Virus record (IMG/VR): IMGVR_UViG_3300002834_000024
Location: 1-64,000 of that record
Reading direction: 5' to 3' (one strand)
DNA from: a virus
Lineage: Duplodnaviria; Heunggongvirae; Uroviricota; Caudoviricetes
DNA: 64,000 bases
Position numbers and translations under genes: made by a program
Part shown: positions 1 to 64,000 of the stretch, piece by piece
Layout of the letters: each line of letters starts with the position of its first letter
Position numbering within the stretch: the stretch's first letter is position 1
Notes under the pieces: model-generated
Told to the model about the DNA's origin: nothing
What the model saw: only the letters and a program-made list of their open reading frames with translations
Databases searched by the model: none

Positions 1-79
1 TGCTGCAAGAAGTGCAACACATACTCAAGGTTGCCATCATTGCAACCAACATCAAACTGTAAACTAAATTTTTCTTCAT
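1..79 (-). CDS. partial lipoprotein (N-terminal signal peptide only; gene continues beyond the window start)
   Basis: Reverse complement of 1-79 reads ATG MKKNLVYSLMLVAMMATLSMCCTSCS, a hydrophobic signal peptide with a lipobox-like LSMC. The conserved minus-strand promoter element at 128-174 lies immediately upstream. Confidence 0.4.
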   Translation of the reverse strand, partial: MKKNLVYSLMLVAMMATLSMCCTSCS

Positions 80-190
80 TGTGTTTAAATTTTTAAAATT
101 AATATTATTTGTTAATGAATTTCGATACAAAAATAGTTTTTTATTTTTATCTAATTTTATTCTGGATGTTAAAATTTATGTAATATTTAA

Positions 191-514
191 TTATGCCAAT
201 AGTGCAAATATTCCTATTACAATTGCGATTGCTATTCCCCATGTAATTATTTGGGTAATCCATTTACACGCTTTATCAGAGGCAAATCCCCAAATTCCTA
301 ATACACCCAGAATAATCCCTAAAAATATCATACCACAGAAAAAGAGGATTATTCCACCAATTATTAATACAACCAGTAAGAATACATCCCACATGTCTTC
401 TAAACTATCCCAACCTTCCTTTGAGTTGTTTACTACTACGTCCCCAAAACGGAACCAATCTTTTCCACTTCCACCAAAAACCATGTCTGGTAAATTATTC
501 TTGCTCATAGTCAT
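191..514 (-). CDS. small integral membrane protein (2-3 predicted TM helices)
   Basis: 107-aa ORF with long hydrophobic stretches (LLVVLIIGGIILFFCGMIFLGIILGVLGIWGF, WGIAIAIVIGIFALLA). Promoter element 551-598 points at it. The overlapping plus-strand ORF 81-548 translates to low-complexity junk. Confidence 0.55.
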   Translation of the reverse strand: MTMSKNNLPDMVFGGSGKDWFRFGDVVVNNSKEGWDSLEDMWDVFLLVVLIIGGIILFFCGMIFLGIILGVLGIWGFASDKACKWITQIITWGIAIAIVIGIFALLA

Positions 515-644
515 TTATTTTTATTTGTTTATAAATCATTTTATCTGATACAAAAATACAGATAAAATTAGATAAGATAAAGTTTCTGGATGTTAAAATA
601 TTTTTTTTTTGTATTTATCATATATTGAAATATCATTTTATTAT

Positions 645-3600
645 ATGACATTTGACGAATTACTTGATAAATTAACACCAGAAATAGAACTTTTAATTGA
701 TCAATCAAGAATACAAAACGAAATTCTTGTTGATCTTAATGCAGCCACCACTGAATTATTAGAAAAATATAAAGAAAGTGATGGGTTGATTGAACAAATT
801 ACTCTTTTGAAAGATAAATTAGTTGAAACAACTCAAAGTTTAACTGACTTAAATACCCCAATTACAAGTTTTTCCGATGCTTTAAAACAGGGGAAAACAG
901 ACATGGATGATTCTATGAGTAAATTAACATCCATGACTAAAAGTACAACCCAAAATTTTGGAAAATTTATTGGCGTTGCTGTTGCTGGTACAAATAAATT
1001 CAAAGAGTTAGCAACAGCAGCTGGAAAAGCTGGTACTGCACAAGATGATGCTGCTAAATCACTTAAAAAAGTGGGAGATGCTTCTGATAATTTAAAAGGT
1101 CGTCTTGATAGTAATCCTGGTGGTACAGGTGGTACTGGTAGTGGTAGACCAGGTTCTTCTGGTGCAGCCAAAGGTGGTAAATTACAAAAAATTGGTCAAA
1201 TTGCAATAGATGTTGTTAAAGGCGGATGGGAACAAATGACAAAACTTGAAGAAGCATTTAGACCATTGAATAGACAAATGGGATTGAGTGCTGAAAATCA
1301 AGTTAAGTTTATGGGGGCAATGAATAAAGTTGCCATTGATACAACAAGAAAATTTGGTATAGCAGCAAAAGATCTTGGTGAAATTCAAGGTAAATTATTT
1401 GCTGAAACTGGTAGGATACAAGTAATGTCAGCAAAACAAGCTGAAAAAGTTGCTGGAATTGCCAAAGTAATGGGTAATCAAGCTGGCGCACAATTTGTTG
1501 CAGATATGGATAAAATTGGAGTATCCACAGATAAGGCAGCAAAAAGTTGGAGCGAGATAAGGTCTATTGCTGGTAAAGCTGGCGTTGATATGGTTAAAGC
1601 AACCAGTCTAGTTCAATCAAATATACAAAAAGCACAATCATACGCATTTAAAGATGGTGTTAATTCGTTAGCACAAATGGCAACAAAATCTTTGCAAATG
1701 AGAATGAATATGGAACAAGTATTCAAATTTTCAGAAGCAAACAGAAGTGTTGAGGGGGCTGTTACACAGGCTGCTCAAACACAAGTATTGGGAGGCGCAT
1801 TTTCATCTTTTGCTAATCCATTAGAAAATTTATATAATTCTTTGTATGATCAAGAAGCATCACAAGATAGATTATTAGGTCTTGGGTCGGATGTGATGAC
1901 ATTTGATAAAAAGTCAGGAACAATGAAATATAAATCTGCTGCTGATCAATTAAGAGCTGAAGCATTTGCTAAAAGTTCAGGGTTAGATATTGGTGAACTT
2001 CAAAGTGGTTGGACAAGAGCAGGAATAGGTCAACAAATAGATAAAGAATTGGGGACTCAATTTGGTGTTGGATTAGATAAAGATCAAAGAGATTTGGCAA
2101 AATCACAAGCTAGTTGGAATGAAGATATGAAGGCTTGGACTGTATCTGTTAGAGAAAAGGATAGTGAGGGGAATTATACTTATAAAGATAAAGAATTAGA
2201 TCAATTAACATCACAAGACCTTGCATCAATACAGGCTGACGATAGTCAAAATATAGATGAAATTGCGAGAACAACAATGACCATTAAAGATAAACTTGTT
2301 GCGATTCTTGATGCTGCAAAAACTGCATTTGGTGGGTGGGTTTTTAAAAATCTAGGCCCATTTCTTGCAGATATGGTTGAAAAAATAGGTGGCTTTTTTG
2401 GGGGATTATCAACTGGAATGAAAGCACTTGTTGGGGGTGCTGCTGTTGCTGCTGGACCCATTGGAAGTTTAGCATTAGGCGGTGTAAAAAAACTAGGTAA
2501 AAATGCCTTAGGCGCATTTGGAAAAGTCGCAAAATTAGCAAAAGTTGACAAAGTAGCTGGATTAGGTAGAGGAACAATAATGAAAAATGCTGGTAAAAAT
2601 ATGTTGAAATTAGGTAAAGGTAGTGGTATTGCAGCTGGTCTTATTTCAGCAGGAGTTGAAGGTTTTGATCAATGGCAAGCTGGTAACTTTAAGAAAAGTA
2701 GTGGAAATCAAGGAAAAGCAATTGGTTCAACTGCTGGCGCTGGTGTTGGTGGCGGTCTTGGCGCATGGGGTGGAGCTGCTGCTGGAGCAGCAATTGGTAG
2801 TGTTGTACCTGGCATTGGAACTGCAATTGGAGGCGTTTTAGGTGCTATTGTTGGTGGTCTTGCTGGAAGTAAATTTGGTAAAAACATTGGTAATGCCATT
2901 GGTAAATACTTTGATGAAGGTGGGGGAAAAGCAATTAAAGAAGCATCAAAAAAAGTTTGGGGTGCTGTTTCTTCAACTGCATCAAATGTTTGGGGGGCAA
3001 TGAAAGAAAAGGGTGGTCAAATTGGATCAGCTGTTGGAAAAATATGGGATAATTTAAGTGTTAAAGGTAAACAACTTGGCGGTGGATTTTCAGCATTATT
3101 TAAAGGCGATTTCAAGGGTGCTGCTACCAATTTTACATTATTAACAAAAAATGTAATTGGGGATGTAGTTAATATTAGTAAAAAATTTGGTGAAATTGGA
3201 AAAGAATTTGGTGGATGGATTTCAGATGCTTTTGGAAAAATAACAAGTAAAGAATGGTGGGGTGAAAAGTTGAGTAATATATGGGAAAGTATTACTGGGT
3301 TCTTCGGACCTATTGGAGATTTTTTCAAAGAAAAGTTTGGTGCAATTGGTGATTGGTTCACGGAGAAATTTGGTGCAATTGGTGATTGGTTCACAACTGC
3401 TTTTTCAAATATAACATCAGCTGAATGGTGGGGTGAACGAATTTCAAATATAAAAGATGCTATTATAGGCAAATTTACATCAATTGTTGATTGGGTTAGT
3501 GAAAATTTAAGTCCAAGTGCAATATTTAATAAGGCTAAAAATGCTGTTGTTGGAGTTGCTAACAAGGTAATTGGTAAAGGTAAAGAAATACTCTCTGATG

Positions 3601-4019
3601 TACAAAGTGGTGTTTCAGAAGCACAAACTATGGATGCTAAAACTGATTATGTTAGCGATATGATTAAAACCCCACAGGGAAAAATAATGACAGATCCAAA
3701 TGATGTTATTATGGCTGTTAAACCTGGTGGTTCACTTTCAACTTTCTTTTCAAATAGTGTTTTACCAAATCCATCTGTTGGTGGTGGAGGATCGGGTGGT
3801 AACATTCAAATACCCCCAATAACAATTAACATATCAGGTTCACTAAGATTAGATGGTGCAAGTGAAACAATAAATCTTAATTCACTGGCAACCAACCGAC
3901 AATTTGTTGGGGCAATAACACAAGCTGTTGCTGATGGTATCAATAGAAATATGAACAGTGGAAGAATGAATAACAGTCAAGGACAATCATTTGGAAATTT
4001 CAATCGTGGAATGTTTTAA
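645..4019 (+). CDS. tail tape-measure-like giant protein (Gly-rich, coiled-coil N-terminus)
   Basis: 1136-aa ORF (track start 609; the more likely start is ATG 645, downstream of the TATTTAT motif at 612-618). N-terminal coiled-coil-like region, long Gly/Ala-rich hydrophobic segments (GGAAVAAGPIGSLALGG..., GAGVGGGLGAWGGAAAGAAIGSVVPGIGTAIGGVLGAIVGG) and amphipathic FGxIG repeats typical of tape-measure/ejection proteins. Immediately followed by a lysozyme gene. Confidence 0.45.
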   Translation: MTFDELLDKLTPEIELLIDQSRIQNEILVDLNAATTELLEKYKESDGLIEQITLLKDKLVETTQSLTDLNTPITSFSDALKQGKTDMDDSMSKLTSMTKSTTQNFGKFIGVAVAGTNKFKELATAAGKAGTAQDDAAKSLKKVGDASDNLKGRLDSNPGGTGGTGSGRPGSSGAAKGGKLQKIGQIAIDVVKGGWEQMTKLEEAFRPLNRQMGLSAENQVKFMGAMNKVAIDTTRKFGIAAKDLGEIQGKLFAETGRIQVMSAKQAEKVAGIAKVMGNQAGAQFVADMDKIGVSTDKAAKSWSEIRSIAGKAGVDMVKATSLVQSNIQKAQSYAFKDGVNSLAQMATKSLQMRMNMEQVFKFSEANRSVEGAVTQAAQTQVLGGAFSSFANPLENLYNSLYDQEASQDRLLGLGSDVMTFDKKSGTMKYKSAADQLRAEAFAKSSGLDIGELQSGWTRAGIGQQIDKELGTQFGVGLDKDQRDLAKSQASWNEDMKAWTVSVREKDSEGNYTYKDKELDQLTSQDLASIQADDSQNIDEIARTTMTIKDKLVAILDAAKTAFGGWVFKNLGPFLADMVEKIGGFFGGLSTGMKALVGGAAVAAGPIGSLALGGVKKLGKNALGAFGKVAKLAKVDKVAGLGRGTIMKNAGKNMLKLGKGSGIAAGLISAGVEGFDQWQAGNFKKSSGNQGKAIGSTAGAGVGGGLGAWGGAAAGAAIGSVVPGIGTAIGGVLGAIVGGLAGSKFGKNIGNAIGKYFDEGGGKAIKEASKKVWGAVSSTASNVWGAMKEKGGQIGSAVGKIWDNLSVKGKQLGGGFSALFKGDFKGAATNFTLLTKNVIGDVVNISKKFGEIGKEFGGWISDAFGKITSKEWWGEKLSNIWESITGFFGPIGDFFKEKFGAIGDWFTEKFGAIGDWFTTAFSNITSAEWWGERISNIKDAIIGKFTSIVDWVSENLSPSAIFNKAKNAVVGVANKVIGKGKEILSDVQSGVSEAQTMDAKTDYVSDMIKTPQGKIMTDPNDVIMAVKPGGSLSTFFSNSVLPNPSVGGGGSGGNIQIPPITINISGSLRLDGASETINLNSLATNRQFVGAITQAVADGINRNMNSGRMNNSQGQSFGNFNRGMF
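3336..3394 (+). repeat. perfect 26-nt direct repeat with 33-nt period (encodes KFGAIGDWFTE x2)
   Basis: tttggtgcaattggtgattggttcac occurs at 3336-3361 and 3369-3394. Confidence 0.9.
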
Positions 4020-4030
4020 TATAAAATAAT

Positions 4031-4834
4031 ATGACAGAATCAGAAAAATCAGAAATTATAAACAAAACACTTAAACATGAGGGTGGTTTTGGAATAGATA
4101 ATAATGGTGCGTGGGTTTATTGTGGAATAAATTCAAATTCAAATCCAACTTGGCCAGGTTGGGATAGAGTTTCACAATTAGTTAATCACTCAAAATTCAA
4201 TCATTTCTCACCAAAATCAGAAGGCGTTTATAATAAAATTTGGGATGATCCAAGATTAAAACAACAAGTATCCGATTTAGCATCAGGTAGTTATTATTGG
4301 AATGGTAATAGTTTTGAAGATTACAACGATAAACGTGTTGCATCTAACTTGTTTGATCAGAGATATGCTGGTGGTATGGAAACAGTTATGAATTGTGCAT
4401 TTGGTACAACTAATAAAAAACAGGCTGCCCAAGTTGCAAACAGTATGGGCGAAAGAGCATTGCCGAAAGTTATTGAATGTAGAGAACAATATGTAAATAG
4501 TATAAACTTTGGGCAACAAACGCCTGATGGAGATCCGCCTGGTTGTTCACAGCCTGGTAGTGGTTGTAAATGTAAAACACGAACAAATAGTAGTGGTAAG
4601 ACCTACACAGAATATGGGTGGAACTTTTACAGAAAAGCCCACTTAAAAAGAATTAAAGATCACAATGCTGATTGGATGGCTGGCGGATCATCTTCATATT
4701 ATCCAAATACAGGAAATAATAATGAAGAATTTCACAGTAATACTATTGTGGTTGATAAATTCCTAGACCCAAGAGAAGGAAATTGGTTTTTAGAACATTT
4801 AGGAAAAGAAGATTCTATATTTGATGCAAATTAA
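4031..4834 (+). CDS. GH108-family lysozyme (N-acetylmuramidase-like), likely tail-associated or endolysin
   Basis: N-terminus TLKHEGGFGIDNNGAW..YCGINSNSNPTWPGW matches the GH108 EGG(Y/F) catalytic region. C-terminal Cys/Gly-rich region. Directly downstream of the tape-measure-like gene. Confidence 0.55.
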   Translation: MTESEKSEIINKTLKHEGGFGIDNNGAWVYCGINSNSNPTWPGWDRVSQLVNHSKFNHFSPKSEGVYNKIWDDPRLKQQVSDLASGSYYWNGNSFEDYNDKRVASNLFDQRYAGGMETVMNCAFGTTNKKQAAQVANSMGERALPKVIECREQYVNSINFGQQTPDGDPPGCSQPGSGCKCKTRTNSSGKTYTEYGWNFYRKAHLKRIKDHNADWMAGGSSSYYPNTGNNNEEFHSNTIVVDKFLDPREGNWFLEHLGKEDSIFDAN

Positions 4835-4850
4835 AGAATTATTTCTTTAA
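4831..4850. terminator. bidirectional hairpin terminator between convergent genes
   Basis: TTAAAGAA TTAT TTCTTTAA, a perfect 8-bp stem with 4-nt loop, overlaps the stop codons of 4031-4834 (+) and 4839-5306 (-). Confidence 0.5.
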
Positions 4851-5306
4851 ACTATCTATATAATCTTTATAAATATAATCAATATAAGAGTTTCCCCCAA
4901 GACTTTTATATTTATCATATAATTCACTGATTTGTTTTATATCAGCAACATCATGAATCATTTGAAGAATTTCTAATCTTATTGTAGATTTTTGTAATTC
5001 ATTAAATGAATAATCACCATCTATAAGTCTATCTTCTATGTGATGAAGTGTTGATTGAATGTTTTCAAAATTATCCTTTATAACTCCAATATCAGATTTT
5101 ATAATTTCAATATTTTCTGAATTAACATGTGATAAATTGATTGCAGCAGAAGCATAACATGCTGGGGATGTTGAATCAATTTGTTTAAACAAAGTGTCTG
5201 CAATTTTCTTTCTAATTTTTTTACTGATTCCAATAATAATACCTGAAATAACAGTTAAGGATACAATAATATCCAATATTACTTTGTAGTTTGTTAAATC
5301 CATCAT
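4839..5306 (-). CDS. hypothetical membrane-anchored protein (single N-terminal TM)
   Basis: 155-aa ORF. N-terminal hydrophobic helix ILDIIVSLTVISGIIIGI followed by a basic stretch KKIRKK. No recognisable catalytic motifs. Confidence 0.45.
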   Translation of the reverse strand: MMDLTNYKVILDIIVSLTVISGIIIGISKKIRKKIADTLFKQIDSTSPACYASAAINLSHVNSENIEIIKSDIGVIKDNFENIQSTLHHIEDRLIDGDYSFNELQKSTIRLEILQMIHDVADIKQISELYDKYKSLGGNSYIDYIYKDYIDSLKK

Positions 5307-5424
5307 ACTTTAATATTTTTTTTTAAAAATAAATAGAATAGTTAAAAAAAAATGAACTACTTATATGATGAGGTTTCCCCCTATGTTTTAAAATTATTTG
5401 AATAAAATAAACAATTCCCAATGA

Positions 5425-6618
5425 TTAAGACATCATCAGGAATTGTTTTCTCATATCAATAAGAATATCATTAAAGAAGTCAATATCAACTTGATCTGGT
5501 AATGAACAGGTATTGATATTTTGTTCAATATAAGATTTCTTTTCTTCAGCAATCTTCATTATTTTGTCATAATCCCATTCACCTTTTTTTACGGATAAGA
5601 TGAAATCTCTGTCAATATCAGTTCTATCAATGAGGAAACCTTTACCATTAACAAGTTCTTCACCCATTGTTAAAAGCCGAATACAATGTGAAATGTTTTT
5701 GACATCATAATTTCGTTGGCTTTCAATATTGATTTTAAATCTTTCAGGATTTCTTTTTTTCTTCCAGTCTTGGTAATTTTTATAATCAACACAAAATTTT
5801 GAGTATCCTGATTTGTTATATGTCATATAACAAATTGGTAAAATCTCTTTTTCAACAGAGGATAATCTCACTTCATTACTATCATCACCAACAATACCAC
5901 GATAATTAGTTTCATTGATTGTATTAATAACTATGTTTAATGGTTCTAAATTTAAGAAAGAACATGCCATTCGATAAGAATTATTAATTAATTTTAATAA
6001 AATATATTCTTCTTCATCTGTGTTAATTTCAAAAAACTTTTCATTGTAATGTTTTTTGAAATCATAATATAAACCATAAACATCGTGCATATGTGGAATA
6101 TTTACCAACCCACAGTATTCTTGATATAAACTATTTTGTTTAAGATAATCTTTAATGGGTATTGAACCCTGTTCTTTGAATGTATAACAAAAGTCAAGAA
6201 CATCTTTCTTTTCTTCAATTGGATTAACAATTGCTTTATTTAACCCACGTGCCTTTTGAATTTGAGAATGGGCATATTGGGTTAATATCTTTGCTAATTC
6301 TTTTGTCAAAAATTTATTTCCATTTTCAAAAATAGGGGTTAAAATTTTGTGAGGCTTGGTTAACATTTTATCCTTCGGAACAAAAACACCCTCGATCATA
6401 TTTGGATTTCCTTTAATAAGGAGTTCAACCCATCTACCAAGTTCGTAAAACACAACATCATTACCATCAACATTCATTTGTTCTTGATAATTTTGTCTTA
6501 ATCCAAGAATATCATTGATATTTTGGACAAAAACACCAGATTTATCAAGATCACTATTTTCTGTTGCTAATCCATACAGTTGTGAACCACGAATATATTC
6601 ATAAATTATATTTTGCAT
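5425..6618 (-). CDS. Pol-beta superfamily nucleotidyltransferase (RlaP/PF10127-like predicted NTase)
   Basis: N-terminal motif IRGSQLYGLATENSDLDKSGVFV is the hG[GS]x(9-13)Dh[DE]h nucleotidyltransferase signature. The size (397 aa) and following helical region resemble the RNA-repair-associated NTase family. Family assignment is from memory of the motif style, not a search. Confidence 0.5.
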   Translation of the reverse strand: MQNIIYEYIRGSQLYGLATENSDLDKSGVFVQNINDILGLRQNYQEQMNVDGNDVVFYELGRWVELLIKGNPNMIEGVFVPKDKMLTKPHKILTPIFENGNKFLTKELAKILTQYAHSQIQKARGLNKAIVNPIEEKKDVLDFCYTFKEQGSIPIKDYLKQNSLYQEYCGLVNIPHMHDVYGLYYDFKKHYNEKFFEINTDEEEYILLKLINNSYRMACSFLNLEPLNIVINTINETNYRGIVGDDSNEVRLSSVEKEILPICYMTYNKSGYSKFCVDYKNYQDWKKKRNPERFKINIESQRNYDVKNISHCIRLLTMGEELVNGKGFLIDRTDIDRDFILSVKKGEWDYDKIMKIAEEKKSYIEQNINTCSLPDQVDIDFFNDILIDMRKQFLMMS

Positions 6619-6620
6619 AA

Positions 6621-6881
6621 TTAAACTATTTCACTTACTATTTGTTTAAATAATTCTGGATTATTACGGCAATCAATACGACCACCAATAACATGTTCAT
6701 GTGATGTATATTCAGTTAGAAACATATTGTTAAATGTGCCATATGCACCACACTTACTTGTAAATAAATTATCACCTTTGTTATCATAAACTGGAGATAA
6801 TCTGTAACCATTTTGTTCTAACCATTCAATCATTTCGGTAGTATTCTCAATGATTGCTGCTTGTTTGTAAAGATATTCCAT
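6621..6881 (-). CDS. hypothetical protein
   Basis: 86-aa ORF tightly abutting the upstream gene (3-nt gap). Promoter element 6906-6952 upstream. Confidence 0.45.
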   Translation of the reverse strand: MEYLYKQAAIIENTTEMIEWLEQNGYRLSPVYDNKGDNLFTSKCGAYGTFNNMFLTEYTSHEHVIGGRIDCRNNPELFKQIVSEIV

Positions 6882-6905
6882 TTTTTTAATTATATAAATT
6901 TATTA

Positions 6906-6952
6906 CAAAAGTATTAAATCTTATATAATATTTAATGTACTGGATGTTAAAA
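6906..6952 (-). promoter_or_regulatory. conserved bipartite minus-strand promoter element (TTTTAACATCCAG-N26-TAcTTTTG)
   Basis: Plus strand shows CAAAAGTA at 6906-6913 and CTGGATGTTAAAA at 6940-6952. Same 26-bp spacing as five other copies. About 27 nt upstream of the ATG of 6621-6881. Confidence 0.6.
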
Positions 6953-7294
6953 TGGGATATTTTTTTCTAATTGTTTTTTAAATTCTTCGATGGTTTCAAT
7001 ACCAAAGTTTTTTCGTTCTTGGTCTGTTAAATCTCTTATATCCCCACAAACTTTACATTCCATTTTTGAAAAACATCTTGGTTGAGTAGATGTTAGATAA
7101 TATTCATGTAAACCATCTTCATTTAAACAGTCTGCTTTTTCAACATTATAATCAAAACTTATTTGTGTTGTATATACAAACATTTTTTCACATCCACAAC
7201 ATTGTTGTGAATATATTTCATCTTCTTCATAACCATAACCATCATCATGGTTTATGTATTGTTCTTTTCCGCAATAGGGGCAATTTATACTCAT
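6947..7294 (-). CDS. Cys-rich zinc-ribbon protein
   Basis: 115-aa ORF with CPYCG...CCGCE...CKVCG cysteine pairs. Stop codon lies inside the promoter-element 13-mer. Confidence 0.5.
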   Translation of the reverse strand: MSINCPYCGKEQYINHDDGYGYEEDEIYSQQCCGCEKMFVYTTQISFDYNVEKADCLNEDGLHEYYLTSTQPRCFSKMECKVCGDIRDLTDQERKNFGIETIEEFKKQLEKNIPF

Positions 7295-7626
7295 TTTCTA
7301 TATGTTATATCAAAGTTATATAATTTACATATCTGGTACAATATGTTATCTTCATCTGGATATTTTTCAAATTCATTGTAATTCATAGTTAATTCTTCAC
7401 CAATTTCAATATCTTTTATTGCAAAATCCCCAATTGGATCAACACCAATGTTTGGATTATATGAATGATTGATATATCTACCGCCATCCATTGGCATAAT
7501 ATATAAACCTGAAAATATATCTTTATATGCGTGTTCAACTATGTCAAGTTGAATTTGTTCTGGTGCATATAATATTGCTTCTTCATCTAATATTTGGTCC
7601 AATCCATGAATAAATCTTGCAACCAT
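7291..7626 (-). CDS. SET-domain protein (putative lysine methyltransferase); N-terminus ambiguous
   Basis: Contains YINHSYNPN (the SET NHSCxPN motif with C to Y) and ELTMNYN (the ELxxxY post-SET region). The GxG motif (NAYGLGVYADEFIPNGT) is encoded in frame immediately upstream of the first ATG (7627-7677), but a TAA at 7678-7680 and no canonical start codon precede it. Confidence 0.5.
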   Translation of the reverse strand: MVARFIHGLDQILDEEAILYAPEQIQLDIVEHAYKDIFSGLYIMPMDGGRYINHSYNPNIGVDPIGDFAIKDIEIGEELTMNYNEFEKYPDEDNILYQICKLYNFDITYRK

Positions 7627-7707
7627 AGTCCCATTTGGTATAAATTCATCAGCATATACACCAAGACCATAAGCATTTTATTTTACCTTATGTTTAATTA
7701 ATAACAT

Positions 7708-8229
7708 TTAGTTGTCTCCTTCTCTAACTGTAATTATTTTTGTATCATCATTAATAACATCAATAAACTCATCAAGAATTTTGAGTTGTTCGGGTAATTC
7801 TACATTACTATATATTAATTTTTCCATATCTATGTCAAGTTTACCCCTATCTTCGTCACAACTTAAACGATAATTACCATCATTTTTTATGATAGTATAT
7901 CCCAATATTTCTTTTACATAATCTGTAAAATATTTTTTATGGACTTCATCTATAGCCCAAGATTCTTCATTTAGATACAAAAATAATAATGCAGCCTTTT
8001 CATGTCTTGTAAAAGCGTTCCAAACAGTTCCATTACTATAATCATTATATTCGCCTCCTGTATAAGGATCGCTTGTATATCCTTCACCTTTATGGTAAAA
8101 CTTATCTAAATCCAATACATTGTTATTATATATCTCTTTATCAGATACAGATTTACTTTTAACTGTTAATGTATGGACACTACTTGAATTGGTTTCAAAA
8201 ACACATTCTCTAATTTTTATCATAATCAA
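7708..8229 (-). CDS. hypothetical protein
   Basis: 173-aa ORF with no recognisable motif. Confidence 0.45.
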   Translation of the reverse strand: MIMIKIRECVFETNSSSVHTLTVKSKSVSDKEIYNNNVLDLDKFYHKGEGYTSDPYTGGEYNDYSNGTVWNAFTRHEKAALLFLYLNEESWAIDEVHKKYFTDYVKEILGYTIIKNDGNYRLSCDEDRGKLDIDMEKLIYSNVELPEQLKILDEFIDVINDDTKIITVREGDN

Positions 8230-8275
8230 TATTATTTATTGTTGTAAATATATTTAATTTTTTATTCAAAGTAAA

Positions 8276-8512
8276 ATGCAAGATTATAAAATAAATCAAA
8301 AGGTACAATTTGAATATGCTTTAAGAGATACAGGTGAAATTGTTAAAGGATATGGTTTGGTAACATTTGTAACAAAATTTTTTAGAGAGGATTATGTAGA
8401 TAAATTATCAACATTTTATTTTGTTAAAATTGATTATGCTGAAAATGCCCCACCAAATCAAACAATATTATTTTTACATGAGGATTTGGTAAGACCATTT
8501 CGTGTATCATAA
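8276..8512 (+). CDS. hypothetical small protein
   Basis: 78-aa ORF between two minus-strand blocks. Confidence 0.3.
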   Translation: MQDYKINQKVQFEYALRDTGEIVKGYGLVTFVTKFFREDYVDKLSTFYFVKIDYAENAPPNQTILFLHEDLVRPFRVS

Positions 8513-8514
8513 GA

Positions 8515-10362
8515 TTATTTTTTTTGCTCATCAATAATAACAGTATCAATTGTTAGTAATTTCCGAACAAGTGTATTCCAAACATATTCTGAATAAGTAT
8601 CATTAAATAATTGAAAATAAATTAAACAATCTTTTTGTTGACTTATGCGGTGGATTCGATCAAAGAACTGACTATTATTACCTGGAACCCAATCATAATT
8701 ATTAAAGATGCAAACATTGGCAGATGTTAATGTTAATCCAACACCAGCTGCTTGTATATTTCCAATGAAAATTTTTCTATCATTATCCCTTGTAAATAAC
8801 TCAACAGATTTATCTTTTTCTTTTTGGGACATTTTACCATTGTAAATAACACACTTATCACCAAAATGTTTTTGTAGTTCATACAATTCACTATCATAAC
8901 AACATGCAATAATAATTTTACATTCTGGATCATTTTCCCAACACTCATTACACAATTCAATTGTTCTTGAAATCATAGTATTTGATAACCATTGACGTAA
9001 GAGTGTTCCCTCAACTAATTGTCTGTTTCTATCATCCAATGTATTAACATCAACATCATCTAATTCAGCCTTTTTATCTTGGTATTCATTCCAAACATTA
9101 TTATAATCTAATCTTTCTTTTGGTGTTAAATCATAATACAACTCTTTTATAATCTTATCAGGTAAATCTTTTAATTCAGATTTCAAACGTCTTAAATAAA
9201 TGTTTTTAATTCGTTCCTGTAATTCTTCGATATGAGTATCATCTTTTGGTATAAGAACTTCACGACCTGTTTTAAGTTTCATTCTTTTAGCACCACAATA
9301 TCGTATCATAAAATAATCATAATCTGATACAATTTCTGAATCTATAAGTGATAAAATATTATATAAGTTTTTTGTGTTATTTGAAATTGGTGTGCCAGTC
9401 AGCATATAGATATTATCTATTCCAGATTTTTGAAAAAAGTCATTGATTGCTTTATATCTATTTGATGTTCTATTAGATAATTTATGTGCTTCATCCATTA
9501 TAACTAAATCAAATTCAGCTAATATCAAGGGATTTTTACTATTTAATTCAGCAATTAATTGTTTATTATTAGAACGAACCTTTTTAATTTTACCAGAAAA
9601 TTCATCAACAACTTCCCTATATGCAACTTCATGGGCATGTTTATCAAATATATCATAATTTATTATGGTATATTTTTTAGACATATCCCATTTATCTCTA
9701 TCAGTTCCTTGTATAATAGAAACAGAATCTTCCCCAAAAAATGATATTTCTTTTTTCCATGTTGTTTTAAGAGATGCAGGACAAATGATTAATATTTTTT
9801 GAAATAAACCACAATAACTTGATGTTAATGAACTTACACTTTTCCCCAACCCCATGTCATCTGCAAGAATACACTTTTTAGAAGCAAGTAAAAATCGTGC
9901 TGCATCACCTTGATGTTCTTTTAATTTTCTTCCACTTTTTTCCAATAAACGATTAATATTATCTATATCTAATGGGTAATTTTGCCAATTAATATCAATA
10001 AGTGGTGTTAATAATGCTTTTTTTGGAATAAACAAACTAATCCAATCTATTTGATTTTTTGAATGTTTACACCAAACATGATATATAGAAGATGTTTCAC
10101 CAGCAAGAGTAAACACATGTAATTTTTCTGGGATAAATTGAAGCTGAAATTGTTTCTGTAATTTTGTTCCATAAAAATCCGCAATTCTAACAATTTTATC
10201 AACAAGTATTGGTTCATTTCTCATGTGATTCATGAGAACATATTCACAGTCCAAATCCTTTAATTTATTTTTTCTTTGTAACCTTAATATTTCCGAATTT
10301 CGACCATTATATGTTTTTAGAATTTCTTCTGTTTCCTTGAACTTCTTTTGTGTTATCTTCAT
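8515..10362 (-). CDS. SNF2-family (SF2) helicase/ATPase
   Basis: Walker A LADDMGLGKSVSS, DEAH box VIMDEAHKLSN, and C-terminal helicase motifs IQAAGVGLTLTSANVCIF and QFFDRIHRISQ are typical of SNF2/RAD54-like proteins. Confidence 0.8.
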   Translation of the reverse strand: MKITQKKFKETEEILKTYNGRNSEILRLQRKNKLKDLDCEYVLMNHMRNEPILVDKIVRIADFYGTKLQKQFQLQFIPEKLHVFTLAGETSSIYHVWCKHSKNQIDWISLFIPKKALLTPLIDINWQNYPLDIDNINRLLEKSGRKLKEHQGDAARFLLASKKCILADDMGLGKSVSSLTSSYCGLFQKILIICPASLKTTWKKEISFFGEDSVSIIQGTDRDKWDMSKKYTIINYDIFDKHAHEVAYREVVDEFSGKIKKVRSNNKQLIAELNSKNPLILAEFDLVIMDEAHKLSNRTSNRYKAINDFFQKSGIDNIYMLTGTPISNNTKNLYNILSLIDSEIVSDYDYFMIRYCGAKRMKLKTGREVLIPKDDTHIEELQERIKNIYLRRLKSELKDLPDKIIKELYYDLTPKERLDYNNVWNEYQDKKAELDDVDVNTLDDRNRQLVEGTLLRQWLSNTMISRTIELCNECWENDPECKIIIACCYDSELYELQKHFGDKCVIYNGKMSQKEKDKSVELFTRDNDRKIFIGNIQAAGVGLTLTSANVCIFNNYDWVPGNNSQFFDRIHRISQQKDCLIYFQLFNDTYSEYVWNTLVRKLLTIDTVIIDEQKK

Positions 10363-10365
10363 ACT

Positions 10366-11076
10366 TTATCCCCCATAATATATCATTTGATTTTTTTTCC
10401 AATTAAAGGCTTTATAGATTCTAACTAATTCAAATATCGCATATTCATATTTCCAACTCATTGTAATTTCAGGGTTAGTTTCATCTAAATCATATGGTTT
10501 ATAATTCCATTCATTTATCATTTCATGAAAATGGTTAATCATACAACCTAATGCGTTAGATTCATTTCTTGTTATTTTTGAAAAATCAAAAGAATACATT
10601 CTATCAAAATCAGAGTTGTAATCAGTATAAGAAATCGTTTTACTTTTTACAAATTCACTATCAACATCTTTTATGAATGGTTGAAATATAGTATTATAAT
10701 ACTTTTTAACTTTTTGTGTATAGTGATCAATAATATACAAAAGAAAATCCTTTGTTACAACATACAATTCAATATCATCACCCACATATGCTTTTTGCAT
10801 ATCTTTATTTTTAAAAAAAGGTTTGATTGATTTTTTCGGAGGATCAAATTCAGTATATTTTCCAAATTCATGTAAACGTGTACATAGATCACTAATATCG
10901 AAATCACCAACACATTCAACATTAAATTCTTCTATAAATTCATCAATAGTTAAATCATATATCCATTTGTATTGTGCTTTTGAAATATATGATATTCCTG
11001 TTCTGTATCCCATATAAATATAATTTTGATTACATTCAAATATAATCATTTTAATTGAATACTTCAAAAAATACAT
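10366..11076 (-). CDS. hypothetical protein
   Basis: 236-aa ORF, 3 nt downstream of the SNF2 gene (operonic). Confidence 0.45.
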   Translation of the reverse strand: MYFLKYSIKMIIFECNQNYIYMGYRTGISYISKAQYKWIYDLTIDEFIEEFNVECVGDFDISDLCTRLHEFGKYTEFDPPKKSIKPFFKNKDMQKAYVGDDIELYVVTKDFLLYIIDHYTQKVKKYYNTIFQPFIKDVDSEFVKSKTISYTDYNSDFDRMYSFDFSKITRNESNALGCMINHFHEMINEWNYKPYDLDETNPEITMSWKYEYAIFELVRIYKAFNWKKNQMIYYGG

Positions 11077-11109
11077 TGATTTGTATTTATTTTATATTAT
11101 TCATTTCAA

Positions 11110-11763
11110 ATGGTATTAAAGGAAAGTTTGATAAAAAAGATAATTCGAGAAATAATTGAAGATTTTATGGATGAAGCAAATTATCCATCAAATTTCAACA
11201 TGGAAGAATTTAAAAATTTGAAAAGTTTTGCTGCCAGATTGAGATATTGTAAAGAAAACTTACAACCAATTGCATCTGGTAGCGGTAGATATGTTTTTGG
11301 TATTGATGCTGATACTGTGTTAAAACTAGCAAAAAATAAAAAAGGTGTTGCACAAAATGAAACTGAATATAAATTTGCCAATGATTCTTACATAACAATA
11401 GTTGCAGAAGTATTTGATGTTGATGAAAACTTTTTATGGATTGAAATGGAAAGATTGAATAAATGTACATGGAAAAAATTTGAAAATATTACTGGTATTG
11501 ATAGTTCAGATTTCAATTTAGCATTAATATATTATTATTATAAACATTTATCTAGAAATAATTATTTTAATCAAAAACCTGATACATATGATGAAATTGT
11601 TGAAAACGAATTTTTCCAAGATGTGGTTGATTTGATGGCAAATTATGATATGCCACCTGGTGATTTGACTAAATTATCAAGTTGGGGTATAACAAAAACT
11701 GGTGAAATAAAATTAATTGATGCTGGATTAAGTCAGCAAGTATATGATACTTATTATAAATAA
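11110..11763 (+). CDS. small protein-kinase-like fold protein (putative)
   Basis: Gly-rich loop IASGSGRYVFG followed by VLKLAK (candidate beta3 Lys), later DMPPGDLTKLSSWG and IKLIDAGLS (catalytic-loop and DFG-like). Shares the G.G..Y....D..VLKL block with the kinase-like region of 52991-56137. Confidence 0.3.
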   Translation: MVLKESLIKKIIREIIEDFMDEANYPSNFNMEEFKNLKSFAARLRYCKENLQPIASGSGRYVFGIDADTVLKLAKNKKGVAQNETEYKFANDSYITIVAEVFDVDENFLWIEMERLNKCTWKKFENITGIDSSDFNLALIYYYYKHLSRNNYFNQKPDTYDEIVENEFFQDVVDLMANYDMPPGDLTKLSSWGITKTGEIKLIDAGLSQQVYDTYYK

Positions 11764-11768
11764 AGGTT

Positions 11769-12917
11769 ATGATTACACAAGAACAGGAAGAAATTTTTGA
11801 ATGGATTAGAATGTCATTAGGTGCGCCAATTGTACCAGTCCAATTAACAGATGACCAATTATGTTCATTAATGGTATTTGTTGTAAAAGAATATCAAAAA
11901 CATATGCAACAATTTTTAATTTTGCAAAATTGGACCCAGTTGTATGGAAAACAATTAGTTAATCTGAATGAAATGGCATGGTCTATTACTATGAGGAACT
12001 TTGATTATACAAAACAATTTTCTTATTTCTTTTCAAAAGAGGTTGGCTTACAACAACAAGGACCATGGGAATTGAAAAAAGATTATGTAATAATTGAAAG
12101 GGGAAAACAAAATTATATTGTACCAGCTGGTAGAACAATTAATTCTGTCTTATTTGTAACACCCAATACAACAGATCCAGCACTATGGGCTGGTATGGGT
12201 GGTTTCGGTGGTGCGCAATTAGGATTTGGTTCGACTGGAACAGCTGGTGGAATGATGGGTTGGGGCGGTGGTGCTTTTGGTTCTGCTTTTGGTGGAATGT
12301 ATGTTATGCCAGCCTATGATGTCAGTTTGTTGTCTGCTGATTTGAACTATAAGCAAAAATTACTTGGTGGTGAATTAGTGTACAAAGTAACAGCTGGACC
12401 AGAGGGTACACATATTATACATTTATTAAGTACACCAGGTTCAAAATTCAGTTTTAATCATTCAGGAAACACCAATGGAATTTTCGGGGGGGTTGGTTGT
12501 GCTGTATGGTACACATACTATGATACGGTTCAAGGTGGTTCTGATGCTTGTGCTAAAAAAAATACAGATGTTCTTTTAACACCCGATCAATTTCCAATAT
12601 CAGTACAGGCTTTTGAATTTATGAATCAACAAGCCAAACAAACAATACAAAATTTATTGTTAGCAAAGGCTAAAATGACTTTGGGATATATTCGTGGTTA
12701 TGCTTCGGGCGAAGTACAAATTCCAAGTGCTACTATGAAACTTGATTATAATATGTTAATACAAGATGGTAGAGATGAATGGAAATATGAATTAGATATT
12801 TTCACAAAATGGTTGGATATGCTTAGACCACATAATCAGTTACAATTCCAGAGAGATATGATTAGTTCAATGTATGATATTTTAGCTGCAATTCCAAATA
12901 AAATTTATGTATATTAA
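11769..12917 (+). CDS. hypothetical structural protein (position upstream of tail tube is compatible with a sheath/neck role)
   Basis: 382-aa ORF 5 nt after the preceding gene. Gly-rich segment GMGGFGGAQLGFGSTGTAGGMMGWGGGAFG. No diagnostic motif; the role is inferred only from neighbourhood. Confidence 0.25.
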   Translation: MITQEQEEIFEWIRMSLGAPIVPVQLTDDQLCSLMVFVVKEYQKHMQQFLILQNWTQLYGKQLVNLNEMAWSITMRNFDYTKQFSYFFSKEVGLQQQGPWELKKDYVIIERGKQNYIVPAGRTINSVLFVTPNTTDPALWAGMGGFGGAQLGFGSTGTAGGMMGWGGGAFGSAFGGMYVMPAYDVSLLSADLNYKQKLLGGELVYKVTAGPEGTHIIHLLSTPGSKFSFNHSGNTNGIFGGVGCAVWYTYYDTVQGGSDACAKKNTDVLLTPDQFPISVQAFEFMNQQAKQTIQNLLLAKAKMTLGYIRGYASGEVQIPSATMKLDYNMLIQDGRDEWKYELDIFTKWLDMLRPHNQLQFQRDMISSMYDILAAIPNKIYVY

Positions 12918-12980
12918 AAAAAATATATTAGATAGTATTTATTTACAAAATAAGATAGTAAAAAATTAAAAAATAATATT

Positions 12981-13463
12981 ATGCCAGTATTACCTAATGG
13001 ACAAACTTGCTTGGAGAATATTGGTCTGCAAATGAGACCTGTTCTTTTGGCTAAAAACCCATACCAAAGTTCATTTTATTCAAAAAATGAATTAACTGAA
13101 TATTCTGTACGTCACCCTAACGCATTATGGGATCCGCTTGATGGACGTGGGTTTGGAACTGGTCATGGTGGTCATACCCACTATACACCAGATTGTAACA
13201 AAGCTGTTATGATTGGGGAACATATGCAATCTCCAATTGATTATAGTAACTTCGATACATACAACGGTGGAGATTGTATTGCAGTAAATGGAAAACCAGG
13301 ATTATCATTTTCTGGTAGAGGAGGGAACACAGGTATTAACAATTATTCTTACTATGGAATACATTATGGCCAGGAATATGTAAATACCAGTCAAAACGTT
13401 GAAGATGGACAATTCGTTGTTGGATATAATAACAAAACAGAAATTATTTGCAATCCCGCATAA
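12981..13463 (+). CDS. hypothetical protein
   Basis: 160-aa ORF preceded by a TATTTAT motif at 12936-12942. Confidence 0.4.
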   Translation: MPVLPNGQTCLENIGLQMRPVLLAKNPYQSSFYSKNELTEYSVRHPNALWDPLDGRGFGTGHGGHTHYTPDCNKAVMIGEHMQSPIDYSNFDTYNGGDCIAVNGKPGLSFSGRGGNTGINNYSYYGIHYGQEYVNTSQNVEDGQFVVGYNNKTEIICNPA

Positions 13464-13485
13464 TTAATTGGAAATTAAATCTACG

Positions 13486-13507
13486 ATTATTTATATTAAA
13501 AAATAAA
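13486..13507 (+). promoter_or_regulatory. candidate late promoter motif ATTATTTATATTAAAAAATAAA
   Basis: Near-identical about 20-nt motif also at 42233-42253 and 61681-61700, each 20-40 nt upstream of a structural gene ATG. Confidence 0.45.
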
Positions 13508-13527
13508 CTTAAAAATATTATAAAGAT

Positions 13528-14019
13528 ATGTCAGACTTGCTTATAAAAATGCCATTAGTATACGAACCATTAAGGAAAAACCGTTTTCTATTCAGATTTC
13601 CTAGTGATTTGGGGGTACAAGAATGGTGGGTAGCGACTGGTTCAAGACCTGTCATTAATCAAACCGAAACAGAAATTCCATTTTTAAATACATCAACATG
13701 GGTTGTTGGTAGATATATTTGGGATGCAACACAATTAGTTATGAGGGACCCAATTGGTCCATCAGCATCACAAGCTATGATGGAATGGGTACGTTTACAT
13801 TCGGAATCTGTTACTGGTCGTCAAGGTTACGCTGCTGGTTACAAACGAAACGTTGAGTTAGAAATGCTTGATCCAACAGGTGTTGTTGTGTCAAAATGGA
13901 TTCTTGTTAACACAATGCTTTCTCAACAAGCATCATTTGGAGATTTGGATTATAACAGTTCAGACCTTGCAACAATTACAGTAAATTTACGTTTTGATTA
14001 TGCTGTACTTGCATATTAA
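13528..14019 (+). CDS. tail tube protein (T4 gp19-like)
   Basis: 163 aa. N-terminal KNRFLFRFPSDLG resembles the gp19 NLFQVEI start and C-terminal ITVNLRFDYAVL resembles the gp19 FEVTLALDYW end. Size matches gp19 (163 aa). Confidence 0.55.
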   Translation: MSDLLIKMPLVYEPLRKNRFLFRFPSDLGVQEWWVATGSRPVINQTETEIPFLNTSTWVVGRYIWDATQLVMRDPIGPSASQAMMEWVRLHSESVTGRQGYAAGYKRNVELEMLDPTGVVVSKWILVNTMLSQQASFGDLDYNSSDLATITVNLRFDYAVLAY

Positions 14020-14058
14020 TTCATCAAACTATTTATATACATAAAATACTTAAAAGAT

Positions 14059-14526
14059 ATGAAACTTACAGAGCAACAATTAAGAGAATATGTTAGAAAC
14101 GCTGTTGTAGAAAGTTTGAATGAGGCAGCACTTGATGAAGGATGGTTGGATAACATAAGAGCAGCTGGTGATATTGCTGGTGCTGGTTTAAGAAATGTGG
14201 GGAATAGAATAAAACAGGGTGTTCAAGATTTCCAACAACAAAGTAAAGCAAGGGGTGATATTTATCAACAACAAAGAGATGTTAAAAATTTCAATAAAAA
14301 ACTTACAAATGCACAAGGTAAGGCAACTGAAATAGTTGATAATAAAATTATGCCAATTTTGAATGGTATACCAGGTTATAGACAGTCAATACCACATATT
14401 GGTAAAATAAGAAATGCTTTAGTTAATTTAATTATGAAAGGATTTCCAGCTCAACAAGTAGCACCACAACAGCAACCATTAGGTGGTAATCAACAACCTC
14501 AACAACAATATGGGCAAACAGCTTAA
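14059..14526 (+). CDS. hypothetical protein (Gln/Pro-rich C-terminus)
   Basis: 155-aa ORF. TATTTAT motif upstream at 14030-14036. Confidence 0.4.
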   Translation: MKLTEQQLREYVRNAVVESLNEAALDEGWLDNIRAAGDIAGAGLRNVGNRIKQGVQDFQQQSKARGDIYQQQRDVKNFNKKLTNAQGKATEIVDNKIMPILNGIPGYRQSIPHIGKIRNALVNLIMKGFPAQQVAPQQQPLGGNQQPQQQYGQTA

Positions 14527-14557
14527 GTTTTTATTAAACTTAAAAAAATATTAAAAA

Positions 14558-14590
14558 AACATGTAGTTTCAATATTACATGTTTTTTTTT
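14558..14590. terminator. bidirectional rho-independent terminator
   Basis: AACATGTA gtttcaatat TACATGTT (8-bp stem) is followed by T9 on the plus strand and preceded by A7, so it is T-rich on both strands. Lies between convergent genes 14059-14526 (+) and 14589-15203 (-). Confidence 0.6.
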
Positions 14591-15203
14591 ATTCTTTAAT
14601 AATCTTATTTAAAAGAGGAATTAATGTTTTATCATCCCTTAACAATAAAATAATATCTTTTGGGATAAAATCTGTATTATAAAAAATTTGATTATTTGGG
14701 TTTTTATAAAACAGACTTAATAATTTATCTCCGGTGATTCCAATATATTCTGTATCATCTATATTAATCCCATAAACTATGTTTTGATGATATATATAGA
14801 TAAATGAATTATTTGCTACATAGATATAAGTTTTTTCATTTGATTTAATAATGTTCAATAAATTGGACAAATCTCTATATTTTGTTTGAAATATATTACA
14901 AAATTGATATTCATATTGAGATTTAAGGTTATCAAAAATATGAATATAAAATTTAATAATATCTTTTTCAAATTCATCTCTTTTTTCGGTTCTTGAAAAT
15001 GTCCAATGGGTTAGATTAGATAAGTTTTTATTCAATATTGATAATGCCGAAAAGGATGGGAATAAACTTTTCGTAAATTCCCACCCGATGATCAATGTTG
15101 GTCTTTTTGGTATTCCTTTATAAGAATTGAAATATTCTATAAAATCAACCTTTTTTAAAAACTTCTCATTCGGCTTTTCGATTACTATATTTGCAATTTT
15201 CAC
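14589..15203 (-). CDS. hypothetical protein
   Basis: 204-aa ORF, 3 nt downstream of the DUF932 gene. Confidence 0.45.
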   Translation of the reverse strand: MKIANIVIEKPNEKFLKKVDFIEYFNSYKGIPKRPTLIIGWEFTKSLFPSFSALSILNKNLSNLTHWTFSRTEKRDEFEKDIIKFYIHIFDNLKSQYEYQFCNIFQTKYRDLSNLLNIIKSNEKTYIYVANNSFIYIYHQNIVYGINIDDTEYIGITGDKLLSLFYKNPNNQIFYNTDFIPKDIILLLRDDKTLIPLLNKIIKE

Positions 15204-15206
15204 AAT

Positions 15207-16310
15207 TTACGCTGCAAGTGCATAGATACTATCGTGTGTCTTTTGCATTTTTTTGTACACATCCCCATCCATAATGGCGTTAAACTTATATTCATCACCT
15301 TTGTTGTAACTTCTGTGGTTTTGGAAGTATGTACTCATTCCATTGAGTACCCAAAGTGCGCTTCCCCTCCATCTTTCCTGACCAATCCCATTATCCAATG
15401 TATTCAATACATTTTCAATTGTGTTTCTTGATCTGGTAGAGATGTCAATGTGATTAAAATTGTAGTTTTCAAGTTGTAATTCTCTTACTTGGGATTGTTC
15501 AAGGAATACATCAGCAACAATTTTCTTAACGATATTGTCATCAACCTTTACATCAGCAAATCTGTTTAAAGTATCCTGTAAATTCTGAACATAAATTTTA
15601 TGCCCCCTTAAAATACTCAAAGCCATTTCTAGGTTTTCCTTTTGTTTCAGATTTACTTTTGAGTGAACGTTTTTGGTGTGTTTGAAGTACACCCGATTTT
15701 TACCCTCATGTAATGCCATGTTGAGAGTGTTATTACAAACTACACGTGTGGTACAGAATTGAGCGATTACTGCGCCAGTTCCATCATGGCTGTTAGTGAA
15801 AAGAATGTAATCTTCAATCACATCATCACTGTCTTTGATTTTGAATGGTTCGTTAAACCTTGCGGTTACAAACATTCTTTCGCCACCCCCAAGTACACCA
15901 GCTGTTTCAATAAAGGGGGCATCAAACTGTCCCGACACTCCGCTTAGAATGTCTTGTACAAACTCAAAGCCTTGCAAGTTTTGTACAACTTCATAACCAC
16001 TTCCAACAACACCTAAAATGTTGTCTAAATCACGTCTAACTGTACATTGATGACTTTTGATTATATCCTTTTGATTGAAAATTCTATCAAGAGGTAAACC
16101 CATTTTGATTTTTTCCAAATCTTCAGATGTGATGCGTATAAGCGCATCTTTTTCTACTTGATAATCAGCTCTACAAGCTGTTATCGCTTCATGAATGGTA
16201 ATTCTGGGATCATCAAATATAATTCCCAGTCCATGCCAAGGCTTATTTATTCTACCACCTGCTGTTACAAAACTACCTTTGTCGTCTCTCATTTCAATTT
16301 CGTGTGCCAT
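15207..16310 (-). CDS. DUF932-family (phage/plasmid-like, TIGR03299-type) protein
   Basis: N-terminus MAHEIEMRDDKGSFVTAGGRINKPWHGLG matches the characteristic MAH..E....F......pWHGLG start of DUF932 proteins. 367 aa. Confidence 0.55.
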   Translation of the reverse strand: MAHEIEMRDDKGSFVTAGGRINKPWHGLGIIFDDPRITIHEAITACRADYQVEKDALIRITSEDLEKIKMGLPLDRIFNQKDIIKSHQCTVRRDLDNILGVVGSGYEVVQNLQGFEFVQDILSGVSGQFDAPFIETAGVLGGGERMFVTARFNEPFKIKDSDDVIEDYILFTNSHDGTGAVIAQFCTTRVVCNNTLNMALHEGKNRVYFKHTKNVHSKVNLKQKENLEMALSILRGHKIYVQNLQDTLNRFADVKVDDNIVKKIVADVFLEQSQVRELQLENYNFNHIDISTRSRNTIENVLNTLDNGIGQERWRGSALWVLNGMSTYFQNHRSYNKGDEYKFNAIMDGDVYKKMQKTHDSIYALAA

Positions 16311-16355
16311 ATCTCTAAATTTTAAAAATTAATAATTTTGTTTAATATTATACCA

Positions 16356-16402
16356 CAAAGATACGAATAAAATTACATAAGATTTAATTCTGGATGTTAA
16401 AA
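16356..16402 (-). promoter_or_regulatory. conserved bipartite minus-strand promoter element (TTTTAACATCCAG-N26-TAtcTTTG), with overlapping hairpin
   Basis: Plus strand shows CAAAGATA at 16356-16363 and CTGGATGTTAAAA at 16390-16402. The 13-mer is part of an inverted repeat TCTGGAT gttaaaaaaa ATCCAGA. About 45 nt upstream of the DUF932 start. Confidence 0.6.
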
Positions 16403-16464
16403 AAAATCCAGAAAAACTTTTTTTGTGAGTTTTCTGGATTTTCAGTTTATGAAAAACTTGAATG

Positions 16465-17136
16465 TTAGAAAGGCAAGTTATCAGCATTACTTCCACCCGA
16501 ATAATACTGTTGATTATTTGGCTGCTGTCCTTGTTGTGGAGTAGCCTGATATTGCGGTTGTCCTTGTGGTTGTGGCTGATACTGTGGTTGCTGGTTTCCA
16601 CCCCTTTGTTGTGTCCCACCTTGTGGTGGGACTTGTTGGTATTGTTGAGGAGGCGGAGCTTGTTGATACTGCGGTTGTCCTTGTGGTGGAGCCTGATACT
16701 GCGGTTGAGGTGCTTGTTGCCATGTCTGTTGTTGATTCGGATTATAACCTTGTGCTTGTTCGTTGTAAGTATTTTGCTTTCCATTTCCATTAGGATTGCT
16801 ACCAGTTAAGGTTAACTCCCCACCATCTGCTGAATTAACAACAACTTCGGCGACTCTTACTTTTTCCCCATTATCTCTATCCCATTCTCTATATGTAAGT
16901 TCCCCCTTAATGGCAATTTGAGAACCTTTACTAACATATTCCTTTGCGACTTTTACAACAGAACCTCTGATAACAATCTGATGCCAAGATGTTTTTTCGG
17001 GAATTGTGCGACCATCTTGTGTTGTAAATCCTCTCTTTTTGGTGGCAAGACTAAATGTAACAATTTCGCCACCATTATCAAATGTTGTAACTTTTGGGTC
17101 TTGCCCAACATGACCAATTAAAATAACTGTATTCAT
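16465..17136 (-). CDS. ssb: single-stranded DNA-binding protein (bacterial OB-fold type)
   Basis: N-terminal OB fold MNTVILIGHVGQDPKV...ETSWHQIVIRG...IKGELTYREWDRDNGEKVRVAEVVVN. Low-complexity Q/P/G-rich linker and an acidic C-terminal tip ending DNLPF (like DDDIPF). Overlapping ORFs in this region are frame artefacts of the repetitive linker. Confidence 0.85.
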   Translation of the reverse strand: MNTVILIGHVGQDPKVTTFDNGGEIVTFSLATKKRGFTTQDGRTIPEKTSWHQIVIRGSVVKVAKEYVSKGSQIAIKGELTYREWDRDNGEKVRVAEVVVNSADGGELTLTGSNPNGNGKQNTYNEQAQGYNPNQQQTWQQAPQPQYQAPPQGQPQYQQAPPPQQYQQVPPQGGTQQRGGNQQPQYQPQPQGQPQYQATPQQGQQPNNQQYYSGGSNADNLPF

Positions 17137-17198
17137 AAAAAATATTTGTTAAAAAGTTAAATATATAATTAATTGTTTTAAATATATGTATTAAATAA

Positions 17199-18212
17199 TT
17201 ATTCAGCAAATCTTAATGGTTCTAAAAACTTTGCTAATTGATTTTCATAATAAAATACCAAATCTTTTTCAGTAAGTTCTTGACCAATTAATAATTTATA
17301 TACCTGTGAATAATAAGTTGTCGGACAACTTTTTATTTTAATTTTCCCATTTTCTGAATAAGGTACTTCACTTTTGATATAAACAACAAGTTTTCCATCA
17401 TTTGAATTAATAAATTTATGAGTACCCAATACAAATAATTCAAAGTTAAGAGAACGATCTGGATGAAATTCATTACTTATTTGGTTCATTTGCATCTCTA
17501 TTTCAGCAATAAGCATCTCTCTACTATATCCATTTTTATTATCCAAAATAACTTCATAAATTAATTCATCAGTATTATAGGAATATGGTTTGAAACATGT
17601 TATTTCATTGGTTTCCATAATATGTTTAATATGCCTATAAGTAAATTGCATAATATATTTTTGAATTGTAATATTTCTTGACATATTCAATTTACCAAAT
17701 ATAATTTGTCTTGTATATTTACTTTTTTGAAAGTATTTAACTAATCTATGATTTGCGCCCAGCATTTCGATAATAAAATCATCATAAGTGTTGCAATTGC
17801 GAACAATATTTTTATCATGATATTTTAATGTATTGAAGTTTGCTTGTTTCATATCAACAGATAAAAACAACTTTTCATCATTTGGTTCCAAATAGATTGA
17901 TGTTTTGGGAAGTTTCTTAAATTCTTCATCAGTAATAGCATATGCCGACATCTCACAAACATTGTATTTCTTGTAAGCATCTGAATTTTCAATACTTGTA
18001 ATGATATGATCCCTTGACTTATAATAATCTTCCAAGAAAAGACCTGGTTTACCATTATAATGCAACTTTATCATCTCATTTAACTCATTCCATTTAGTTT
18101 CTGAACCAAGATGATTTTCATACAATGATAAAAAATATTCAAAATACTCATCTTTGAGTACCTGAATAGGTAAAGCATAATCATCAACAAAACGTTGTTT
18201 AAGTTCTCTCAT
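17199..18212 (-). CDS. hypothetical protein
   Basis: 337-aa ORF with no recognisable motif. Confidence 0.45.
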   Translation of the reverse strand: MRELKQRFVDDYALPIQVLKDEYFEYFLSLYENHLGSETKWNELNEMIKLHYNGKPGLFLEDYYKSRDHIITSIENSDAYKKYNVCEMSAYAITDEEFKKLPKTSIYLEPNDEKLFLSVDMKQANFNTLKYHDKNIVRNCNTYDDFIIEMLGANHRLVKYFQKSKYTRQIIFGKLNMSRNITIQKYIMQFTYRHIKHIMETNEITCFKPYSYNTDELIYEVILDNKNGYSREMLIAEIEMQMNQISNEFHPDRSLNFELFVLGTHKFINSNDGKLVVYIKSEVPYSENGKIKIKSCPTTYYSQVYKLLIGQELTEKDLVFYYENQLAKFLEPLRFAE

Positions 18213-18235
18213 TTTTTTTTTTAATTTTATATTTG

Positions 18236-19000
18236 TTACTTACTTGTTGCCTGTTCTGTTCCAAAATATGCTTTCAGAAATACATCTTTAAATTCAGATT
18301 TATCAATATTTTCTTTTAACAAATAAATTGGCGTAAATAAAACATATTCTGTACTTTTATTAAATTCTTCTTCCAATTTTTCTCGTAAAACTTCATGTCC
18401 TGGTCTTAATGTTTTTGGATCAAGGGTTTCGATTGCTTCATTTATAACAAAACTTTGTACTCTCTTATAATCTTCTTCACTAAGTTTATCTATTAATGGT
18501 ATAAAACTACCAACACATGTTTCAAAAGATAATTCAACCCCAACTTCAATACCTCTTTTTAATATTAAGTAAATATAATAATAATCTTCATCACTTGTAC
18601 ATGCTGCAATAAGAAATTTTATATCATGTCCTGGTGTTGTTATTACATAAGTACCACCATATTTTTCTAATTCTTTTGTTATAATATCAAAATTTCCATT
18701 ACCACCAGAATTTTTTTGCATTGTTGCAACTTCGTTTTTGAGCGTATTTAATCTAAGTTGTTCAAACTCATTTATACTAATAAGTTCAAAATAATATTCG
18801 ACTGTTGTATCAACAAATTTCATAAAATAATCAACTAATTCACTAATTGAATATTCTTGATATTGTGAATATAAACAAGTATAAACTTGATATTTATCTT
18901 CATGTTTCAAAATAGCAGGAACATGAGTATTATTTTCAGTATATCTTGTTACAATAACAAGGTCATCAGTCAGTAAATTTATAGTATCAATTAAATTCAT
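18236..19000 (-). CDS. hypothetical protein
   Basis: 254-aa ORF. Confidence 0.45.
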   Translation of the reverse strand: MNLIDTINLLTDDLVIVTRYTENNTHVPAILKHEDKYQVYTCLYSQYQEYSISELVDYFMKFVDTTVEYYFELISINEFEQLRLNTLKNEVATMQKNSGGNGNFDIITKELEKYGGTYVITTPGHDIKFLIAACTSDEDYYYIYLILKRGIEVGVELSFETCVGSFIPLIDKLSEEDYKRVQSFVINEAIETLDPKTLRPGHEVLREKLEEEFNKSTEYVLFTPIYLLKENIDKSEFKDVFLKAYFGTEQATSK

Positions 19001-19812
19001 AATTCTGATGTTGTATCAAATGGTCCATCTTCACGATAAGAAAAATCATAATCATCCATATATGGTTGTTCTGGTTCGATTTTATATTTTAACCACACTC
19101 CATTTTGTTCTGGATATATTTTGTTTAAATCATATTCTGTGACTTTTGTATAACAATAAGAAGAATCATTATAATTCATTAAACGATATGTTTCTTCCCA
19201 TTGTTCTTTGGTATAACCATGTGCATCCGTAAATATATATGGTCCATCATCTTCACCTAAGTTTTCATTATCATAATCAAATGGTTCAAACTCATCTATG
19301 TATTGATTATAAATTTTATATGGAATTGATAATTTATTTAGAAAATTTCCTTGAATATCCCAATGTTCTTCTGCATGTTTTATAGCAGTATCCTTATCTA
19401 AAAAGATACCAACAGTATGTTGCCATGAATCTGACCATTCACCACCGAAATCTTCAATAATATAAACTTTATTCATCCTTTTTTCAGACAAAGATAAAAG
19501 TTGTTCATTTATTTTTGGTATGCTGGATGTTAATTTTTGAACATGTGAATTATATTTTTTAATAATTTTTGGTAATTCACTGTTTGGAATAGATTGTTTA
19601 CCTCCAAATGCTATGTATCCTGGATCTGTTGTTCGTATTACCTCGTATGGTCCACCTATATTAACATCAAAATTGTCTATTTTGTTACATTCATAAATGT
19701 AAACTGGACATTCGATTCCACTTGGTGATGCTTCATAATCAAGTAATGTTAATGTACCATCATCATTTCCCCAAACATTTGATCTCTTTGTTGATTTTAC
19801 TATAATTTCCAT
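18997..19812 (-). CDS. hypothetical protein
   Basis: 271-aa ORF with 4-nt overlap to the downstream gene. Contains an intragenic copy of the promoter element (19489-19535). Confidence 0.45.
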   Translation of the reverse strand: MEIIVKSTKRSNVWGNDDGTLTLLDYEASPSGIECPVYIYECNKIDNFDVNIGGPYEVIRTTDPGYIAFGGKQSIPNSELPKIIKKYNSHVQKLTSSIPKINEQLLSLSEKRMNKVYIIEDFGGEWSDSWQHTVGIFLDKDTAIKHAEEHWDIQGNFLNKLSIPYKIYNQYIDEFEPFDYDNENLGEDDGPYIFTDAHGYTKEQWEETYRLMNYNDSSYCYTKVTEYDLNKIYPEQNGVWLKYKIEPEQPYMDDYDFSYREDGPFDTTSEL

Positions 19813-19814
19813 TT

Positions 19815-20606
19815 TTATTTAATTAATTTTTCTTCTTTTAAAAATTTTGTAACCTTTTCTCTTAATGCTTCACTTTCAAGATTATTATAGCACCATTTTA
19901 GGTAAGGTAAGTCAATTTGTTTTACTTCTTGAAATGTTTTATCTCTGTATTTACCAAACCCTAATGTCATATCTTCTGTTTTAGGTGTGGTTTTTTGTAT
20001 TTCTTCTTGTGTAATCTCAATGCTGATAAATTTTTTAGATGCAAGATAATCACATACATGTAATAATTTATCAGGTTCAGTTGTTGGATATTGAACTGGT
20101 ACTGTATCTTTTTCACCCCACTCTCCCATATGTGTTTCGATAGGCATGATTAAATATTTATGTATATCATTTTCAGAATCCAAAAAATAATTATCAGTAT
20201 CAGGAAGAATATTAGAAATAATACAGTTTCTAATACATTTAATTACAAATGCAACAGCATATTCAGCATGATTTTTAACAGTATGCGCTGTTTTATTATC
20301 ACCCTTTTTAATCATATCATGTGACATGGCTGCTATTAATAATAAATCTTTTTGATTATCCGTAAATTCCCACATTTTAAGATTATATAAAGTTATCATT
20401 AGTTTTGCAACCATTTTGGTATGTCTAACTAAACCGCCATCCCCAAGACTTATTGCTGGATGATATTTTCCACTTGTTGATGCTGGTATTTCAAAAAAAT
20501 ATTGGGGGACATTTTCTAATATATTTTCTGCTAATAACTTGTATTGCGGATTTTTAATAAAAGACAATTCTTCTTTAAAAACATCTAATCTTTCTTGTTT
20601 ATTCAT
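19815..20606 (-). CDS. HD-domain phosphohydrolase
   Basis: Motifs GKYHPAISLGDGGLVRHTKMVAKL and AAMSHDMIKKGD give the H...HD...D metal-binding pattern of HD hydrolases. Confidence 0.6.
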   Translation of the reverse strand: MNKQERLDVFKEELSFIKNPQYKLLAENILENVPQYFFEIPASTSGKYHPAISLGDGGLVRHTKMVAKLMITLYNLKMWEFTDNQKDLLLIAAMSHDMIKKGDNKTAHTVKNHAEYAVAFVIKCIRNCIISNILPDTDNYFLDSENDIHKYLIMPIETHMGEWGEKDTVPVQYPTTEPDKLLHVCDYLASKKFISIEITQEEIQKTTPKTEDMTLGFGKYRDKTFQEVKQIDLPYLKWCYNNLESEALREKVTKFLKEEKLIK

Positions 20607-20705
20607 GTATAATCTGTTATTTTATTCTATCTAAAAATACATAAAAAAAATATAACCTACAACTTTACATTGTAGGTTATATTCAAAATGATTGAAAGAA
20701 TTATT

Positions 20706-22091
20706 CTATTCTTCTGTATCAGCATTAACTTCTTCAATAGATTCAATGTCCGCTTCGCCATTGTCTAATTCAATAGTTTCCATCAAGAAATGTGATTTGG
20801 TTTTAAGTTTCAAGGCTGGTGCTCCAGTTGAATCATTCCGAATAACAATTCCTTCATGTGGTACATCATTAAAACAGTCTGGGGAATTAACTTCCATATA
20901 AAACCGATTTTTATCTTTTGAAAGTTTATCAACAAAATTTGTGTGCCAGTGTTCTTCGATTGAAAGTTCGGGATATACATCTTTTGCTTTACCATAATAC
21001 AATTCCTTTACAGGTCTTATATTTCTTTCTTTACACCAGTTTTGAACTTGTTTTGCACTAAATTCAAAAACAATACCATCTTGATTTGTATAAGTTATCC
21101 GATACACATAGATTTCAAATTCACCTGATTTACATTTATAGTCATGGTTTTTTTGAATATATTTATCACTACCAGGTAAAAAACCACATATTTCTGCATA
21201 TATAGTCATACCCTTTTCCAAAAATGGTTTTAAACGTTCACCAGCTGCTGTCCAAACATCTACACTATAAAAACCAGATCCAACATCTTTGTTGATATAC
21301 CGATTTTTGATGACACCTCTTGACGAGTAAAGCACATCATATTCATTTGCAACTATTCTTGCACCAAAAAATTGTAATAACATCTCTGGCCATTTCAAAT
21401 TTCTATTTACTAAAACATCACTTACAATTAAACTTGTACCATGATATTTAGTTGTAATAGAAACAATATCATCTGGATCAATTTTGAACATATTATCAGC
21501 AAGTCTTGCGGTATCATAATGGAATGAAAATTGATTTTCGATCAATTTGTCAAACCGTTTCAATCTGTTGTTTCGTCTAACATTTTTTGACGTTCCAAGA
21601 TTTGGTTGTCTTGTTTGATGTATAACATACTTTTTGGAAAACAATTGATCATTGACGGTATCAAATGCAATATCAACATAATCAGCAATGTTTCTCAAAT
21701 CTAAATTTGGTTGCCATATTTTCAACCAATTAATTGGAAAGACGAATCCTGTTGATATAATTTTTTGCAGGTTTATTGCTTTTACACGACCTTTATTTTC
21801 AAAAAACCCAGTTTCATTTTTATCGTGAACTTTATTCATTGCAATATCTCTGAATTGGTTATTTTCTCTCAAAAATTCCATATTCAAAGTGCTTTCACAT
21901 GGACAATATACAACAATATCGCCTATTTCAATTGACCCTCTACCAACAATAATATCATTACCCAATATAGTAGTAATATCAAGTCGTGTCACCTTTGGAT
22001 CTGGGTGAGGTCTAACATTATCAATACGAATTATCTTTGTTAGATAGTTTTCGTTTGCTTTTTCACTTCTTGTAAATAATTTTGTATTCAT
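20706..22091 (-). CDS. ATP-dependent RNA ligase, DraRnl/Rnl5-like (N-terminal OB module plus nucleotidyltransferase)
   Basis: Covalent nucleotidyltransferase motifs are seen: motif I TTKYHGTS (the KxHG variant used by Rnl2/DraRnl ligases), motif IV HEGIVIR, and motif V ALKLKTK. An about 200-aa N-terminal extension precedes motif I, as in the DRB0094 family. Confidence 0.6.
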   Translation of the reverse strand: MNTKLFTRSEKANENYLTKIIRIDNVRPHPDPKVTRLDITTILGNDIIVGRGSIEIGDIVVYCPCESTLNMEFLRENNQFRDIAMNKVHDKNETGFFENKGRVKAINLQKIISTGFVFPINWLKIWQPNLDLRNIADYVDIAFDTVNDQLFSKKYVIHQTRQPNLGTSKNVRRNNRLKRFDKLIENQFSFHYDTARLADNMFKIDPDDIVSITTKYHGTSLIVSDVLVNRNLKWPEMLLQFFGARIVANEYDVLYSSRGVIKNRYINKDVGSGFYSVDVWTAAGERLKPFLEKGMTIYAEICGFLPGSDKYIQKNHDYKCKSGEFEIYVYRITYTNQDGIVFEFSAKQVQNWCKERNIRPVKELYYGKAKDVYPELSIEEHWHTNFVDKLSKDKNRFYMEVNSPDCFNDVPHEGIVIRNDSTGAPALKLKTKSHFLMETIELDNGEADIESIEEVNADTEE

Positions 22092-22096
22092 TGTTT

Positions 22097-23152
22097 TTAT
22101 TTTTTTAAAATTAGTGTATTAGTTGGATATGCAAATTCCAACTCATTAGCATTAAATGCTGATAAAATTTGTAAATTAACTTTTGACTGTATATCAAGAA
22201 TATTAACATTTTGTCTTATATGATATATCAATGTAATTTGAAGTGCAAAATCTGTATAATTATTAAAATACGCATGAATATCATGTTTAATTTCGGGTAT
22301 AAGATTGGGCAAATCTTTTAATATATTTAAAGCCAATTGCATTTTATCTGGTGTTGTATCATAAGTTAATCCCAATAAAAGTGTTATACGTCTTACGGGT
22401 TCACTTGTAATATTTTCAATAACCGAATCAACAACTTTGGAACAAGATATGGTTACTATACGTTTATTTAGTGTACGAATACGCACACTACGAATCCCAA
22501 TATCTTCAACAATACCATCAATACCATCAATTAAAACTCTATCACCAACTCTAAATGGTCTGTCAGTAAATAATACCACACCAGCAAAGATGTTTTTAAT
22601 TGTATCTTGTGATGCCAGTGCAAGTGCAACACCACCGATACCAAGACCAGTAAGTAATGTTGTAATATTAATGCCAATATATTTTAATGTTATTACAATC
22701 CCTACACACCAAACAAAAATGTTTACTGTTTTTTGTACTGTATGAACAAGTGAATAATTAAATTTTTTATTTTTATTATCAATAGAGTTATTCATGTATT
22801 CTTTAATAACCCCATCAAATACTCTTGCAAACAACCATGTGAGATTGATAATGAATAATATTTTATATGTATTATCAATATACAGACTGGTTTCGGGAGT
22901 AAAAATAAAAATTTTTAATGCTTTCCAAATTCCAAAAATAATAATACCATAAACTATAGGATTTTGAGATTTTTCAATTATGACATTATCATATGTCGTT
23001 TTTGTTTTACTTGCAATTTTAACAAAAACATTTCTGAAAATCCATTGAATACTTCTTTTAAGTAAAATAACTATGATTATAATACCTAATGAAATTAACC
23101 ATTGGGTTAATGAAGTATCGTATAGGAATGTGTTATTAAAAAAATCAAACAT
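22097..23152 (-). CDS. mechanosensitive ion channel, MscS family
   Basis: Multiple N-terminal TM helices, then the canonical MscS core GIGGVALALASQDTIKNIFAGVVLFTDRPFRVGDRVLIDGIDGIVEDIGIRSVRIRTLNKRIVTI. Confidence 0.8.
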   Translation of the reverse strand: MFDFFNNTFLYDTSLTQWLISLGIIIIVILLKRSIQWIFRNVFVKIASKTKTTYDNVIIEKSQNPIVYGIIIFGIWKALKIFIFTPETSLYIDNTYKILFIINLTWLFARVFDGVIKEYMNNSIDNKNKKFNYSLVHTVQKTVNIFVWCVGIVITLKYIGINITTLLTGLGIGGVALALASQDTIKNIFAGVVLFTDRPFRVGDRVLIDGIDGIVEDIGIRSVRIRTLNKRIVTISCSKVVDSVIENITSEPVRRITLLLGLTYDTTPDKMQLALNILKDLPNLIPEIKHDIHAYFNNYTDFALQITLIYHIRQNVNILDIQSKVNLQILSAFNANELEFAYPTNTLILKK

Positions 23153-23239
23153 AATTTATGTAAGTTTAAACTGATTATGCAAATTGGTCAAGTAGTTCAT
23201 ACCTGACCAAGATGCACATACAGTATTTAGTATTTTTGT

Positions 23240-24079
23240 TTATCTATTACGTCCAACTTGTAATACATTTTCGGCATTTGTACCAATCACTAAATTAATA
23301 TTCGCATTATCTTTTACCCTAATAATTTCGATTAATTCCTTATTATTATCTAATTGTTTTAATGCGATAAACTCATTTGGTGTTAATCCCAAATCCCTCA
23401 TATATGCCTTATCAGCCTTTGCTCTTGCGGATTCAGCCTTTTCTCTGGCTATTTCAGCTGCTTCTCGTTTATCCTGGGTTTCTTTCGCTTGGATTTGTGC
23501 TGCTGTTCTATCCATTTCTTCAATTACCGCATCATTTGGTCTTGCTCTACCTGTTATAACATCTATTAGTTTTATTGGTAATCCCTTTTCTTTGATTATT
23601 TTTTCAAGCGTAATTCGTAATTCACCATTAATTTCTTCATACACTGTTCTATCTGATGTTAATCTAAACATAGGATATTTCGATATTTGCGCTCTTACCA
23701 TTTCCCTATAAAGTGCTTGAATGTTATTTTCAAACCATTTTAAACCAAAATTTTTATACAATATAGGTGATTTACCACTTTCGATTTGTAATGATAATGT
23801 AACTTGTAAATTAACAGGTGTGTTATTTTGGGTAATCACATCATTAAATTCCTCGTCATATCTTAACGGTATCATATCAAAAATTTCGGTATCTGTGGAC
23901 CATGCTGGAAAATACCTATCACCACTACCTGGTTTATCGTGAACACCAGCGCCACCAAATAACCACGGCTTTCCAATAAACACAACCTCCTGTGTTTCAT
24001 CAACTGAAATGGAATAACATCCACTTAACATAAACACTGCAACAAACATTGTTGCCAACAAACTAAAAATCTTTCTCAT
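23240..24079 (-). CDS. SPFH/band-7 domain lipoprotein
   Basis: Signal peptide with lipobox MRKIFSLLATMFVAVFMLSGC. The C-terminal region resembles prohibitin/band-7 domains and is followed by a charged coiled-coil EEMDRTAAQIQAKETQDKREAAEIAREKAESARAKADKA. Confidence 0.55.
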   Translation of the reverse strand: MRKIFSLLATMFVAVFMLSGCYSISVDETQEVVFIGKPWLFGGAGVHDKPGSGDRYFPAWSTDTEIFDMIPLRYDEEFNDVITQNNTPVNLQVTLSLQIESGKSPILYKNFGLKWFENNIQALYREMVRAQISKYPMFRLTSDRTVYEEINGELRITLEKIIKEKGLPIKLIDVITGRARPNDAVIEEMDRTAAQIQAKETQDKREAAEIAREKAESARAKADKAYMRDLGLTPNEFIALKQLDNNKELIEIIRVKDNANINLVIGTNAENVLQVGRNR

Positions 24080-24092
24080 GTCTTTACAATTT

Positions 24093-24734
24093 TTAAATTA
24101 AACTTAAATTTATAATATTTTCTTCTTTTTGCTTATCTAATATTTGATTAACTTCCACTAATGAAATTGGTCTGTAATCATTACGTTCAACTGAAACATT
24201 ATATGAATTTATAGTTCCGATCTCATTGTTTTTTTCGTGGATATGACCATGTAAATGATAAACCCCATGATGTTTTCCCTCCCAGTTATATTGAGGAAAA
24301 TGGTCTAATATGTATCGCCTTTTTCCACATCTAACTTCCAAACGTTCTTTTACTGATAACAATTTTGTTACAATACTGGTTATTTGATTCGGAGTATAAT
24401 GTTTTTCAACTTTTTCAACACATTTTCTATCATCATGATTCCCAATAACAAGAATTTGAATACCATTTAGTTTATCGAGAAGTTTTATCCATTGATCAGA
24501 ACTTCCAGACCAACAAAAATCCCCTAAATTGAAAACATAATCGTTAGGTTGAACAACACTATTCCATTTTTCAATCAGTTTATCGGACATTTCTTGCATG
24601 TCAGAAAATGGTCTGTTACATAATCTGATTATATTTTTATGAAAAAAATGATGATCAGATGTAAACCAAACATTTTGTTCATCCTTTACATCAGTAAATT
24701 CGATGTATCCATATTTTGAAGATATTTTAATCAT
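24093..24734 (-). CDS. calcineurin-like metallophosphoesterase
   Basis: Metal-binding motifs in order: WFTSDHHFFH, FNLGDFC, VIGNHDD, HLHGHIHE. Confidence 0.75.
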   Translation of the reverse strand: MIKISSKYGYIEFTDVKDEQNVWFTSDHHFFHKNIIRLCNRPFSDMQEMSDKLIEKWNSVVQPNDYVFNLGDFCWSGSSDQWIKLLDKLNGIQILVIGNHDDRKCVEKVEKHYTPNQITSIVTKLLSVKERLEVRCGKRRYILDHFPQYNWEGKHHGVYHLHGHIHEKNNEIGTINSYNVSVERNDYRPISLVEVNQILDKQKEENIINLSLI

Positions 24735-24993
24735 ACCATTTTAATTTTTGACCACAATTTGGACAACGTTCTAAATTATATGCTCTTGTATAATATCCAT
24801 CATCACATGGTTCATAATCATGAAAATCTTCCAGACAAGTTGGACATTCGCTAGGACACCAATCACTTATCATTGGTTTAACTGGTGTGTTGAGTAATTC
24901 AAGTGCATCTCTAATGCCTGTTTCATAAAGGGGATAATTTCCCATGTTATTTTTCTCAACTAATTTTTCAACTATTCTATCTATAATTTCCAT
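24727..24993 (-). CDS. small Cys-rich (zinc-ribbon) protein
   Basis: 88 aa with CPSECPTC and CPNCGQK pairs. Overlaps the downstream gene by 8 nt. Confidence 0.45.
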   Translation of the reverse strand: MEIIDRIVEKLVEKNNMGNYPLYETGIRDALELLNTPVKPMISDWCPSECPTCLEDFHDYEPCDDGYYTRAYNLERCPNCGQKLKWYD

Positions 24994-25010
24994 TTTCTTT
25001 TAATTTGATA

Positions 25011-25058
25011 CAAAAGTACAAATAAAAATTGGATAAGGGAAATTACTGGATGTTAAAA
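25011..25058 (-). promoter_or_regulatory. conserved bipartite minus-strand promoter element (TTTTAACATCCAG-N27-TAcTTTTG)
   Basis: Plus strand shows CAAAAGTA at 25011-25018 and CTGGATGTTAAAA at 25046-25058. About 20 nt upstream of the ATG of 24727-24993. The stop codon of the upstream gene abuts the 13-mer. Confidence 0.6.
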
Positions 25059-26168
25059 TTATTTTGGCCCAGTATTGGTTGTTGTCCTGTTTGGGGAATA
25101 AGATTGTGTTTGATATGATGGTTGAACATAGTTTTCTTTTAAAACCAATTTATCACCAACATAATTTGCAACAACAAAAAAATCATTGTTAGGGAATAGT
25201 TTAAGATTTTCCTGATATGTTATACCTAATACTTTACAATCATTTCTAGATAAATCTATATAATTTTTATCAATGAATTTTACAACCCAACCATCATATT
25301 CAATATTCCTAATTGTATTTATTTTATAAATGATTTCTATTTCTTTTTTTCTACTTTGTAAATCATTGAAATCATTAATAAAATATTTTAAATCAGATGT
25401 TGTATTATTAGATAATTTAGATAATTCATTATATGAAAAATTAGATTTATGCCAACTCTGAACTTCAGGTACTAATACTACTTTTTGTGTACTATTTGGT
25501 AACTTTTTAATTTTTGCATGAAAAAAATGTGGGGGACTAATTTTTTCAACTTCAAGCATATAAAAGTTATCAAATTTTTCTGTTTCAACTGTTTCAGATG
25601 TAATGTAATCAAATAAATTAGATTTATATTCTGGACTATCAATCATAAATACCATAGAACCAACTTGTAATTCTTGGTTTTCAACTAAAGGGGTTACTTT
25701 TGATAGGAAACAAACTTTAGTCTCCCCAACAGAACGTGCAACACATGATTCAGTAGAATAAAATCTATTGTGTTTCCAACTTGGAGTAGTTAAAGCATAA
25801 GTAATATCATATTTAATAACATTACCGTCCCCATTATCATTATAATTGGATATTAAAGAGTTGAGATTTTTTACTGGTTCTAATTGAGGCTTGTATCTGG
25901 ATGGTAAACGCAAAACATTACCATCCCCATTAAATATTAGGGAAAATGGCTTATTGATTTCAAATATGCAAAGCACATTTTTATCTCCATTTATAATAAT
26001 ACGTGGAGATGCTTTGTCATAGTATACAGCAATTTTATTTCTATCACCATTTACAACTAAATTATCTGCCTTATCACTTGTAAATACTAATTCTTGTTTA
26101 TCACCATTTACCGTTTTACTCATTTGATTACTTTTTATTATTTTCCTCTTGTTGTTGCCACGCTTCAA
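25059..26168 (-). CDS. repeat protein with five NGD-x-N beta-strand-like repeats (possible beta-helix/polymer-forming fold)
   Basis: N-terminal region has five repeats spaced about 15 aa apart: VNGDKQELVF, VNGDRNKIAVYY, INGDKNVLCIF, FNGDGNVLRL, DNGDGNVIKY. An alternative start at an internal Met (26123) would remove the 41-nt overlap with the upstream gene. Confidence 0.4.
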   Translation of the reverse strand: MKRGNNKRKIIKSNQMSKTVNGDKQELVFTSDKADNLVVNGDRNKIAVYYDKASPRIIINGDKNVLCIFEINKPFSLIFNGDGNVLRLPSRYKPQLEPVKNLNSLISNYNDNGDGNVIKYDITYALTTPSWKHNRFYSTESCVARSVGETKVCFLSKVTPLVENQELQVGSMVFMIDSPEYKSNLFDYITSETVETEKFDNFYMLEVEKISPPHFFHAKIKKLPNSTQKVVLVPEVQSWHKSNFSYNELSKLSNNTTSDLKYFINDFNDLQSRKKEIEIIYKINTIRNIEYDGWVVKFIDKNYIDLSRNDCKVLGITYQENLKLFPNNDFFVVANYVGDKLVLKENYVQPSYQTQSYSPNRTTTNTGPK

Positions 26169-27282
26169 GTTCAGAATTTGATAGTGTTGGTATCAAAGAA
26201 ATTTTATTATTTAATGTTAATAAACTTTTTTCAAGATCCCTTCTTTTTGTTATTGCATCATTATTAATTTGTTTTGATTCAATTAACATATGAATAATAT
26301 CATTTGTGCTTGATTCAAGTGCTTCCAATGCAACTACTGAATTTTGATTTTCAGTATTAATTTCTTTCATTTGTATTCTAATATTTTTTGCATTTTTCTT
26401 GATTGTCTCATTAGTTGTTTTACTAAGTGCTTTATGACTTTCTAAAACTTTTTTCTGATTATATAATGCAAGAGAATTTGCGAGAGCATTTTTAAATATA
26501 GGAATAGTTATGGTTGAAATAGTATCCGAATTGTTCATTAATTTTACATTCCCATATTGAATGGCACGTTTTTCTGTTAAACCATTTTGTAATGTATATC
26601 TGGCTACTAACCAATCCGTAACTCTTTTATCAAAAATATTTATATATTCAGTTAAATTGTAAATTTCATGATCGTCATAATTATCTGGGTTTTGGTTCAT
26701 ATCATCTAATTTTGTTTGTAAAATTTCGAGTTGTAATTTTCCCCCAATAATCATAGTTTCCAATTCAGCAATGGAATCCTTATCATTATCATACATTGTT
26801 TGAAGCGTATTGTTATCACCAGCTAATTTTAATTTACCAGCAGCAATTTGGTTGGATATTTCGGTGACACTATTTGAAATAGTATCATATTTTTTAACAA
26901 TTTTATTTAATTTTTTGAAATATTTTCCAATTATTGGCGTTTTTGAAAATTTTACAAGAAATTTATTAGGTAAAGACTTAATTTCATCTGGATCAATTAA
27001 TTCCAATTGCATTTGTAACTCTGTTAATAGATTACCAATTTCACCAGCATTATCTATTTTACAGTGATTAAAAAAATTTGATGAGTTTGTGGAAATTTTT
27101 TGACCAACATCAGTCCCAAATTGAACAATATCCCCAATATTTTCTCCGTCAAATTGTTTTACTTTTTCAAGATATTTTGTTTTTTCTTCGTCCGATAAAA
27201 TAGATAAGTTAATGCTGTTATCTTTTGCAATAATCGCTAACATGTTCCCATCCTTTCTTTGATTTTCACCTGAATTTTTCAT
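26128..27282 (-). CDS. TelA/KlaA-like (toxic-anion-resistance family) protein
   Basis: About 380 aa and largely helical. Architecture and segments such as DIVQFGTDVGQKIS...AGEIGNLLTELQMQLELIDP resemble TelA family proteins. Assignment is from recollection of the family, not a search. Confidence 0.4.
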   Translation of the reverse strand: MKNSGENQRKDGNMLAIIAKDNSINLSILSDEEKTKYLEKVKQFDGENIGDIVQFGTDVGQKISTNSSNFFNHCKIDNAGEIGNLLTELQMQLELIDPDEIKSLPNKFLVKFSKTPIIGKYFKKLNKIVKKYDTISNSVTEISNQIAAGKLKLAGDNNTLQTMYDNDKDSIAELETMIIGGKLQLEILQTKLDDMNQNPDNYDDHEIYNLTEYINIFDKRVTDWLVARYTLQNGLTEKRAIQYGNVKLMNNSDTISTITIPIFKNALANSLALYNQKKVLESHKALSKTTNETIKKNAKNIRIQMKEINTENQNSVVALEALESSTNDIIHMLIESKQINNDAITKRRDLEKSLLTLNNKISLIPTLSNSELEAWQQQEENNKK

Positions 27283-27312
27283 TTTTATTGTATTTTTAAA
27301 ATTTTAATAATC

Positions 27313-27699
27313 TCAATTGCAAAAATAACTACTTTTCAATTGATTTGAAAGATATTTGTTCTCAATATATTTTTTTATTATATCCCCATGACATGATAAA
27401 GGTTTACAAAAACAACCTAAATATACATTTTTACCATTAGTATATAGAGTATAGATTTCGTTAATCTTATTCTGTAACATTTGGTTTATTTCAATTTCCG
27501 AATGGAAATAATTTCGATATTTTTCAATAGAATCCTCTCTGTTTTCAACTATGAATTTGGCTAATGTATTTTTATCCTTTATACTTGTGAATGGATTTGA
27601 TAATACATTACCATATCTATCTCTACCTATATAAAAATAAGGTTCTCCACTTGGTGGAAACTCTTTTTTTATATTTATTACATATATTTCGCCACACAT
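27313..27699 (-). CDS. DUF4326-family protein
   Basis: The block FYIGRDRYGNVLSNPF matches the YIGR...NPF signature of DUF4326. Confidence 0.5.
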   Translation of the reverse strand: MCGEIYVINIKKEFPPSGEPYFYIGRDRYGNVLSNPFTSIKDKNTLAKFIVENREDSIEKYRNYFHSEIEINQMLQNKINEIYTLYTNGKNVYLGCFCKPLSCHGDIIKKYIENKYLSNQLKSSYFCN

Positions 27700-27884
27700 T
27701 ATGAATGTATTAATTTAAAATTATCACAAGCCAGATCACGAAGTCTTACATTGTAATATTCTTTACCACTTAAAATTTGATTTGAACATTCCAAACATTT
27801 GTGTCTTACTCGTTTGCCGATTGTATATCTTTTTATATGCTGGCAATCTTTACATCTTGCTGAATATAGTATTTCAATAATCAT
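27699..27884 (-). CDS. small C4 zinc-finger protein
   Basis: 61 aa with CKDCQH...CLECSNQ. Confidence 0.35.
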   Translation of the reverse strand: MIIEILYSARCKDCQHIKRYTIGKRVRHKCLECSNQILSGKEYYNVRLRDLACDNFKLIHS

Positions 27885-28075
27885 TTATATATGGTGTATT
27901 TTCTTTTATAAAAATGTAATTTTTCCATTGCATACTTTTGGGATACTTCTTTACTTCTACCCTCATAAATGGCTTGTTTAAAATGGTTCATGTAAATTCT
28001 GATGTATATTCTACAACATCCCCACAAATAACCAATAGCATATGCTATAATTCCAACTAAAATTAATTCTTTCAT
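27881..28075 (-). CDS. small membrane protein
   Basis: 64 aa. N-terminal hydrophobic helix LILVGIIAYAIGYLWG followed by a basic tail. Confidence 0.35.
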   Translation of the reverse strand: MKELILVGIIAYAIGYLWGCCRIYIRIYMNHFKQAIYEGRSKEVSQKYAMEKLHFYKRKYTIYK

Positions 28076-28093
28076 TTCTATTTCTTTTTTTTG

Positions 28094-30037
28094 TTAATAA
28101 AATCCTTCTACAGAAACAACTCTACCACCATTTAAATGAACATTTATTCTATCTGATTTTAAATCAGCTGTAATGGGACAATTAATATCATCGTATTGAG
28201 TAACCCTAATGTCATTTGTTATTCCAAGATCATTGAATATATCATAACATTCGTCAATTGTCTTATTTAACATAATTTTTTCAAAATTTTTCACTCTTTT
28301 GTCTATTGTTTCAACAACAGCACTTTGTCTTGTTTGTTGTCCTATTGACTTATCTTCTGGTTCCATATTAACTTTTTTTAATGGTAATTTAAAAATTTTT
28401 GTTGGTTCTGATGGTTCATCATATTCAACTTCTTTGTTATATATTTGTTTTAAACAGCCACTTATAACCATTAAATGGGTTACAGTTTCATTTATATCCC
28501 TACTTCCTTGTGGAGGTGGAAAATCTTTTTCACAAATTGTTGAAAATTCATTTTTTGTTCTTGTATATATTACATAAAGTAAATTCTGTTCGGCTTCAAT
28601 TTCCCAATCTTTTTTTGCTAAACCACTTGGGACAAGAGATGGACATAACAGATATACATGTTCGTGTTCTAATCCTTTTGCTTTGTGTGCTGTAATTAAA
28701 CAAATACCATTTTCATCTTGTTTAGCTAAAAATATTTTTTTTATTCTTTGAATTAGTTCAAATGTATTGTTAATATCATTTGATAATGCTTTAATGGTGT
28801 TGATAATTTCCATTTGTTGTATGATACTTCTATCAGATGTTGCATCATATACATCCAATCCCCTTTTAACCATTAGCTTTTCTCTAGCTTCAAGTAAGTT
28901 TTTGTATAATATTGGAATTAACCCATCTTTTTTCATATCAAGTGAAATGTATGGGGTATTAATTCGTTCAATAATGTCAAGTAAATTACTTCCAATATCA
29001 ATTCCTTTAATATAACATTTGATATTACGTTGAATTAATTTCAAATACAACTCAACTAATGGGGCTGTATTTCTACAAATCACCATTGAGTTAGGTTTAA
29101 TGTCTTTTATTTTGGTATCAAATGTAATTTTACCATCTGGAGCATTTTCACGTAATTGAAATTGTGGAACAAATCTTTTTGCTAATGGTAAAACAACCTG
29201 TGGGCATCGGTAATTGATTGATAAATCTAATTTGCTTGTATTTGGTATCTTCAAGATTTTTTCAAATGCCTCATTGTCCGCCCCACTGAAGCACATGATT
29301 GCCTGTTTTCGATCACCAACAGCAACAAATCTACCATCTTTTTTGAGACAACGTTGAAATAATTGTTGCATTGCAATATTTTGGTCTTGACACTCATCTA
29401 AAAGTACCCAATCATATTTTAATGAATTTAAAATGAGATTAAAATAGTTGGGTAAACATATCATATCAGTGAAATCAACAAAATCAAGATTTTCTTTACC
29501 CCATTCAATCAAATGTTTAATTATTTTCACATGATCATTTGTAATCATGTATCCATATTTATCTGCAATTTTAGCAATATCATCAGATGTTTCACATAGA
29601 TAAACTCTACATATATCTATTAATGTAAGTATGGTATCTTTGAACTCATCCCTCTCACATGTTGAAGTAAATTCAATACCTTCACACAATTCACTAAAAT
29701 TTTTCTTGAAATATGTTCGATATTTGTATTCATCAACTTCAAGCCCTGGTATGACTGTTTGATATTTAAAGTGTGTCCGTAACATTAGATAACCAAGTGA
29801 ATGACTTGTCCTAATAGTTACATTACTTTGTTTGATTTTATCTTGTAATTCATTGACTGTTGATTTATTAAATGCAAGAAACATTATTCTCTTTTTTTCT
29901 GGAATAAACTTCAACGCATGTGTTATGGAAAATGATTTGCCGGAACCTGCGATTGCTTCAACAACCGCATTTCCCTTACCATTTGTTATCCAGTCAAACA
30001 ATTTTTCCTGATATGTACTATATTTTATTTCTGACAT
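28094..30037 (-). CDS. UvrD/PcrA-like superfamily 1 DNA helicase
   Basis: Walker A VVEAIAGSGKSFSITHAL, motif Ia TSHS, motif II VLLDECQDQN, and further UvrD-like blocks. 647 aa. Confidence 0.75.
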   Translation of the reverse strand: MSEIKYSTYQEKLFDWITNGKGNAVVEAIAGSGKSFSITHALKFIPEKKRIMFLAFNKSTVNELQDKIKQSNVTIRTSHSLGYLMLRTHFKYQTVIPGLEVDEYKYRTYFKKNFSELCEGIEFTSTCERDEFKDTILTLIDICRVYLCETSDDIAKIADKYGYMITNDHVKIIKHLIEWGKENLDFVDFTDMICLPNYFNLILNSLKYDWVLLDECQDQNIAMQQLFQRCLKKDGRFVAVGDRKQAIMCFSGADNEAFEKILKIPNTSKLDLSINYRCPQVVLPLAKRFVPQFQLRENAPDGKITFDTKIKDIKPNSMVICRNTAPLVELYLKLIQRNIKCYIKGIDIGSNLLDIIERINTPYISLDMKKDGLIPILYKNLLEAREKLMVKRGLDVYDATSDRSIIQQMEIINTIKALSNDINNTFELIQRIKKIFLAKQDENGICLITAHKAKGLEHEHVYLLCPSLVPSGLAKKDWEIEAEQNLLYVIYTRTKNEFSTICEKDFPPPQGSRDINETVTHLMVISGCLKQIYNKEVEYDEPSEPTKIFKLPLKKVNMEPEDKSIGQQTRQSAVVETIDKRVKNFEKIMLNKTIDECYDIFNDLGITNDIRVTQYDDINCPITADLKSDRINVHLNGGRVVSVEGFY

Positions 30038-30056
30038 CTTATCTTATTTTTAACAA

Positions 30057-30103
30057 CAAAGGTAATTATTTTTGTGGATAATTACCTTTACTGGATGTTA
30101 AAT
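30057..30103 (-). promoter_or_regulatory. conserved bipartite minus-strand promoter element (TTTAACATCCAG-N26-TAccTTTG) with internal 9-bp hairpin
   Basis: Plus strand shows CAAAGGTA at 30057-30064 and CTGGATGTTAAAT at 30091-30103. A hairpin GGTAATTAT ttttgtgg ATAATTACC (30061-30086) lies between the boxes. About 20 nt upstream of the UvrD-like helicase ATG. The stop codon of 30098-30601 lies inside the 13-mer. Confidence 0.6.
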
Positions 30104-30601
30104 TATTGTTTTTACCTTTGAATTAACTTCTTTAAGTTTATCTAATATGAGATATGGAAAAACATATTTAGTTTTTAACACATAAGGGTAGTAGTCTACT
30201 TCTATTTTATCTTCATTTTTTCCACTTAATCGAAGCCAAGTCAAACTTAATTTTTCAAACAACTGGTTTAATCGAACTGGCGTGCTTGCATTTTTATCGG
30301 TTTTATTTCGATAATTCCACCAGGCATCCCAATATTCCCTTTCACAATTTATTGCTGTATTTGGAACTATATCAATTACAAATTGTTTTCCAAATAATGT
30401 AATTGCTAATCGTGGAGGAAAATCATACCGTAAAAAATCATCTGGCCATTTAATACTATATCCTAAAGGACAATAATGAATACCCCATTTTATGTTATAT
30501 GGAGTTCCATAAATTGCATCGCCAAAATAAAATTGTAATTTTAATCCTTTGAATGGTGATTTTAATACAGTTAAATATTCTAATGATTCAAGTATTTTCA
30601 T
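30098..30601 (-). CDS. hypothetical protein, translationally coupled to the FKBP gene
   Basis: 167-aa ORF whose start overlaps the FKBP gene stop by 4 nt (ATGA). Confidence 0.45.
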   Translation of the reverse strand: MKILESLEYLTVLKSPFKGLKLQFYFGDAIYGTPYNIKWGIHYCPLGYSIKWPDDFLRYDFPPRLAITLFGKQFVIDIVPNTAINCEREYWDAWWNYRNKTDKNASTPVRLNQLFEKLSLTWLRLSGKNEDKIEVDYYPYVLKTKYVFPYLILDKLKEVNSKVKTII

Positions 30602-30936
30602 TTAATTTCTAATAATTCTACATCAAATGTTAAATCTTCATTTGGTCCAATTACATTACCAGCACCTCTTGTACCATAAGCCATAGCAGATGGTATGTTG
30701 AGTGTTCTTTTTCCCCCAACTTTCATTCCAACAATGCCAACATCCCAACCTCGTATTACTCTTTGAACTCCAATCATAGTTTCAAAAGGTTCGTTTCTTT
30801 TGTATGATGAATCAAATTCCTTACCATTGGATAATAATTTTCCTGAATAGTGCATTACGCATACATTACCAGGTTTCACTGTTTCACCTTCACCAACAAC
30901 AGTGTCAATAATTTGTAAATTGTTTAATTTTCCCAT
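30598..30936 (-). CDS. FKBP-type peptidyl-prolyl cis-trans isomerase
   Basis: VKPGNVCVMHYSGKLLSNGKEFDSS...MIGVQRVIRGWDVGIVGMKVGGKRTLNIPSAMAYG...LTFDVELLEI is the canonical FKBP domain. Confidence 0.8.
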   Translation of the reverse strand: MGKLNNLQIIDTVVGEGETVKPGNVCVMHYSGKLLSNGKEFDSSYKRNEPFETMIGVQRVIRGWDVGIVGMKVGGKRTLNIPSAMAYGTRGAGNVIGPNEDLTFDVELLEIK

Positions 30937-31004
30937 TTTAAAATATATTTATTCTTTCCAAAAATACAGATTAAAATATTTATATACAAATGTGATTAAT
31001 AAAC

Positions 31005-31775
31005 ATGGGAAAATTAAGTGAAATATTAAATAGTAGTATTCTAAAAGGGATTTTTAGTTTTGTTAAAAGTTATTGGAAAGAAATATTGGTAATTATATTA
31101 CTTCTAATATGTTTCTTATCAATTCGGAGTTGTAATGAAAATAAAAGAGAAATTGAAAGACAAGTACATAATGTTGCAGTATCATTAGATAGTGTTCGAT
31201 ATTACAAAGATAAGAATGGTGAGATGTATGGGGAAATGTTATCCTACATTGCTACCCAAAAAGAATTGGAAAAATTAAATTCTGAATTATTTGAAAATGT
31301 TAATGCCTTGAAGAAACAAATATTGGCAGGTGTCAATACTCTTATTGTTATACGTGATACAATTGAAGTTAGAGATACATTATATATAAACAATGAAGTT
31401 CCATTACAAAGTTTCTTAATTCCAATTAAAGATGACATTCTGTCAGCCAATCTTGGTTTAACATATAATAAAAATAATAATTTACCATTTTTAGAAATAA
31501 AACGTTTTGATTATACATTAGAGTTACCTGTTGAAGTATATTTTACAAAAGATTATTCTGTAATTTTAAAAACTGGTAAAGATAATGTAAGATTCAGTAA
31601 TGTTGCCTCATTTATTGATCCAGTTTTTTATAGACCACAAAAACCAAAACGATATGGTATAGGATTTAGTGGTGGAATTGGAGTTTCACCATATAATCTT
31701 GTTAATGGAAAATGGGGCGTATATGCTTTTCCATATGTTGGATTATCTTTTAATTATAACTTGATAAGTTTTTAA
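31005..31775 (+). CDS. hypothetical membrane-anchored protein
   Basis: 256 aa. N-terminal TM helix EILVIILLLICFLSI. TATTTAT motif upstream at 30976-30982. Confidence 0.4.
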   Translation: MGKLSEILNSSILKGIFSFVKSYWKEILVIILLLICFLSIRSCNENKREIERQVHNVAVSLDSVRYYKDKNGEMYGEMLSYIATQKELEKLNSELFENVNALKKQILAGVNTLIVIRDTIEVRDTLYINNEVPLQSFLIPIKDDILSANLGLTYNKNNNLPFLEIKRFDYTLELPVEVYFTKDYSVILKTGKDNVRFSNVASFIDPVFYRPQKPKRYGIGFSGGIGVSPYNLVNGKWGVYAFPYVGLSFNYNLISF

Positions 31776-31993
31776 TTAAAAAAATTAGGTGTTTCTTTTA
31801 ATATTCTTTCTACAATTGGTTTAACAATTCTTTTAATAGATTCATTGGCAAAATATCCTCTTAATCCAGCTTCTGCATCGGATTTGGAATCATATTCCGC
31901 ATCCCATAATTTACCAGTTTTACCAGAGCGAACTCTCCATTTATTTCCAACTTTTTCTATACAAGAACCATTACATTTATTTTCAGTTGTCAT
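31772..31993 (-). CDS. hypothetical small protein
   Basis: 73-aa ORF convergent with 31005-31775. Confidence 0.3.
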   Translation of the reverse strand: MTTENKCNGSCIEKVGNKWRVRSGKTGKLWDAEYDSKSDAEAGLRGYFANESIKRIVKPIVERILKETPNFFN

Positions 31994-32124
31994 GACAAAT
32001 AATAATTTATTATAAATACAATGTAATATAATTCCAATCAGGACAAAAATTTAATAAAAAATATGGGAAATATTTTCATATAACCCATATTTTCACATCA
32101 TTAAAAATTGAAATCAGGACACAA

Positions 32125-32439
32125 TCAGGACAAATTTTCTTGATTAAATTCTTCATCTACATAATCCAACGTAAATTCGACTGTTGGATTTTTATTTTCA
32201 ACAGCAACAACCCAATATATTTCATCTTCCTCATTTATATCTTTGATTGGTTCTGTTGCTCTCTCTGTACACATATAAATAGTCCAGTTTGGTAATACCA
32301 TAGGTGCGCCCCATTGTTCATTTATATGTGGAGGGTCATCACTAAAAATGACTTCCATGTTATTATCTGGGGTTTCAAACATTTGTTTGACTTGTTCTTT
32401 TGTTAATGGTTGCCCATTATATTGAAATTCATCTTTCAT
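32125..32439 (-). CDS. hypothetical protein
   Basis: 104-aa ORF downstream of the RNR gene. Confidence 0.4.
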   Translation of the reverse strand: MKDEFQYNGQPLTKEQVKQMFETPDNNMEVIFSDDPPHINEQWGAPMVLPNWTIYMCTERATEPIKDINEEDEIYWVVAVENKNPTVEFTLDYVDEEFNQENLS

Positions 32440-32454
32440 TTTATATAAATTTTA

Positions 32455-35091
32455 TTAGTTACAAGCTGAATATCCACATGTGCAGTGTTTACAACCATTT
32501 TCATTAATTAGTTTTAACCCACAATCTGGACATAATTCTTCTTTTAATTCGTTTTCTTTAACATATTTCATTAATATTCTTGCAGCTACCGATGAAAAAC
32601 TCGAAATGTCACCATCAAAACGTTTTATGGTATCTACAATGTATTGTTTTGGAGTACCTTGTCGCATCATCAATGATATATTAATTGATAATTGTTTTTC
32701 AGATATTGAATTGTGTTCCCCAAGATTAGGTATTTTTATAAATTCAGATTCAAAAGAATAAAGTCCGCTTTTAATTTTTATTCTTTTTCCACTATGATCC
32801 CCAATTTTTCTAAAAGGTACTTTTACATCTATATTATCTAATGTAGGTTTAAAACAAAACATTTCAACAGGAAAATCACATTTAGGGTGAATACCAACAA
32901 TGATTACATAAGTTTCGCCTTTATATTTTATTTTATAAAAATCCCCTTTAAGTTCTTTTGGAAGTTTTGGTACATGTCTTTCATAAAATTCTTTACAATC
33001 ATCATCCTTTTTATCAGTAATGAGTACCCCGCCTTTTGATCCATCTCTGTAGCAGGTTATACCTTTACAACCATTTCGATATGCACTATTATAAACATTT
33101 GCCATATCATCAACTGTTGCATTATTAGGCAAATTAACTGTACTACTTATTGAAGAACATGTGTATTTATTGATTAAACTTTGTGTTTTTGTTCTTACAT
33201 CAATGGGTAAATCATTTGCAATTTGTTGATAATAAGGTGAACATTCATATATTCGTTGCCAATCTTCTTCTTTACAATTTTCAACAAGTTTTTCATAAGT
33301 AAAATTACCCAATTCTAACCATTCACGTAATTTGTGATGAACAACATAATTTTCTTTGAATTTTTGACCATCAACATCAACAACATCATAAGGTTCATTA
33401 TCTTTAAAAACTTTAACACGTCTTTTGTAGAATGGGGCAAATAAAGGTTCTATTCCAGATGTTAATTGTGTTATTACACCAAGCGTTCCTGTGGGTGCAA
33501 TACAAGACCATGTAACGTTTCTTCTTCCATAAGCAATCATTCTCATAACTTGTGGCTGATAGTTAGTCACAAGGAAATTATACCAACTATTAGCAGGGTT
33601 TTTAAATTCACCAATATATTCTTTATTGGTATCATACAATCCAAAACTCCCCCGAATAATTGCCAAATCTATTGTTGCATCTAATTCAGCCTGTAATTTA
33701 ACTTTCATTAATTTTTCTGTAATTTCAAGATCGCCATAGGGTAATCCTAATGCAGCATACATATCACCCAATCCAAGAAATCCACAGCCAAGTTTTCTTC
33801 CTTGAATTAATTTTTGTTTAACTGTTAACCATGTTAAATATTCGTCATCAATATCTTTATCATTATTGATACAATCCAGTTTATATTGTTTGTTTGTGAT
33901 ATATGGGTTAACATCTGGTTCTATTTTTTGTAATATTTTATCTAATTGCTCTAACTCTAAATCAATATAATCATCACCAATACAAATGGCTTCATAAAAC
34001 ACTTGATATGCTTTTTCAAAATCAATTTCAGATACATATTTTTCTTCAAAATTATTATATTTGAATGGGTTTTTAACAAGATTATATAAATTAGATGCAA
34101 CTAATATACATGATTGTAATTCAGCTAATGGTAATTCGCCACAAAGGTTTGGGGATGATGGTTTTAGGTATGGATAAACTGTTGAACCATCATGTTCAAG
34201 CGAATAATCCCAAAATAAACAGCCAGGGTCCCCACAATCATGATTTGATATTAAAAATTCATTCCAAATATGTTTTGCTTTTACTTTCTTTACATATTTT
34301 TTTTCTGAATTGTTAATTTGTGTTAAAACATTATATTCAAGTTTTTCGGTATCTACATCTTTTACATCTAAATCAATAGGAAATCTTAAAATAAAATCTT
34401 TATTATCAGAAACAGCATCAAAAAATTCTTTTGAAAATTTTAAACTTATATTAGTATTTGTTAATGCAGTTTTATCTCGTTTTGCTTTTATAAATTGTAA
34501 TACATCAGGATGTTCAACATATAAAGATAAGAGTGTACCCGATTGTCTTCCAAGTTGCCCAATCTCTTGACTAATTGAATTATAAATTCTCATCCAAGAT
34601 AAAATTCCACCACTCTCTCTTGAAGCATTATGAACTGCTGCACCAGCTGGCCTTAAATAAGATACATCAACAGACGTACCACCACGTCTTTTAGCGATGT
34701 TTGCAATTTCTTTACCAGAATCAATGATTGAATTTATAGTATCTTTTGGGTCTGTATTCTTATAACAATTGGAATATGAACCGTTTTTATCAGTTCCAAT
34801 ACCTTCTAATCCAGATCCCCCAGAAATAATGTATTTAAAATTTTCTAAAAACTGATATAGATGGTTTTCCCAGTTACCAGCTCTATATCTATCTTTTCCA
34901 TATTCACTTAATTTTTCATAATCTTCTGGTTTAACAGAATATTTTTTTTCAATTCTCGCAAATTCATTTGTTAATCTTTTACAAACATCTTGTGGGGTTT
35001 CTTCTTTTTCGTAGGAATATTTTTTTAAAAACACACCTGCTGCCATGTCATCACCGTTAAAGAAGTCTAAAATCTTATTATACATATACAT
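32455..35091 (-). CDS. nrdJ: ribonucleotide reductase catalytic subunit, class II-like (B12-dependent type) with C-terminal zinc ribbon
   Basis: Active-site blocks SPNLCGELPL (N-x-C-x-E) and SCIAPTGTLG, plus loop RPAGAAVHNASRESGG. The C-terminus CPDCGLKLINENGCKHCTCGYSAC is a CxxC-x10-CxxC finger of the kind described for class II RNRs. No small (R2) subunit gene is visible in the window. The class call is inference from these motifs. Confidence 0.6.
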   Translation of the reverse strand: MYMYNKILDFFNGDDMAAGVFLKKYSYEKEETPQDVCKRLTNEFARIEKKYSVKPEDYEKLSEYGKDRYRAGNWENHLYQFLENFKYIISGGSGLEGIGTDKNGSYSNCYKNTDPKDTINSIIDSGKEIANIAKRRGGTSVDVSYLRPAGAAVHNASRESGGILSWMRIYNSISQEIGQLGRQSGTLLSLYVEHPDVLQFIKAKRDKTALTNTNISLKFSKEFFDAVSDNKDFILRFPIDLDVKDVDTEKLEYNVLTQINNSEKKYVKKVKAKHIWNEFLISNHDCGDPGCLFWDYSLEHDGSTVYPYLKPSSPNLCGELPLAELQSCILVASNLYNLVKNPFKYNNFEEKYVSEIDFEKAYQVFYEAICIGDDYIDLELEQLDKILQKIEPDVNPYITNKQYKLDCINNDKDIDDEYLTWLTVKQKLIQGRKLGCGFLGLGDMYAALGLPYGDLEITEKLMKVKLQAELDATIDLAIIRGSFGLYDTNKEYIGEFKNPANSWYNFLVTNYQPQVMRMIAYGRRNVTWSCIAPTGTLGVITQLTSGIEPLFAPFYKRRVKVFKDNEPYDVVDVDGQKFKENYVVHHKLREWLELGNFTYEKLVENCKEEDWQRIYECSPYYQQIANDLPIDVRTKTQSLINKYTCSSISSTVNLPNNATVDDMANVYNSAYRNGCKGITCYRDGSKGGVLITDKKDDDCKEFYERHVPKLPKELKGDFYKIKYKGETYVIIVGIHPKCDFPVEMFCFKPTLDNIDVKVPFRKIGDHSGKRIKIKSGLYSFESEFIKIPNLGEHNSISEKQLSINISLMMRQGTPKQYIVDTIKRFDGDISSFSSVAARILMKYVKENELKEELCPDCGLKLINENGCKHCTCGYSACN

Positions 35092-35178
35092 TTAAAATTA
35101 ATTATTCAATTATATTAGACATAACATTCCTATCTTATTCAATTATAAGAAAAAAATATAAATAATACAAATCTTGTA

Positions 35179-35589
35179 TTAAATAGATAAATTTTTAGAT
35201 AGGTTTCCAGTAGATAAGTCAGCATAACCATTCCACCAATCAATGATATTTTGTTTTAAAAACAATGTTCTTTTATCACTCTTGTTAATTTTGGATTTGA
35301 ACTCATCTTCCAAGCGATAAAATAGATCCATTGGGGTAATATTTGTAACAACTTCTTCTTTGTTATTCTTTCCCCTTGTCTTTACACCAACAACCTTTTT
35401 ATTGGTAAACTTTCCATCTGGTGATATTTCGGTTTGTACACCTACTTCGTAACCATTATTCAAAAATCTTTGAATGTCTTTTACTAAACTTATCTGTGTA
35501 TCTTCTTTGATAATCATTGGATTACCAAAGTTATATTCTGTAAGTTCAATAAACTTATTTAGTGTTTCTTTTAAAATATTTTCTTTCAT
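35179..35589 (-). CDS. hypothetical protein
   Basis: 136-aa ORF. Confidence 0.4.
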   Translation of the reverse strand: MKENILKETLNKFIELTEYNFGNPMIIKEDTQISLVKDIQRFLNNGYEVGVQTEISPDGKFTNKKVVGVKTRGKNNKEEVVTNITPMDLFYRLEDEFKSKINKSDKRTLFLKQNIIDWWNGYADLSTGNLSKNLSI

Positions 35590-35640
35590 AGTGTATATAA
35601 ATAATCGTTATTTTGGATTTTTTACATACATATTAGTTCC

Positions 35641-36231
35641 TCAAACAGATTCTTGGTCTAAACTATTATAATATTCAAGTTCCAACTTATGGGCTTTATC
35701 AAATACTTCTTGACCATACCATTCGATTAACTCGTCATCAGTAACATTGCCATTAATCATTTTAGAATAACAATCCATAACTTTATCTTTAAAAGCCATT
35801 TGTTCAATCTTTTTAATTTCATCCAATTGCCAGTATTTATTTCTAAATTTTTCTAATTCATCTAAATTAGTGTCTAACATTTTATCAAATGGATAAATTT
35901 TAATAAATTTATTAAAGGCTTTTCCTGATGATTTATGATCTTCTCTATTGAGATGTTCAATAAATGCCACATAATCATGTATAGGAACATTTTTATATAG
36001 GTATGTTGCACCTCTATTAAAAACAATTTTAACATCAACAGCCTTACCCATTAGTCCTTCAACTCCACTTTCATTCAAAGTAACAGACCTACCAGTCAAA
36101 TCAACTTCGGAATGATGAACGTTTGTGCTGTGAAACCAGCAATACTCTTTATTATCAACCTGTGTTTTATAAATTAACATAACTACTATTGTATTTTTGG
36201 TAAAAATGCTTATATTGTTTTTTATAAACAA
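35641..36231 (-). CDS. KTSC-domain-like protein
   Basis: The segment RSVTL..SGVEGLMGKAVDVKIVFNRGATYLYKNVPIHDYVAFIEHLNREDHKSSGKAFNKFIK resembles the KTSC fold pattern (L.V.F..G..Y.Y..VP...Y..F.....SKG..FN). Confidence 0.35.
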   Translation of the reverse strand: MFIKNNISIFTKNTIVVMLIYKTQVDNKEYCWFHSTNVHHSEVDLTGRSVTLNESGVEGLMGKAVDVKIVFNRGATYLYKNVPIHDYVAFIEHLNREDHKSSGKAFNKFIKIYPFDKMLDTNLDELEKFRNKYWQLDEIKKIEQMAFKDKVMDCYSKMINGNVTDDELIEWYGQEVFDKAHKLELEYYNSLDQESV

Positions 36232-36240
36232 ATATTTTTA

Positions 36241-38754
36241 ATGAAGAAGCAAGAACTGTTGTCCTTTTCAAAAGAGTTAAATAATATCGTAAAACTTGTT
36301 GATGATGAAATTATTAAACAATTTCCAACATATAATATAAGTATAGAATACATCATTTATGGTATTCTATGTTCTAATAAATCAATTGGTTATCAAACAT
36401 TGGAAGATTTAACATTGAGTAGTAACATTGAGATGATGCAAACGATGTTATCCTCTCTACTTAATACAAAATGTTTAGCCAATAATTGTCATATTATAAG
36501 TCCAAGAAAAAAGGTTGTATTCGATGATGAAACTTTAACCACATTTAACAAAGCTGATGAAGAAAGAAAATTATTAAAAGATGAGGAACTTACAAGTGAA
36601 CATGTTTTATTAAATATTTTGAAATCAGAACATGACATTAAAAAATCTTTTAATAACATTGGAATAACATATGATATTTTCAAAGGTAGAGTTATTACCA
36701 AACGAAATGAAGAAACTAATCCTGTTGAAGAAAAACCAATAGAACAACAACCAAAACCAGTTTTAATTGCACAACCAGGATGTCCTATGGTAATGGTTCC
36801 ACAATTACCTAAAAGAACCAAAAATGGGAATATTGAAAAACACACCATAAACTTAAATCTATTATACCAACAAAACAAATTAGATAAAGTTATTGGCAGG
36901 GAAAAAGAAGTTAATACAGTTATGAAGACATTATTAAAACGAAATAAAAATAATGTGATTTTAACTGGTAATAGTGGGTGTGGTATTACATCCATAGTTA
37001 ATTTATTGGTTGAAAAATTAGTCATTGGAAATTGTCCCACACCTTTAGTAAACAAAGAAGTTTTAAAACTTAATATTAATTCAATGATTGAGAGTAGTCA
37101 ATATAAGGGGATATTTGAACAACGGACAATTGATTTAATGAAAGAGATAAAAGAATATAAAGGTAAATACATTCTATTATTAGATGACATTCATGTTGAT
37201 TTGATGAAAGATAACAACAATGATGTATTAACATTTCTAAATACATTATTGACTGATGATGATATAAAAGTAATCGTAACCATACCTTTACAGTCATATA
37301 AAAAAAATATTGAAAAATATGGATTTATTGAAAAAAGATTAAATAAGATTATTGTTGATAACATGAATATGGATGATACTATCAAAGTATTGCAAACAAA
37401 TAAACATTATTATGAAGATTTTCATAATGTCTTTTTTTCAGATGATTTAATCGAACAAATTGTAAAATTATGTGAAAGATATATTTCAGATAAAGCATTG
37501 CCATCATCAGCAATTGAAATAATTGACATACTTGGTAGTAATTCTCGTTTAAAAAATGAAAGTGTAAATGAAATTATTCAAGTAAAAAATGAGATTAGTG
37601 TTATGCAAAACCGAATGGATGCTGCAATCCAAGCAGAACAATATGAGGTAGCTGATACATGTAAATTAAATCTAAATAAACTTAATACAAAATTAAAAAA
37701 TTTAACGGAAAGTAATATTAATAAAAAAGAAATTAGTGAAATAACTGAAAATGATTTACTTTCTATTGTTAGTGAATTATCTAAAATACCATTAACAACA
37801 CTTTCAACCAATGAGTTAAAACATATTGGAAAATTATCTGACATTATTAAAGAAAATGTTATTGGACAAGATGAAGCAGTAGATAAGGTTGTGAAAACTA
37901 TTCAGAAAAATAGACTTAATTTGAAAAGTAATGTTAAAAAACCATCAGTGTTCTTTTTTCTTGGCAATTCTGGGGTGGGTAAAACACTATTGGCAAAACA
38001 ATTAAGTAAAACTGTGTATGGTGATGAAAAAAATATGCTAAGAATAGATTGTTCGGAATTATCTGAAAGTCATAGTATTAGTAAATTACTTGGAAGTCCA
38101 GCGGGGTATATCAGTCATGGAAATTCAACTATATTAGATAAAGTAAAACATAACCCATATACAGTTGTACTTATTGATGAGATTGAAAAGGCACATGATA
38201 ACATTTACAATTTATTTCTTCAATTGTTTGATGATGGTAGAATAACAGATTCAACTGGTGTTACTATTGATTTTAGTAATACGATAATAATAATGACTTC
38301 TAATGTTGGAACAAAAATTTCAAATGATTATAAACCTGTTGGATTTGGTACTATTGATGATGATACATTATTAAAAAATCGGGAGGATATTATTAAAAAA
38401 CAGATGAATAAAAAGTTTACACCTGAATTTTTAAATAGAATTAACTCTATTATCTATTTCAAACCATTAACAGAAAAAAATATTAAAGATATTATTGAAT
38501 TAAATTTGAATACATTTAATTCCATTTTAAATGATAAAAATGAAAAATACAGTATAAAATGGACAGAAGAAGTTATTGAATTTATTTTTTCTAAAATAAG
38601 CGAAGATGATAAAAAATTAGGGGCAAGACCAGTTCTTCGGTTAATCGAAACTCACATAGAAGAAAAAATCACCGAATTATTAATTGAAAATTCATATTCT
38701 GATAACTATATATTTTCCATAAGTATTATTGATGATGAAACAAATATTATTTGA
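36241..38754 (+). CDS. ClpC/ClpA-like AAA+ unfoldase with degenerate first ATPase domain
   Basis: Two Clp_N-like repeats at the N-terminus. D1 Walker A is GNSGCGITS (Lys replaced by Ile) and Walker B is ILLLDDIH (DE to DD). UVR-like motif QAEQYEVADTCKLNLNKL. D2 is canonical: FLGNSGVGKTLLAKQL, VVLIDEIEKAH, and sensor region GRITDSTGVTIDFSNTIIIMTSNVG. Confidence 0.8.
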   Translation: MKKQELLSFSKELNNIVKLVDDEIIKQFPTYNISIEYIIYGILCSNKSIGYQTLEDLTLSSNIEMMQTMLSSLLNTKCLANNCHIISPRKKVVFDDETLTTFNKADEERKLLKDEELTSEHVLLNILKSEHDIKKSFNNIGITYDIFKGRVITKRNEETNPVEEKPIEQQPKPVLIAQPGCPMVMVPQLPKRTKNGNIEKHTINLNLLYQQNKLDKVIGREKEVNTVMKTLLKRNKNNVILTGNSGCGITSIVNLLVEKLVIGNCPTPLVNKEVLKLNINSMIESSQYKGIFEQRTIDLMKEIKEYKGKYILLLDDIHVDLMKDNNNDVLTFLNTLLTDDDIKVIVTIPLQSYKKNIEKYGFIEKRLNKIIVDNMNMDDTIKVLQTNKHYYEDFHNVFFSDDLIEQIVKLCERYISDKALPSSAIEIIDILGSNSRLKNESVNEIIQVKNEISVMQNRMDAAIQAEQYEVADTCKLNLNKLNTKLKNLTESNINKKEISEITENDLLSIVSELSKIPLTTLSTNELKHIGKLSDIIKENVIGQDEAVDKVVKTIQKNRLNLKSNVKKPSVFFFLGNSGVGKTLLAKQLSKTVYGDEKNMLRIDCSELSESHSISKLLGSPAGYISHGNSTILDKVKHNPYTVVLIDEIEKAHDNIYNLFLQLFDDGRITDSTGVTIDFSNTIIIMTSNVGTKISNDYKPVGFGTIDDDTLLKNREDIIKKQMNKKFTPEFLNRINSIIYFKPLTEKNIKDIIELNLNTFNSILNDKNEKYSIKWTEEVIEFIFSKISEDDKKLGARPVLRLIETHIEEKITELLIENSYSDNYIFSISIIDDETNII

Positions 38755-38784
38755 TAGGTATTTATAACAAAATAATAGTTTCAG

Positions 38785-40572
38785 ATGAACTTAAAGGAAT
38801 TAAATAGTTTTATAAACAAATTAACAGAGAATGTTATAAATAGGATAAATGAGGAAAAATTACCAAATGGTAATTGGAAATACAATAATTTAATCATTGA
38901 ACCAGACGAACTTGAGAACACTGCATTGAATTGGGCAGAAAACTATTGGTATGATAAGAAAAATGGTCAAAGAACAACCAGCGCAATGAGAGAGTTTTAT
39001 GATAATTTTGGAGAAACTGATAGTGATCCAATGGAATATGAGGGATTATTTTCTGAATATTTATCTCTTTGCGAAAAATATAAAAATGATCCTGAAATTC
39101 AAGCAAAGTATGAGGAAGATTATGAAGAAGATGAAAAATTAGAAATTTTTAGTAATCCTGAAAGTACAAAAAAAGAAATTGAAATTGAATATAATTTAAA
39201 ACCAGGTGATGTTCAAAGGGTTATTAATGTAACTAAAAGTTACATGAATTGGGACGATAATGAAATGTTAAATAGAATAAAGTATACATTTGGTAATATG
39301 GAAAAATCAGAAGTAAAAGAGTGGATTGAAAATTATATAAGAATGTATGGTAAAAATGAATCAAGAAAACTTACCAGTGAAGTCATAAAAGAAACAATTA
39401 TTAAACCAATAGTTGAACGTTATCTACTTGAAGCTGAAATGGATTTTGCTGATGATGATAATATTGTTATTGTAAATAATAATGAAGATGAAATTGAAGA
39501 AGCAACCACTACATCAGGAGTTGGAAATTTTGCTTATGATGCACCAGCCTTTGGAGCTGATCAGGAAACAAAAAGACGTGATTTTTTTAGTGGGGGTATG
39601 AGAAAAGAAAGTCAAGAAAGACTTCATGCTTCTATCAAACAACTTGTTGAAAATCGTTTAAAAAAAAAAGTAACCATTAATGAAGCATCTCTTGGAAAAG
39701 AATTGATGAGTCATTTTCAAAAAGCATTAACCAATCCAGATTTATTTAATGATCCAGCATGGATAAGTCGTCATGAAGAAATTCAAGATGATAATAGTAA
39801 TCCTATTAAAATAACTAATAGTCAATTATTAACTAAAATAATTCCTAAATATACAAATATAAACCCTGATTTAGTTAAAAATGTGGGGTATCAAAGGGCT
39901 TTGATGCTTATGAAAGGAAATAAACATCGTAATGATTATGCAGTAAAGCTTACACAACAATTAGTTGATATGGATAAAGAATTACAACAAAATCCATCAT
40001 TAGCCAATGATTCCACATTTATGACAAAATATAATGACTTAAATGATAAGTATGGTAATCGTGTTGCATTAGGAGGAAAAGCAAGTAAACGAAATGCAGG
40101 TATTGAAAAAGATACTGTACAGCTTGTATCTGGAATTGTTACAAGAGCATTTAACTTTATAGCAAATATATATAAAAGCGTTGGGTTAATATTTAACAAA
40201 GAATATCTATGGATTAATAGTAAAACAGGAAAATTGACCAATAAAAGACCTGAACAAGATTGGAACTCATTGCGAGTTGATATATATGAAAAACTTGGAT
40301 TTGAAGATCATATGGGAAAATTAACACGTATTCCAGGTATGCGTAATGATGCAGAAGTTGAGGAAGTTTATAATATTGAAAATGATAGTGAATTTTTAAG
40401 AAAACTTGCTGAAATATTACCAACTTGGGATGAATCTGAATTAAATGCAGATGAAATTTTATCCCAAGCCGAAGATTTCAAAGAAAGAACTGAATATGCT
40501 TCAAAAAAACGTGCAAATGCGAATTTAGAAGGTATGGGTGATATAGAAATGCAATATAACACTGGTGGATAA
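38785..40572 (+). CDS. hypothetical protein sharing a ~120-aa domain with the polyvalent protein 52991-56137
   Basis: Residues about 310-430 (FQKALTNPDLFNDPAWISRHEEIQDD...NPDLVKNVGYQRALMLM...YGNRVAL) align with FTDALNNPKLFNEPNWIQKHKEIQDN...NPELMSNMGIENAINLL...YGNRVNL in 52991-56137. Confidence 0.5.
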   Translation: MNLKELNSFINKLTENVINRINEEKLPNGNWKYNNLIIEPDELENTALNWAENYWYDKKNGQRTTSAMREFYDNFGETDSDPMEYEGLFSEYLSLCEKYKNDPEIQAKYEEDYEEDEKLEIFSNPESTKKEIEIEYNLKPGDVQRVINVTKSYMNWDDNEMLNRIKYTFGNMEKSEVKEWIENYIRMYGKNESRKLTSEVIKETIIKPIVERYLLEAEMDFADDDNIVIVNNNEDEIEEATTTSGVGNFAYDAPAFGADQETKRRDFFSGGMRKESQERLHASIKQLVENRLKKKVTINEASLGKELMSHFQKALTNPDLFNDPAWISRHEEIQDDNSNPIKITNSQLLTKIIPKYTNINPDLVKNVGYQRALMLMKGNKHRNDYAVKLTQQLVDMDKELQQNPSLANDSTFMTKYNDLNDKYGNRVALGGKASKRNAGIEKDTVQLVSGIVTRAFNFIANIYKSVGLIFNKEYLWINSKTGKLTNKRPEQDWNSLRVDIYEKLGFEDHMGKLTRIPGMRNDAEVEEVYNIENDSEFLRKLAEILPTWDESELNADEILSQAEDFKERTEYASKKRANANLEGMGDIEMQYNTGG

Positions 40573-40574
40573 CA

Positions 40575-41363
40575 ATGAAAATTAAACCAAAATTAAACGA
40601 GGATACAGTACAATTCAATAACTGGATATACCCTGATGATAGTGATCTTGCATTAGAATATCGTATTGAATATATTGGGCATGATGCAGATCCATTTGAA
40701 ACATTTAGTACATCAGATGAATTTGTTGATGCTGTTCATAATTCTAAATCATATAAGATAACACAACAAACTGATAATCGAATTGACTATAGAAGTCATA
40801 CCATTGATCAAGATGACTTATTAGATATGATTAGAACATATCGTTCATATCCAGAATTTAGAAATGAAGATACAGTACAAGCAATTTATGATGGATTTAG
40901 AAATAATTCACCAATGAAGATGCCAATTCTTCTTCAATTTCCAAATGGTAGAGTAAGAATATTAAGTGGTAATTCAAGAGCAGATATTGCAATACAATTA
41001 TTGGGATATTATCAGGCAATATTATTAAAAATACCTAAACCAGAACAAAACGAAAATATAACTAAAATCATTCCAATAATTAAAGAAGATAGCGATTATA
41101 CATATCTTAAAAAAGATACTGGAAATTATAGAGATATGATTGATAGCGATATTACAACCACAGAACCAGTTGAAGATACGCTTGCTGGAACGAAAAGCCC
41201 AACATCTGATGAAATTGGAAATATTAGAACAAGAAATAATTATTGGTGGTCAAGAACAACTGGTAGTAAAAATATGAATTGTAATAAAATTATCTTAAAA
41301 AAAGATTTAAAAGAACATTATAGTAAACTTATTGACGGATATGCAACATTTTTTCATAAATAA
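40575..41363 (+). CDS. hypothetical protein (weak ParB/Srx-like block)
   Basis: 262-aa ORF, 3 nt after the preceding gene. GRVRILSGNSRADIAIQLLG loosely resembles the ParB DGHHR region but lacks the catalytic residues. Confidence 0.4.
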   Translation: MKIKPKLNEDTVQFNNWIYPDDSDLALEYRIEYIGHDADPFETFSTSDEFVDAVHNSKSYKITQQTDNRIDYRSHTIDQDDLLDMIRTYRSYPEFRNEDTVQAIYDGFRNNSPMKMPILLQFPNGRVRILSGNSRADIAIQLLGYYQAILLKIPKPEQNENITKIIPIIKEDSDYTYLKKDTGNYRDMIDSDITTTEPVEDTLAGTKSPTSDEIGNIRTRNNYWWSRTTGSKNMNCNKIILKKDLKEHYSKLIDGYATFFHK

Positions 41364-41733
41364 AAATAGTGAATTACCAATTTTAGAAATGCGGTTAATT
41401 GAGAATGGTAGATATGGAAGTATTGATCACGAAACTTTTTATATAGCCATCCAAAACGCAAATCTTTTTTTTACAATGATAGATGTTGATACTGGGGTTA
41501 CAAGAATTGCTCATCAACCAGCTGGTTTATTAGAAAATCTTGATTGTCCTGGTACATATAATATATATTATCAATTTAGAAAAAGAGATACACAAAGAGT
41601 TGGAAGATATAGAGGTCAATTTGAAATTGTATTTGGATTAGATGTTAAAAATGAATTTACTTCAAGAACATTAATAGTTCCAATACATGATGAATTGATT
41701 GTAAATGTTATGGATGGTTCAATTAAAAAATAA
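41332..41733 (+). CDS. hypothetical protein
   Basis: 133-aa ORF overlapping the previous gene by 32 nt. The true start may be an internal Met. Confidence 0.35.
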   Translation: MTDMQHFFINKNSELPILEMRLIENGRYGSIDHETFYIAIQNANLFFTMIDVDTGVTRIAHQPAGLLENLDCPGTYNIYYQFRKRDTQRVGRYRGQFEIVFGLDVKNEFTSRTLIVPIHDELIVNVMDGSIKK

Positions 41734-41905
41734 TTAAAATAACATTTTATAATCATGGTCAGAAAAGTAATTTATCACAAGGAAAACGAAGCTTACTACA
41801 CAGAAGTAGTCGGACTTGTTCCATCTTTAGCAAGTAGGGGATTTTTTGTATTTCCTCCATTGCCATAAAATAAACACATCTATTTATTAATAAAATAAAT
41901 ATATT

Positions 41906-42217
41906 ATGGCGACATTAGTCAATAATATGCCATATCCCGATGGCATAGATTTTAGTACAAAACCCCTGGAACAGGTTGATCCATATCATGGACAGTCTTA
42001 TTTAAACTCATCAAATGAACATTTACATAATATATTTTCATCAAGTGGGCAAAATGTAGAGGATGGAACTGGTCAAAATGGACAAAATCTTTGGCAAACC
42101 AGAGATGATTTACAATTGGCTGGTAGTTATAACTTTGGTAGTTTCAGCGATTATAATAATTTCAATATATTAAAATGGGGGAAATTTTTAACACCCAATT
42201 TTGCTAGCTATCTTTAA
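41906..42217 (+). CDS. hypothetical protein
   Basis: 103-aa ORF preceded by CTATTTATT at 41880-41888. Confidence 0.4.
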   Translation: MATLVNNMPYPDGIDFSTKPLEQVDPYHGQSYLNSSNEHLHNIFSSSGQNVEDGTGQNGQNLWQTRDDLQLAGSYNFGSFSDYNNFNILKWGKFLTPNFASYL

Positions 42218-42232
42218 AATTTTTATCTTATT

Positions 42233-42253
42233 CTATTTATATTAAAAAATAAA
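42233..42253 (+). promoter_or_regulatory. candidate late promoter motif CTATTTATATTAAAAAATAAA
   Basis: Near-identical to the motifs at 13486-13507 and 61681-61700. 12 nt upstream of the tail fibre ATG. Confidence 0.45.
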
Positions 42254-42264
42254 ATTATTCTATT

Positions 42265-45200
42265 ATGAGTTCAAATAATATTGGAATACCAAGACAAAGA
42301 GTCCCTTTTAGGGGATATATTTTCAGATTAATGGAAAATAATGGGATACCAAACCCTGCGGGTGGTCAAACAAGGGAAGAACTTTGGGGCTACTTCATTG
42401 AAGAAATGAGCAAAAAGGGTGGTAGTACTATTATAACTAATTTGAGTGCTACTGGTGGTTCTCTTGTAAGTGAATTAACAGCATCATTATCAGGTAATAC
42501 ATTAACTGTTAATAAAAAAGACACAAACATTGATACAGGTGTATCAGTTGATACATCATTACCAATTATAGCTGGTCAGAATGTAGTGTTTAGCGGTTCT
42601 GTACCAGGTGGAGTTACAATTAGTGTACCAAGTATTGGTGTACAATCAAGATTCACATCAACAGAAAATGGTTCTGGTGCTGTTGGTTCAGTACTTCCAC
42701 TTACAATATCAGCAACAACACCATTTAACGCTGGCGATATATTGGCAGTTGGTTCAATTGTTTATTTAGCAAATAACTTTACTGTTGAAGTTACAACGAT
42801 AAATACTTTAATGGATAGTTATGATGGTGTTGTAATCGAAGTTAGTAATACACAAGTTCAATCTGACTGGAATGAAACAAATTCCGCATCAGATGCTTAT
42901 ATTCTAAATAAACCAGATTTTACTGGTCTTAGTACAGATGTAACAAATATTACAAATACACTTAATGATATAATTGGTCAATTTGGTGATGGTTACTTTG
43001 TAAAAGAATTGGTTGCCAATGTAGATACAACATTAAAAACAGTTGAAATTGTAAAAACACATGTACCTATTGATCCATTGTTACCAACAAACATTTATCC
43101 TTTTACATTACAGGTAGGTTCTGCTTTAACTTTGGCTGCATCAGTTGATATAAATGGTGATCCTGTTGTTACAATTGATGCCGATTTGACATCTCCAGGA
43201 AGCCCAATTACAAATATAATCAATGATATTACAAGTATTAATACAGATATTACAAATATTAATACTAACATCACAAATATCCAACAAGATATAATTGACA
43301 TTCAGGGTGATATTACAAATATTAATACTGACATCACAAATATCCAACAAGATATTACAGATTTACAAGTTGATGTTAGTAACAAGGTTGATAAAATATC
43401 TGGTAAAGGATTAAGTACAGAGGATTATACAACAGCTGAAAAAACAAAATTAGCAAGTATTGAACCAGGCGCACAAGTAAATGTGCAATCTGATTGGAAT
43501 CAAACAAATACTGCTGCTGATGATTATATCAAAAATAAACCTACATCATTAAGTGCAACTTGGGGTAGTATCACAGGTACATTGAGTAATCAAACTGACT
43601 TACAATCTGAATTAGATGATAAAGTTGATAAAGTTAGATTTGGTGATGGTTATTTCGTTAAAGAATTGGTTGCCAATGTTGATACAACATTAAAAACTAT
43701 CGAAATTATAAAAACTCATCAATCAGTTAATGCTTCTGATCCAACAATGGTTTATCCATTAACAATTGAAGCTGGTTCTGGGTTGTCAATGGCTGCATCA
43801 GTTGATATAAATGGCGATCCAGTATTAACACTTGATGTTGATACAACAGCACCAGGAAGCCCAATTACAAACATTGTTAATGATATAACAAACATTACAA
43901 ATAATATTAATGATATAATTGGTCAATTTGGTGATGGTTACTTTGTAAAAGAGCTTGTTGCTAATGTTGATGATATTAATAATGAAATTGTTGTTGTTAA
44001 AACACATGTTTCAATTGATCCGTTAGATCCAACAATGGTTTATCCATTAACCATTAAAGCTGGTACAGGATTAGATTTAGTTGCAAGTGTAGATGGTGGT
44101 GGTCATCCTGTTGTTACAATCAATTCAACTGTTAGTTCAAATGTAACATATTGGAAAACTGTAAATACTCCAAGTGGAATTGTGGTTGGTAGCGTTGTTA
44201 CTGATGATTTTACAGATTTAACTAAAATCTCTGGTCCAAATGCAACACCAGATGAACAAGATCATATATTTGGTGTGGATGCTGCTGGAAATTCATTTGA
44301 ATCTCTTGTTACAGGTGTTAGTGGAACAACTGTTACATCACAAGTTATTATTGTAAACGTTGTAATAAGCACAGTTTGGGGTGGAATAACTGGTAACATA
44401 ATGAATCAACCTGAATTTACTCCATTTGGCGATGGTTATATTGTAAAAGAATTGGTTGCTAATGTAGATATATCAACAAAAAGTATTGAAATCGTAAAAA
44501 CACATACATCATTAATACCAGCCAATCCAACAATGGTTTATCCATTAACAATTGAAGCTGGTTCTGGGTTGTCAATGGCTGCAAGTGTTGATATAAATGG
44601 TGATCCTGTTGTTACGATTGATGTTGATTTGACATCTCCAGGAAGTCCAATTACAAATATCATCAATGACATAACAACAATTCAAGGTGATATAACAACA
44701 ATTAACAATACATTAACAAGTCATAATACAGCAATTACAAATATTCAAAATGATATTACAAATATTAATACAGATATTACTAATATCAATACGGATATAA
44801 CAAATATTAACACTGACATTACAAACATCCAAACTGACATAACTAATTTGGATAATAGGGTTACTACTGTTGAAGGTGATATTACAACAATCAATAATAC
44901 AATTACTGATATAACAGGTCAATTTGGCGATGGTTACTTTGTAAAAGAGCTTGTTGCCAATGTTGATACTGTAAATGATGAAATAGTTGTTATCAAAACA
45001 CATGTATCAATAAACCCATCTGATCCAACAATGGTTTATCCATTAACTCTTAAATGCGGTAATGGTTTATCATTAGCAACAAGTACAGATACAAATGGTG
45101 ATCCTGTTGTTACTATTAATTCATCAGCACAAAGTGCAAATAGAATGAGTTTTAATGGAAACGGAACTTCTAATACAATAACATTACCAAGTACCATTAA

Positions 45201-45339
45201 TTCTGTTGGTGCTGATGTGTTTTTAAATGGGTTATTGCTTGGTTATAGCGAATATACATTAACAAATATTGTATTTACATTTAGTGGTTCATGGACTTTA
45301 GATCCAGCTGATGACATTATAATCAAATGGTATAATTAA
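42265..45339 (+). CDS. modular tail fibre protein (5 copies of a ~100-aa FGDGYFVKELVANVD module plus DITNINT heptad repeats)
   Basis: 1024 aa. Module starts at aa about 233, 455, 553, 712 and 885, each with FGDGY(F/I)VKELVANVD...KTH...DP..PT.VYPLT...G.GL..AASVD.NGDPV.T. Heptad repeats TDITNINTNITNIQQDIIDIQGDITNINTDITNIQQDITDLQ. N-terminus VPFRGYIFRLMEN...EELWGYFIEEM is shared with 50334-52859. Confidence 0.7.
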   Translation: MSSNNIGIPRQRVPFRGYIFRLMENNGIPNPAGGQTREELWGYFIEEMSKKGGSTIITNLSATGGSLVSELTASLSGNTLTVNKKDTNIDTGVSVDTSLPIIAGQNVVFSGSVPGGVTISVPSIGVQSRFTSTENGSGAVGSVLPLTISATTPFNAGDILAVGSIVYLANNFTVEVTTINTLMDSYDGVVIEVSNTQVQSDWNETNSASDAYILNKPDFTGLSTDVTNITNTLNDIIGQFGDGYFVKELVANVDTTLKTVEIVKTHVPIDPLLPTNIYPFTLQVGSALTLAASVDINGDPVVTIDADLTSPGSPITNIINDITSINTDITNINTNITNIQQDIIDIQGDITNINTDITNIQQDITDLQVDVSNKVDKISGKGLSTEDYTTAEKTKLASIEPGAQVNVQSDWNQTNTAADDYIKNKPTSLSATWGSITGTLSNQTDLQSELDDKVDKVRFGDGYFVKELVANVDTTLKTIEIIKTHQSVNASDPTMVYPLTIEAGSGLSMAASVDINGDPVLTLDVDTTAPGSPITNIVNDITNITNNINDIIGQFGDGYFVKELVANVDDINNEIVVVKTHVSIDPLDPTMVYPLTIKAGTGLDLVASVDGGGHPVVTINSTVSSNVTYWKTVNTPSGIVVGSVVTDDFTDLTKISGPNATPDEQDHIFGVDAAGNSFESLVTGVSGTTVTSQVIIVNVVISTVWGGITGNIMNQPEFTPFGDGYIVKELVANVDISTKSIEIVKTHTSLIPANPTMVYPLTIEAGSGLSMAASVDINGDPVVTIDVDLTSPGSPITNIINDITTIQGDITTINNTLTSHNTAITNIQNDITNINTDITNINTDITNINTDITNIQTDITNLDNRVTTVEGDITTINNTITDITGQFGDGYFVKELVANVDTVNDEIVVIKTHVSINPSDPTMVYPLTLKCGNGLSLATSTDTNGDPVVTINSSAQSANRMSFNGNGTSNTITLPSTINSVGADVFLNGLLLGYSEYTLTNIVFTFSGSWTLDPADDIIIKWYN
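43222..43365 (+). repeat. 21-nt-period coding repeats (gatattacaaatattaatact-like) encoding DITNINT heptads
   Basis: Repeated units are seen directly at 43222-43365. A second array is at about 44690-44910 within the same gene. Confidence 0.8.
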
Positions 45340-45359
45340 AAAAAAAATAAGATATAGAT

Positions 45360-45701
45360 ATGGCAACACAAATCAGAATAGGACAACTTCATGACGAAGT
45401 TTTTAAAGTAATATCTGGAAAAGGTGTATATGACGTTGATGTTGAAATTCCATTGACATCTGGTTTCTACGATATAGATACAGCTATTGCTGCAACATCT
45501 GGGGAAGACCCAGAACCAACTTTTATAAAGTTTTCGATAGATTCGACAACTACAGAAGTATGGTATTTTAATCTTGAAAAACCTTTTACAACAACAGATT
45601 ATTTAGATTCAGATAATTGGATAAGGGTTTTAGTATTAAGTGATAGACCTAATTATTTTACACCAGTAGATGATGGTGTATTATGGTGGGATACTGAATA
45701 A
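45360..45701 (+). CDS. hypothetical protein (tail fibre module accessory)
   Basis: 113-aa ORF between tail fibre genes. Confidence 0.4.
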   Translation: MATQIRIGQLHDEVFKVISGKGVYDVDVEIPLTSGFYDIDTAIAATSGEDPEPTFIKFSIDSTTTEVWYFNLEKPFTTTDYLDSDNWIRVLVLSDRPNYFTPVDDGVLWWDTE

Positions 45702-45745
45702 AAAAAAATTTTAATTAACGCAAATAATAAAAAAAAAATTAAATC

Positions 45746-48028
45746 ATGGCATTAAAAATTAAAGACAATGCGGGAACTGTCGTAAAAGTTCCGTCAATGA
45801 AAGAAGTAAACGACAGGATAACAACAAGATTTCAAGCTCCTGGTGAGTTTAAAACGGTCAATGGCTCTGTTATCTATGGTAGTGGAAACTTTTCTCTTGA
45901 ACCAGCAATTAGTGCTGGGACTGCTGGGCAATATTGGGAAGGTACAAAAACATGGGAAACACCAGATAGTACACCAACTGCTTCAAGCACAAAATTGATA
46001 ACATCTGGTGGTGTTTATACTGCAATTCAAAATATTATTTCTGGAAGTTTACAGTTTGATACAACTATCTATGATGATATGGGTTCTGGTAATACAAATG
46101 CACCATTAACACAGGCTGTTTATGATGACGTTTTAGCACCATTGAACACTCACATTGCTAATACAACTATTCACGTAACATCTACTGATAAAACAACTTG
46201 GAATGGTAAACAAAATCAAATCAATGTTAGTGGTATATTAAAAGGAGATGGTACTGGTGGTGTTACATCTGCTGTTGCTGGTACTGATTATCAAGCCCCA
46301 TTAAGTTCATTTTCGGCAAATACACTTAATTTGTATAACATTGCAACAAACACATATGGTCAAGTAACCAATGCTGTTGCTGTTACGGCTGCTGATATTG
46401 CTGCATTAGGTGTTGATATAACAGATACAACTTATAACTTGGCTGATGGTGGAACTGATGGTACGGACGGAGAAGATGGTTTGATGTCAATGGGAGATAA
46501 GTTTAAATTGGATAACATGGAAGACAACTCACAAGAAAATGTTATTGAAAGCATTAGTATTGGTGGTGTTGCACAAACTGTTGATTCAAGTAAAAACGTA
46601 AATTTACCTGCTTACCCAACTGTATCAAACGCAACAATTACAATTAATTCGTCAAATACAACTGCACAAGCAACTTCGCCAGCTGACACATTTACATTAA
46701 ATGGTAGCGCAACTACAATTGATTTCCATAGAATTGCTAAAACTGGTAATTATGCTCATTTATTGAACACACCCGATTTAACAGTTTATATCGAAAAAAT
46801 CAATCCTGTTATTGCAATTGGTAATTTTCCAGCGATTCTTTCAGATGGAAGTTTAGAAGATAGTGGTTTTAGTGATGCAGATTTTGATGCTGCTGGCGCT
46901 GCTGCTACTGTTCAAGGTAACTTAACAACTCATATCAGTAATACAAGTAACCCTCATAGCACAACATTATCACAAGCTGCAATTGCACAAGGTTCTGCAT
47001 TAACTGTTGTACCAGCTGCTGGTATATATGAAGGTACTGATACAAGTGCAACCACAAAAAACACGAAATATCAAACAAAATCAGAAGTTGAATCAATCGC
47101 TCAAGCTTATGCACAAGGAACTGCTAAATATCTTGGTCAGTTGAAATATGGTTCTTGGGATGTTACTGATATGACAGCAATTAACTCATTTGGAGTTGTT
47201 GTTGGGGACAGATGTGGGGATTATACTACACAAATTATATATGAATATACCGCAGGTTCTCCTGTTGGCCCAAATGATGTTGCAAGTATAAATCCAGGAT
47301 TTTATTGGGCTGCATTACCAGTAACTGGAAATGAAGAAATTGGGCAATATTATGATATTGTATTCTGGTTTGGTACATGGTATGATGGTATAACATATGG
47401 CGGACAAGTTTCAGCAACAATGACTATATCCGATTTAACTAATCCTGCTGCACCTATTTGGGATCTTATTGTATATTCAAGTGCTATGCCTGATGGTGCA
47501 GTAACAGATGCGAAAATTGGTAACAGAGGACCACTTATTGATGTAATGGCTGTTCCCGCTGGCGATTATTCTGCTAAAAACTTAACAGCATGGTTACAAC
47601 AATTCTATTCAAATGTTGAATATTTGGAAGATGCAAAAGCTGACAAAGTAGCTGGCGCAACTGCTGGTAACTTCGCTGGATTAGACGCAAATGGTAATTT
47701 GGTTGATAGTGGATACACTGATACTGATTTCATTGCTGCAAGTGCATTGAACGCTGGCACACTTTCTTCTTCAAGTACAGTAAGTGTACCAAGTGAAAAA
47801 ACGGTTTATGATGCAATTCAATCTGTTAATACATCTATTACAGGATCAATCGGAAATGGTCAATTAACTCTTACATTAGCACCTGCTGATGGATCAACAA
47901 CAAGTGTAAGTAACTTTACTGCTAACCAAGCAACTGCTTCCCCAGTTTCGGTTACAATAGATGTACCTGCTGCTTATGTGATTGGTTCTGATTTTGGGGG
48001 CGATGCTGAACAAGATTGGACAACCTAA
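45746..48028 (+). CDS. tail fibre protein (paralogue family B)
   Basis: 760 aa. N-terminus MALKIKDNAGTVVKVPSMKEVNDRITTRF is homologous to the N-terminus of 48918-50216. C-terminal block QYYDIVFWFGTWYDGITYGG...IWDLIVYS is homologous to a block in 50334-52859. Ser/Thr/Gly-rich fibrous composition. Confidence 0.6.
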   Translation: MALKIKDNAGTVVKVPSMKEVNDRITTRFQAPGEFKTVNGSVIYGSGNFSLEPAISAGTAGQYWEGTKTWETPDSTPTASSTKLITSGGVYTAIQNIISGSLQFDTTIYDDMGSGNTNAPLTQAVYDDVLAPLNTHIANTTIHVTSTDKTTWNGKQNQINVSGILKGDGTGGVTSAVAGTDYQAPLSSFSANTLNLYNIATNTYGQVTNAVAVTAADIAALGVDITDTTYNLADGGTDGTDGEDGLMSMGDKFKLDNMEDNSQENVIESISIGGVAQTVDSSKNVNLPAYPTVSNATITINSSNTTAQATSPADTFTLNGSATTIDFHRIAKTGNYAHLLNTPDLTVYIEKINPVIAIGNFPAILSDGSLEDSGFSDADFDAAGAAATVQGNLTTHISNTSNPHSTTLSQAAIAQGSALTVVPAAGIYEGTDTSATTKNTKYQTKSEVESIAQAYAQGTAKYLGQLKYGSWDVTDMTAINSFGVVVGDRCGDYTTQIIYEYTAGSPVGPNDVASINPGFYWAALPVTGNEEIGQYYDIVFWFGTWYDGITYGGQVSATMTISDLTNPAAPIWDLIVYSSAMPDGAVTDAKIGNRGPLIDVMAVPAGDYSAKNLTAWLQQFYSNVEYLEDAKADKVAGATAGNFAGLDANGNLVDSGYTDTDFIAASALNAGTLSSSSTVSVPSEKTVYDAIQSVNTSITGSIGNGQLTLTLAPADGSTTSVSNFTANQATASPVSVTIDVPAAYVIGSDFGGDAEQDWTT

Positions 48029-48060
48029 TCTTACTAAAAAAAACATAAAAAGTTTTAAAA

Positions 48061-48092
48061 AACGGTTTAGAAATAAACCGTTTTTTTTTTTT
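48061..48092 (+). terminator. rho-independent terminator
   Basis: AACGGTTTA gaaa TAAACCGTT (9-bp stem) followed by T12, directly after tail fibre gene 45746-48028. Confidence 0.75.
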
Positions 48093-48109
48093 GAAAAATA
48101 TTTATTGAC

Positions 48110-48796
48110 ATGAAATATGAAGGAGTATTTGTAAGAAAAAGACCATTTAGTAGTTTACTTCATTTATGGGAGTTCAATGGTAATGCTATTGATATAGTTA
48201 ATGGGTTAAATTTATCAACCAGTAGCACTGGTAGTGTGTCATATATTGCAGGTAAAATTAAAAATTCAGTTTACTTTAATAGGGGGCATTTGATTGGTCC
48301 ATCAGGGCGTAATCTTAATATAAACAATAACCAGTGGACAATTTCCTATTGGACAAATATTGTTACATTTGGAAATGCCGCTACTGACCCTATTGTTGGA
48401 ATACTAAATAGATCTGTTGGTAGCACAAATTTTGGAACACGTTTAATTTTTTCAACACCCAATGTTTTTTATGTAAATTATTGTAACAGTAATACACAAT
48501 TAAATTCAACTGTTACATTTGGACCAAATATATGGGTACATATTGCATTGAAACCACCAAACATATTTTTTATCAATGGCACAAGAAATGCACCAACTGG
48601 AAATACAATGACAACATTAAACATTGGAAATCCTGTGTATGTTGGATTAGATAATTATACGGCTATTAGAACCATGCAGGGTCAAATGGAACAATTAGCT
48701 GTATGGACTAGACAATTAACTGATGCTGAAATATTATCCATATATAATAGTGGAAATGGTTTAGATTTTAATTTATGGGGAAATAATTTAAAATAA
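48110..48796 (+). CDS. concanavalin-A-like/LamG-like lectin-fold protein (putative fibre-associated)
   Basis: 228 aa. Beta-rich composition and motifs like W.ISYWTN...LNIGNPVYVGLDNY...MEQLAVW resemble LamG/pentraxin-like domains. Low-confidence fold guess. Confidence 0.3.
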   Translation: MKYEGVFVRKRPFSSLLHLWEFNGNAIDIVNGLNLSTSSTGSVSYIAGKIKNSVYFNRGHLIGPSGRNLNINNNQWTISYWTNIVTFGNAATDPIVGILNRSVGSTNFGTRLIFSTPNVFYVNYCNSNTQLNSTVTFGPNIWVHIALKPPNIFFINGTRNAPTGNTMTTLNIGNPVYVGLDNYTAIRTMQGQMEQLAVWTRQLTDAEILSIYNSGNGLDFNLWGNNLK

Positions 48797-48917
48797 TTAG
48801 TTTATGCCATTTATTGTGGGTATTTAGATTTATTTTTAAAACTATTTATAATAAAAATAATTCATATACCAACTTTGGTATATCATTAAAAATAACATTT
48901 TAATTAATTAAAAATCT

Positions 48918-50216
48918 ATGGCATTAAAAGTAAAAGATGCACAAGGAAATGTGCAAAAATTGGCAAATTTGGCAGAAGTAAATGGTAGAATTTCAACCAG
49001 AATTGCAACAAAACAGGATACATTAGTATCAGGTACAAACATTAAAACAATCAATCTTGGAACCATATTAGGATCTGGTAATATTGATTTACAAACACCA
49101 TTAATTGCTGGAACAGATTATGCAACACCATCACAATTGGCATTAAAAGAAGATGCTATTACTGCCGGAACAACCGCCCAATATTGGAGAGGCGATAAAA
49201 CATGGCAAACATTTCCATCAATACCTGCTGCTGCAAATAATGGTTTATTGAATATTATAACAACTTCTTCAACTAATGCAGTATACGCATCTGCAACATT
49301 ATTAACAAGTATGGACTCTGGAAGTAATGTAACTTTAACATTACATGATGTTGCAAGAACTGGTAATTATTCGGATTTAATTGGGGCTCCAACACTTGCA
49401 AATATTATAATGAGTGGAACATCAGCTGGTGGTGATTTAACTGGTACATATCCAAATCCACAATTAGCAAATGTTTCTACTTTAACCGCAGGTAATTATG
49501 GGCAAAATTCAAACGTAAATGTACCAACAACTGGTGGAAGTTTTAGTGTACCATATATTACATTTGATACAAAAGGTCGTGCGACTCATGCTGCTAATTA
49601 TACAATTACTATTCCAGCCTATCCAACAAGTTTACCGCCAAGTGGTACTATTTTGGGTGATTTGGCTGGTTCAACCTGGCCAACTCTTGATTTGGCAGCA
49701 ATAACAACCGCAGGTACTCATGGTTCAACAACCGCACAAAGTCCCGCATTTGGTGGTTCATTCACAGTTCCTTATGTAACAGTTGATGCAAAGGGTAGAG
49801 TAACAGCTGGCGGAACAGCACAAGTTAATTTGCCAACGCCTCCATCTCCAACTTATGGTACTTTAACATTACAAGTTGAAGGTGCAGCCTTATCTCCTAC
49901 ATTTACAGCAAATGCAAATGCAACTATTAATTTTACAGGTGTAAAAAATAAACCAAGATTGGACGATGTTTGGTGGAATAGTACTACTGGTGTTATTACA
50001 ATATCATTTAGTGATGCAGTTGCAAGTTCAACAAGAATTTATATACACAAGGGTGATAGTACAAACTTAGCTGGAAACATTGGGGGTACAGGTGGCACAG
50101 GCGCAATGTCAACAAGTGGTGTTCTTTTAACACAAGCAACTTCTACTGGATTAACATTCACTCCAACAACAGCAACCGAAGTTACAAATGGTGATTGGGT
50201 AATTAGTATTAGATAA
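48918..50216 (+). CDS. tail fibre protein (paralogue family B, short)
   Basis: 432 aa. N-terminus MALKVKDAQGNVQKLANLAEVNGRISTRI is paralogous to 45746-48028. TGNY..L block (HDVARTGNYSDLIGAPTL versus HRIAKTGNYAHLLNTPDL). Confidence 0.55.
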   Translation: MALKVKDAQGNVQKLANLAEVNGRISTRIATKQDTLVSGTNIKTINLGTILGSGNIDLQTPLIAGTDYATPSQLALKEDAITAGTTAQYWRGDKTWQTFPSIPAAANNGLLNIITTSSTNAVYASATLLTSMDSGSNVTLTLHDVARTGNYSDLIGAPTLANIIMSGTSAGGDLTGTYPNPQLANVSTLTAGNYGQNSNVNVPTTGGSFSVPYITFDTKGRATHAANYTITIPAYPTSLPPSGTILGDLAGSTWPTLDLAAITTAGTHGSTTAQSPAFGGSFTVPYVTVDAKGRVTAGGTAQVNLPTPPSPTYGTLTLQVEGAALSPTFTANANATINFTGVKNKPRLDDVWWNSTTGVITISFSDAVASSTRIYIHKGDSTNLAGNIGGTGGTGAMSTSGVLLTQATSTGLTFTPTTATEVTNGDWVISIR

Positions 50217-50242
50217 GATTTTTATCTAAAATAAAATTATAT

Positions 50243-50283
50243 AAAACTATATTCTTGTTTATGGGGATATAGTTTTATTTTTT
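50243..50283 (+). terminator. rho-independent terminator
   Basis: AAAACTATAT (14-nt loop) ATATAGTTTT, a 10-bp stem, followed by ATTTTTT. Directly after 48918-50216. Confidence 0.6.
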
Positions 50284-50333
50284 AATGACAAAAAGAATTA
50301 AAGCAAATATTTATAAATAAAAATAAAAGAATT

Positions 50334-52859
50334 ATGGCTAAAGACATCGTAAGTCAATACTCAAAAAGAGTTCCTTTCAGGGCATATATATTTTTTCTTT
50401 TAGAAAAACACCATATTCCGTTACCACCACGTGATTCCACAATCAACACAAATGAGGAGTTGTGGGGATATTTCATTGAAATGATGTATCATAGATGTGT
50501 GAAAAAAATAACATTTTTACCAACAAATGGATATGCGGTTGGTGATATTAATACTCAACTTATTAATAAAAGTTTTATTTTTACTGCAAAATACTTAAAT
50601 GTTTTCAATAATAATCAATTTACAAGGGATTTTACAATTTCAACAAAAGGAACAGCAAGTATTTCAGGTACAAATCATTCAGTTGTATTATCAGTTGAAT
50701 TAAGGGATAAATTTTATACAAATCAAGCTGGTGTTGGTGGTCTTGTTGGTTCAATTGATCATTATAATACATATGATTTACCAATTGTTTCAATATTAGG
50801 ATCATATGGTTTTAACCCAGATGAAGCACCAAAAGTTGGGAGTACGGTTTTCCATATGAATGGTTATCAAACTGAAATTGTAAGTATAAACACGTTAAAT
50901 AATACGTTTGTTGGTAGAACAATATCAATGAATAGTACAGATATTTGGTTCTATATGCACGATACAAGAAGTAATCTTATCAGTCATATGAACAACTTTA
51001 ATAATCCCCATAGAGTTACATTAACACAAGCTGAATATTATCAAGGTACAACACCATTAGTAGTAAATCATAATGTATATCTTAATAGTCAAAACTCAAA
51101 CAATAGATTTATAACATATGCCGAAGCATTAAATCTTGTTGCATCAGGTGGTATTGGTTTAGCTGGTAAATTCCATACAAGTGAATATGGACAAGGAAGT
51201 GTTGGTAGTTATAACACATATACAACTGCTCTGGCAGTTCCTTATGTTGTTGGTGAAACATTATCTGTTGGTGCAACAGTTTTCCACGCAAATCGCTTCC
51301 AAACAGTTGTAACAGCAATCTATGGATCTACATTCCAAGCTCAAACTGTATCAACAAATTCAATTGATATTGCATACTTGATTTGGGACATGCAATTATC
51401 AATTGATAATTTAACAAATTTATACAATACATTGAACTCAAACAAGATGGACAAAGTACCAAGTGCTGTTGTCAATAACTTTGCCAATTTTGTTTCAGGC
51501 GGAAATACAAAAGATAGTGGATATAATCCATCAAGTTTTGATCCAGCTGGTTCTGCTGCTGCTGTTCAATCTAATTTAAACGCTCATACATCTGCAAATA
51601 ATCCTCATAACATTTCACTTACAGTTGCCGAAGCTGCACAAGGTGGAAATAATTTAACGGTTATGCACGATATATTTAGATTAACCGAAACACCTAATAA
51701 TCGTTATATAACATATGCCGAAGCTGTAAATATTGCATCAAATATTGTTCAAGGAACCCCACAATATATGGGACAGATTAAATTTGGTGCTGATACTGTT
51801 TCCAGAATGAATACAATACAAAATTATTTTACAATAGCGTTAAATGATTTATGTATTGTTCAACCTATTAATTCACCATCAACCAATGCTGCATATAGAT
51901 GGAATGGAACTACATGGGTTCTAACATCATTAACTGCTGCAACATTAGGACAATTCTATGATATTGTATTCTGGTTTGGTACATGGTTAGATGGAATATT
52001 GTATAATGGTACAGTTTCAGGTAGAATAACTTGTTCAGATTCAGCAACCCCAATGTGGGATTTAATTGTTCACACTGATGTTGTTGTGGATGGTTCTATT
52101 ACAACCCAAAAATTGGCTAATGGTGCTGTTACAAATGTTAAAATGGCTAATATGCCAGCAATGACACTTAAAGGAAATGACACAAGTTCACCAGCAACTC
52201 CAATGGATTTAACAAAAGCACAATTAAAAGTGATGTTGAATTTTATTGAACCAGGTGATGTTCCTACTTACCAAAGTGTTGGAGATAGAACTATAACTAT
52301 ATCAAAAAACAATGTAACAATAGATTCATTTACAACAAATGAAAGTGGTGCTATACCAAAATATATTAATATTCCCGTTCCAACTGTACCGAATAGTACA
52401 GCAATGATGAAGGGTGATGGTATGGGTAATTTGATTGCTGCAACACCTGGAAGTGATTATCTAACAACCGCTTCACTACCAACTGTTAATGATGCTGCAA
52501 TTAGAATAATTAGTTCTTCAACTGCATTGACTGCACCAACAACCGCAACTAATATTGCAACTGTTAATCAAACAAGTGCTACAACTTTAACATTACATAA
52601 AGTTGCATGGACTGGTGATGCTGGTGATTTGACTGGTGGAACAGGAATGTCACATGCTTATATGACAAACTTGTCTTGGAATAGTACAACTGGTGTTGTG
52701 AGTGTTACAACTAATCAAGCACCAACAACACGTAGAGCTCAAACAACAAGTGGTACAACAATACCTGGTAATTGGAGTGCAAACGGAACATCATTTACAT
52801 TTACGCCAACAACGGTTACTGATATAACTGTAAGCGAGTTCATCCTGATTATATACTAA
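50334..52859 (+). CDS. tail fibre protein (N-terminus paralogous to 42265-45339, C-terminal block paralogous to 45746-48028)
   Basis: 841 aa. VPFRAYIFFLLEKHHIPLPP...EELWGYFIEMM at the N-terminus. QFYDIVFWFGTWLDGILYNG...MWDLIVHT near the C-terminus. Confidence 0.6.
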   Translation: MAKDIVSQYSKRVPFRAYIFFLLEKHHIPLPPRDSTINTNEELWGYFIEMMYHRCVKKITFLPTNGYAVGDINTQLINKSFIFTAKYLNVFNNNQFTRDFTISTKGTASISGTNHSVVLSVELRDKFYTNQAGVGGLVGSIDHYNTYDLPIVSILGSYGFNPDEAPKVGSTVFHMNGYQTEIVSINTLNNTFVGRTISMNSTDIWFYMHDTRSNLISHMNNFNNPHRVTLTQAEYYQGTTPLVVNHNVYLNSQNSNNRFITYAEALNLVASGGIGLAGKFHTSEYGQGSVGSYNTYTTALAVPYVVGETLSVGATVFHANRFQTVVTAIYGSTFQAQTVSTNSIDIAYLIWDMQLSIDNLTNLYNTLNSNKMDKVPSAVVNNFANFVSGGNTKDSGYNPSSFDPAGSAAAVQSNLNAHTSANNPHNISLTVAEAAQGGNNLTVMHDIFRLTETPNNRYITYAEAVNIASNIVQGTPQYMGQIKFGADTVSRMNTIQNYFTIALNDLCIVQPINSPSTNAAYRWNGTTWVLTSLTAATLGQFYDIVFWFGTWLDGILYNGTVSGRITCSDSATPMWDLIVHTDVVVDGSITTQKLANGAVTNVKMANMPAMTLKGNDTSSPATPMDLTKAQLKVMLNFIEPGDVPTYQSVGDRTITISKNNVTIDSFTTNESGAIPKYINIPVPTVPNSTAMMKGDGMGNLIAATPGSDYLTTASLPTVNDAAIRIISSSTALTAPTTATNIATVNQTSATTLTLHKVAWTGDAGDLTGGTGMSHAYMTNLSWNSTTGVVSVTTNQAPTTRRAQTTSGTTIPGNWSANGTSFTFTPTTVTDITVSEFILIIY

Positions 52860-52897
52860 AATTCATATATACAAAAGTGTATATATACAAAAATGTA

Positions 52898-52941
52898 TAT
52901 CAGTGGTTATCTAAAATAAATTGGTAGCCACTGATTTTTTT
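52898..52941 (+). terminator. hairpin plus T-run terminator
   Basis: ATCAGTGG...CCACTGAT (8-bp stem, long loop) followed by TTTTTTT, directly after 50334-52859. Confidence 0.5.
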
Positions 52942-52990
52942 ATTGTTTTGTTGAAAATGATATTTATATTATATAATAATGTCTTAAAAA

Positions 52991-55900
52991 TTGGATTTAC
53001 AAAATATCATAGAACAAACCATTAAACAGGCTTTAAGAAGTGCTGAAAAGACTGTTGATACCAACCCATCTGAAAAAGAGATAAAAGCTGGAAATTACAA
53101 GAAAGGACATATCAATATTCTTGGATTTGATATTACCATTGAAAATCCAAAAGGTTCTTATCGAAGTGGAAAAGATCGTGATGGTAAAGAATGGAAAACT
53201 AAAATGTATAACACTTATGGTTATTTTAAAAACAGTGTTGGATATGATGGGGACCATGTTGATGTATTTTTAGGAAACAATTTAGAATCAAACAAAATAT
53301 TTGGAATAGACCAATTTATAAAAGGGAAGTTTGATGAAACTAAATTTATGATGGGATTTGATAGTGAAGAAGAAGCCAAAAAAGCATATTTATCCAATTA
53401 TGATAAAGATTGGAAAGGTTTCAAGTATATACGTGAAACTGATGTTGAAACATTTAAAAAATGGTTATATAGAGGTAAAAAACAAAGATTACCATTCCAT
53501 GATTATGTTACATTATCTGAAAGTATATTGAATGAGTTGTCAATAGGTAGGGTATTATTATCCCATTTCACAGATGCTTTAAATAACCCAAAACTGTTTA
53601 ATGAACCAAATTGGATACAAAAACATAAAGAAATTCAAGATAATCATGGTGATAATTTTAATATTACTAAAATTAATAGTGAGATATTAAATAAATTAAT
53701 ACCACAATATACATCTAAAAATCCAGAATTAATGAGTAATATGGGTATTGAAAATGCTATTAACTTATTAACTAAAAATAAATATCGTAGTGATCAAGCA
53801 GTAAATTTAACAAAAGAATTATTATCCTTACATAATGAACTGAAAGAAAATCCAGAATTAATTAATAATGGGAATTTTATGGATAGGTACAATCATTTAA
53901 AAAAATTATATGGTAATAGAGTTAACCTTGATAAACCATATAAAAAAAGTGATCGTAGAGACACAAATGGTAATTTAATAAATAATAAAGAAGATATACC
54001 TTTACAAAAAAAACCTATTGAAACAAAATCTAATATAAATAAAAAATCTTTGAAACAAGAGCCTCTTGTAATTGGTTGGGAAATGATTGAATCGAAAGAA
54101 ACAAATATTATAAGGATTAATAATCGTGGTTCATGGTTAGAAGATTTTTGTGAAAAAATTAAAAAATATACAGATAAATTTGAAATACTATATGACTGTG
54201 CTTATGATAAACATAATAAGACTGGACAAAAATATGGTATTGAAAGTAAAGAATATCCTGGTATTGGGCAATTTGATTATGTAATGATTTATTCTGATGT
54301 TTCGGTTGAAGATAAAGAAAAATATAAATATTTAAGAAATGATGGCGAATATGAAATCACATGTCGAGGAATAAAAACCAAAGAGATACTCAAGGATATA
54401 TTAAAAAGATTAGGTCAAAATGGGAATAGTGGTCATACATTTGCTTTCAAAATTAAATCTTTAAATGGAAACAAAGAAGATACATTACAATATGATGGCG
54501 ATGGACATGATTTTGTTGAATTATTAGATGATAAAAAGAATGAAACAATTAATGAATCCACAGAAAATATTGAACAAGAAGAAAGCAAAAAAATGATTAA
54601 AAATTATTTTGGTATTCAACTGATGGATGATTGGGACAAACTACGACTTGGCGGTGGTGGATCTGGGGTTGCATATTTAACATTGGATGGTTATGTATTA
54701 AAGCTAACAACATCACCAAATGAATTTCGGACAGCACAACGAATGAAAGGAAAAACATTTAAACATTTAGTTAATGTATATAATGTATTGGATTTTGAAC
54801 AAGAAAATATTCCGCCTTATGGTTATTGGAAAAAAGGTAAATGGGTGAGATGTTTTTATGGTATTCTTGAGGAATATGTTGATTCTAATTTACAGTATAA
54901 CCAATTTATGCACAAATATATTATGGATGTATTATTCAATGATAATATCATGAATGGAATAGTTGGTACAAAAGCATCTCATAATAACCGTTATATTATG
55001 TTAGAGTATCTTATATCAGAAGAAAATGTTAATACTATTATTTCACGAATTGAAAGTTATGATAAATTTAATGAAGATCAAAAAAATGTTTATATAGATG
55101 CAACACAACAGTTACATGAAGCCGTTCTGGAAATGGAAAGTGTTCCAGGTCTTGAATTAGATAGTTTTTTGGGGGGTTCAAATTTTGGCTTTGATGATAA
55201 TGGTGTTATAAAAGCATTTGATTTGGAGGGTATTATGACTGAAAACACATTATATGAACGTGATATGCGTTTCTATAATGACAACAATGAAGAAATGGAT
55301 ATTACAGATTATCTGGATACTTCATCTGAAATGAAAATAGATACTGCAATCAATATTATCAATACCAAATTAAGACAACCACAAGCAAGACATCAAGTAT
55401 TAAAATATATTTTGAAAAATATTAATAAATCGAACATGTCTGGACAAATGAAAATGGATTTAAGAGATCAAGTCATGGAAGATTTATCTAACAAAGTTAC
55501 AAAACTTATTATACCAACCATGTTTAAAGATGGTGAACAACAAAGAGTTGATGTTGATACACATTTAGAAGACTTAAATGAGGAAAATAAAAGATTATTA
55601 TCGCACAAATTTCAAATACCAACAGAATTATTTCAAACACTATCTAATAGATTTAACAAAATAAAGGGTAATCAAAATTTTACAAGTAGAGATGGGTATA
55701 AAAGACTTCAAAATCTTGTTAATTCAAATGGTGAAATAGGTTACTTATGGATGAATAGATTAAAAAATTTCTGGAAATATTTCGATGGAGATGCTGATAA
55801 TGATATTGAAGCGTGGTTAAATGGGGGGGGCGAAATGCGAGATTGGGTTAATAAAGCATTGGATGAAGCAGAAAAATCACTTGAAATGTCTAAAATGACT

Positions 55901-56137
55901 TCAAAAGATGCTGGTATTAAAAATGCCTTTATCCAACATCACTATAAGAACAATAATCAAATAAATGTCAATTCTGATGCTGTATCATTTGGAAAAGTAA
56001 AAAATAATATGGGGGAAAGTTTGGTGTATTGGCATGTTGATGGTGATGCTTCCCCTGACAGTGATAGTTATGAAATTGGTCCAGAAGAACCAATTACAAT
56101 TAAAAATGTTGTTGAACAAATAATTAAAAATATATAA
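52991..56137 (+). CDS. large multidomain (polyvalent-like) protein with a kinase-like domain
   Basis: 1048 aa starting at TTG (TAA in frame 2 codons upstream; no ATG until about residue 70). The N-terminal block YGYFKNSVGYDGDHVDVFLG...KGKFDETKFMMGFDSEEEAKKAY resembles inorganic pyrophosphatase signature regions (YGYI...DGDPVDVLV; KGKWVKVEGWENAEAAK). The middle domain is shared with 38785-40572. Kinase-like region LGGGGSGVAYLTLDGYVLKLTT...LDSFLGGSNFGFDDNGVIKAFDLEG. Followed by a cell-wall amidase gene. Confidence 0.55.
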   Translation: MDLQNIIEQTIKQALRSAEKTVDTNPSEKEIKAGNYKKGHINILGFDITIENPKGSYRSGKDRDGKEWKTKMYNTYGYFKNSVGYDGDHVDVFLGNNLESNKIFGIDQFIKGKFDETKFMMGFDSEEEAKKAYLSNYDKDWKGFKYIRETDVETFKKWLYRGKKQRLPFHDYVTLSESILNELSIGRVLLSHFTDALNNPKLFNEPNWIQKHKEIQDNHGDNFNITKINSEILNKLIPQYTSKNPELMSNMGIENAINLLTKNKYRSDQAVNLTKELLSLHNELKENPELINNGNFMDRYNHLKKLYGNRVNLDKPYKKSDRRDTNGNLINNKEDIPLQKKPIETKSNINKKSLKQEPLVIGWEMIESKETNIIRINNRGSWLEDFCEKIKKYTDKFEILYDCAYDKHNKTGQKYGIESKEYPGIGQFDYVMIYSDVSVEDKEKYKYLRNDGEYEITCRGIKTKEILKDILKRLGQNGNSGHTFAFKIKSLNGNKEDTLQYDGDGHDFVELLDDKKNETINESTENIEQEESKKMIKNYFGIQLMDDWDKLRLGGGGSGVAYLTLDGYVLKLTTSPNEFRTAQRMKGKTFKHLVNVYNVLDFEQENIPPYGYWKKGKWVRCFYGILEEYVDSNLQYNQFMHKYIMDVLFNDNIMNGIVGTKASHNNRYIMLEYLISEENVNTIISRIESYDKFNEDQKNVYIDATQQLHEAVLEMESVPGLELDSFLGGSNFGFDDNGVIKAFDLEGIMTENTLYERDMRFYNDNNEEMDITDYLDTSSEMKIDTAINIINTKLRQPQARHQVLKYILKNINKSNMSGQMKMDLRDQVMEDLSNKVTKLIIPTMFKDGEQQRVDVDTHLEDLNEENKRLLSHKFQIPTELFQTLSNRFNKIKGNQNFTSRDGYKRLQNLVNSNGEIGYLWMNRLKNFWKYFDGDADNDIEAWLNGGGEMRDWVNKALDEAEKSLEMSKMTSKDAGIKNAFIQHHYKNNNQINVNSDAVSFGKVKNNMGESLVYWHVDGDASPDSDSYEIGPEEPITIKNVVEQIIKNI

Positions 56138-56138
56138 T

Positions 56139-56849
56139 ATGTGGTGTTTAAAAAACTTTTTTGAAAAGAAAATAGCAATAAAAGAACCAGAAATAAGTGT
56201 ACCTATATCTGAAATCGTACCTGAATTAGAGAATGATATTGAAGATATTTATGAGAAAGTATATAATAATATGTTGACAGTAATATTAGATAATGGTCAT
56301 GGCGAAAATACACCAGGAAAACGTTCACCTGTATGGGATGATGGTTCACAATTATTTGAATATGAATTTAATCGGGATATTGTGTTAAGAATATATCAAC
56401 AATTATTTGAATTAAATATTCCATGTATAATATTAGTTCCAGAATTAAATGATATATCATTAACCGAAAGATGTAAAAGGGTTAATAAAATATATGATGA
56501 AACAGAAAAAAAATGTTTTTTATTTTCAATTCATGCCAATGCTGGTGGTGGAACTGGTTGGGAATGTCATATATATTCCGAAAAAACCAAATCAAAAGAT
56601 TATGCAACAATTTTGGCACAGGAGGCAAAAAATGAATTTGGAACTGAATGGAAAGTTAGACAACCACTTCCTAATCAATTATATTGGGTAAGTAATTTTC
56701 AAATAATACGTGATAGTAAATGTCCAGCTGTACTAACAGAAAACTTTTTTATGGATAAAGAAGAAGATTGCCGTTTTATAATGAGTGAAGAAGGTAGAGA
56801 TAGGATTGCTAAAATACATGTAGAAACAATTAAAAAAATAATATCGTAA
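56139..56849 (+). CDS. N-acetylmuramoyl-L-alanine amidase (Amidase_3-like) or related peptidoglycan hydrolase
   Basis: VILDNGHGENTPGKRSP (amidase Zn-ligand region) and FLFSIHANAGGG (SIHADA-type motif). Confidence 0.6.
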   Translation: MWCLKNFFEKKIAIKEPEISVPISEIVPELENDIEDIYEKVYNNMLTVILDNGHGENTPGKRSPVWDDGSQLFEYEFNRDIVLRIYQQLFELNIPCIILVPELNDISLTERCKRVNKIYDETEKKCFLFSIHANAGGGTGWECHIYSEKTKSKDYATILAQEAKNEFGTEWKVRQPLPNQLYWVSNFQIIRDSKCPAVLTENFFMDKEEDCRFIMSEEGRDRIAKIHVETIKKIIS

Positions 56850-56860
56850 AAATAAAGAAA

Positions 56861-57136
56861 ATGTATAAAATAGATTTAAAATTATTTGAATTAGAACTTT
56901 GGTTTAGACGTTTATTTGGACAAAAATATCTTGTTAATCTAAATCCAAAGAGCAAAGAAATACATCGAATTTATGGGAAAAATCGTTGTAAATTTCTCCC
57001 ATCTATTACACATAAAAAATATGTGGGAATAAACGGAATGAAAGAAATATTAGATGACAAACCAGGTGGGTATAATGGATGTTACTTGTGTTTAAGAGAA
57101 TTTGATATGGATAAAAGAACAATGGACAAAAAATGA
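56861..57136 (+). CDS. hypothetical small protein
   Basis: 91-aa ORF overlapping the next gene by 4 nt. Confidence 0.35.
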   Translation: MYKIDLKLFELELWFRRLFGQKYLVNLNPKSKEIHRIYGKNRCKFLPSITHKKYVGINGMKEILDDKPGGYNGCYLCLREFDMDKRTMDKK

Positions 57137-57900
57137 TAAATGATTTACAATTGGAAATAAAACCAGAGCAAATCAATCTTAAATCATTTGACCAAAAAGA
57201 ACAATTAAACCCAAAATTTTTCCCAAATGGGTATAAATTGAATCCAAAGGTTAGATTGAGATTGCTTGATATTGCTGATGATTTTGTGGAATATCTTAAT
57301 ATTCCATTCGCAAAACCATTAGATATTGTTTTGGTTGGTTCCATTGTTTCTTATCAATGGTCAAGATATTCAGATATTGACTTACATATTATATATAATT
57401 TTTATGATATTTCCGATAAAACTGACTTTGTTAGAGAATATGTTGATGCAAAGAAAAATTTGTGGAATGAAGAACGCAAAATAAAAATTTATGGTTTTGA
57501 TGTTGAATTATATGTAGAAGATGAAAATCATCCATCAACAAGTAATGGTAGATACAGTATTGAAAGAAATGATTGGGTACATGAACCATCAAGAGAACCA
57601 TCTTTTCAATATGAAAAAAGTTATATAAAAGAAAAGTCTGCAAAACTTATGGATTTAATAGATAGGTATGAAGAAAATTTTGAATGTAACAAAGATGATG
57701 AAGTTTATTTAATGGAATTAACAAATAAAGTAAATAAACTTTGGAGTAAAATAAAAGCAATTCGTAAAGATAGTATTGAAAAGTATGGCGAAATGTCTAC
57801 TGGTAATATAATTTTCAAAGTTTTAAGAAGAAGTAAATATTTACAAAAATTATATGAATTAAAGACAAAATTATATACATTCAATAAAAGCATACGATAA
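57133..57900 (+). CDS. minimal Pol-beta-type nucleotidyltransferase
   Basis: IVLVGSIVSYQWSRYSDIDLHIIY carries the GS...D.D nucleotidyltransferase signature. 255 aa. Confidence 0.5.
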   Translation: MINDLQLEIKPEQINLKSFDQKEQLNPKFFPNGYKLNPKVRLRLLDIADDFVEYLNIPFAKPLDIVLVGSIVSYQWSRYSDIDLHIIYNFYDISDKTDFVREYVDAKKNLWNEERKIKIYGFDVELYVEDENHPSTSNGRYSIERNDWVHEPSREPSFQYEKSYIKEKSAKLMDLIDRYEENFECNKDDEVYLMELTNKVNKLWSKIKAIRKDSIEKYGEMSTGNIIFKVLRRSKYLQKLYELKTKLYTFNKSIR

Positions 57901-57981
57901 TTTGTTGTTTTTAATTAATACACTATTTATTATAAAATAATTATTCTTTAAAAGAAGTAAATAAAAAAATTAACACATATT

Positions 57982-59301
57982 ATGGCTATTAATAACTATA
58001 ACAGAGGAAGTGTACAAGAACAAGTTGATAGAGTACAATTTTTGATGGGAATTAATAAACCCCAAACAAACGAAAACAAAAAAGTGGCTCCATTAGGTAT
58101 TATTGAAAAGACTGAAATTGGTGCTGATGGTAATTGTTATGCAATTATCAAAGAAAACAGTAGGTATTATTTGAAAAAATCACCAGACACAAAAGATATA
58201 AAATTAGATAATTTTGAATATCTTGGTGGCTCTCATAGATACAAACATTTATATGAATATAATTCATATAATCAAGCTGAAAAAGTATTAAGTGGGGAAT
58301 TATTCAATGTTTCAAAAGATGTTAAGAAACAATCTGTATTAGCCGAACAAACAGCCAAAGTAGATATGAATCTTGCACAAACTGTTACCTCAAAAGAAAT
58401 GCGTGAAGAAATTGAACGCCAACGTCAAATTATGACAAATGCTTCTTCAATTTTAAATGAAGATGCTGGTATCAAAAATCCCGAAAAAACTGAACCTGTA
58501 AATGAAGCAAAAGGAAATATCAATGAATTATCCATTGATGATGATGAACAAATTTTGACTGATAATGGCGATAGTGACATAGATGCTGATGAAGTTATTT
58601 CATTAGATGATGATAGTGATAGCGATTTAGATGCACAAGATGTTCAACTTGATCAACAACTTGTTACTTTAATTCCTGATTTGTTAGCCAAAATGGATCA
58701 ACTTAATGACCAGCTTTCAAGATTAACTGATGATGATGGCGAATTTGATGAATTTGAGGTCGAAGAATTGGGTGAAAATGTGGTTAGTGAGGGTTCTGAA
58801 TCTTCTGACCAAAAAACAAACGATCATGGTATGAGTACAATTGCTTCAACCATTACGAATAGTCAATTCGATTATAATTATGCACAAGAAGATCCAAGAG
58901 GAAGAAATAATTTACCTTCATATAATAAAGATACCAAAAATGGTATAGACGGAAATATTGGGCCACAAAACATACATAAAGATACACTTGATGATGTTGA
59001 TGATGTTATTGACAGAAGTAATACGAGATGGAATAAAGACGATGAAGTAATTGATGTTGTTGAAAATGCCAATGTTGGTAGAGGTAAAGAATTTTACATT
59101 GTTGAACGTGATGGAACAGTAATGGCTACTATTAAAGAAAGCGATTTTCAATCTATGTTAAACGCAGGAAAACCAAAAAATTCAAAAGATCCATCAAAAT
59201 CCTTGAAAACATCAAGACCATTCAGTGATAAAGTACAACAATTAACTGATAACATTTTCAAAGAATGTGTTGCAAGTGGAATTTTTAAAATTAAAAAATA
59301 A
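57982..59301 (+). CDS. highly acidic hypothetical protein
   Basis: 439 aa with a long Asp/Glu-rich central region (DDDEQILTDNGDSDIDADEVISLDDDSDSDLDAQD...). CTATTTATT upstream at 57923-57931. Confidence 0.45.
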   Translation: MAINNYNRGSVQEQVDRVQFLMGINKPQTNENKKVAPLGIIEKTEIGADGNCYAIIKENSRYYLKKSPDTKDIKLDNFEYLGGSHRYKHLYEYNSYNQAEKVLSGELFNVSKDVKKQSVLAEQTAKVDMNLAQTVTSKEMREEIERQRQIMTNASSILNEDAGIKNPEKTEPVNEAKGNINELSIDDDEQILTDNGDSDIDADEVISLDDDSDSDLDAQDVQLDQQLVTLIPDLLAKMDQLNDQLSRLTDDDGEFDEFEVEELGENVVSEGSESSDQKTNDHGMSTIASTITNSQFDYNYAQEDPRGRNNLPSYNKDTKNGIDGNIGPQNIHKDTLDDVDDVIDRSNTRWNKDDEVIDVVENANVGRGKEFYIVERDGTVMATIKESDFQSMLNAGKPKNSKDPSKSLKTSRPFSDKVQQLTDNIFKECVASGIFKIKK

Positions 59302-59353
59302 AATTGTATATTTAAAAAGAGTGCATCTATCATTTGAAAGAAGGCAATCGAAA

Positions 59354-59383
59354 AACCCAATTACTTGAATAATTGGGTTTTTT
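59354..59383. terminator. bidirectional hairpin terminator between convergent genes
   Basis: AACCCAATTA cttgaa TAATTGGGTT (perfect 10-bp stem), flanked by AAAAA upstream and TTTT downstream. Confidence 0.65.
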
Positions 59384-59426
59384 GCTTATATATGGATAAT
59401 GAGTTGGGTAATGACCTATTTGATTA

Positions 59427-60128
59427 TTATTTGAATTTTTTTAATGTACTTGGTACTAAAATAAAACAATGTTCTTCATCAATAATATATAAAATCTGTC
59501 CTTTCTTATTTTGTTTAATAATTCCCTCAAATTTATTTCCATCAATTGTTAATGGGGTTGATTTGGATGAATTATCATTTGAACCAACTAATTTACTTAA
59601 AATATTTACACTTTCTGCTAATTTTGCCAAAGCATCATTGTTTGTGTTATTACAACATTCAGATTGTTGTTGAGAATGTCCTATTTTTTGTTGTGATTGA
59701 TTTTTATTTCCATGTAATAAATCCATTCTAACATTTTCTTGTAAATATTGTTGTGTGGTATTACTTACAGAATTAGTTAAAAATGATGGAAGTGGTTCAT
59801 CTTTTTTTCTTTGAATACTTTCGATAATTTCTGGCGGTAAAACACCTGTTAATGGTACTCTTTTTTGTGGTAAGTTTGGATTGTTATATACTTGTTGTGG
59901 TGGTTGTACTGGTGGTATATAATCTTCTTGTAATGGTTGGATTCTTTTACCAACAGAATTAGCGACTTTTACATCTATTTCACCATCTTCACGATCAATA
60001 TTATCAACATCAGTAGAAAAGTCTAATGATTTATTAAATTGTTCAACAAATGTTTGAGTTGGATTTCTACCATTAAACAAAGCACTTATCATATTTTCAT
60101 CTACTCTATCAAATTCACTTACATACAT
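59427..60128 (-). CDS. hypothetical protein
   Basis: 233-aa ORF with Gln/Pro-rich segments. Confidence 0.4.
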   Translation of the reverse strand: MYVSEFDRVDENMISALFNGRNPTQTFVEQFNKSLDFSTDVDNIDREDGEIDVKVANSVGKRIQPLQEDYIPPVQPPQQVYNNPNLPQKRVPLTGVLPPEIIESIQRKKDEPLPSFLTNSVSNTTQQYLQENVRMDLLHGNKNQSQQKIGHSQQQSECCNNTNNDALAKLAESVNILSKLVGSNDNSSKSTPLTIDGNKFEGIIKQNKKGQILYIIDEEHCFILVPSTLKKFK

Positions 60129-60170
60129 GTGTATTCTTATTTATTATTAATATAAATCTTTTTCCAACTT

Positions 60171-60866
60171 TTACAAGTTTTGTTTCTCTTTTCTATATCC
60201 AGAAAGATACTGGTTAGCCAATCTTTGAATTTCAAGATATTTTTGTTTAGCAATTTCAGCATTTCTTTTATCACCAGTTCTTTCAATTTTTTTCCATAAT
60301 GACAATGCTCTATTGGAAATAGCTTTAACTTCCTTAAATCTTTCGGTTTGTGTTCTTGATTGACCAGTAACATCAACTTTTTGAGGTTGTCTATTTTGTT
60401 GTAAATCTCTTTCGGTATCAGTTTTATATAACTCTGGTTCAATTTCTTGTTTTCTATATTTTTCCTGTGGTACAAATTTTTTCCATCTAGCCACTTCAAT
60501 TGTTCTTTTCATCCACTTATCTTCATTGGGATTGAACAATGAGGGGGCTTCTTTTACAACATTAGGTAGTATTCTAAAAACTTGTATATCTTTTAAATAG
60601 AGGATTTTATAATCAGAAACTTTACCAGCTGAAACACGTGGATTTGTTTGATATACCCTTATACAAGGTAAATCCATATATCTACCAATACCATATGCTA
60701 ATATTACACAATACCTGCTACCACTTTCAACAGGATAACCTGGCACATTTGATTCATATGTAATAAAACATAAATTTCGACCTCTCAAAGCTTTTAAAAC
60801 CTGTGCTTCCGAAGCCGATTCATTCAGTAATAATTGATTAAATATTTCACAGATATTTATCATCAA
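60171..60866 (-). CDS. hypothetical protein
   Basis: 231-aa ORF. The overlapping shorter ORF 60137-60499 in another frame is rejected. Confidence 0.4.
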   Translation of the reverse strand: MMINICEIFNQLLLNESASEAQVLKALRGRNLCFITYESNVPGYPVESGSRYCVILAYGIGRYMDLPCIRVYQTNPRVSAGKVSDYKILYLKDIQVFRILPNVVKEAPSLFNPNEDKWMKRTIEVARWKKFVPQEKYRKQEIEPELYKTDTERDLQQNRQPQKVDVTGQSRTQTERFKEVKAISNRALSLWKKIERTGDKRNAEIAKQKYLEIQRLANQYLSGYRKEKQNL

Positions 60867-60944
60867 AACACAATTTCTTTGTAATAAATAGTTATTATCA
60901 AAAATATATTTAAAACGATATTTATTTAAAAATAATCCTTTAAA

Positions 60945-61655
60945 ATGATTTTAAAAGAATTAAGGAAAGGTGAAACAGGTTTAGGTTATCTTATTGAAAG
61001 AGATGGATACATTGATATTAATGATCCAAACAATATGAAATTAAATGAGGATGTAAACAATAATAGTAATTGGTTTATACCACATCCATTCATTGTACAT
61101 GCTGTATTCCAAAAATCTGACACCCCAAATGCTAATGGGAGAATTTATCCAAGACATATATTAGAAAGAGAAGTTGAAAAATATACTCAAAAAATATTAG
61201 ATAGACGAGCTTATGGACAACCAGATCATCCTGCTGATACTGTAATTTCTGTTAAAGAATTATCACATAATATTTTAAAACTTTGGTGGGAGGGTAAAAC
61301 TGTTGTTGGTAATATGGAATTGATATTAACACCTGGATATATTAAATATGGAATTGTTTCAAGTGTTGGTGATAGTATTGCTAATTCTATTTATTTTAAT
61401 AAATTAAAATTAGGTGTTTCTTCACGTGGAGTTGGTTCGGTTGAAAATAAAAATGGTACTGCAATAGTTCAAGATGATTTTGAATTGCTATGTTGGGATA
61501 TTGTATCAGATCCATCAACCCCAAATGCTTACATGGCTTTAGAACCAGAAAACTTACAACCATATATTGAAAATACTGAAATAAAAGATAAAAATAAAAT
61601 ATATATAATCGAAAAGATTGATAAATTATTAAATAAACCAATGTTATTCACATAA
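60945..61655 (+). CDS. prohead protease (T4 gp21-like position and size)
   Basis: 236 aa. Lies immediately upstream of an acidic scaffold-like gene and the gp23-like capsid gene, i.e. the T4 gp21-gp22-gp23 order. The block HAVFQKSDTPNANGRIYPRHILEREVEKY is compatible with prohead protease N-terminal regions. GATATTTATTT motif upstream. Confidence 0.45.
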   Translation: MILKELRKGETGLGYLIERDGYIDINDPNNMKLNEDVNNNSNWFIPHPFIVHAVFQKSDTPNANGRIYPRHILEREVEKYTQKILDRRAYGQPDHPADTVISVKELSHNILKLWWEGKTVVGNMELILTPGYIKYGIVSSVGDSIANSIYFNKLKLGVSSRGVGSVENKNGTAIVQDDFELLCWDIVSDPSTPNAYMALEPENLQPYIENTEIKDKNKIYIIEKIDKLLNKPMLFT

Positions 61656-61680
61656 TATATATTAATTTTTTTTATTATGA

Positions 61681-61700
61681 CTATTTATTAAAAAAATAAA
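61681..61700 (+). promoter_or_regulatory. candidate late promoter motif CTATTTATTAAAAAAATAAA
   Basis: Near-identical to 13486-13507 and 42233-42253. About 20 nt upstream of the scaffold gene ATG. Confidence 0.45.
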
Positions 61701-61720
61701 CTCAAAATATAGTTTACACC

Positions 61721-62917
61721 ATGAGTAAAAAAATAGACAATCCAATATTGGATGCAAAAGAAATTCAGGAAATGGTTAAGTTAAATACTGAATCAATTCT
61801 TAAGAATATTATGGAAGAAAGTATAAAAACAAACATGAGAAACATGATAAAAGAATCTGATGACGAAGATTATGAAGAAGAAGTAGAAGTCGAAGAAACA
61901 CCAGTAGAAGTCGAAGTTAATGTAGATGCAGATAATGATGGTGGCGAAGGGGAAGATGATTTTTCCGAATTTGAAGTAGATGATGATACTTTAGACCTAA
62001 CAGATGCTAGCGATGAAGATCTAATTAAAGTATTTAAAAAGGTACAAGGCGATACAGAAGTTGAGGTAACGAAAACTGATAGTGGTGTGGAAATTAACGA
62101 TAACGAAACTGGCGCTGAATACATCATTGATTTGGATGAGTTGGATGAAGCCAATCTTGGTTATACAACAAAATACCAAAGACCAACAGGGATTAACATC
62201 CCATCTGGTACAGGTTTTCAAGGGAATAAGCCCTTAGGGGATAAAAATTCACCAAATACTGATTCAGGTGCAAGAAATTATGGACAAAGAATTGGCGATG
62301 GCGCACCATTTAATGAAAATGAAGAAGTTGATTTAGATGAAAGTAGCGATGAAGTTGGAGAAGGAAAAGCACGTACAATGAATAGACGTTACAGAGCTGG
62401 TGTATTACAACAGCAAGTTCCAGATCAAACATGGAGAACAGGTAATTATGTTCGACATGGCGGTCAATTAGAACCAACATTGTCAGCCAATGAATCCAAA
62501 ATTTCTAAAATTGAAAAGGAATTAAAACAATTAAAGGAAGAAAATATTATTTTAAAAGAGTGTGTAAGACAATTTAAAGAATCTGCACAAACATATTATG
62601 TCACTTCACGTGAAGTAGCAATGACAAATTGTAGACTTGCAAAAGCTGTAAATTTATTTACTGAAAATGCAACCACTCTTGAAGAAAAGAAAACAATCCT
62701 TGAAAGACTACAAAATTGTAAAACCGAAAAAGAAATCAATTCTTTACATGAAACTATCAAATCTGAATTGAAAAACAAACAACCTTTACAAGAAAATATT
62801 ATTGATAAAGGCTTTGAAGCACAGGAAAAAACTGTTGTAGATAAACCGATATTTATAAATGAGGATGTTCAAAAATCATTAGGATTAATGAATAGAGTTT
62901 TGAGTGTTAGAAACTAA
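61721..62917 (+). CDS. prohead scaffolding protein (gp22-like: acidic N-terminus, coiled-coil C-terminus)
   Basis: 398 aa. Extremely acidic region DDEDYEEEVEVEETPVEVEVNVDADNDGGEGEDDFSEFEVDDD. C-terminal heptad-like region KISKIEKELKQLKEENIILKE. Sits between the protease and the capsid gene. Confidence 0.55.
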   Translation: MSKKIDNPILDAKEIQEMVKLNTESILKNIMEESIKTNMRNMIKESDDEDYEEEVEVEETPVEVEVNVDADNDGGEGEDDFSEFEVDDDTLDLTDASDEDLIKVFKKVQGDTEVEVTKTDSGVEINDNETGAEYIIDLDELDEANLGYTTKYQRPTGINIPSGTGFQGNKPLGDKNSPNTDSGARNYGQRIGDGAPFNENEEVDLDESSDEVGEGKARTMNRRYRAGVLQQQVPDQTWRTGNYVRHGGQLEPTLSANESKISKIEKELKQLKEENIILKECVRQFKESAQTYYVTSREVAMTNCRLAKAVNLFTENATTLEEKKTILERLQNCKTEKEINSLHETIKSELKNKQPLQENIIDKGFEAQEKTVVDKPIFINEDVQKSLGLMNRVLSVRN

Positions 62918-62940
62918 ATTAAAAATAATTAAAAAACTAT

Positions 62941-64000
62941 AAAGAAAATGAAAGAGTTCTTAAAATCAGGCGTTGTTGGTAACATTGAATATGACCAATT
63001 ACGTGAAAACAGAAAGAGAATATCTGAAACTTGGGAAAAACTTGGCTTTACTCAAGGTCTTGTTGGTGTACAAAAAGAAAACATTGCAACTCTTTTTGAA
63101 AACACAGCAAAACAATTAATCAACGAAGCAACCGATTCTTCTAATTCAGGATCGTTTGAAACTGTTGTATTCCCAATTGTTCGTAGAGTATTCTCGAAAT
63201 TGCTTGCTAATGATATTGTATCTGTACAAGCGTTGAATTTACCAATCGGTAAATTGTTCTATATTAAACCTGTAACAAGTGAAAGACAATGGGAAGGTTT
63301 AGATGCTAATGGTAATATCCAAGATGGTTCGTCAGCGAAACATACTGGAATGATGGGCTACGAAAGAGATGACCGTAACTGGCAAAACACAGGTAAAGGT
63401 AATCAGGGTGCTTTTGCAAACCGTTACTACTTGCCCGATGATGTAATTGTTACAAACGCTTCTCAAAAGCCTGTTCCTACATTTGATGCTGTTGATCCTG
63501 TAACTGGTCAACCATTACCAACTGCTGTACGTCATACTCCAGTCGTCACTCAATTTATGAAAACATCTCTTTACGATTTGTTCTACAACGATTTCTTGTA
63601 TGATAATAGTAAAGGTAGAATTTGGATTAAAGTTGCACAAGCTGCTACCCCAGTTATTTTAACTGCACAACGTGATTTCCAACCACCTACGACACCGACT
63701 TATCCGCCTTCAAGAAATGATGGTACTATTCGTAACGTTATATTAGAAGTAACTGGTTTCAATAACTATAATGCTGGTAAATTGATTGGTCCTGATGGAA
63801 ATGAAATGGATAGCGAAGCATTTTTAGCTTCATTGAGAGTTCTTGCTGCAAATGCAATTCCCGATGCTACAAATAAAGGTTATACAACATTCTTACAATT
63901 TGAAAACGTTCCTTATCGTGTTATGACACAAAAATATGGAAAAGCTATCGTTGAAAGAGAAAATATATGTGATGCCGAAGGTAAAATTTACTTGGAACTT
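62941..64000 (+). CDS. major capsid protein, T4 gp23-like (partial, continues beyond the window)
   Basis: No stop codon to the end of the window. The segment VVFPIVRRVFSKLLANDIVSVQALNLPIGKLFYIKP matches the conserved gp23 block (PAVMGMVRRAIPNLIAFDICGVQPMNSPTGQVFALR). Confidence 0.65.

Follow-up and report, generated by a model that had tools for sequence, protein, structure and literature searches.

A phage lineage of ClpC-type proteins with a maintained pseudo-ATPase D1 ring and an intact D2 ring

The gene described here lies in a 64-kb window, by which we mean the whole stretch of DNA that was analyzed, and consists of an intact reading frame of 837 aa with an ATG start on the plus strand (36241..38754). 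That the DNA belongs to a phage, as an earlier sequence-only reading of the locus had taken for granted, is borne out by the tape-measure protein, helicases, RNA ligase, RNR and virion proteins encoded in the window. The same protein, identical in sequence, occurs on a contig of 347 kb, which is a jumbo-phage context, and the gene opens a long plus-strand block that includes virion proteins. A host search for relatives in 185,579 species-representative genomes found none. The nearest relatives of the window helicase are in Bacteroides phages, with an identity of only 35%, and this similarity gives a weak hint of a Bacteroides-linked host. The gene and the domains of its product are laid out as follows.

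36241..38754, plus strand: clpC-like gene encoding N-domain, D1, M-domain, D2 and D2-small (Pfam, NCBIfam, PHROG; ClpC is the best PDB match)
36241..36720, plus strand: N-terminal domain, aa 1-160, Clp_N fold of 4+4 helices (AlphaFold, Foldseek)
36721..36852, plus strand: disordered, fast-evolving linker, aa 161-204 (pLDDT <50; dN/dS 0.65)
36853..37365, plus strand: D1 large AAA+ subdomain, aa 205-375, pseudo-ATPase (ClpC alignment; confident AAA+ fold; dN/dS 0.087)
37558..37722, plus strand: M-domain, aa 440-494, one coiled coil made of two helices and as long as that of ClpC (full-length model; ClpC alignment)
37831..38460, plus strand: D2 large AAA+ subdomain, aa 531-740, canonical (Pfam AAA_2; motifs; dN/dS 0.090)
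38461..38730, plus strand: D2 small subdomain, aa 741-830, with sensor-2 GAR (Pfam ClpB_D2-small, E 9e-13)

The sequence-only reading took the product for a full-length ClpC-like double-ring protein, and we find the reading frame as described, collinear with ClpC and with two AAA+ modules. Among solved structures B. subtilis ClpC/MecB is its closest match (E 4e-127), phage residues 204-820 being collinear with ClpC 169-787, and ClpC is the top match by fold too when the full-length predicted model is searched with Foldseek. Pfam recognizes D2 as AAA_2 (residues 569-736, E 7e-50), and in addition AAA_lid_9 at residues 377-473 and ClpB_D2-small at residues 743-822. The PHROG family phrog_4871, annotated as 'ATP-dependent protease', is matched by residues 92-836 over profile positions 82-754 of 764 (E 3e-157). 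The NCBIfam equivalog cut-offs are missed for ClpB (473.6 vs 1232), ClpA (436.4 vs 993), TssH/ClpV (410 vs 885), ClpK (393 vs 1900) and ClpG (369 vs 1900). The M-domain is a long four-helix structure in ClpB, is lacking from ClpA and, in ClpC, forms a short single coiled coil that interrupts the D1 small subdomain. In the full-length model of the phage protein its helices span residues 440-464 and 468-494, and its length in the alignment is the same as in ClpC. Judged by sequence and predicted structure, the phage protein is a ClpC-type class-I Hsp100. The UVR-like motif that had been read in this region is only loosely confirmed, in that the ClpC-length M-domain carries 'EQYEVAD' where ClpC has 'QEFEKAA' but leaves the Pfam UVR model unmatched. 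A ClpB/Hsp104 disaggregase identity was considered separately and is ruled out by the short M-domain and the presence of a VGF loop.

The two Clp_N repeats proposed for the N-terminus hold by fold, because the AlphaFold model has 4+4 helices and its Foldseek matches are the ClpC and ClpC1 N-domains, whereas Pfam sees one sub-threshold repeat (19.9 vs 20.7 bits). In the model of residues 1-200 the pLDDT is >90 across residues 11-160, and the top Foldseek matches are found with probability 1.0 and a target TM-score of 0.74-0.84, at an identity of only 12-19% between the phage N-domain and these fold-matched ClpC N-domains. The phospho-arginine Glu residues of ClpC are E32/E106 (PMC12583610); their equivalents in the phage protein, E36/E120, are both Glu in the window protein and are not conserved across the clade, and we draw no inference on phospho-arginine binding by the N-domain.

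In D1 the following motifs were located by alignment to ClpC.

36967..36993, plus strand: degenerate D1 Walker A GNSGCGITS, aa 243-251, with Lys replaced by Ile249 (codon ATT)
37096..37110, plus strand: D1 pore-1 loop SQYKG, with Tyr288 retained
37171..37194, plus strand: degenerate D1 Walker B ILLLDDIH, aa 311-318, with Glu replaced by Asp316
37273..37290, plus strand: D1 sensor-1 region IVTIPL (canonical IGATTL)
37327..37344, plus strand: D1 Arg-finger region IEKRLN (canonical LERRFQ), with the first Arg replaced by Lys

The alignment places Ile249 at the position of the Lys in GKT and Asp316 at that of the catalytic Glu, so that both D1 substitutions called in the sequence-only reading, Walker A Lys to Ile and Walker B Glu to Asp, stand. 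The ATT codon of Ile249 would need two substitutions to become a Lys codon. Degeneration extends further to sensor-1, where 'GATT' has become 'VTIP' and the Thr pair is gone (TT to IP), and to the 'RR' pair, which now reads 'KR'; neither change was in the earlier list. With GIT, DD, IP and KR at the aligned catalytic positions, D1 fails the expectations for a competent ATPase and is, by every sequence criterion, catalytically dead. Retained are the P-loop glycines G243, G246 and G248 together with T250, which vary little or not at all across the alignment, and also the aromatic residue of the pore loop, which is present in 12 of 12 Lys-less sequences (Tyr in 9, Phe in 3).

The D2 ring carries three features that matter for what follows. 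The last of these, a conserved VGF ClpP-docking loop, had been overlooked in the earlier reading.

37963..37989, plus strand: D2 Walker A GNSGVGKTL (Lys invariant in 163 of 163 full-length sequences scored)
38167..38196, plus strand: D2 Walker B VLIDEIEKAH (Glu invariant in 163 of 163 full-length sequences scored)
38338..38346, plus strand: VGF tripeptide, aa 700-702, tip of the predicted ClpP-docking loop (aligns with the VGF of B. subtilis ClpC)

D2 is intact as had been claimed, with GKT, DEIEK, the sensor-1 Asn, the Arg finger and the sensor-2 GAR all present. The Walker A Lys of D2 is K581 and its Walker B Glu is E647. Of the prediction that the protein is an unfoldase driven only by D2, the part that concerns a dead D1 and an intact D2 is upheld by the sequence; that D2 alone acts as the motor would be the natural reading of it. 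The full-length model shows VGF exposed, in the loop that joins helix 691-696 to helix 707-725. Among the 93 sequences with a degenerate D1, 86 have retained the GF, ClpB (representative P0075) lacks the loop, and most canonical phage copies have an xGF loop as well. Both ClpC and ClpA are known to dock on ClpP through this loop motif, mutation of which abolishes binding (10.1101/2025.06.06.658286, PMC5540906). Because of this conserved docking loop, the likeliest mode of action of the phage protein would be coupling to host ClpP.

No ClpP gene is found nearby, in line with the earlier reading: tblastn with E. coli and B. subtilis ClpP queries and a ClpP profile of 3 sequences both returned noise only across the 64-kb window, a search that covers 64 kb of a genome of ~347 kb. 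Among 83 related loci, a single one has ClpP within 10 kb of clpC. Two further candidates were set aside. An ORF at 32125-32439 gave a marginal phmmer match to ClpS of 9 bits, had no Pfam match and was rejected. An M42/M20-like peptidase, considered as a proteolytic partner, lies near 42 canonical-D1 clpC loci and is absent from the window and from loci L001-L007.

ClpC-like genes abound in phages: at least 429 stretches of IMG/VR match, and in 76 of the 80 IMG/VR copies examined D1 is fully canonical; many copies lack the N-domain. Against GenBank phages, megablast with the gene gave no matches and tblastn gave identities of at most 36%, with many of the matches on unannotated short records that are possibly host DNA. 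The Lys-less D1 is common to nine sequences from separate contigs with identity down to ~40%, which form one clade (Lys absent in 9 of 9) and have Ile or Leu in its place. This clade sits inside a larger clade of 94 tips, 92 of which miss the Walker B Glu, and of the 70 canonical sequences 68 fall outside the larger clade. Independent losses in D1 may include P0011 (Thr) and P0209 and P0023 (Arg). Hits at E below 1e-30 number 11,479 in all. Loss of the Walker B Glu is seen in at least 81 representative clusters, and in the sister clade the D1 Lys is present and the Glu alone is missing. Because the Lys-less clade is nested in the Glu-less clade, D1 appears to have degenerated in two steps, the Walker B Glu being lost first and the Walker A Lys later in one sub-clade. 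Judged from these alignments, the loss in D1 is a lineage-wide end state and not a one-off, which extends what had been noticed in the single sequence. The dN/dS is 0.087 for D1 and 0.090 for D2 (0.16 for the whole protein), and identity within the clade is 55% for D1 vs 57% for D2; D1 is thus kept as a pseudo-ATPase by purifying selection as strong as that on D2. Clp ATPases of phages have been recorded before (phrog_4871). What is new is the natural lineage with a dead D1, which is undescribed in the literature searched: searches that took in few subscription journals brought up nothing specific on a phage ClpC or on a Clp/Hsp100 whose D1 is inactive by nature.

On the upstream side, clpC faces two candidate partner genes across a short divergent junction.

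35179..35589, minus strand: ORF of 136 aa, candidate partner (homologues near clpC in relatives)
35641..36231, minus strand: KTSC-domain gene, candidate partner, divergent from clpC (likely start ATG 36180)
36181..36240, no strand: divergent AT-rich intergenic region of 60 bp between the KTSC gene and clpC (sequence)

The KTSC gene probably starts at ATG 36180 and not at TTG 36231. A scan for promoters and terminators at the junction returned 56 promoter-like sites vs 51 expected, in AT-rich DNA. The KTSC domain reported earlier is confirmed through the family: the window copy itself scores below the Pfam cut-off (20.5 vs 25 bits), five of five homologues match KTSC (PF13619; best E 7.5e-7), and the family profile matches the PDB KTSC protein 7x8c (E 3.4e-4). 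A KTSC gene lies divergently upstream of clpC in 68 of the 83 related loci, and likewise in L084 and L085. Its place beside clpC is conserved among these phages and is not incidental. Other upstream families around clpC are present in 49-66 loci, and since the KTSC adjacency is embedded in this broader synteny, it is possible that the linkage reflects descent alone. The 136-aa family occurs within ~3 kb of clpC in L003, L004, L005, L007, L084 and L085, in varying position and strand, and had no informative match in Pfam, PHROG, PDB or PADLOC. No KTSC gene and no member of the 136-aa family was found beside clpC in L001 or L002. To our knowledge, the KTSC domain has no known function.

We favor, with moderate confidence, the explanation that the protein is a D2-driven unfoldase with a conserved pseudo-ATPase D1 that docks on host ClpP, and we consider this the best account of the sequences. 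In such an enzyme a hexamer would form in which D2 alone hydrolyzes ATP and pulls on the substrate, and D1 would serve as a static scaffold and, because the pore-loop Tyr is retained, as a substrate-gripping collar. The VGF loops would dock the hexamer on ClpP, for which we propose the ClpP of the host because none is encoded nearby by the phage. Substrates would be chosen by the highly diverged Clp_N domain and then degraded, with the KTSC-domain protein and/or the 136-aa protein as possible adaptors. When D1 of ClpAP is inactive, unfolding and translocation go on, powered mainly by D2 (10.1101/585554). Counting against the model are the observations that D1-inactive ClpAP stalls and back-slips (10.1101/585554) and that assembly of the ClpA hexamer needs nucleotide (PMC5540906). 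The roles put forward in the sequence-only reading, remodeling of host proteostasis or dismantling of a defense protein, are speculation.

The alternative closest to this model, which would modify it more than replace it, is that D1 is dead for hydrolysis and still holds ATP or another phosphate ligand with a structural or regulatory role in assembly. We regard this as somewhat unlikely. Since G243, G246, G248 and T250 are retained, in near-invariant form and in a domain under strong purifying selection, D1 may bind nucleotide or another ligand; Pex6 D1, whose Walker A is non-archetypal, binds ATP and cannot hydrolyze it (PMC10518020), and the sister clade, with Lys and without Glu, has the classic state that binds and does not hydrolyze. 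On the other hand, where the Lys would touch the beta and gamma phosphates there is now Ile or Leu, both hydrophobic, sensor-1 has been lost along with one of the two RR arginines, and degeneration of four elements together points to loss of the site. A slightly lower probability goes to a ClpP-independent chaperone, disassembly factor or translocase that would act in virion morphogenesis or on phage protein complexes. The position of clpC at the head of a block containing virion proteins fits this, as do the relatives with a canonical D1, in which clpC adjoins a T4-type portal and the large terminase, the lack of a phage ClpP nearby, and the translocase and assembly roles that Iyer et al. propose for ClpA- and ClpX-like proteins of jumbo phages (PMC7824862). 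It is harder to reconcile with the xGF loop kept in nearly all degenerate-D1 proteins, a loop that the bona fide ClpP-independent ClpB does not have, and with an M-domain of ClpC and not ClpB type.

Other explanations carry less weight with us. A weakened ClpC look-alike could act as a decoy or inhibitor that blocks host ClpP or titrates host adaptors and so shields phage proteins; a dead D1 combined with a retained ClpP loop would suit such a role, and phages do manipulate host ClpCP, as SPO1 Gp53 does (PMC6873191). We think this improbable, however, as a passive cap would not need the D2 catalytic residues and both pore loops, all of which are under strong purifying selection, and the low identity of the N-domain to ClpC N-domains makes titration of host adaptors unlikely. 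PADLOC matches to PDC-M37B (3e-35) and DolB (2e-30) raise the idea of a phage-carried defense system of the Dodola (DolB) or PDC-M37 type with its ClpB-like ATPase, but they are confined to the D2 region (residues ~442-692), that is to the shared AAA_2 domain, none of five neighboring proteins has a PADLOC match, the partner gene is absent and the full-length architecture is that of ClpC, so that we deem this very improbable. The unusual motifs, taken alone, might also come from an error of sequencing or assembly, or from a pseudogene in decay. This is refuted by the intact ORF, by an identical protein in three source collections, by the two-step distance from Ile to Lys codons together with the nine separate-contig sequences that share the state, and by the dN/dS values given above, and we attach next to no probability to it.

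Taken as a natural experiment on AAA+ proteins, the lineage would have switched off hydrolysis first and lost the nucleotide-binding Lys later, with D1, the pore loop, D2 and the ClpP loop all kept. This bears on the role of the non-dominant ring in ClpA/ClpC-type unfoldases and on the need for nucleotide binding by D1 in assembly. The D2-driven, ClpP-docking model suggests that many large phages come with a ClpC-type substrate selector of their own and take only ClpP from the host, and the recurrent KTSC partner offers a concrete lead on a domain without known function. More boldly, one could imagine a module of big phages, made up of a ClpC with pseudo-ATPase D1, the KTSC protein and in some members the 136-aa protein, that hijacks host ClpP and destroys specific host proteins of defense or regulation, with D1 as a gate controlled by an adaptor or ligand. 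We consider this full scheme doubtful. If it were true, Clp adaptor would be the first function of the KTSC domain, and if the substrates are host defense or regulatory proteins, the module would represent a new route of host takeover.

Among known systems, the phage protein resembles bacterial ClpC (MecA/ClpC/ClpP of B. subtilis and S. aureus, ClpC1 of M. tuberculosis) in domain order and in its xGF loop, but it is phage-encoded, shares ~30% identity with bacterial ClpC and no longer has, in D1, the Walker A Lys, the Walker B Glu, sensor-1 or the first RR arginine. In its predicted state, with D2 as the sole motor and delivery to ClpP, it is like the engineered D1-inactive ClpA in ClpAP (Kotamarthi, Sauer and Baker, 10.1101/585554). 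That enzyme is a poorly performing laboratory mutant of ClpA type, whereas the phage version is natural, of ClpC type with an M-domain, and long maintained, so that it has had time to compensate. A second parallel is the type-II AAA+ ATPase Pex1/Pex6, where one ring is dead but conserved as a scaffold and the other is the threading motor (PMC10518020); these proteins differ in being a eukaryotic heterohexamer of the classic AAA clade, without a ClpP partner and with a D1 that binds ATP. ClpA, ClpX, ClpP and ClpS of jumbo phages were noted by Iyer et al. 2021 (PMC7824862). Finally, redirection of Clp-dependent proteolysis by a phage has its counterpart in SPO1 Gp53 (PMC6873191), with the difference that SPO1 supplies an adaptor alone for host ClpC, whereas the phage described here brings a complete unfoldase and would need only ClpP from its host.

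The ORF described in the sequence-only reading is genuine, and Pfam places three domains in its product:

36241-38754, plus strand: clpC-like ORF, 837 aa, ATG start
Residues 377-473: AAA_lid_9
Residues 569-736: AAA_2 (E 7e-50)
Residues 743-822: ClpB_D2-small

NCBIfam gives strong matches to ClpB, ClpA, TssH, ClpK and ClpG, each below its own cut-off, and PHROGs assigns the protein to phrog_4871 ("ATP-dependent protease", E 3e-157). Of the proteins with solved structures, B. subtilis ClpC/MecB matches best (E 4e-127); it aligns collinearly with residues 204-820 and has an M-domain of equal length. For the two Clp_N repeats noted earlier the Pfam score is borderline (19.9 bits, cut-off 20.7), and support comes from an AlphaFold model of residues 1-200, which shows 4+4 helices with pLDDT >90 over 11-160 and has the N-domains of ClpC and ClpC1 as its top Foldseek matches (probability 1.0); identity to ClpC N-domains is 12-19%. 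In the full-length model (pLDDT 80.8; best fold matches, ClpC structures) D1, the first AAA+ ring, retains a normal AAA+ fold, and residues 440-494 form the single two-helix coiled coil of a ClpC-type M-domain. By every structural criterion the protein is of the ClpC type, a functional D1 excepted.

Motif states of the window protein, read from the alignment with ClpC/MecB and from an alignment of 21 sequences
D1 Walker A: canonical GxxGxGKT; window protein GNSGCGITS (Ile249)
D1 Walker B: canonical hhhhDE; window protein ILLLDDIH (Asp316)
D1 sensor-1: canonical GATT; window protein VTIP
D1 Arg pair: canonical ERRF; window protein EKRL
D2, the second ring: all canonical, with Walker A/B, sensor-1, Arg finger and sensor-2 present

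Both alignments uphold the replacement of the D1 Walker A Lys by Ile and of the Walker B Glu by Asp that had been read from the sequence, as well as the intact D2; the sensor-1 and Arg-pair changes are additions to that list. Ile249 is encoded by ATT, which differs from any Lys codon by two substitutions.

Relatives of the protein form a graded series in a word-indexed search (79, 54, ~41 and ~34% identity), and further relatives came from an exhaustive phmmer search of 1.84 billion cluster representatives, of which the best 150 of 11,479 strong matches were taken in. The D1 state was scored in 165 sequences.

D1 states among the 165 sequences
Canonical, neither Lys nor Glu lost: 70
Walker B Glu alone lost, Lys of Walker A retained: 81 (Asp 54, Asn 25, Ala 1, Gly 1)
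Lys and Glu both lost: 12 (Lys replaced by Ile 7, Thr 2, Leu 1, Arg 2)
D1 region missing (fragments): 2

All 93 degenerate-D1 sequences, that is those without the Walker B Glu, possess the N-domain and keep the Walker A Lys and Walker B Glu of D2. In a midpoint-rooted neighbour-joining tree without support values (580 columns, motif columns masked), nine Lys-less sequences with Ile, Leu or Thr form one clade, nested within a clade of 94 tips of which 92 have lost the Glu, and 68 of the 70 canonical-D1 proteins fall outside the larger clade. On this distribution D1 degeneracy is a lineage trait, and the simplest history would be two sequential losses, the Walker B Glu first and then the Walker A Lys, the latter lost together with sensor-1 and one Arg in the sub-clade of the window gene. 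Sites that lose the Glu and retain the Lys classically bind nucleotide without hydrolysing it.

All degenerate-D1 contexts examined have phage-like surroundings, namely L001-L003, L084 and L085 from metagenomes and L004-L007 from IMG/VR (L numbers denote related loci on phage-like contigs), the latter ranging from a 6.5-kb fragment (L006) up to 186-217 kb. A search of 185,579 species-representative bacterial and archaeal genomes gave no close relative. Among 80 IMG/VR copies examined, D1 is canonical in 76, four have lost the Glu alone and none the Lys. In L001, a 367-kb contig, the clpC-like gene is split into a 745-aa ORF (10001-12238) and an overlapping 85-aa ORF (12235-12492) with the D2-small end, which may be a genuine split or the product of a frameshift or assembly error. 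Some homologues (P0107 and P0118; possibly P0139, P0169, P0221, P0229 and P0252, 1010-1212 aa) exceed the others in length by several hundred residues, and in both D1 and D2 the multiple alignment shows large insertions directly past the position of the Walker A Lys. The insertions probably represent P-loop inteins; a LAGLIDADG-type domain (PF14528) is listed for P0107 and P0118.

Within the Lys-less clade, mean identity is 55% for the D1 large subdomain against 57% for D2, and across its deepest split 50% against 48%. Comparison of the window gene with the relative at 79% identity (dS ~1) gives dN/dS of 0.087 for D1, 0.090 for D2 and 0.65 for the linker. None of the 12 Lys-less sequences has lost the aromatic residue of the D1 pore-1 loop (Tyr 9, Phe 3); the same position is often Leu or Met in Lys-retaining, Glu-less relatives. 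These comparisons indicate that D1 is maintained, not decaying, and as it is conserved like D2 and keeps its pore-loop aromatic, we conclude that it still has a role that depends on its fold and pore loop.

A feature overlooked earlier is the ClpP loop. VGF at residues 700-702 aligns with the VGF of B. subtilis ClpC and, in the full-length model, is part of an exposed loop that connects two helices of D2. Its GF is kept in 86 of the 93 proteins with a degenerate D1 and in almost all phage copies, and is absent from the ClpB representative. It is through this tripeptide that ClpA and ClpC dock on ClpP, while ClpB/Hsp104 have no such tripeptide (PMC5540906), and its mutation in S. aureus ClpC abolishes ClpP binding (10.1101/2025.06.06.658286). 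The earlier remark that no ClpP gene lies nearby holds across the 64-kb window by tblastn and a ClpP profile; the same queries recovered the sole ClpP of the related loci (L021), the only one within 10 kb of clpC among 83 loci. As the loop is conserved and ClpP so rare beside clpC, the most economical reading is that the phage ClpCs would dock on host ClpP. Of the original interpretation, a dead D1 with predicted drive from D2 has good support from the sequence and from its evolution, whereas action independent of ClpP has not, ClpP coupling being the more likely; nor are the proposed targets, host proteostasis or a host defence protein, supported.

Two minus-strand genes lie upstream:

35641-36231, minus strand: KTSC-domain gene, upstream of and divergent from clpC, likely start ATG 36180
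KTSC homologues: L003 8271-8654; L004 8286-8744; L005 9121-10002; L007 4254-4976; L084 9206-9985; L085 6875-7459; about 60 further loci
35179-35589, minus strand: 136-aa ORF, its family within ~3 kb of clpC in six relatives
136-aa family: L003 6179-6583 (minus); L004 14495-14857 (plus); L005 15083-16117 (minus); L007 7834-8241 (plus); L084 12679-13089 (plus); L085 5476-5883 (minus)

The divergent KTSC gene that had been pointed out is a recurrent neighbour: in 68 of 83 related loci a profile search finds a KTSC ORF that lies upstream of clpC on the opposite strand, at a median distance of ~0.7 kb, and six of the 15 loci that miss it have <1.7 kb of upstream sequence. Beyond these 83, L084 and L085 also have the gene there. 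The pairing extends to distant canonical-D1 forms without the N-domain. The KTSC domain is not known to have a function. The adjacency could be explained by descent alone, because a wider syntenic module with a T4-type portal, large terminase and other families (49-66 loci) is common to these phages; in the window, however, homologues of two module genes lie ~20 kb away (57133-59301) and the KTSC gene still adjoins clpC. We conclude that its place beside clpC is not incidental and that the two may form a functional partnership. The 136-aa family, without Pfam, PHROG, PDB or PADLOC match, varies in position and strand among degenerate-D1 phages and keeps its proximity to clpC; we infer that it and the KTSC protein may be partners or adaptors.

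Within the canonical-D1 family without N-domain, 42 loci have an M42/M20-like peptidase (phrog_4191) near clpC, in L009 immediately downstream (11975-13024, plus; others include L014, L016, L022 and L061), which hints at a non-ClpP unfoldase-peptidase pairing; the peptidase is absent from the window and L001-L007. L001 also encodes, ~8 kb from its clpC-like gene (733-1890, minus), a 385-aa single-ring AAA_2 plus ClpB_D2-small protein (phrog_4339), a second, ClpX/HslU-sized Clp-like ATPase. In the window an FKBP-type peptidyl-prolyl isomerase (30598-30936, minus; Pfam FKBP_C, E 3e-32), conserved in the two closest relatives (L003 1235-1573; L085 1195-1533), is a second proteostasis gene, ~5 kb from clpC.

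The window belongs to a tailed phage, with a tape-measure protein, SF1/SF2 helicases, an RNA ligase, virion proteins and a class-I/II-like RNR large subunit, and as the identical protein is recorded on a 347,076-bp contig, to a jumbo phage. clpC heads a long plus-strand block, and the divergent minus-strand block carries nucleotide-metabolism and replication genes. Cumulative GC skew is lowest (-1.13) precisely where the RNR/KTSC block (minus) meets the divergent clpC (plus), ~34000-36240, where AT and GC skew both flip sign; this could be a strand-switch or transcription-polarity boundary, possibly a replication landmark. The replication-side block includes a TelA-like protein of the toxic anion resistance family (26128-27282, minus; E 1e-61) and a DUF4326/DUF488-N3 protein (27313-27699, minus), unusual auxiliary genes for a phage. 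The SF1 helicase (28094-30037, minus) is closest to Bacteroides phages (SJC03, DAC series; 35% identity), Chryseobacterium and other phages come next at lower identity, and the matches include many records of Flavobacterium phages, a weak hint of a Bacteroidota host. Homologues of a 1048-aa protein (52991-56137, plus) adjoin clpC in L005 and L007; its N-terminal 190 residues match domains that occur in giant virion-associated, DarB-like and endolysin-type proteins (several PHROGs, E down to 3e-46).

Phage ClpC is not new in itself, since phrog_4871 exists, Iyer et al. 2021 noted ClpA, ClpX, ClpP and ClpS in jumbo phages (PMC7824862), and ClpC-like stretches number at least 429 in IMG/VR. The literature searched, most subscription journals lying outside its scope, describes neither the present lineage nor any Clp/Hsp100 with a naturally inactive D1. 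Of value here are a conserved AAA+ ring that was inactivated in nature, apparently in two steps, and the repeated pairing of KTSC with ClpC; either point can be tested directly.

We suggest a hexameric unfoldase in which D2 would be the sole motor and D1 a static collar, holding the substrate and serving as a scaffold for the N- and M-domains. The hexamer would be coupled to host ClpP, its substrates being chosen by the strongly diverged N-domain, perhaps with phage-encoded helpers. The main rival refinement is residual ligand binding in D1, which could occur as D1 still has its P-loop glycines and Thr250. As a precedent, ClpAP whose D1 cannot hydrolyse ATP still unfolds and translocates, largely powered by D2, but it stalls and back-slips (10.1101/585554); a natural D1-dead lineage will presumably have adapted to such defects. 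Nature offers an analogue of a dead but conserved ring in the D1 of Pex1/Pex6, which still binds ATP (PMC10518020).

Follow-up and report, generated by a model that had tools for sequence, protein, structure and literature searches.

The 1048-aa protein encoded at positions 52991..56137 (+ strand) of the window, i.e. the whole 64,000-nucleotide stretch of phage DNA that was analysed, is probably a polyvalent protein of a T4-like jumbo phage, in which several modules are joined in one polypeptide that would be packaged in the head and enter the cell with the DNA. Local profile searches resolve, from the N- to the C-terminus, an InPase domain, a domain that we call X, a mid domain, a truncated kinase, a helical linker and a C-terminal helical domain. 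The phage carrying the gene has a genome of 347 kb: a 347,076-bp contig encodes a protein identical to the window's (P0001), which recurs on three contigs in all, drawn from two or more assemblies. When the gene was compared by megablast with 50,697 phage records, nothing matched. This open reading frame and the one at 38785-40572 (595 aa) are both present exactly as a preliminary description of the window had given them.

The N-terminal module (residues 29-159; 53075..53467, +), in which pyrophosphatase-like signatures had been noticed, matches the Pfam InPase family PF18823 with an E-value of 1.5e-49 and 167.8 bits, over 134 of the 135 model positions and against a curated gathering cut-off of 26.8 bits. 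The DGDxxD metal site, within a YGYF...DGDHVDVF metal-binding motif, is intact, and D86-G-D88-H-V-D91 as well as E51, D115 and E116 are invariant in the InPase domains of four relatives. The profile moreover aligns in register, if weakly (E 0.4-1.4), with classical pyrophosphatases, including the DGDPLD motif of the mycobacterial ones. By its sequence, the module is hence a type-I inorganic-pyrophosphatase domain of a clade specific to phage polyvalent proteins. Tblastn finds this domain in 462 phage records, among them a 5,554-aa DarB-like protein of Bacteroides phage BKO1-TP3 and a 690-aa Cellulophaga phage phiST protein annotated as a virion structural protein, and the PHROG families that match it are annotated as DarB-like antirestriction, virion structural protein and minor head protein. 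Two cases are of particular use for comparison. CGPG_00081 of phage phiST (phrog_20705) belongs to the same InPase clade, with 49.7% identity over 144 aa, and the C-terminal region of the Pa193/PB1-type portal, a virion component (Pa193 gp19, PDB 9b41), is matched with an E-value of 3.8e-25, while the remainder of both proteins is unrelated to the 1048-aa protein. In the Pa193 portal structure, residues 94-528 were built and the InPase region was not modelled (PMC11456595).

Regarding residues 552-747 (54644..55231, +), invariant alignment columns, profile searches of the PDB, AlphaFold2 and Foldseek point to a protein-kinase-like domain that keeps the predicted ATP-binding and phosphotransfer residues and misses the C-terminal lobe subdomain. 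Indeed, the glycine loop GGGGSG, Lys571, Glu578, Asp724, Asn731 and Asp744 can all be located, and the motifs that had suggested a kinase in the preliminary description correspond to invariant columns of the family alignment (22 sequences, 18-63% identity to the window's domain): G554, G556, G559, A561, V569, K571, T573, D724, N731 and D744 are invariant and Glu578, the alphaC Glu, is nearly so. The best 60 PDB matches of the family profile are all kinases. The AlphaFold2 model of the domain (pLDDT 81.9, pTM 0.82) yielded 169 Foldseek matches in the PDB at E<=1e-3, the best 50 of which are all protein kinases or aminoglycoside phosphotransferases (APH; probability 0.92-1.00), and a bilobal kinase fold was thus recovered by structure search too; the TM-scores do not go beyond 0.26-0.39, owing to a helical insert and to the missing C-terminal subdomain. 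In tandem-domain relatives each kinase unit stops about 10 residues past an I-D-L-G motif, and past D744 the model holds one low-confidence helix only; the domain ends just past the DFG-type Asp, hence the absence of the C-terminal lobe subdomain.

Known phage kinases are reached through several family members: 7 of the 22 match the T7 gp0.7-type kinase (phrog_15752), 6 match phrog_18305 (kinase), 4 match phrog_2828 (serine-threonine kinase) and 2 match Pfam ABC1, and P0016 matches Pfam APH with 33.9 bits, above the cut-off. For the window's own domain, no Pfam family scores at E<=0.01, be it Pkinase, APH, ABC1 or the kinase model for polyvalent proteins, nor is any PHROG kinase model matched, phrog_15752 not reaching significance. 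Its Asp-to-Asn spacing is 7 (D-S-F-L-G-G-S-N) versus 5 in the family consensus (D-Y-H-x-G-N), and with this two-residue insertion between Asp724 and Asn731 and no kinase model matched, kinase activity is not assured. Of the kinases in polyvalent proteins it has been reported that the final strand of the N-lobe holds a conserved Gln and that an insert lies between the catalytic Asp and a conserved His (PMC5512222). Like them, the present family has a Ser/Thr/Tyr-kinase-like core that ends past the DFG-type Asp, and has stand-alone versions (ORF 11110-11763). Its consensus (YGIVQEKL) has a Gln in that strand, in place of which the window protein has a Glu (GILEEY); no His-then-Asp arrangement was recognised in the family or in the window protein, nor was the described insert. 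The family, left invisible by Pfam, has many members in metagenomes, some of them with 3-5 tandem kinase units. A third kinase-like match in the window (18997-19812, - strand; E 0.015 among 293 ORFs) was dismissed, as it holds no kinase motifs.

The kinase block had also been proposed to recur in the small ORF 11110-11763 (11110..11763, +; 217 aa, hereafter ORF217). Pairwise BLASTP between ORF217 and the 1048-aa protein is not significant, and the kinase-family profile aligned by hhalign to the single ORF217 sequence gives an E-value of 0.083, which is suggestive only. Profile-profile comparison of the two families, in contrast to the pairwise search, reveals a distant relationship (hhalign probability 92.6%, E 4.5e-7), and under relaxed settings the alignment spans the domain from end to end, both the catalytic Asp and the DFG-type Asp falling into register. 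ORF217 matches phrog_4301 (E 2.4e-17), as do 2 of the 22 kinase-family members, and the ORF217-type domain of another protein, P0073, matches the kinase profile at 1.3e-4. A GSG loop, Lys72, Asp185 and Asp204 are identifiable in ORF217, for which 96 homologs were found; in its family G57, S58, K72, D185 and D204 are invariant, and the catalytic-loop Asn is missing from the motif G-D-L-x-R-L-S-S-Y/W-G, leaving the catalytic set incomplete. ORF217 is thus a predicted separate, stand-alone member of the truncated-kinase superfamily that lacks this Asn. In other jumbo phages its homologs lie among accessory metabolic genes and not among structural genes.

Domain X (residues 181-313; 53531..53929, +) links the 1048-aa protein to the 595-aa protein (38785..40572, +), which carries a second copy at DNA positions 39676-40071. 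The preliminary description had the two proteins share a domain, and BLASTP indeed returns a single strong local match far beyond chance (41% identity, 59% positives, E 2e-38), whose core of about 135 aa pairs residues 298-429 of the 595-aa protein with residues 181-313 of the 1048-aa protein. This is all that the two have in common, the 595-aa protein containing no kinase-like and no pyrophosphatase domain. Its orthologs are P0003-P0006; tblastn of the protein against the phage records found no match, and Pfam and PHROGs returned nothing for it or for domain X. The domain was seen only in 595-aa orthologs (P0003, P0004, P0014) and in the 1048-aa protein, and the 1048-aa ortholog P0002 is devoid of it. 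On this sequence evidence, domain X is a module copied between the two genes within this phage lineage. Tblastn matches to Bacteroides phages BS-TP4 and BKO1-TP3 had seemed to reach into domain X; its best BLASTP E-value against the BKO1-TP3 locus is 1.2 and it is therefore absent there. Directly 5' of the 595-aa gene lies a gene for a ClpB/ClpA-like double AAA+ ATPase (36241..38754, +; phrog_4871, E 3e-157; Pfam AAA_2, AAA_lid_9 and ClpB_D2-small). The 595-aa gene is always found directly downstream of such a gene, a synteny kept in the related loci L002 and L003, and in a speculative, not very probable reading domain X could be a handle by which the ClpB-like ATPase loads or remodels two head cargo proteins.

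The mid domain (residues 355-515; 54053..54535, +) has invariant LG..GN.GH.F.F and DGDGHD motifs and is conserved in P0002, P0012 and P0009; Pfam, PHROGs and the PDB gave nothing for it apart from one chance match in the PDB profile search (E 0.36). The linker (residues 750-860; 55238..55570, +), modelled as helical with a pLDDT of 50-77, has homologs in P0007, P0008, P0010, P0011, P0013, P0020 and P0025 and travels in relatives together with the C-terminal domain, the core of which (residues 864-974; 55580..55912, +) bears the motifs GYKRL and LNGG..M..WVN. Neither of them matches anything in Pfam or PHROGs, and the C-terminal family found nothing in a PDB profile search. In the alignments, domain X, the mid domain, the linker and the C-terminal helical domain thus appear as conserved, uncharacterised modules. 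The C-terminal helical domain is fused to a polyvalent-type kinase in P0001, P0002, P0007 and P0011, pairs in the reverse order with an ORF217-type kinase in seven independent representative clusters, and also stands alone as a protein of about 150 aa in dozens of uncultured phages. This recurrent pairing offers a possible explanation of how a kinase that has no C-lobe reaches its substrates: the helical domain could stand in for the absent substrate-binding lobe, or guide the kinase towards its target or into the capsid. That phage kinases lacking the C-lobe have in it a partner module of their own, not described before, is a tentative and not very probable reading. Among the architectures compared (P0001, P0002, P0007, P0009, P0011, P0012 and P0018), the same modules return in other orders and combinations, relatives adding ART-like, HExxH, NTP_transf_2 and APH domains; in P0002, an HExxH motif and a weak ART-PolyVal match occupy the place of domain X. 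Because relatives carry the same modules shuffled in this way, the label of polyvalent protein given to the 1048-aa protein in the preliminary description fits.

The gene is set apart from the upstream 841-aa gene by a terminator-like hairpin (52899..52942, +) with a 13-bp stem and a U7 run (dG -18.1 kcal/mol, z -4.83), and a different hairpin with a T-run occupies the same place in the related locus L001. Next comes a 13-mer, GATATTTATATTA (52959..52971, +), a candidate promoter element 7 nt 5' of the ancestral ATG discussed below and identical in sequence and spacing at the ortholog's locus. Its core TATTTATATTA also lies 30 nt 5' of the tail-tube gene and 21 nt 5' of gene 42265; over the window as a whole the motif shows no enrichment (19 matches versus 17.5 expected), and it is upstream of no other gene in the related loci, so it is a local lead only. 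Downstream, an Amidase_3 endolysin gene (56139..56849, +; PF01520, E 6e-21; phrog_435 endolysin) starts 1 nt past the stop codon, an arrangement kept in L001. The placement between tail fibre genes and an amidase gene, as first described, is thus right on the amidase side; the upstream genes match no tail-fibre family, and they are mosaic paralogs of one another, a pattern typical of fibre genes. Tape-measure and tail-tube genes lie within the window, and genes for Peptidase_S77 (gp21-type protease), Gp23 and Portal_T4 (gp20) follow 5-10 kb downstream on the same contig. L/I-x-E, the cleavage type of T4 gp21, occurs near the N-termini of all three proteins; since 23 of 56 window genes have it in their first 26 residues, it is no evidence of capsid targeting or cleavage.

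In the scheme that we favour, the gene would be transcribed late from its own promoter past the terminator, together with the endolysin gene, and its product would be incorporated into the head and enter the cell with the DNA. There, the InPase domain would remove pyrophosphate or a signal derived from nucleotides, and the kinase would phosphorylate host proteins, as precedents such as T7 gp0.7 and secreted minimal kinases, e.g. SteC, suggest; the C-terminal helical domain may serve the kinase, for instance in substrate recruitment or targeting. With the terminator, the endolysin junction and the downstream gp21-type prohead protease and gp23-type capsid genes, packaging and injection are plausible from context and by analogy. 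The same domains might alternatively belong to a protein that is made late, acts in the already infected cell and never enters a new host; it might, for instance, remove pyrophosphate while DNA is replicated or packaged, or phosphorylate proteins of the host or of the phage near lysis. The junction with the endolysin gene, which makes co-transcription probable, would suit such a role, as would the location of ORF217 homologs among accessory metabolic genes and the fact that Pfam searches of the 1048-aa protein found no MuF, portal or DarA-type packaging module. We consider it unlikely, since several phages have proteins with an InPase domain that carry a virion, head or portal annotation, structural genes flank the gene, and the polyvalent class as a whole has been inferred to be packaged (PMC5512222). 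It is more improbable still that the enzyme-like domains are dead and that the protein is mainly structural or scaffolding, e.g. in a fibre or baseplate, with a pseudokinase as binding module. The catalytic-loop insertion, the Glu found for the Gln of the GIVQEKL strand, the failure to match a curated kinase model and the resemblance of the upstream block to mosaic fibre genes all speak for it; yet the terminator parts the gene from that block, the InPase metal site is intact, and the glycine loop, Lys, alphaC Glu, Asp, Asn and DFG-type Asp are all retained and invariant, or nearly so, across a family whose identity is about 20-30%.

The 5' end of the gene raises a further alternative, namely that the gene is being lost. 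Within the open reading frame, no start codon comes before the TTG start assigned in the preliminary description (52991), but this TTG looks secondary to a nonsense codon just upstream. An in-frame ATG, beyond that nonsense codon, precedes the TTG by 12 nt and is followed by TCT and TAA (52979..52987, +), while the ortholog at the same place in L001 reads ATG TCT TAT (Met-Ser-Tyr), so that TAA stands in the window for Tyr3; the TTG corresponds to Leu5 of the ortholog P0002, whose N-terminus is MSYKLDIKNIIEQ. Recoding of the TAA was rejected, as the standard code yields long, intact genes in the window. Either the gene depends for its expression on re-initiation at the TTG, or the TAA stems from an error in the assembly. 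Were the TAA inactivating, the long open reading frame would be a recent pseudogene, and the TAT of the ortholog argues in this direction. We hold this to be highly improbable: all 1048 codons remain open with no other stop or frameshift, the TTG two codons past the TAA is usable as a start and is chosen by gene callers, the protein is identical on its three contigs, and a single-base assembly error explains the TAA equally well.

The 1048-aa protein has counterparts among known systems. Polyvalent proteins are known from phages and from conjugative elements; in Bacteroidetes and Verrucomicrobia phages, they include InPase domains, C-lobe-less kinases and stand-alone kinase versions, and Iyer, Burroughs, Anand, de Souza and Aravind infer that they are packaged in the virion (Iyer et al., 2017; PMC5512222). 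The 1048-aa protein shares with them the union of many unrelated domains in one phage polypeptide, the InPase domain, which was defined in that paper, the C-lobe-less kinase module and the shuffling of modules; it differs in having no MuF, ParB, helicase or methylase module, in carrying X, mid, linker and C-terminal modules that match no Pfam family, including the polyvalent-associated domains catalogued in the Pfam version used, and in belonging to a 347-kb T4-like jumbo phage. T4 Alt and internal proteins and P1 DarB, which are head-carried enzymes delivered with the DNA, are functional analogies with no sequence relationship. The phage has, like T4, a T4-type head module (gp21-type protease, gp23 and gp20); unlike in those proteins, a capsid-targeting propeptide is not demonstrable in the 1048-aa protein, L/I-x-E being non-discriminating. 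T7 gp0.7, a phage kinase for host takeover to whose PHROG 7 of the 22 family members belong by match, differs in being an early-expressed and non-packaged protein. SteC of Salmonella, a bacterial type III secretion effector, is likewise a small, atypical, delivered kinase; the likeness to it (PDB 8jbi; E 0.005 for the polyvalent kinase family and 0.025 for the ORF217 family, of which it is the best PDB match) has the glycine loop and the VxK strand in register and is marginal and confined to the N-lobe.

Judged by these likenesses, the 1048-aa protein appears to be a well-supported and fairly ordinary addition to the polyvalent class of probable virion-delivered host-takeover proteins; it extends the class defined in 2017 and overturns nothing. 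Polyvalent proteins are thought to be the first strike of the phage, bringing in enzymes at the very moment of infection. To our knowledge, very few of them have been examined biochemically, and among these there is none that comes from a T4-like jumbo phage. The present protein offers a compact candidate pair of activities, a pyrophosphatase and a minimal kinase with defined catalytic residues, together with a natural module-swap comparison, its ortholog having metallopeptidase-like and ART-like modules in place of domain X.

The 1048-aa product of the plus-strand gene at window positions 52991-56137 is a polyvalent protein that combines an InPase domain with a truncated kinase. The sequence observations of the preliminary description are correct and its interpretation stands for the most part; the three open reading frames that it singled out are found as described (38785-40572, 595 aa, ATG start; 52991-56137, 1048 aa, TTG start; 11110-11763, 217 aa; all on the plus strand). 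Regarding the N-terminus of the large protein, for which a pyrophosphatase-like block had been proposed, residues 29-159 match Pfam PF18823 InPase with an E-value of 1.5e-49, far over the curated cut-off. Relatives show no variation in the acidic motif D86-G-D-H-V-D91 or its partner residues, and the acidic residues fall in register with those of classical mycobacterial pyrophosphatases, with weak E-values. Domains of this InPase clade are present in 462 phage records; they lie inside a 5,554-aa 'DarB-like' protein in Bacteroides phage BKO1-TP3, at the N-terminus of a Cellulophaga phage phiST protein that carries a virion structural annotation, and at the C-terminus of a PB1-type portal protein (PDB 9b41), in the structure of which the C-terminal InPase part was not modelled (PMC11456595).

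The kinase-like region was delineated with an exhaustive HMMER search using residues 170-1048 as query, which retrieved 242 representative proteins; among the best 150 of these, 37 contain one to five copies of a unit of ~180-200 residues aligning with residues 552-747. In an alignment of 22 sequences sharing 18-63% identity with the domain of the 1048-aa protein, the kinase-like motifs noted earlier proved to be family features: G554, G556, G559, A561, V569, K571, T573, D724, N731 and D744 are invariant and E578 nearly so. These columns are the glycine loop, beta3 lysine, alphaC glutamate, catalytic aspartate, asparagine and DFG-type aspartate. Run against every PDB sequence, the family profile gave 429 matches at E<=10, the best 60 being all protein kinases; they include TTK (E 0.002), SteC, LegK4, RSK and JNK, with catalytic loop and DFG in register. 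Family members also match PHROG kinase families (7 of the 22 match that of T7 gp0.7), and one member exceeds the cut-off of Pfam APH. The fold itself is borne out by an AlphaFold2 model built on the 22-sequence alignment (pLDDT 81.9, pTM 0.82), for which Foldseek returned 169 PDB matches at E<=1e-3, the top 50 being all kinases or aminoglycoside phosphotransferases. The unit stops about ten residues past the DFG-type aspartate, so that it lacks the C-terminal subdomain that ordinary kinases have. The own sequence of the 1048-aa protein reached none of the curated kinase models, and its catalytic loop exceeds the family consensus by two residues. Several metagenomic proteins of 1,100-2,400 aa (P0016, P0026, P0029, P0036, P0037, P0041, P0050, P0074 and others) carry 3-5 truncated kinase units in tandem, every copy with the full set of catalytic motifs (LG.G..G.A, VLKVT, GIVQEKL, DYH.GN, IDLG).

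The same kinase block had been reported to recur in ORF217, the 217-aa product of 11110-11763. Pairwise comparison with the 1048-aa protein is not significant; profile comparison supports the claim, hhalign against the kinase family giving a probability of 92.6% and an E-value of 4.5e-7. With relaxed alignment settings the whole domain is covered and both aspartates are in register. Moreover, the profiles of ORF217 and of the kinase family both recognise one intermediate sequence, P0073, and in PDB the ORF217 family best matches SteC, a minimal kinase (E 0.025). This family has 96 homologs, many from contigs of 280-376 kb, with an invariant GSG loop, Lys72, Asp185 and Asp204. Because the catalytic-loop asparagine is absent, the chemistry of ORF217 is uncertain. 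Some of its homologs, such as P0182 and P0191, bear an N-terminal GNAT acetyltransferase domain, another effector-type fusion.

The mid domain of the 1048-aa protein (residues 355-515) is marked by invariant GN.GH and DGDGHD motifs; no relatives of known function were detected for it. Among the best 150 of the 242 matches, 111 contain the C-terminal helical domain (core 864-974; window 55580-55912), mostly as a stand-alone protein of ~150 aa (71 of the 111). This domain is modelled with a pLDDT of ~97; searches of PDB and BFVD gave it no specific match, and it is absent from Pfam and PHROGs. In seven representative proteins (P0023, P0024, P0033, P0044, P0071, P0073 and P0089) it lies N-terminal to an ORF217-type kinase domain, and four more proteins combine it with the polyvalent-type kinase. 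That it is fused in either order, and to either kinase subtype, suggests that it works together with the kinase.

The previously proposed domain common to the two large proteins is real: residues 298-429 of the 595-aa protein align with residues 181-313 of the 1048-aa protein (41% identity, E 2e-38), outside of which the two show no further similarity. Among all 293 open frames of the window, profile searches detect this ~135-aa domain X in these two genes only, and it is restricted to the orthologs of the 595-aa protein and a single polyvalent protein, the 1048-aa one. In the profile searches over these frames the 595-aa protein is not kinase-like, and it has no match to a known family. Its gene lies directly 3' of a gene for a ClpB/ClpA-like double AAA+ ATPase, always so in three related phages (window 36241-40572; L002 5472-9302 and L003 5455-9971 on related contigs). 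Upstream of this pair, on the opposite strand, is a ribonucleotide reductase large-subunit gene; on L002, a 32-kb contig, an IS605 OrfB/TnpB (Cas12f-like) gene adjoins the ribonucleotide reductase gene (1-863). Residues ~236-265 of the 595-aa protein (window 39490-39580) and its orthologs P0003-P0006 share an invariant (D/E)-I-E-E-(A/S)-T-T...G.(F/Y)(A/G)YDAPAF, preceded by an N-terminal region that is acidic and varies in length. The I-E-E motif, with a putative cut before (A/S)-T-T, fits a candidate T4 gp21-type I-x-E cleavage site.

An identical copy of the 1048-aa protein is recorded on a 347,076-bp metagenomic contig. The window encodes tape-measure and tail-tube proteins, helicases, an RNA ligase and the ClpB-like ATPase. 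Shortly 3' of the polyvalent gene, the contig encodes an Amidase_3 endolysin and then a T4-like head module made up of a Peptidase_S77 (T4 gp21-type) prohead protease, a 398-aa protein in scaffold position, a Gp23-family capsid protein and a T4-type portal, the module extending from window 60945-61655 and beyond (L009 17955-21889 and L010 14608-15787 on contigs covering this region). The source is therefore a jumbo phage carrying a T4-like head module; DNA comparison found no close cultured phage. Upstream of the polyvalent gene, five large genes (42265-52859) are mosaic paralogs: genes 42265 and 50334 have ~200 N-terminal residues in common (E 3e-17), 45746 and 50334 ~240 internal residues (E 5e-41), and 45746 and 48918 their N-termini (E 8e-16), while gene 48110 contains a ConA-like lectin domain. 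Such mosaic paralogy resembles that of tail-fibre genes; searches of the block against fibre families gave no match.

The gene upstream of the polyvalent gene ends in a 13-bp hairpin followed by U7 (dG -18.1, z -4.8), and a related contig has a different hairpin and T-run at the equivalent site. The 13-mer GATATTTATATTA stands 7 nt 5' of the ancestral ATG in both phages, and one base separates the polyvalent stop codon from the endolysin gene start. Together, the terminator hairpin, conserved 13-mer and one-base junction suggest that the polyvalent gene belongs to a late transcription unit. An exact TATTTATATTA precedes the tail-tube gene by 30 nt (13488-13498), gene 42265 by 21 nt (42234-42244) and the ancestral ATG of the polyvalent gene by 8 nt (52961-52971), and may represent a late-promoter element; the sequence shows no statistical enrichment in this AT-rich window. 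The TTG start is the consequence of a stop at ancestral codon 3: the window reads ATG TCT TAA AAA TTG (52979-52993) and the ortholog ATG TCT TAT AAA TTG (L001 10001-10015), so that the annotated TTG, downstream of the in-frame TAA, corresponds to Leu5 of the ortholog. The TAA reflects either a genuine mutation, re-initiation then taking place two codons on, or an assembly error; the remaining 1048 codons are intact.

In T4-type heads, internal proteins are loaded via short N-terminal propeptides cut by gp21 at L/I-x-E (PMC9026906), and the phage studied here likewise has a gp21-type protease gene. The 1048-aa, 595-aa and 217-aa proteins all have L/I-x-E motifs in their N-terminal regions; 23 of 56 window genes do, so the motif is a lead for packaging and not evidence. 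A 155-aa protein adjoining the tail-tube gene (14059-14526) has three L-x-E within its first 22 residues (MKLTEQQLREYVRNAVVESLNE), and at its N-terminus it is similar to the 595-aa and 217-aa proteins. Packaging and injection as such are inferred.

The closest ortholog, P0002 (1387 aa, 67% identity), is syntenic, with an amidase gene downstream there too, and lacks domain X, in place of which stand ~500 residues that contain an HExxH motif and match ART-PolyVal weakly. Relatives are arranged as InPase-kinase-linker-Cterm, Cterm-InPase-linker-kinase or InPase...mid...nucleotidyltransferase, among others. These module maps show free recombination of one set of parts, the trait by which polyvalent proteins are defined (PMC5512222). 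InPase and truncated kinase were both described for this class in 2017 (PMC5512222); some modules of the 1048-aa protein are new, and the system is not new in kind.
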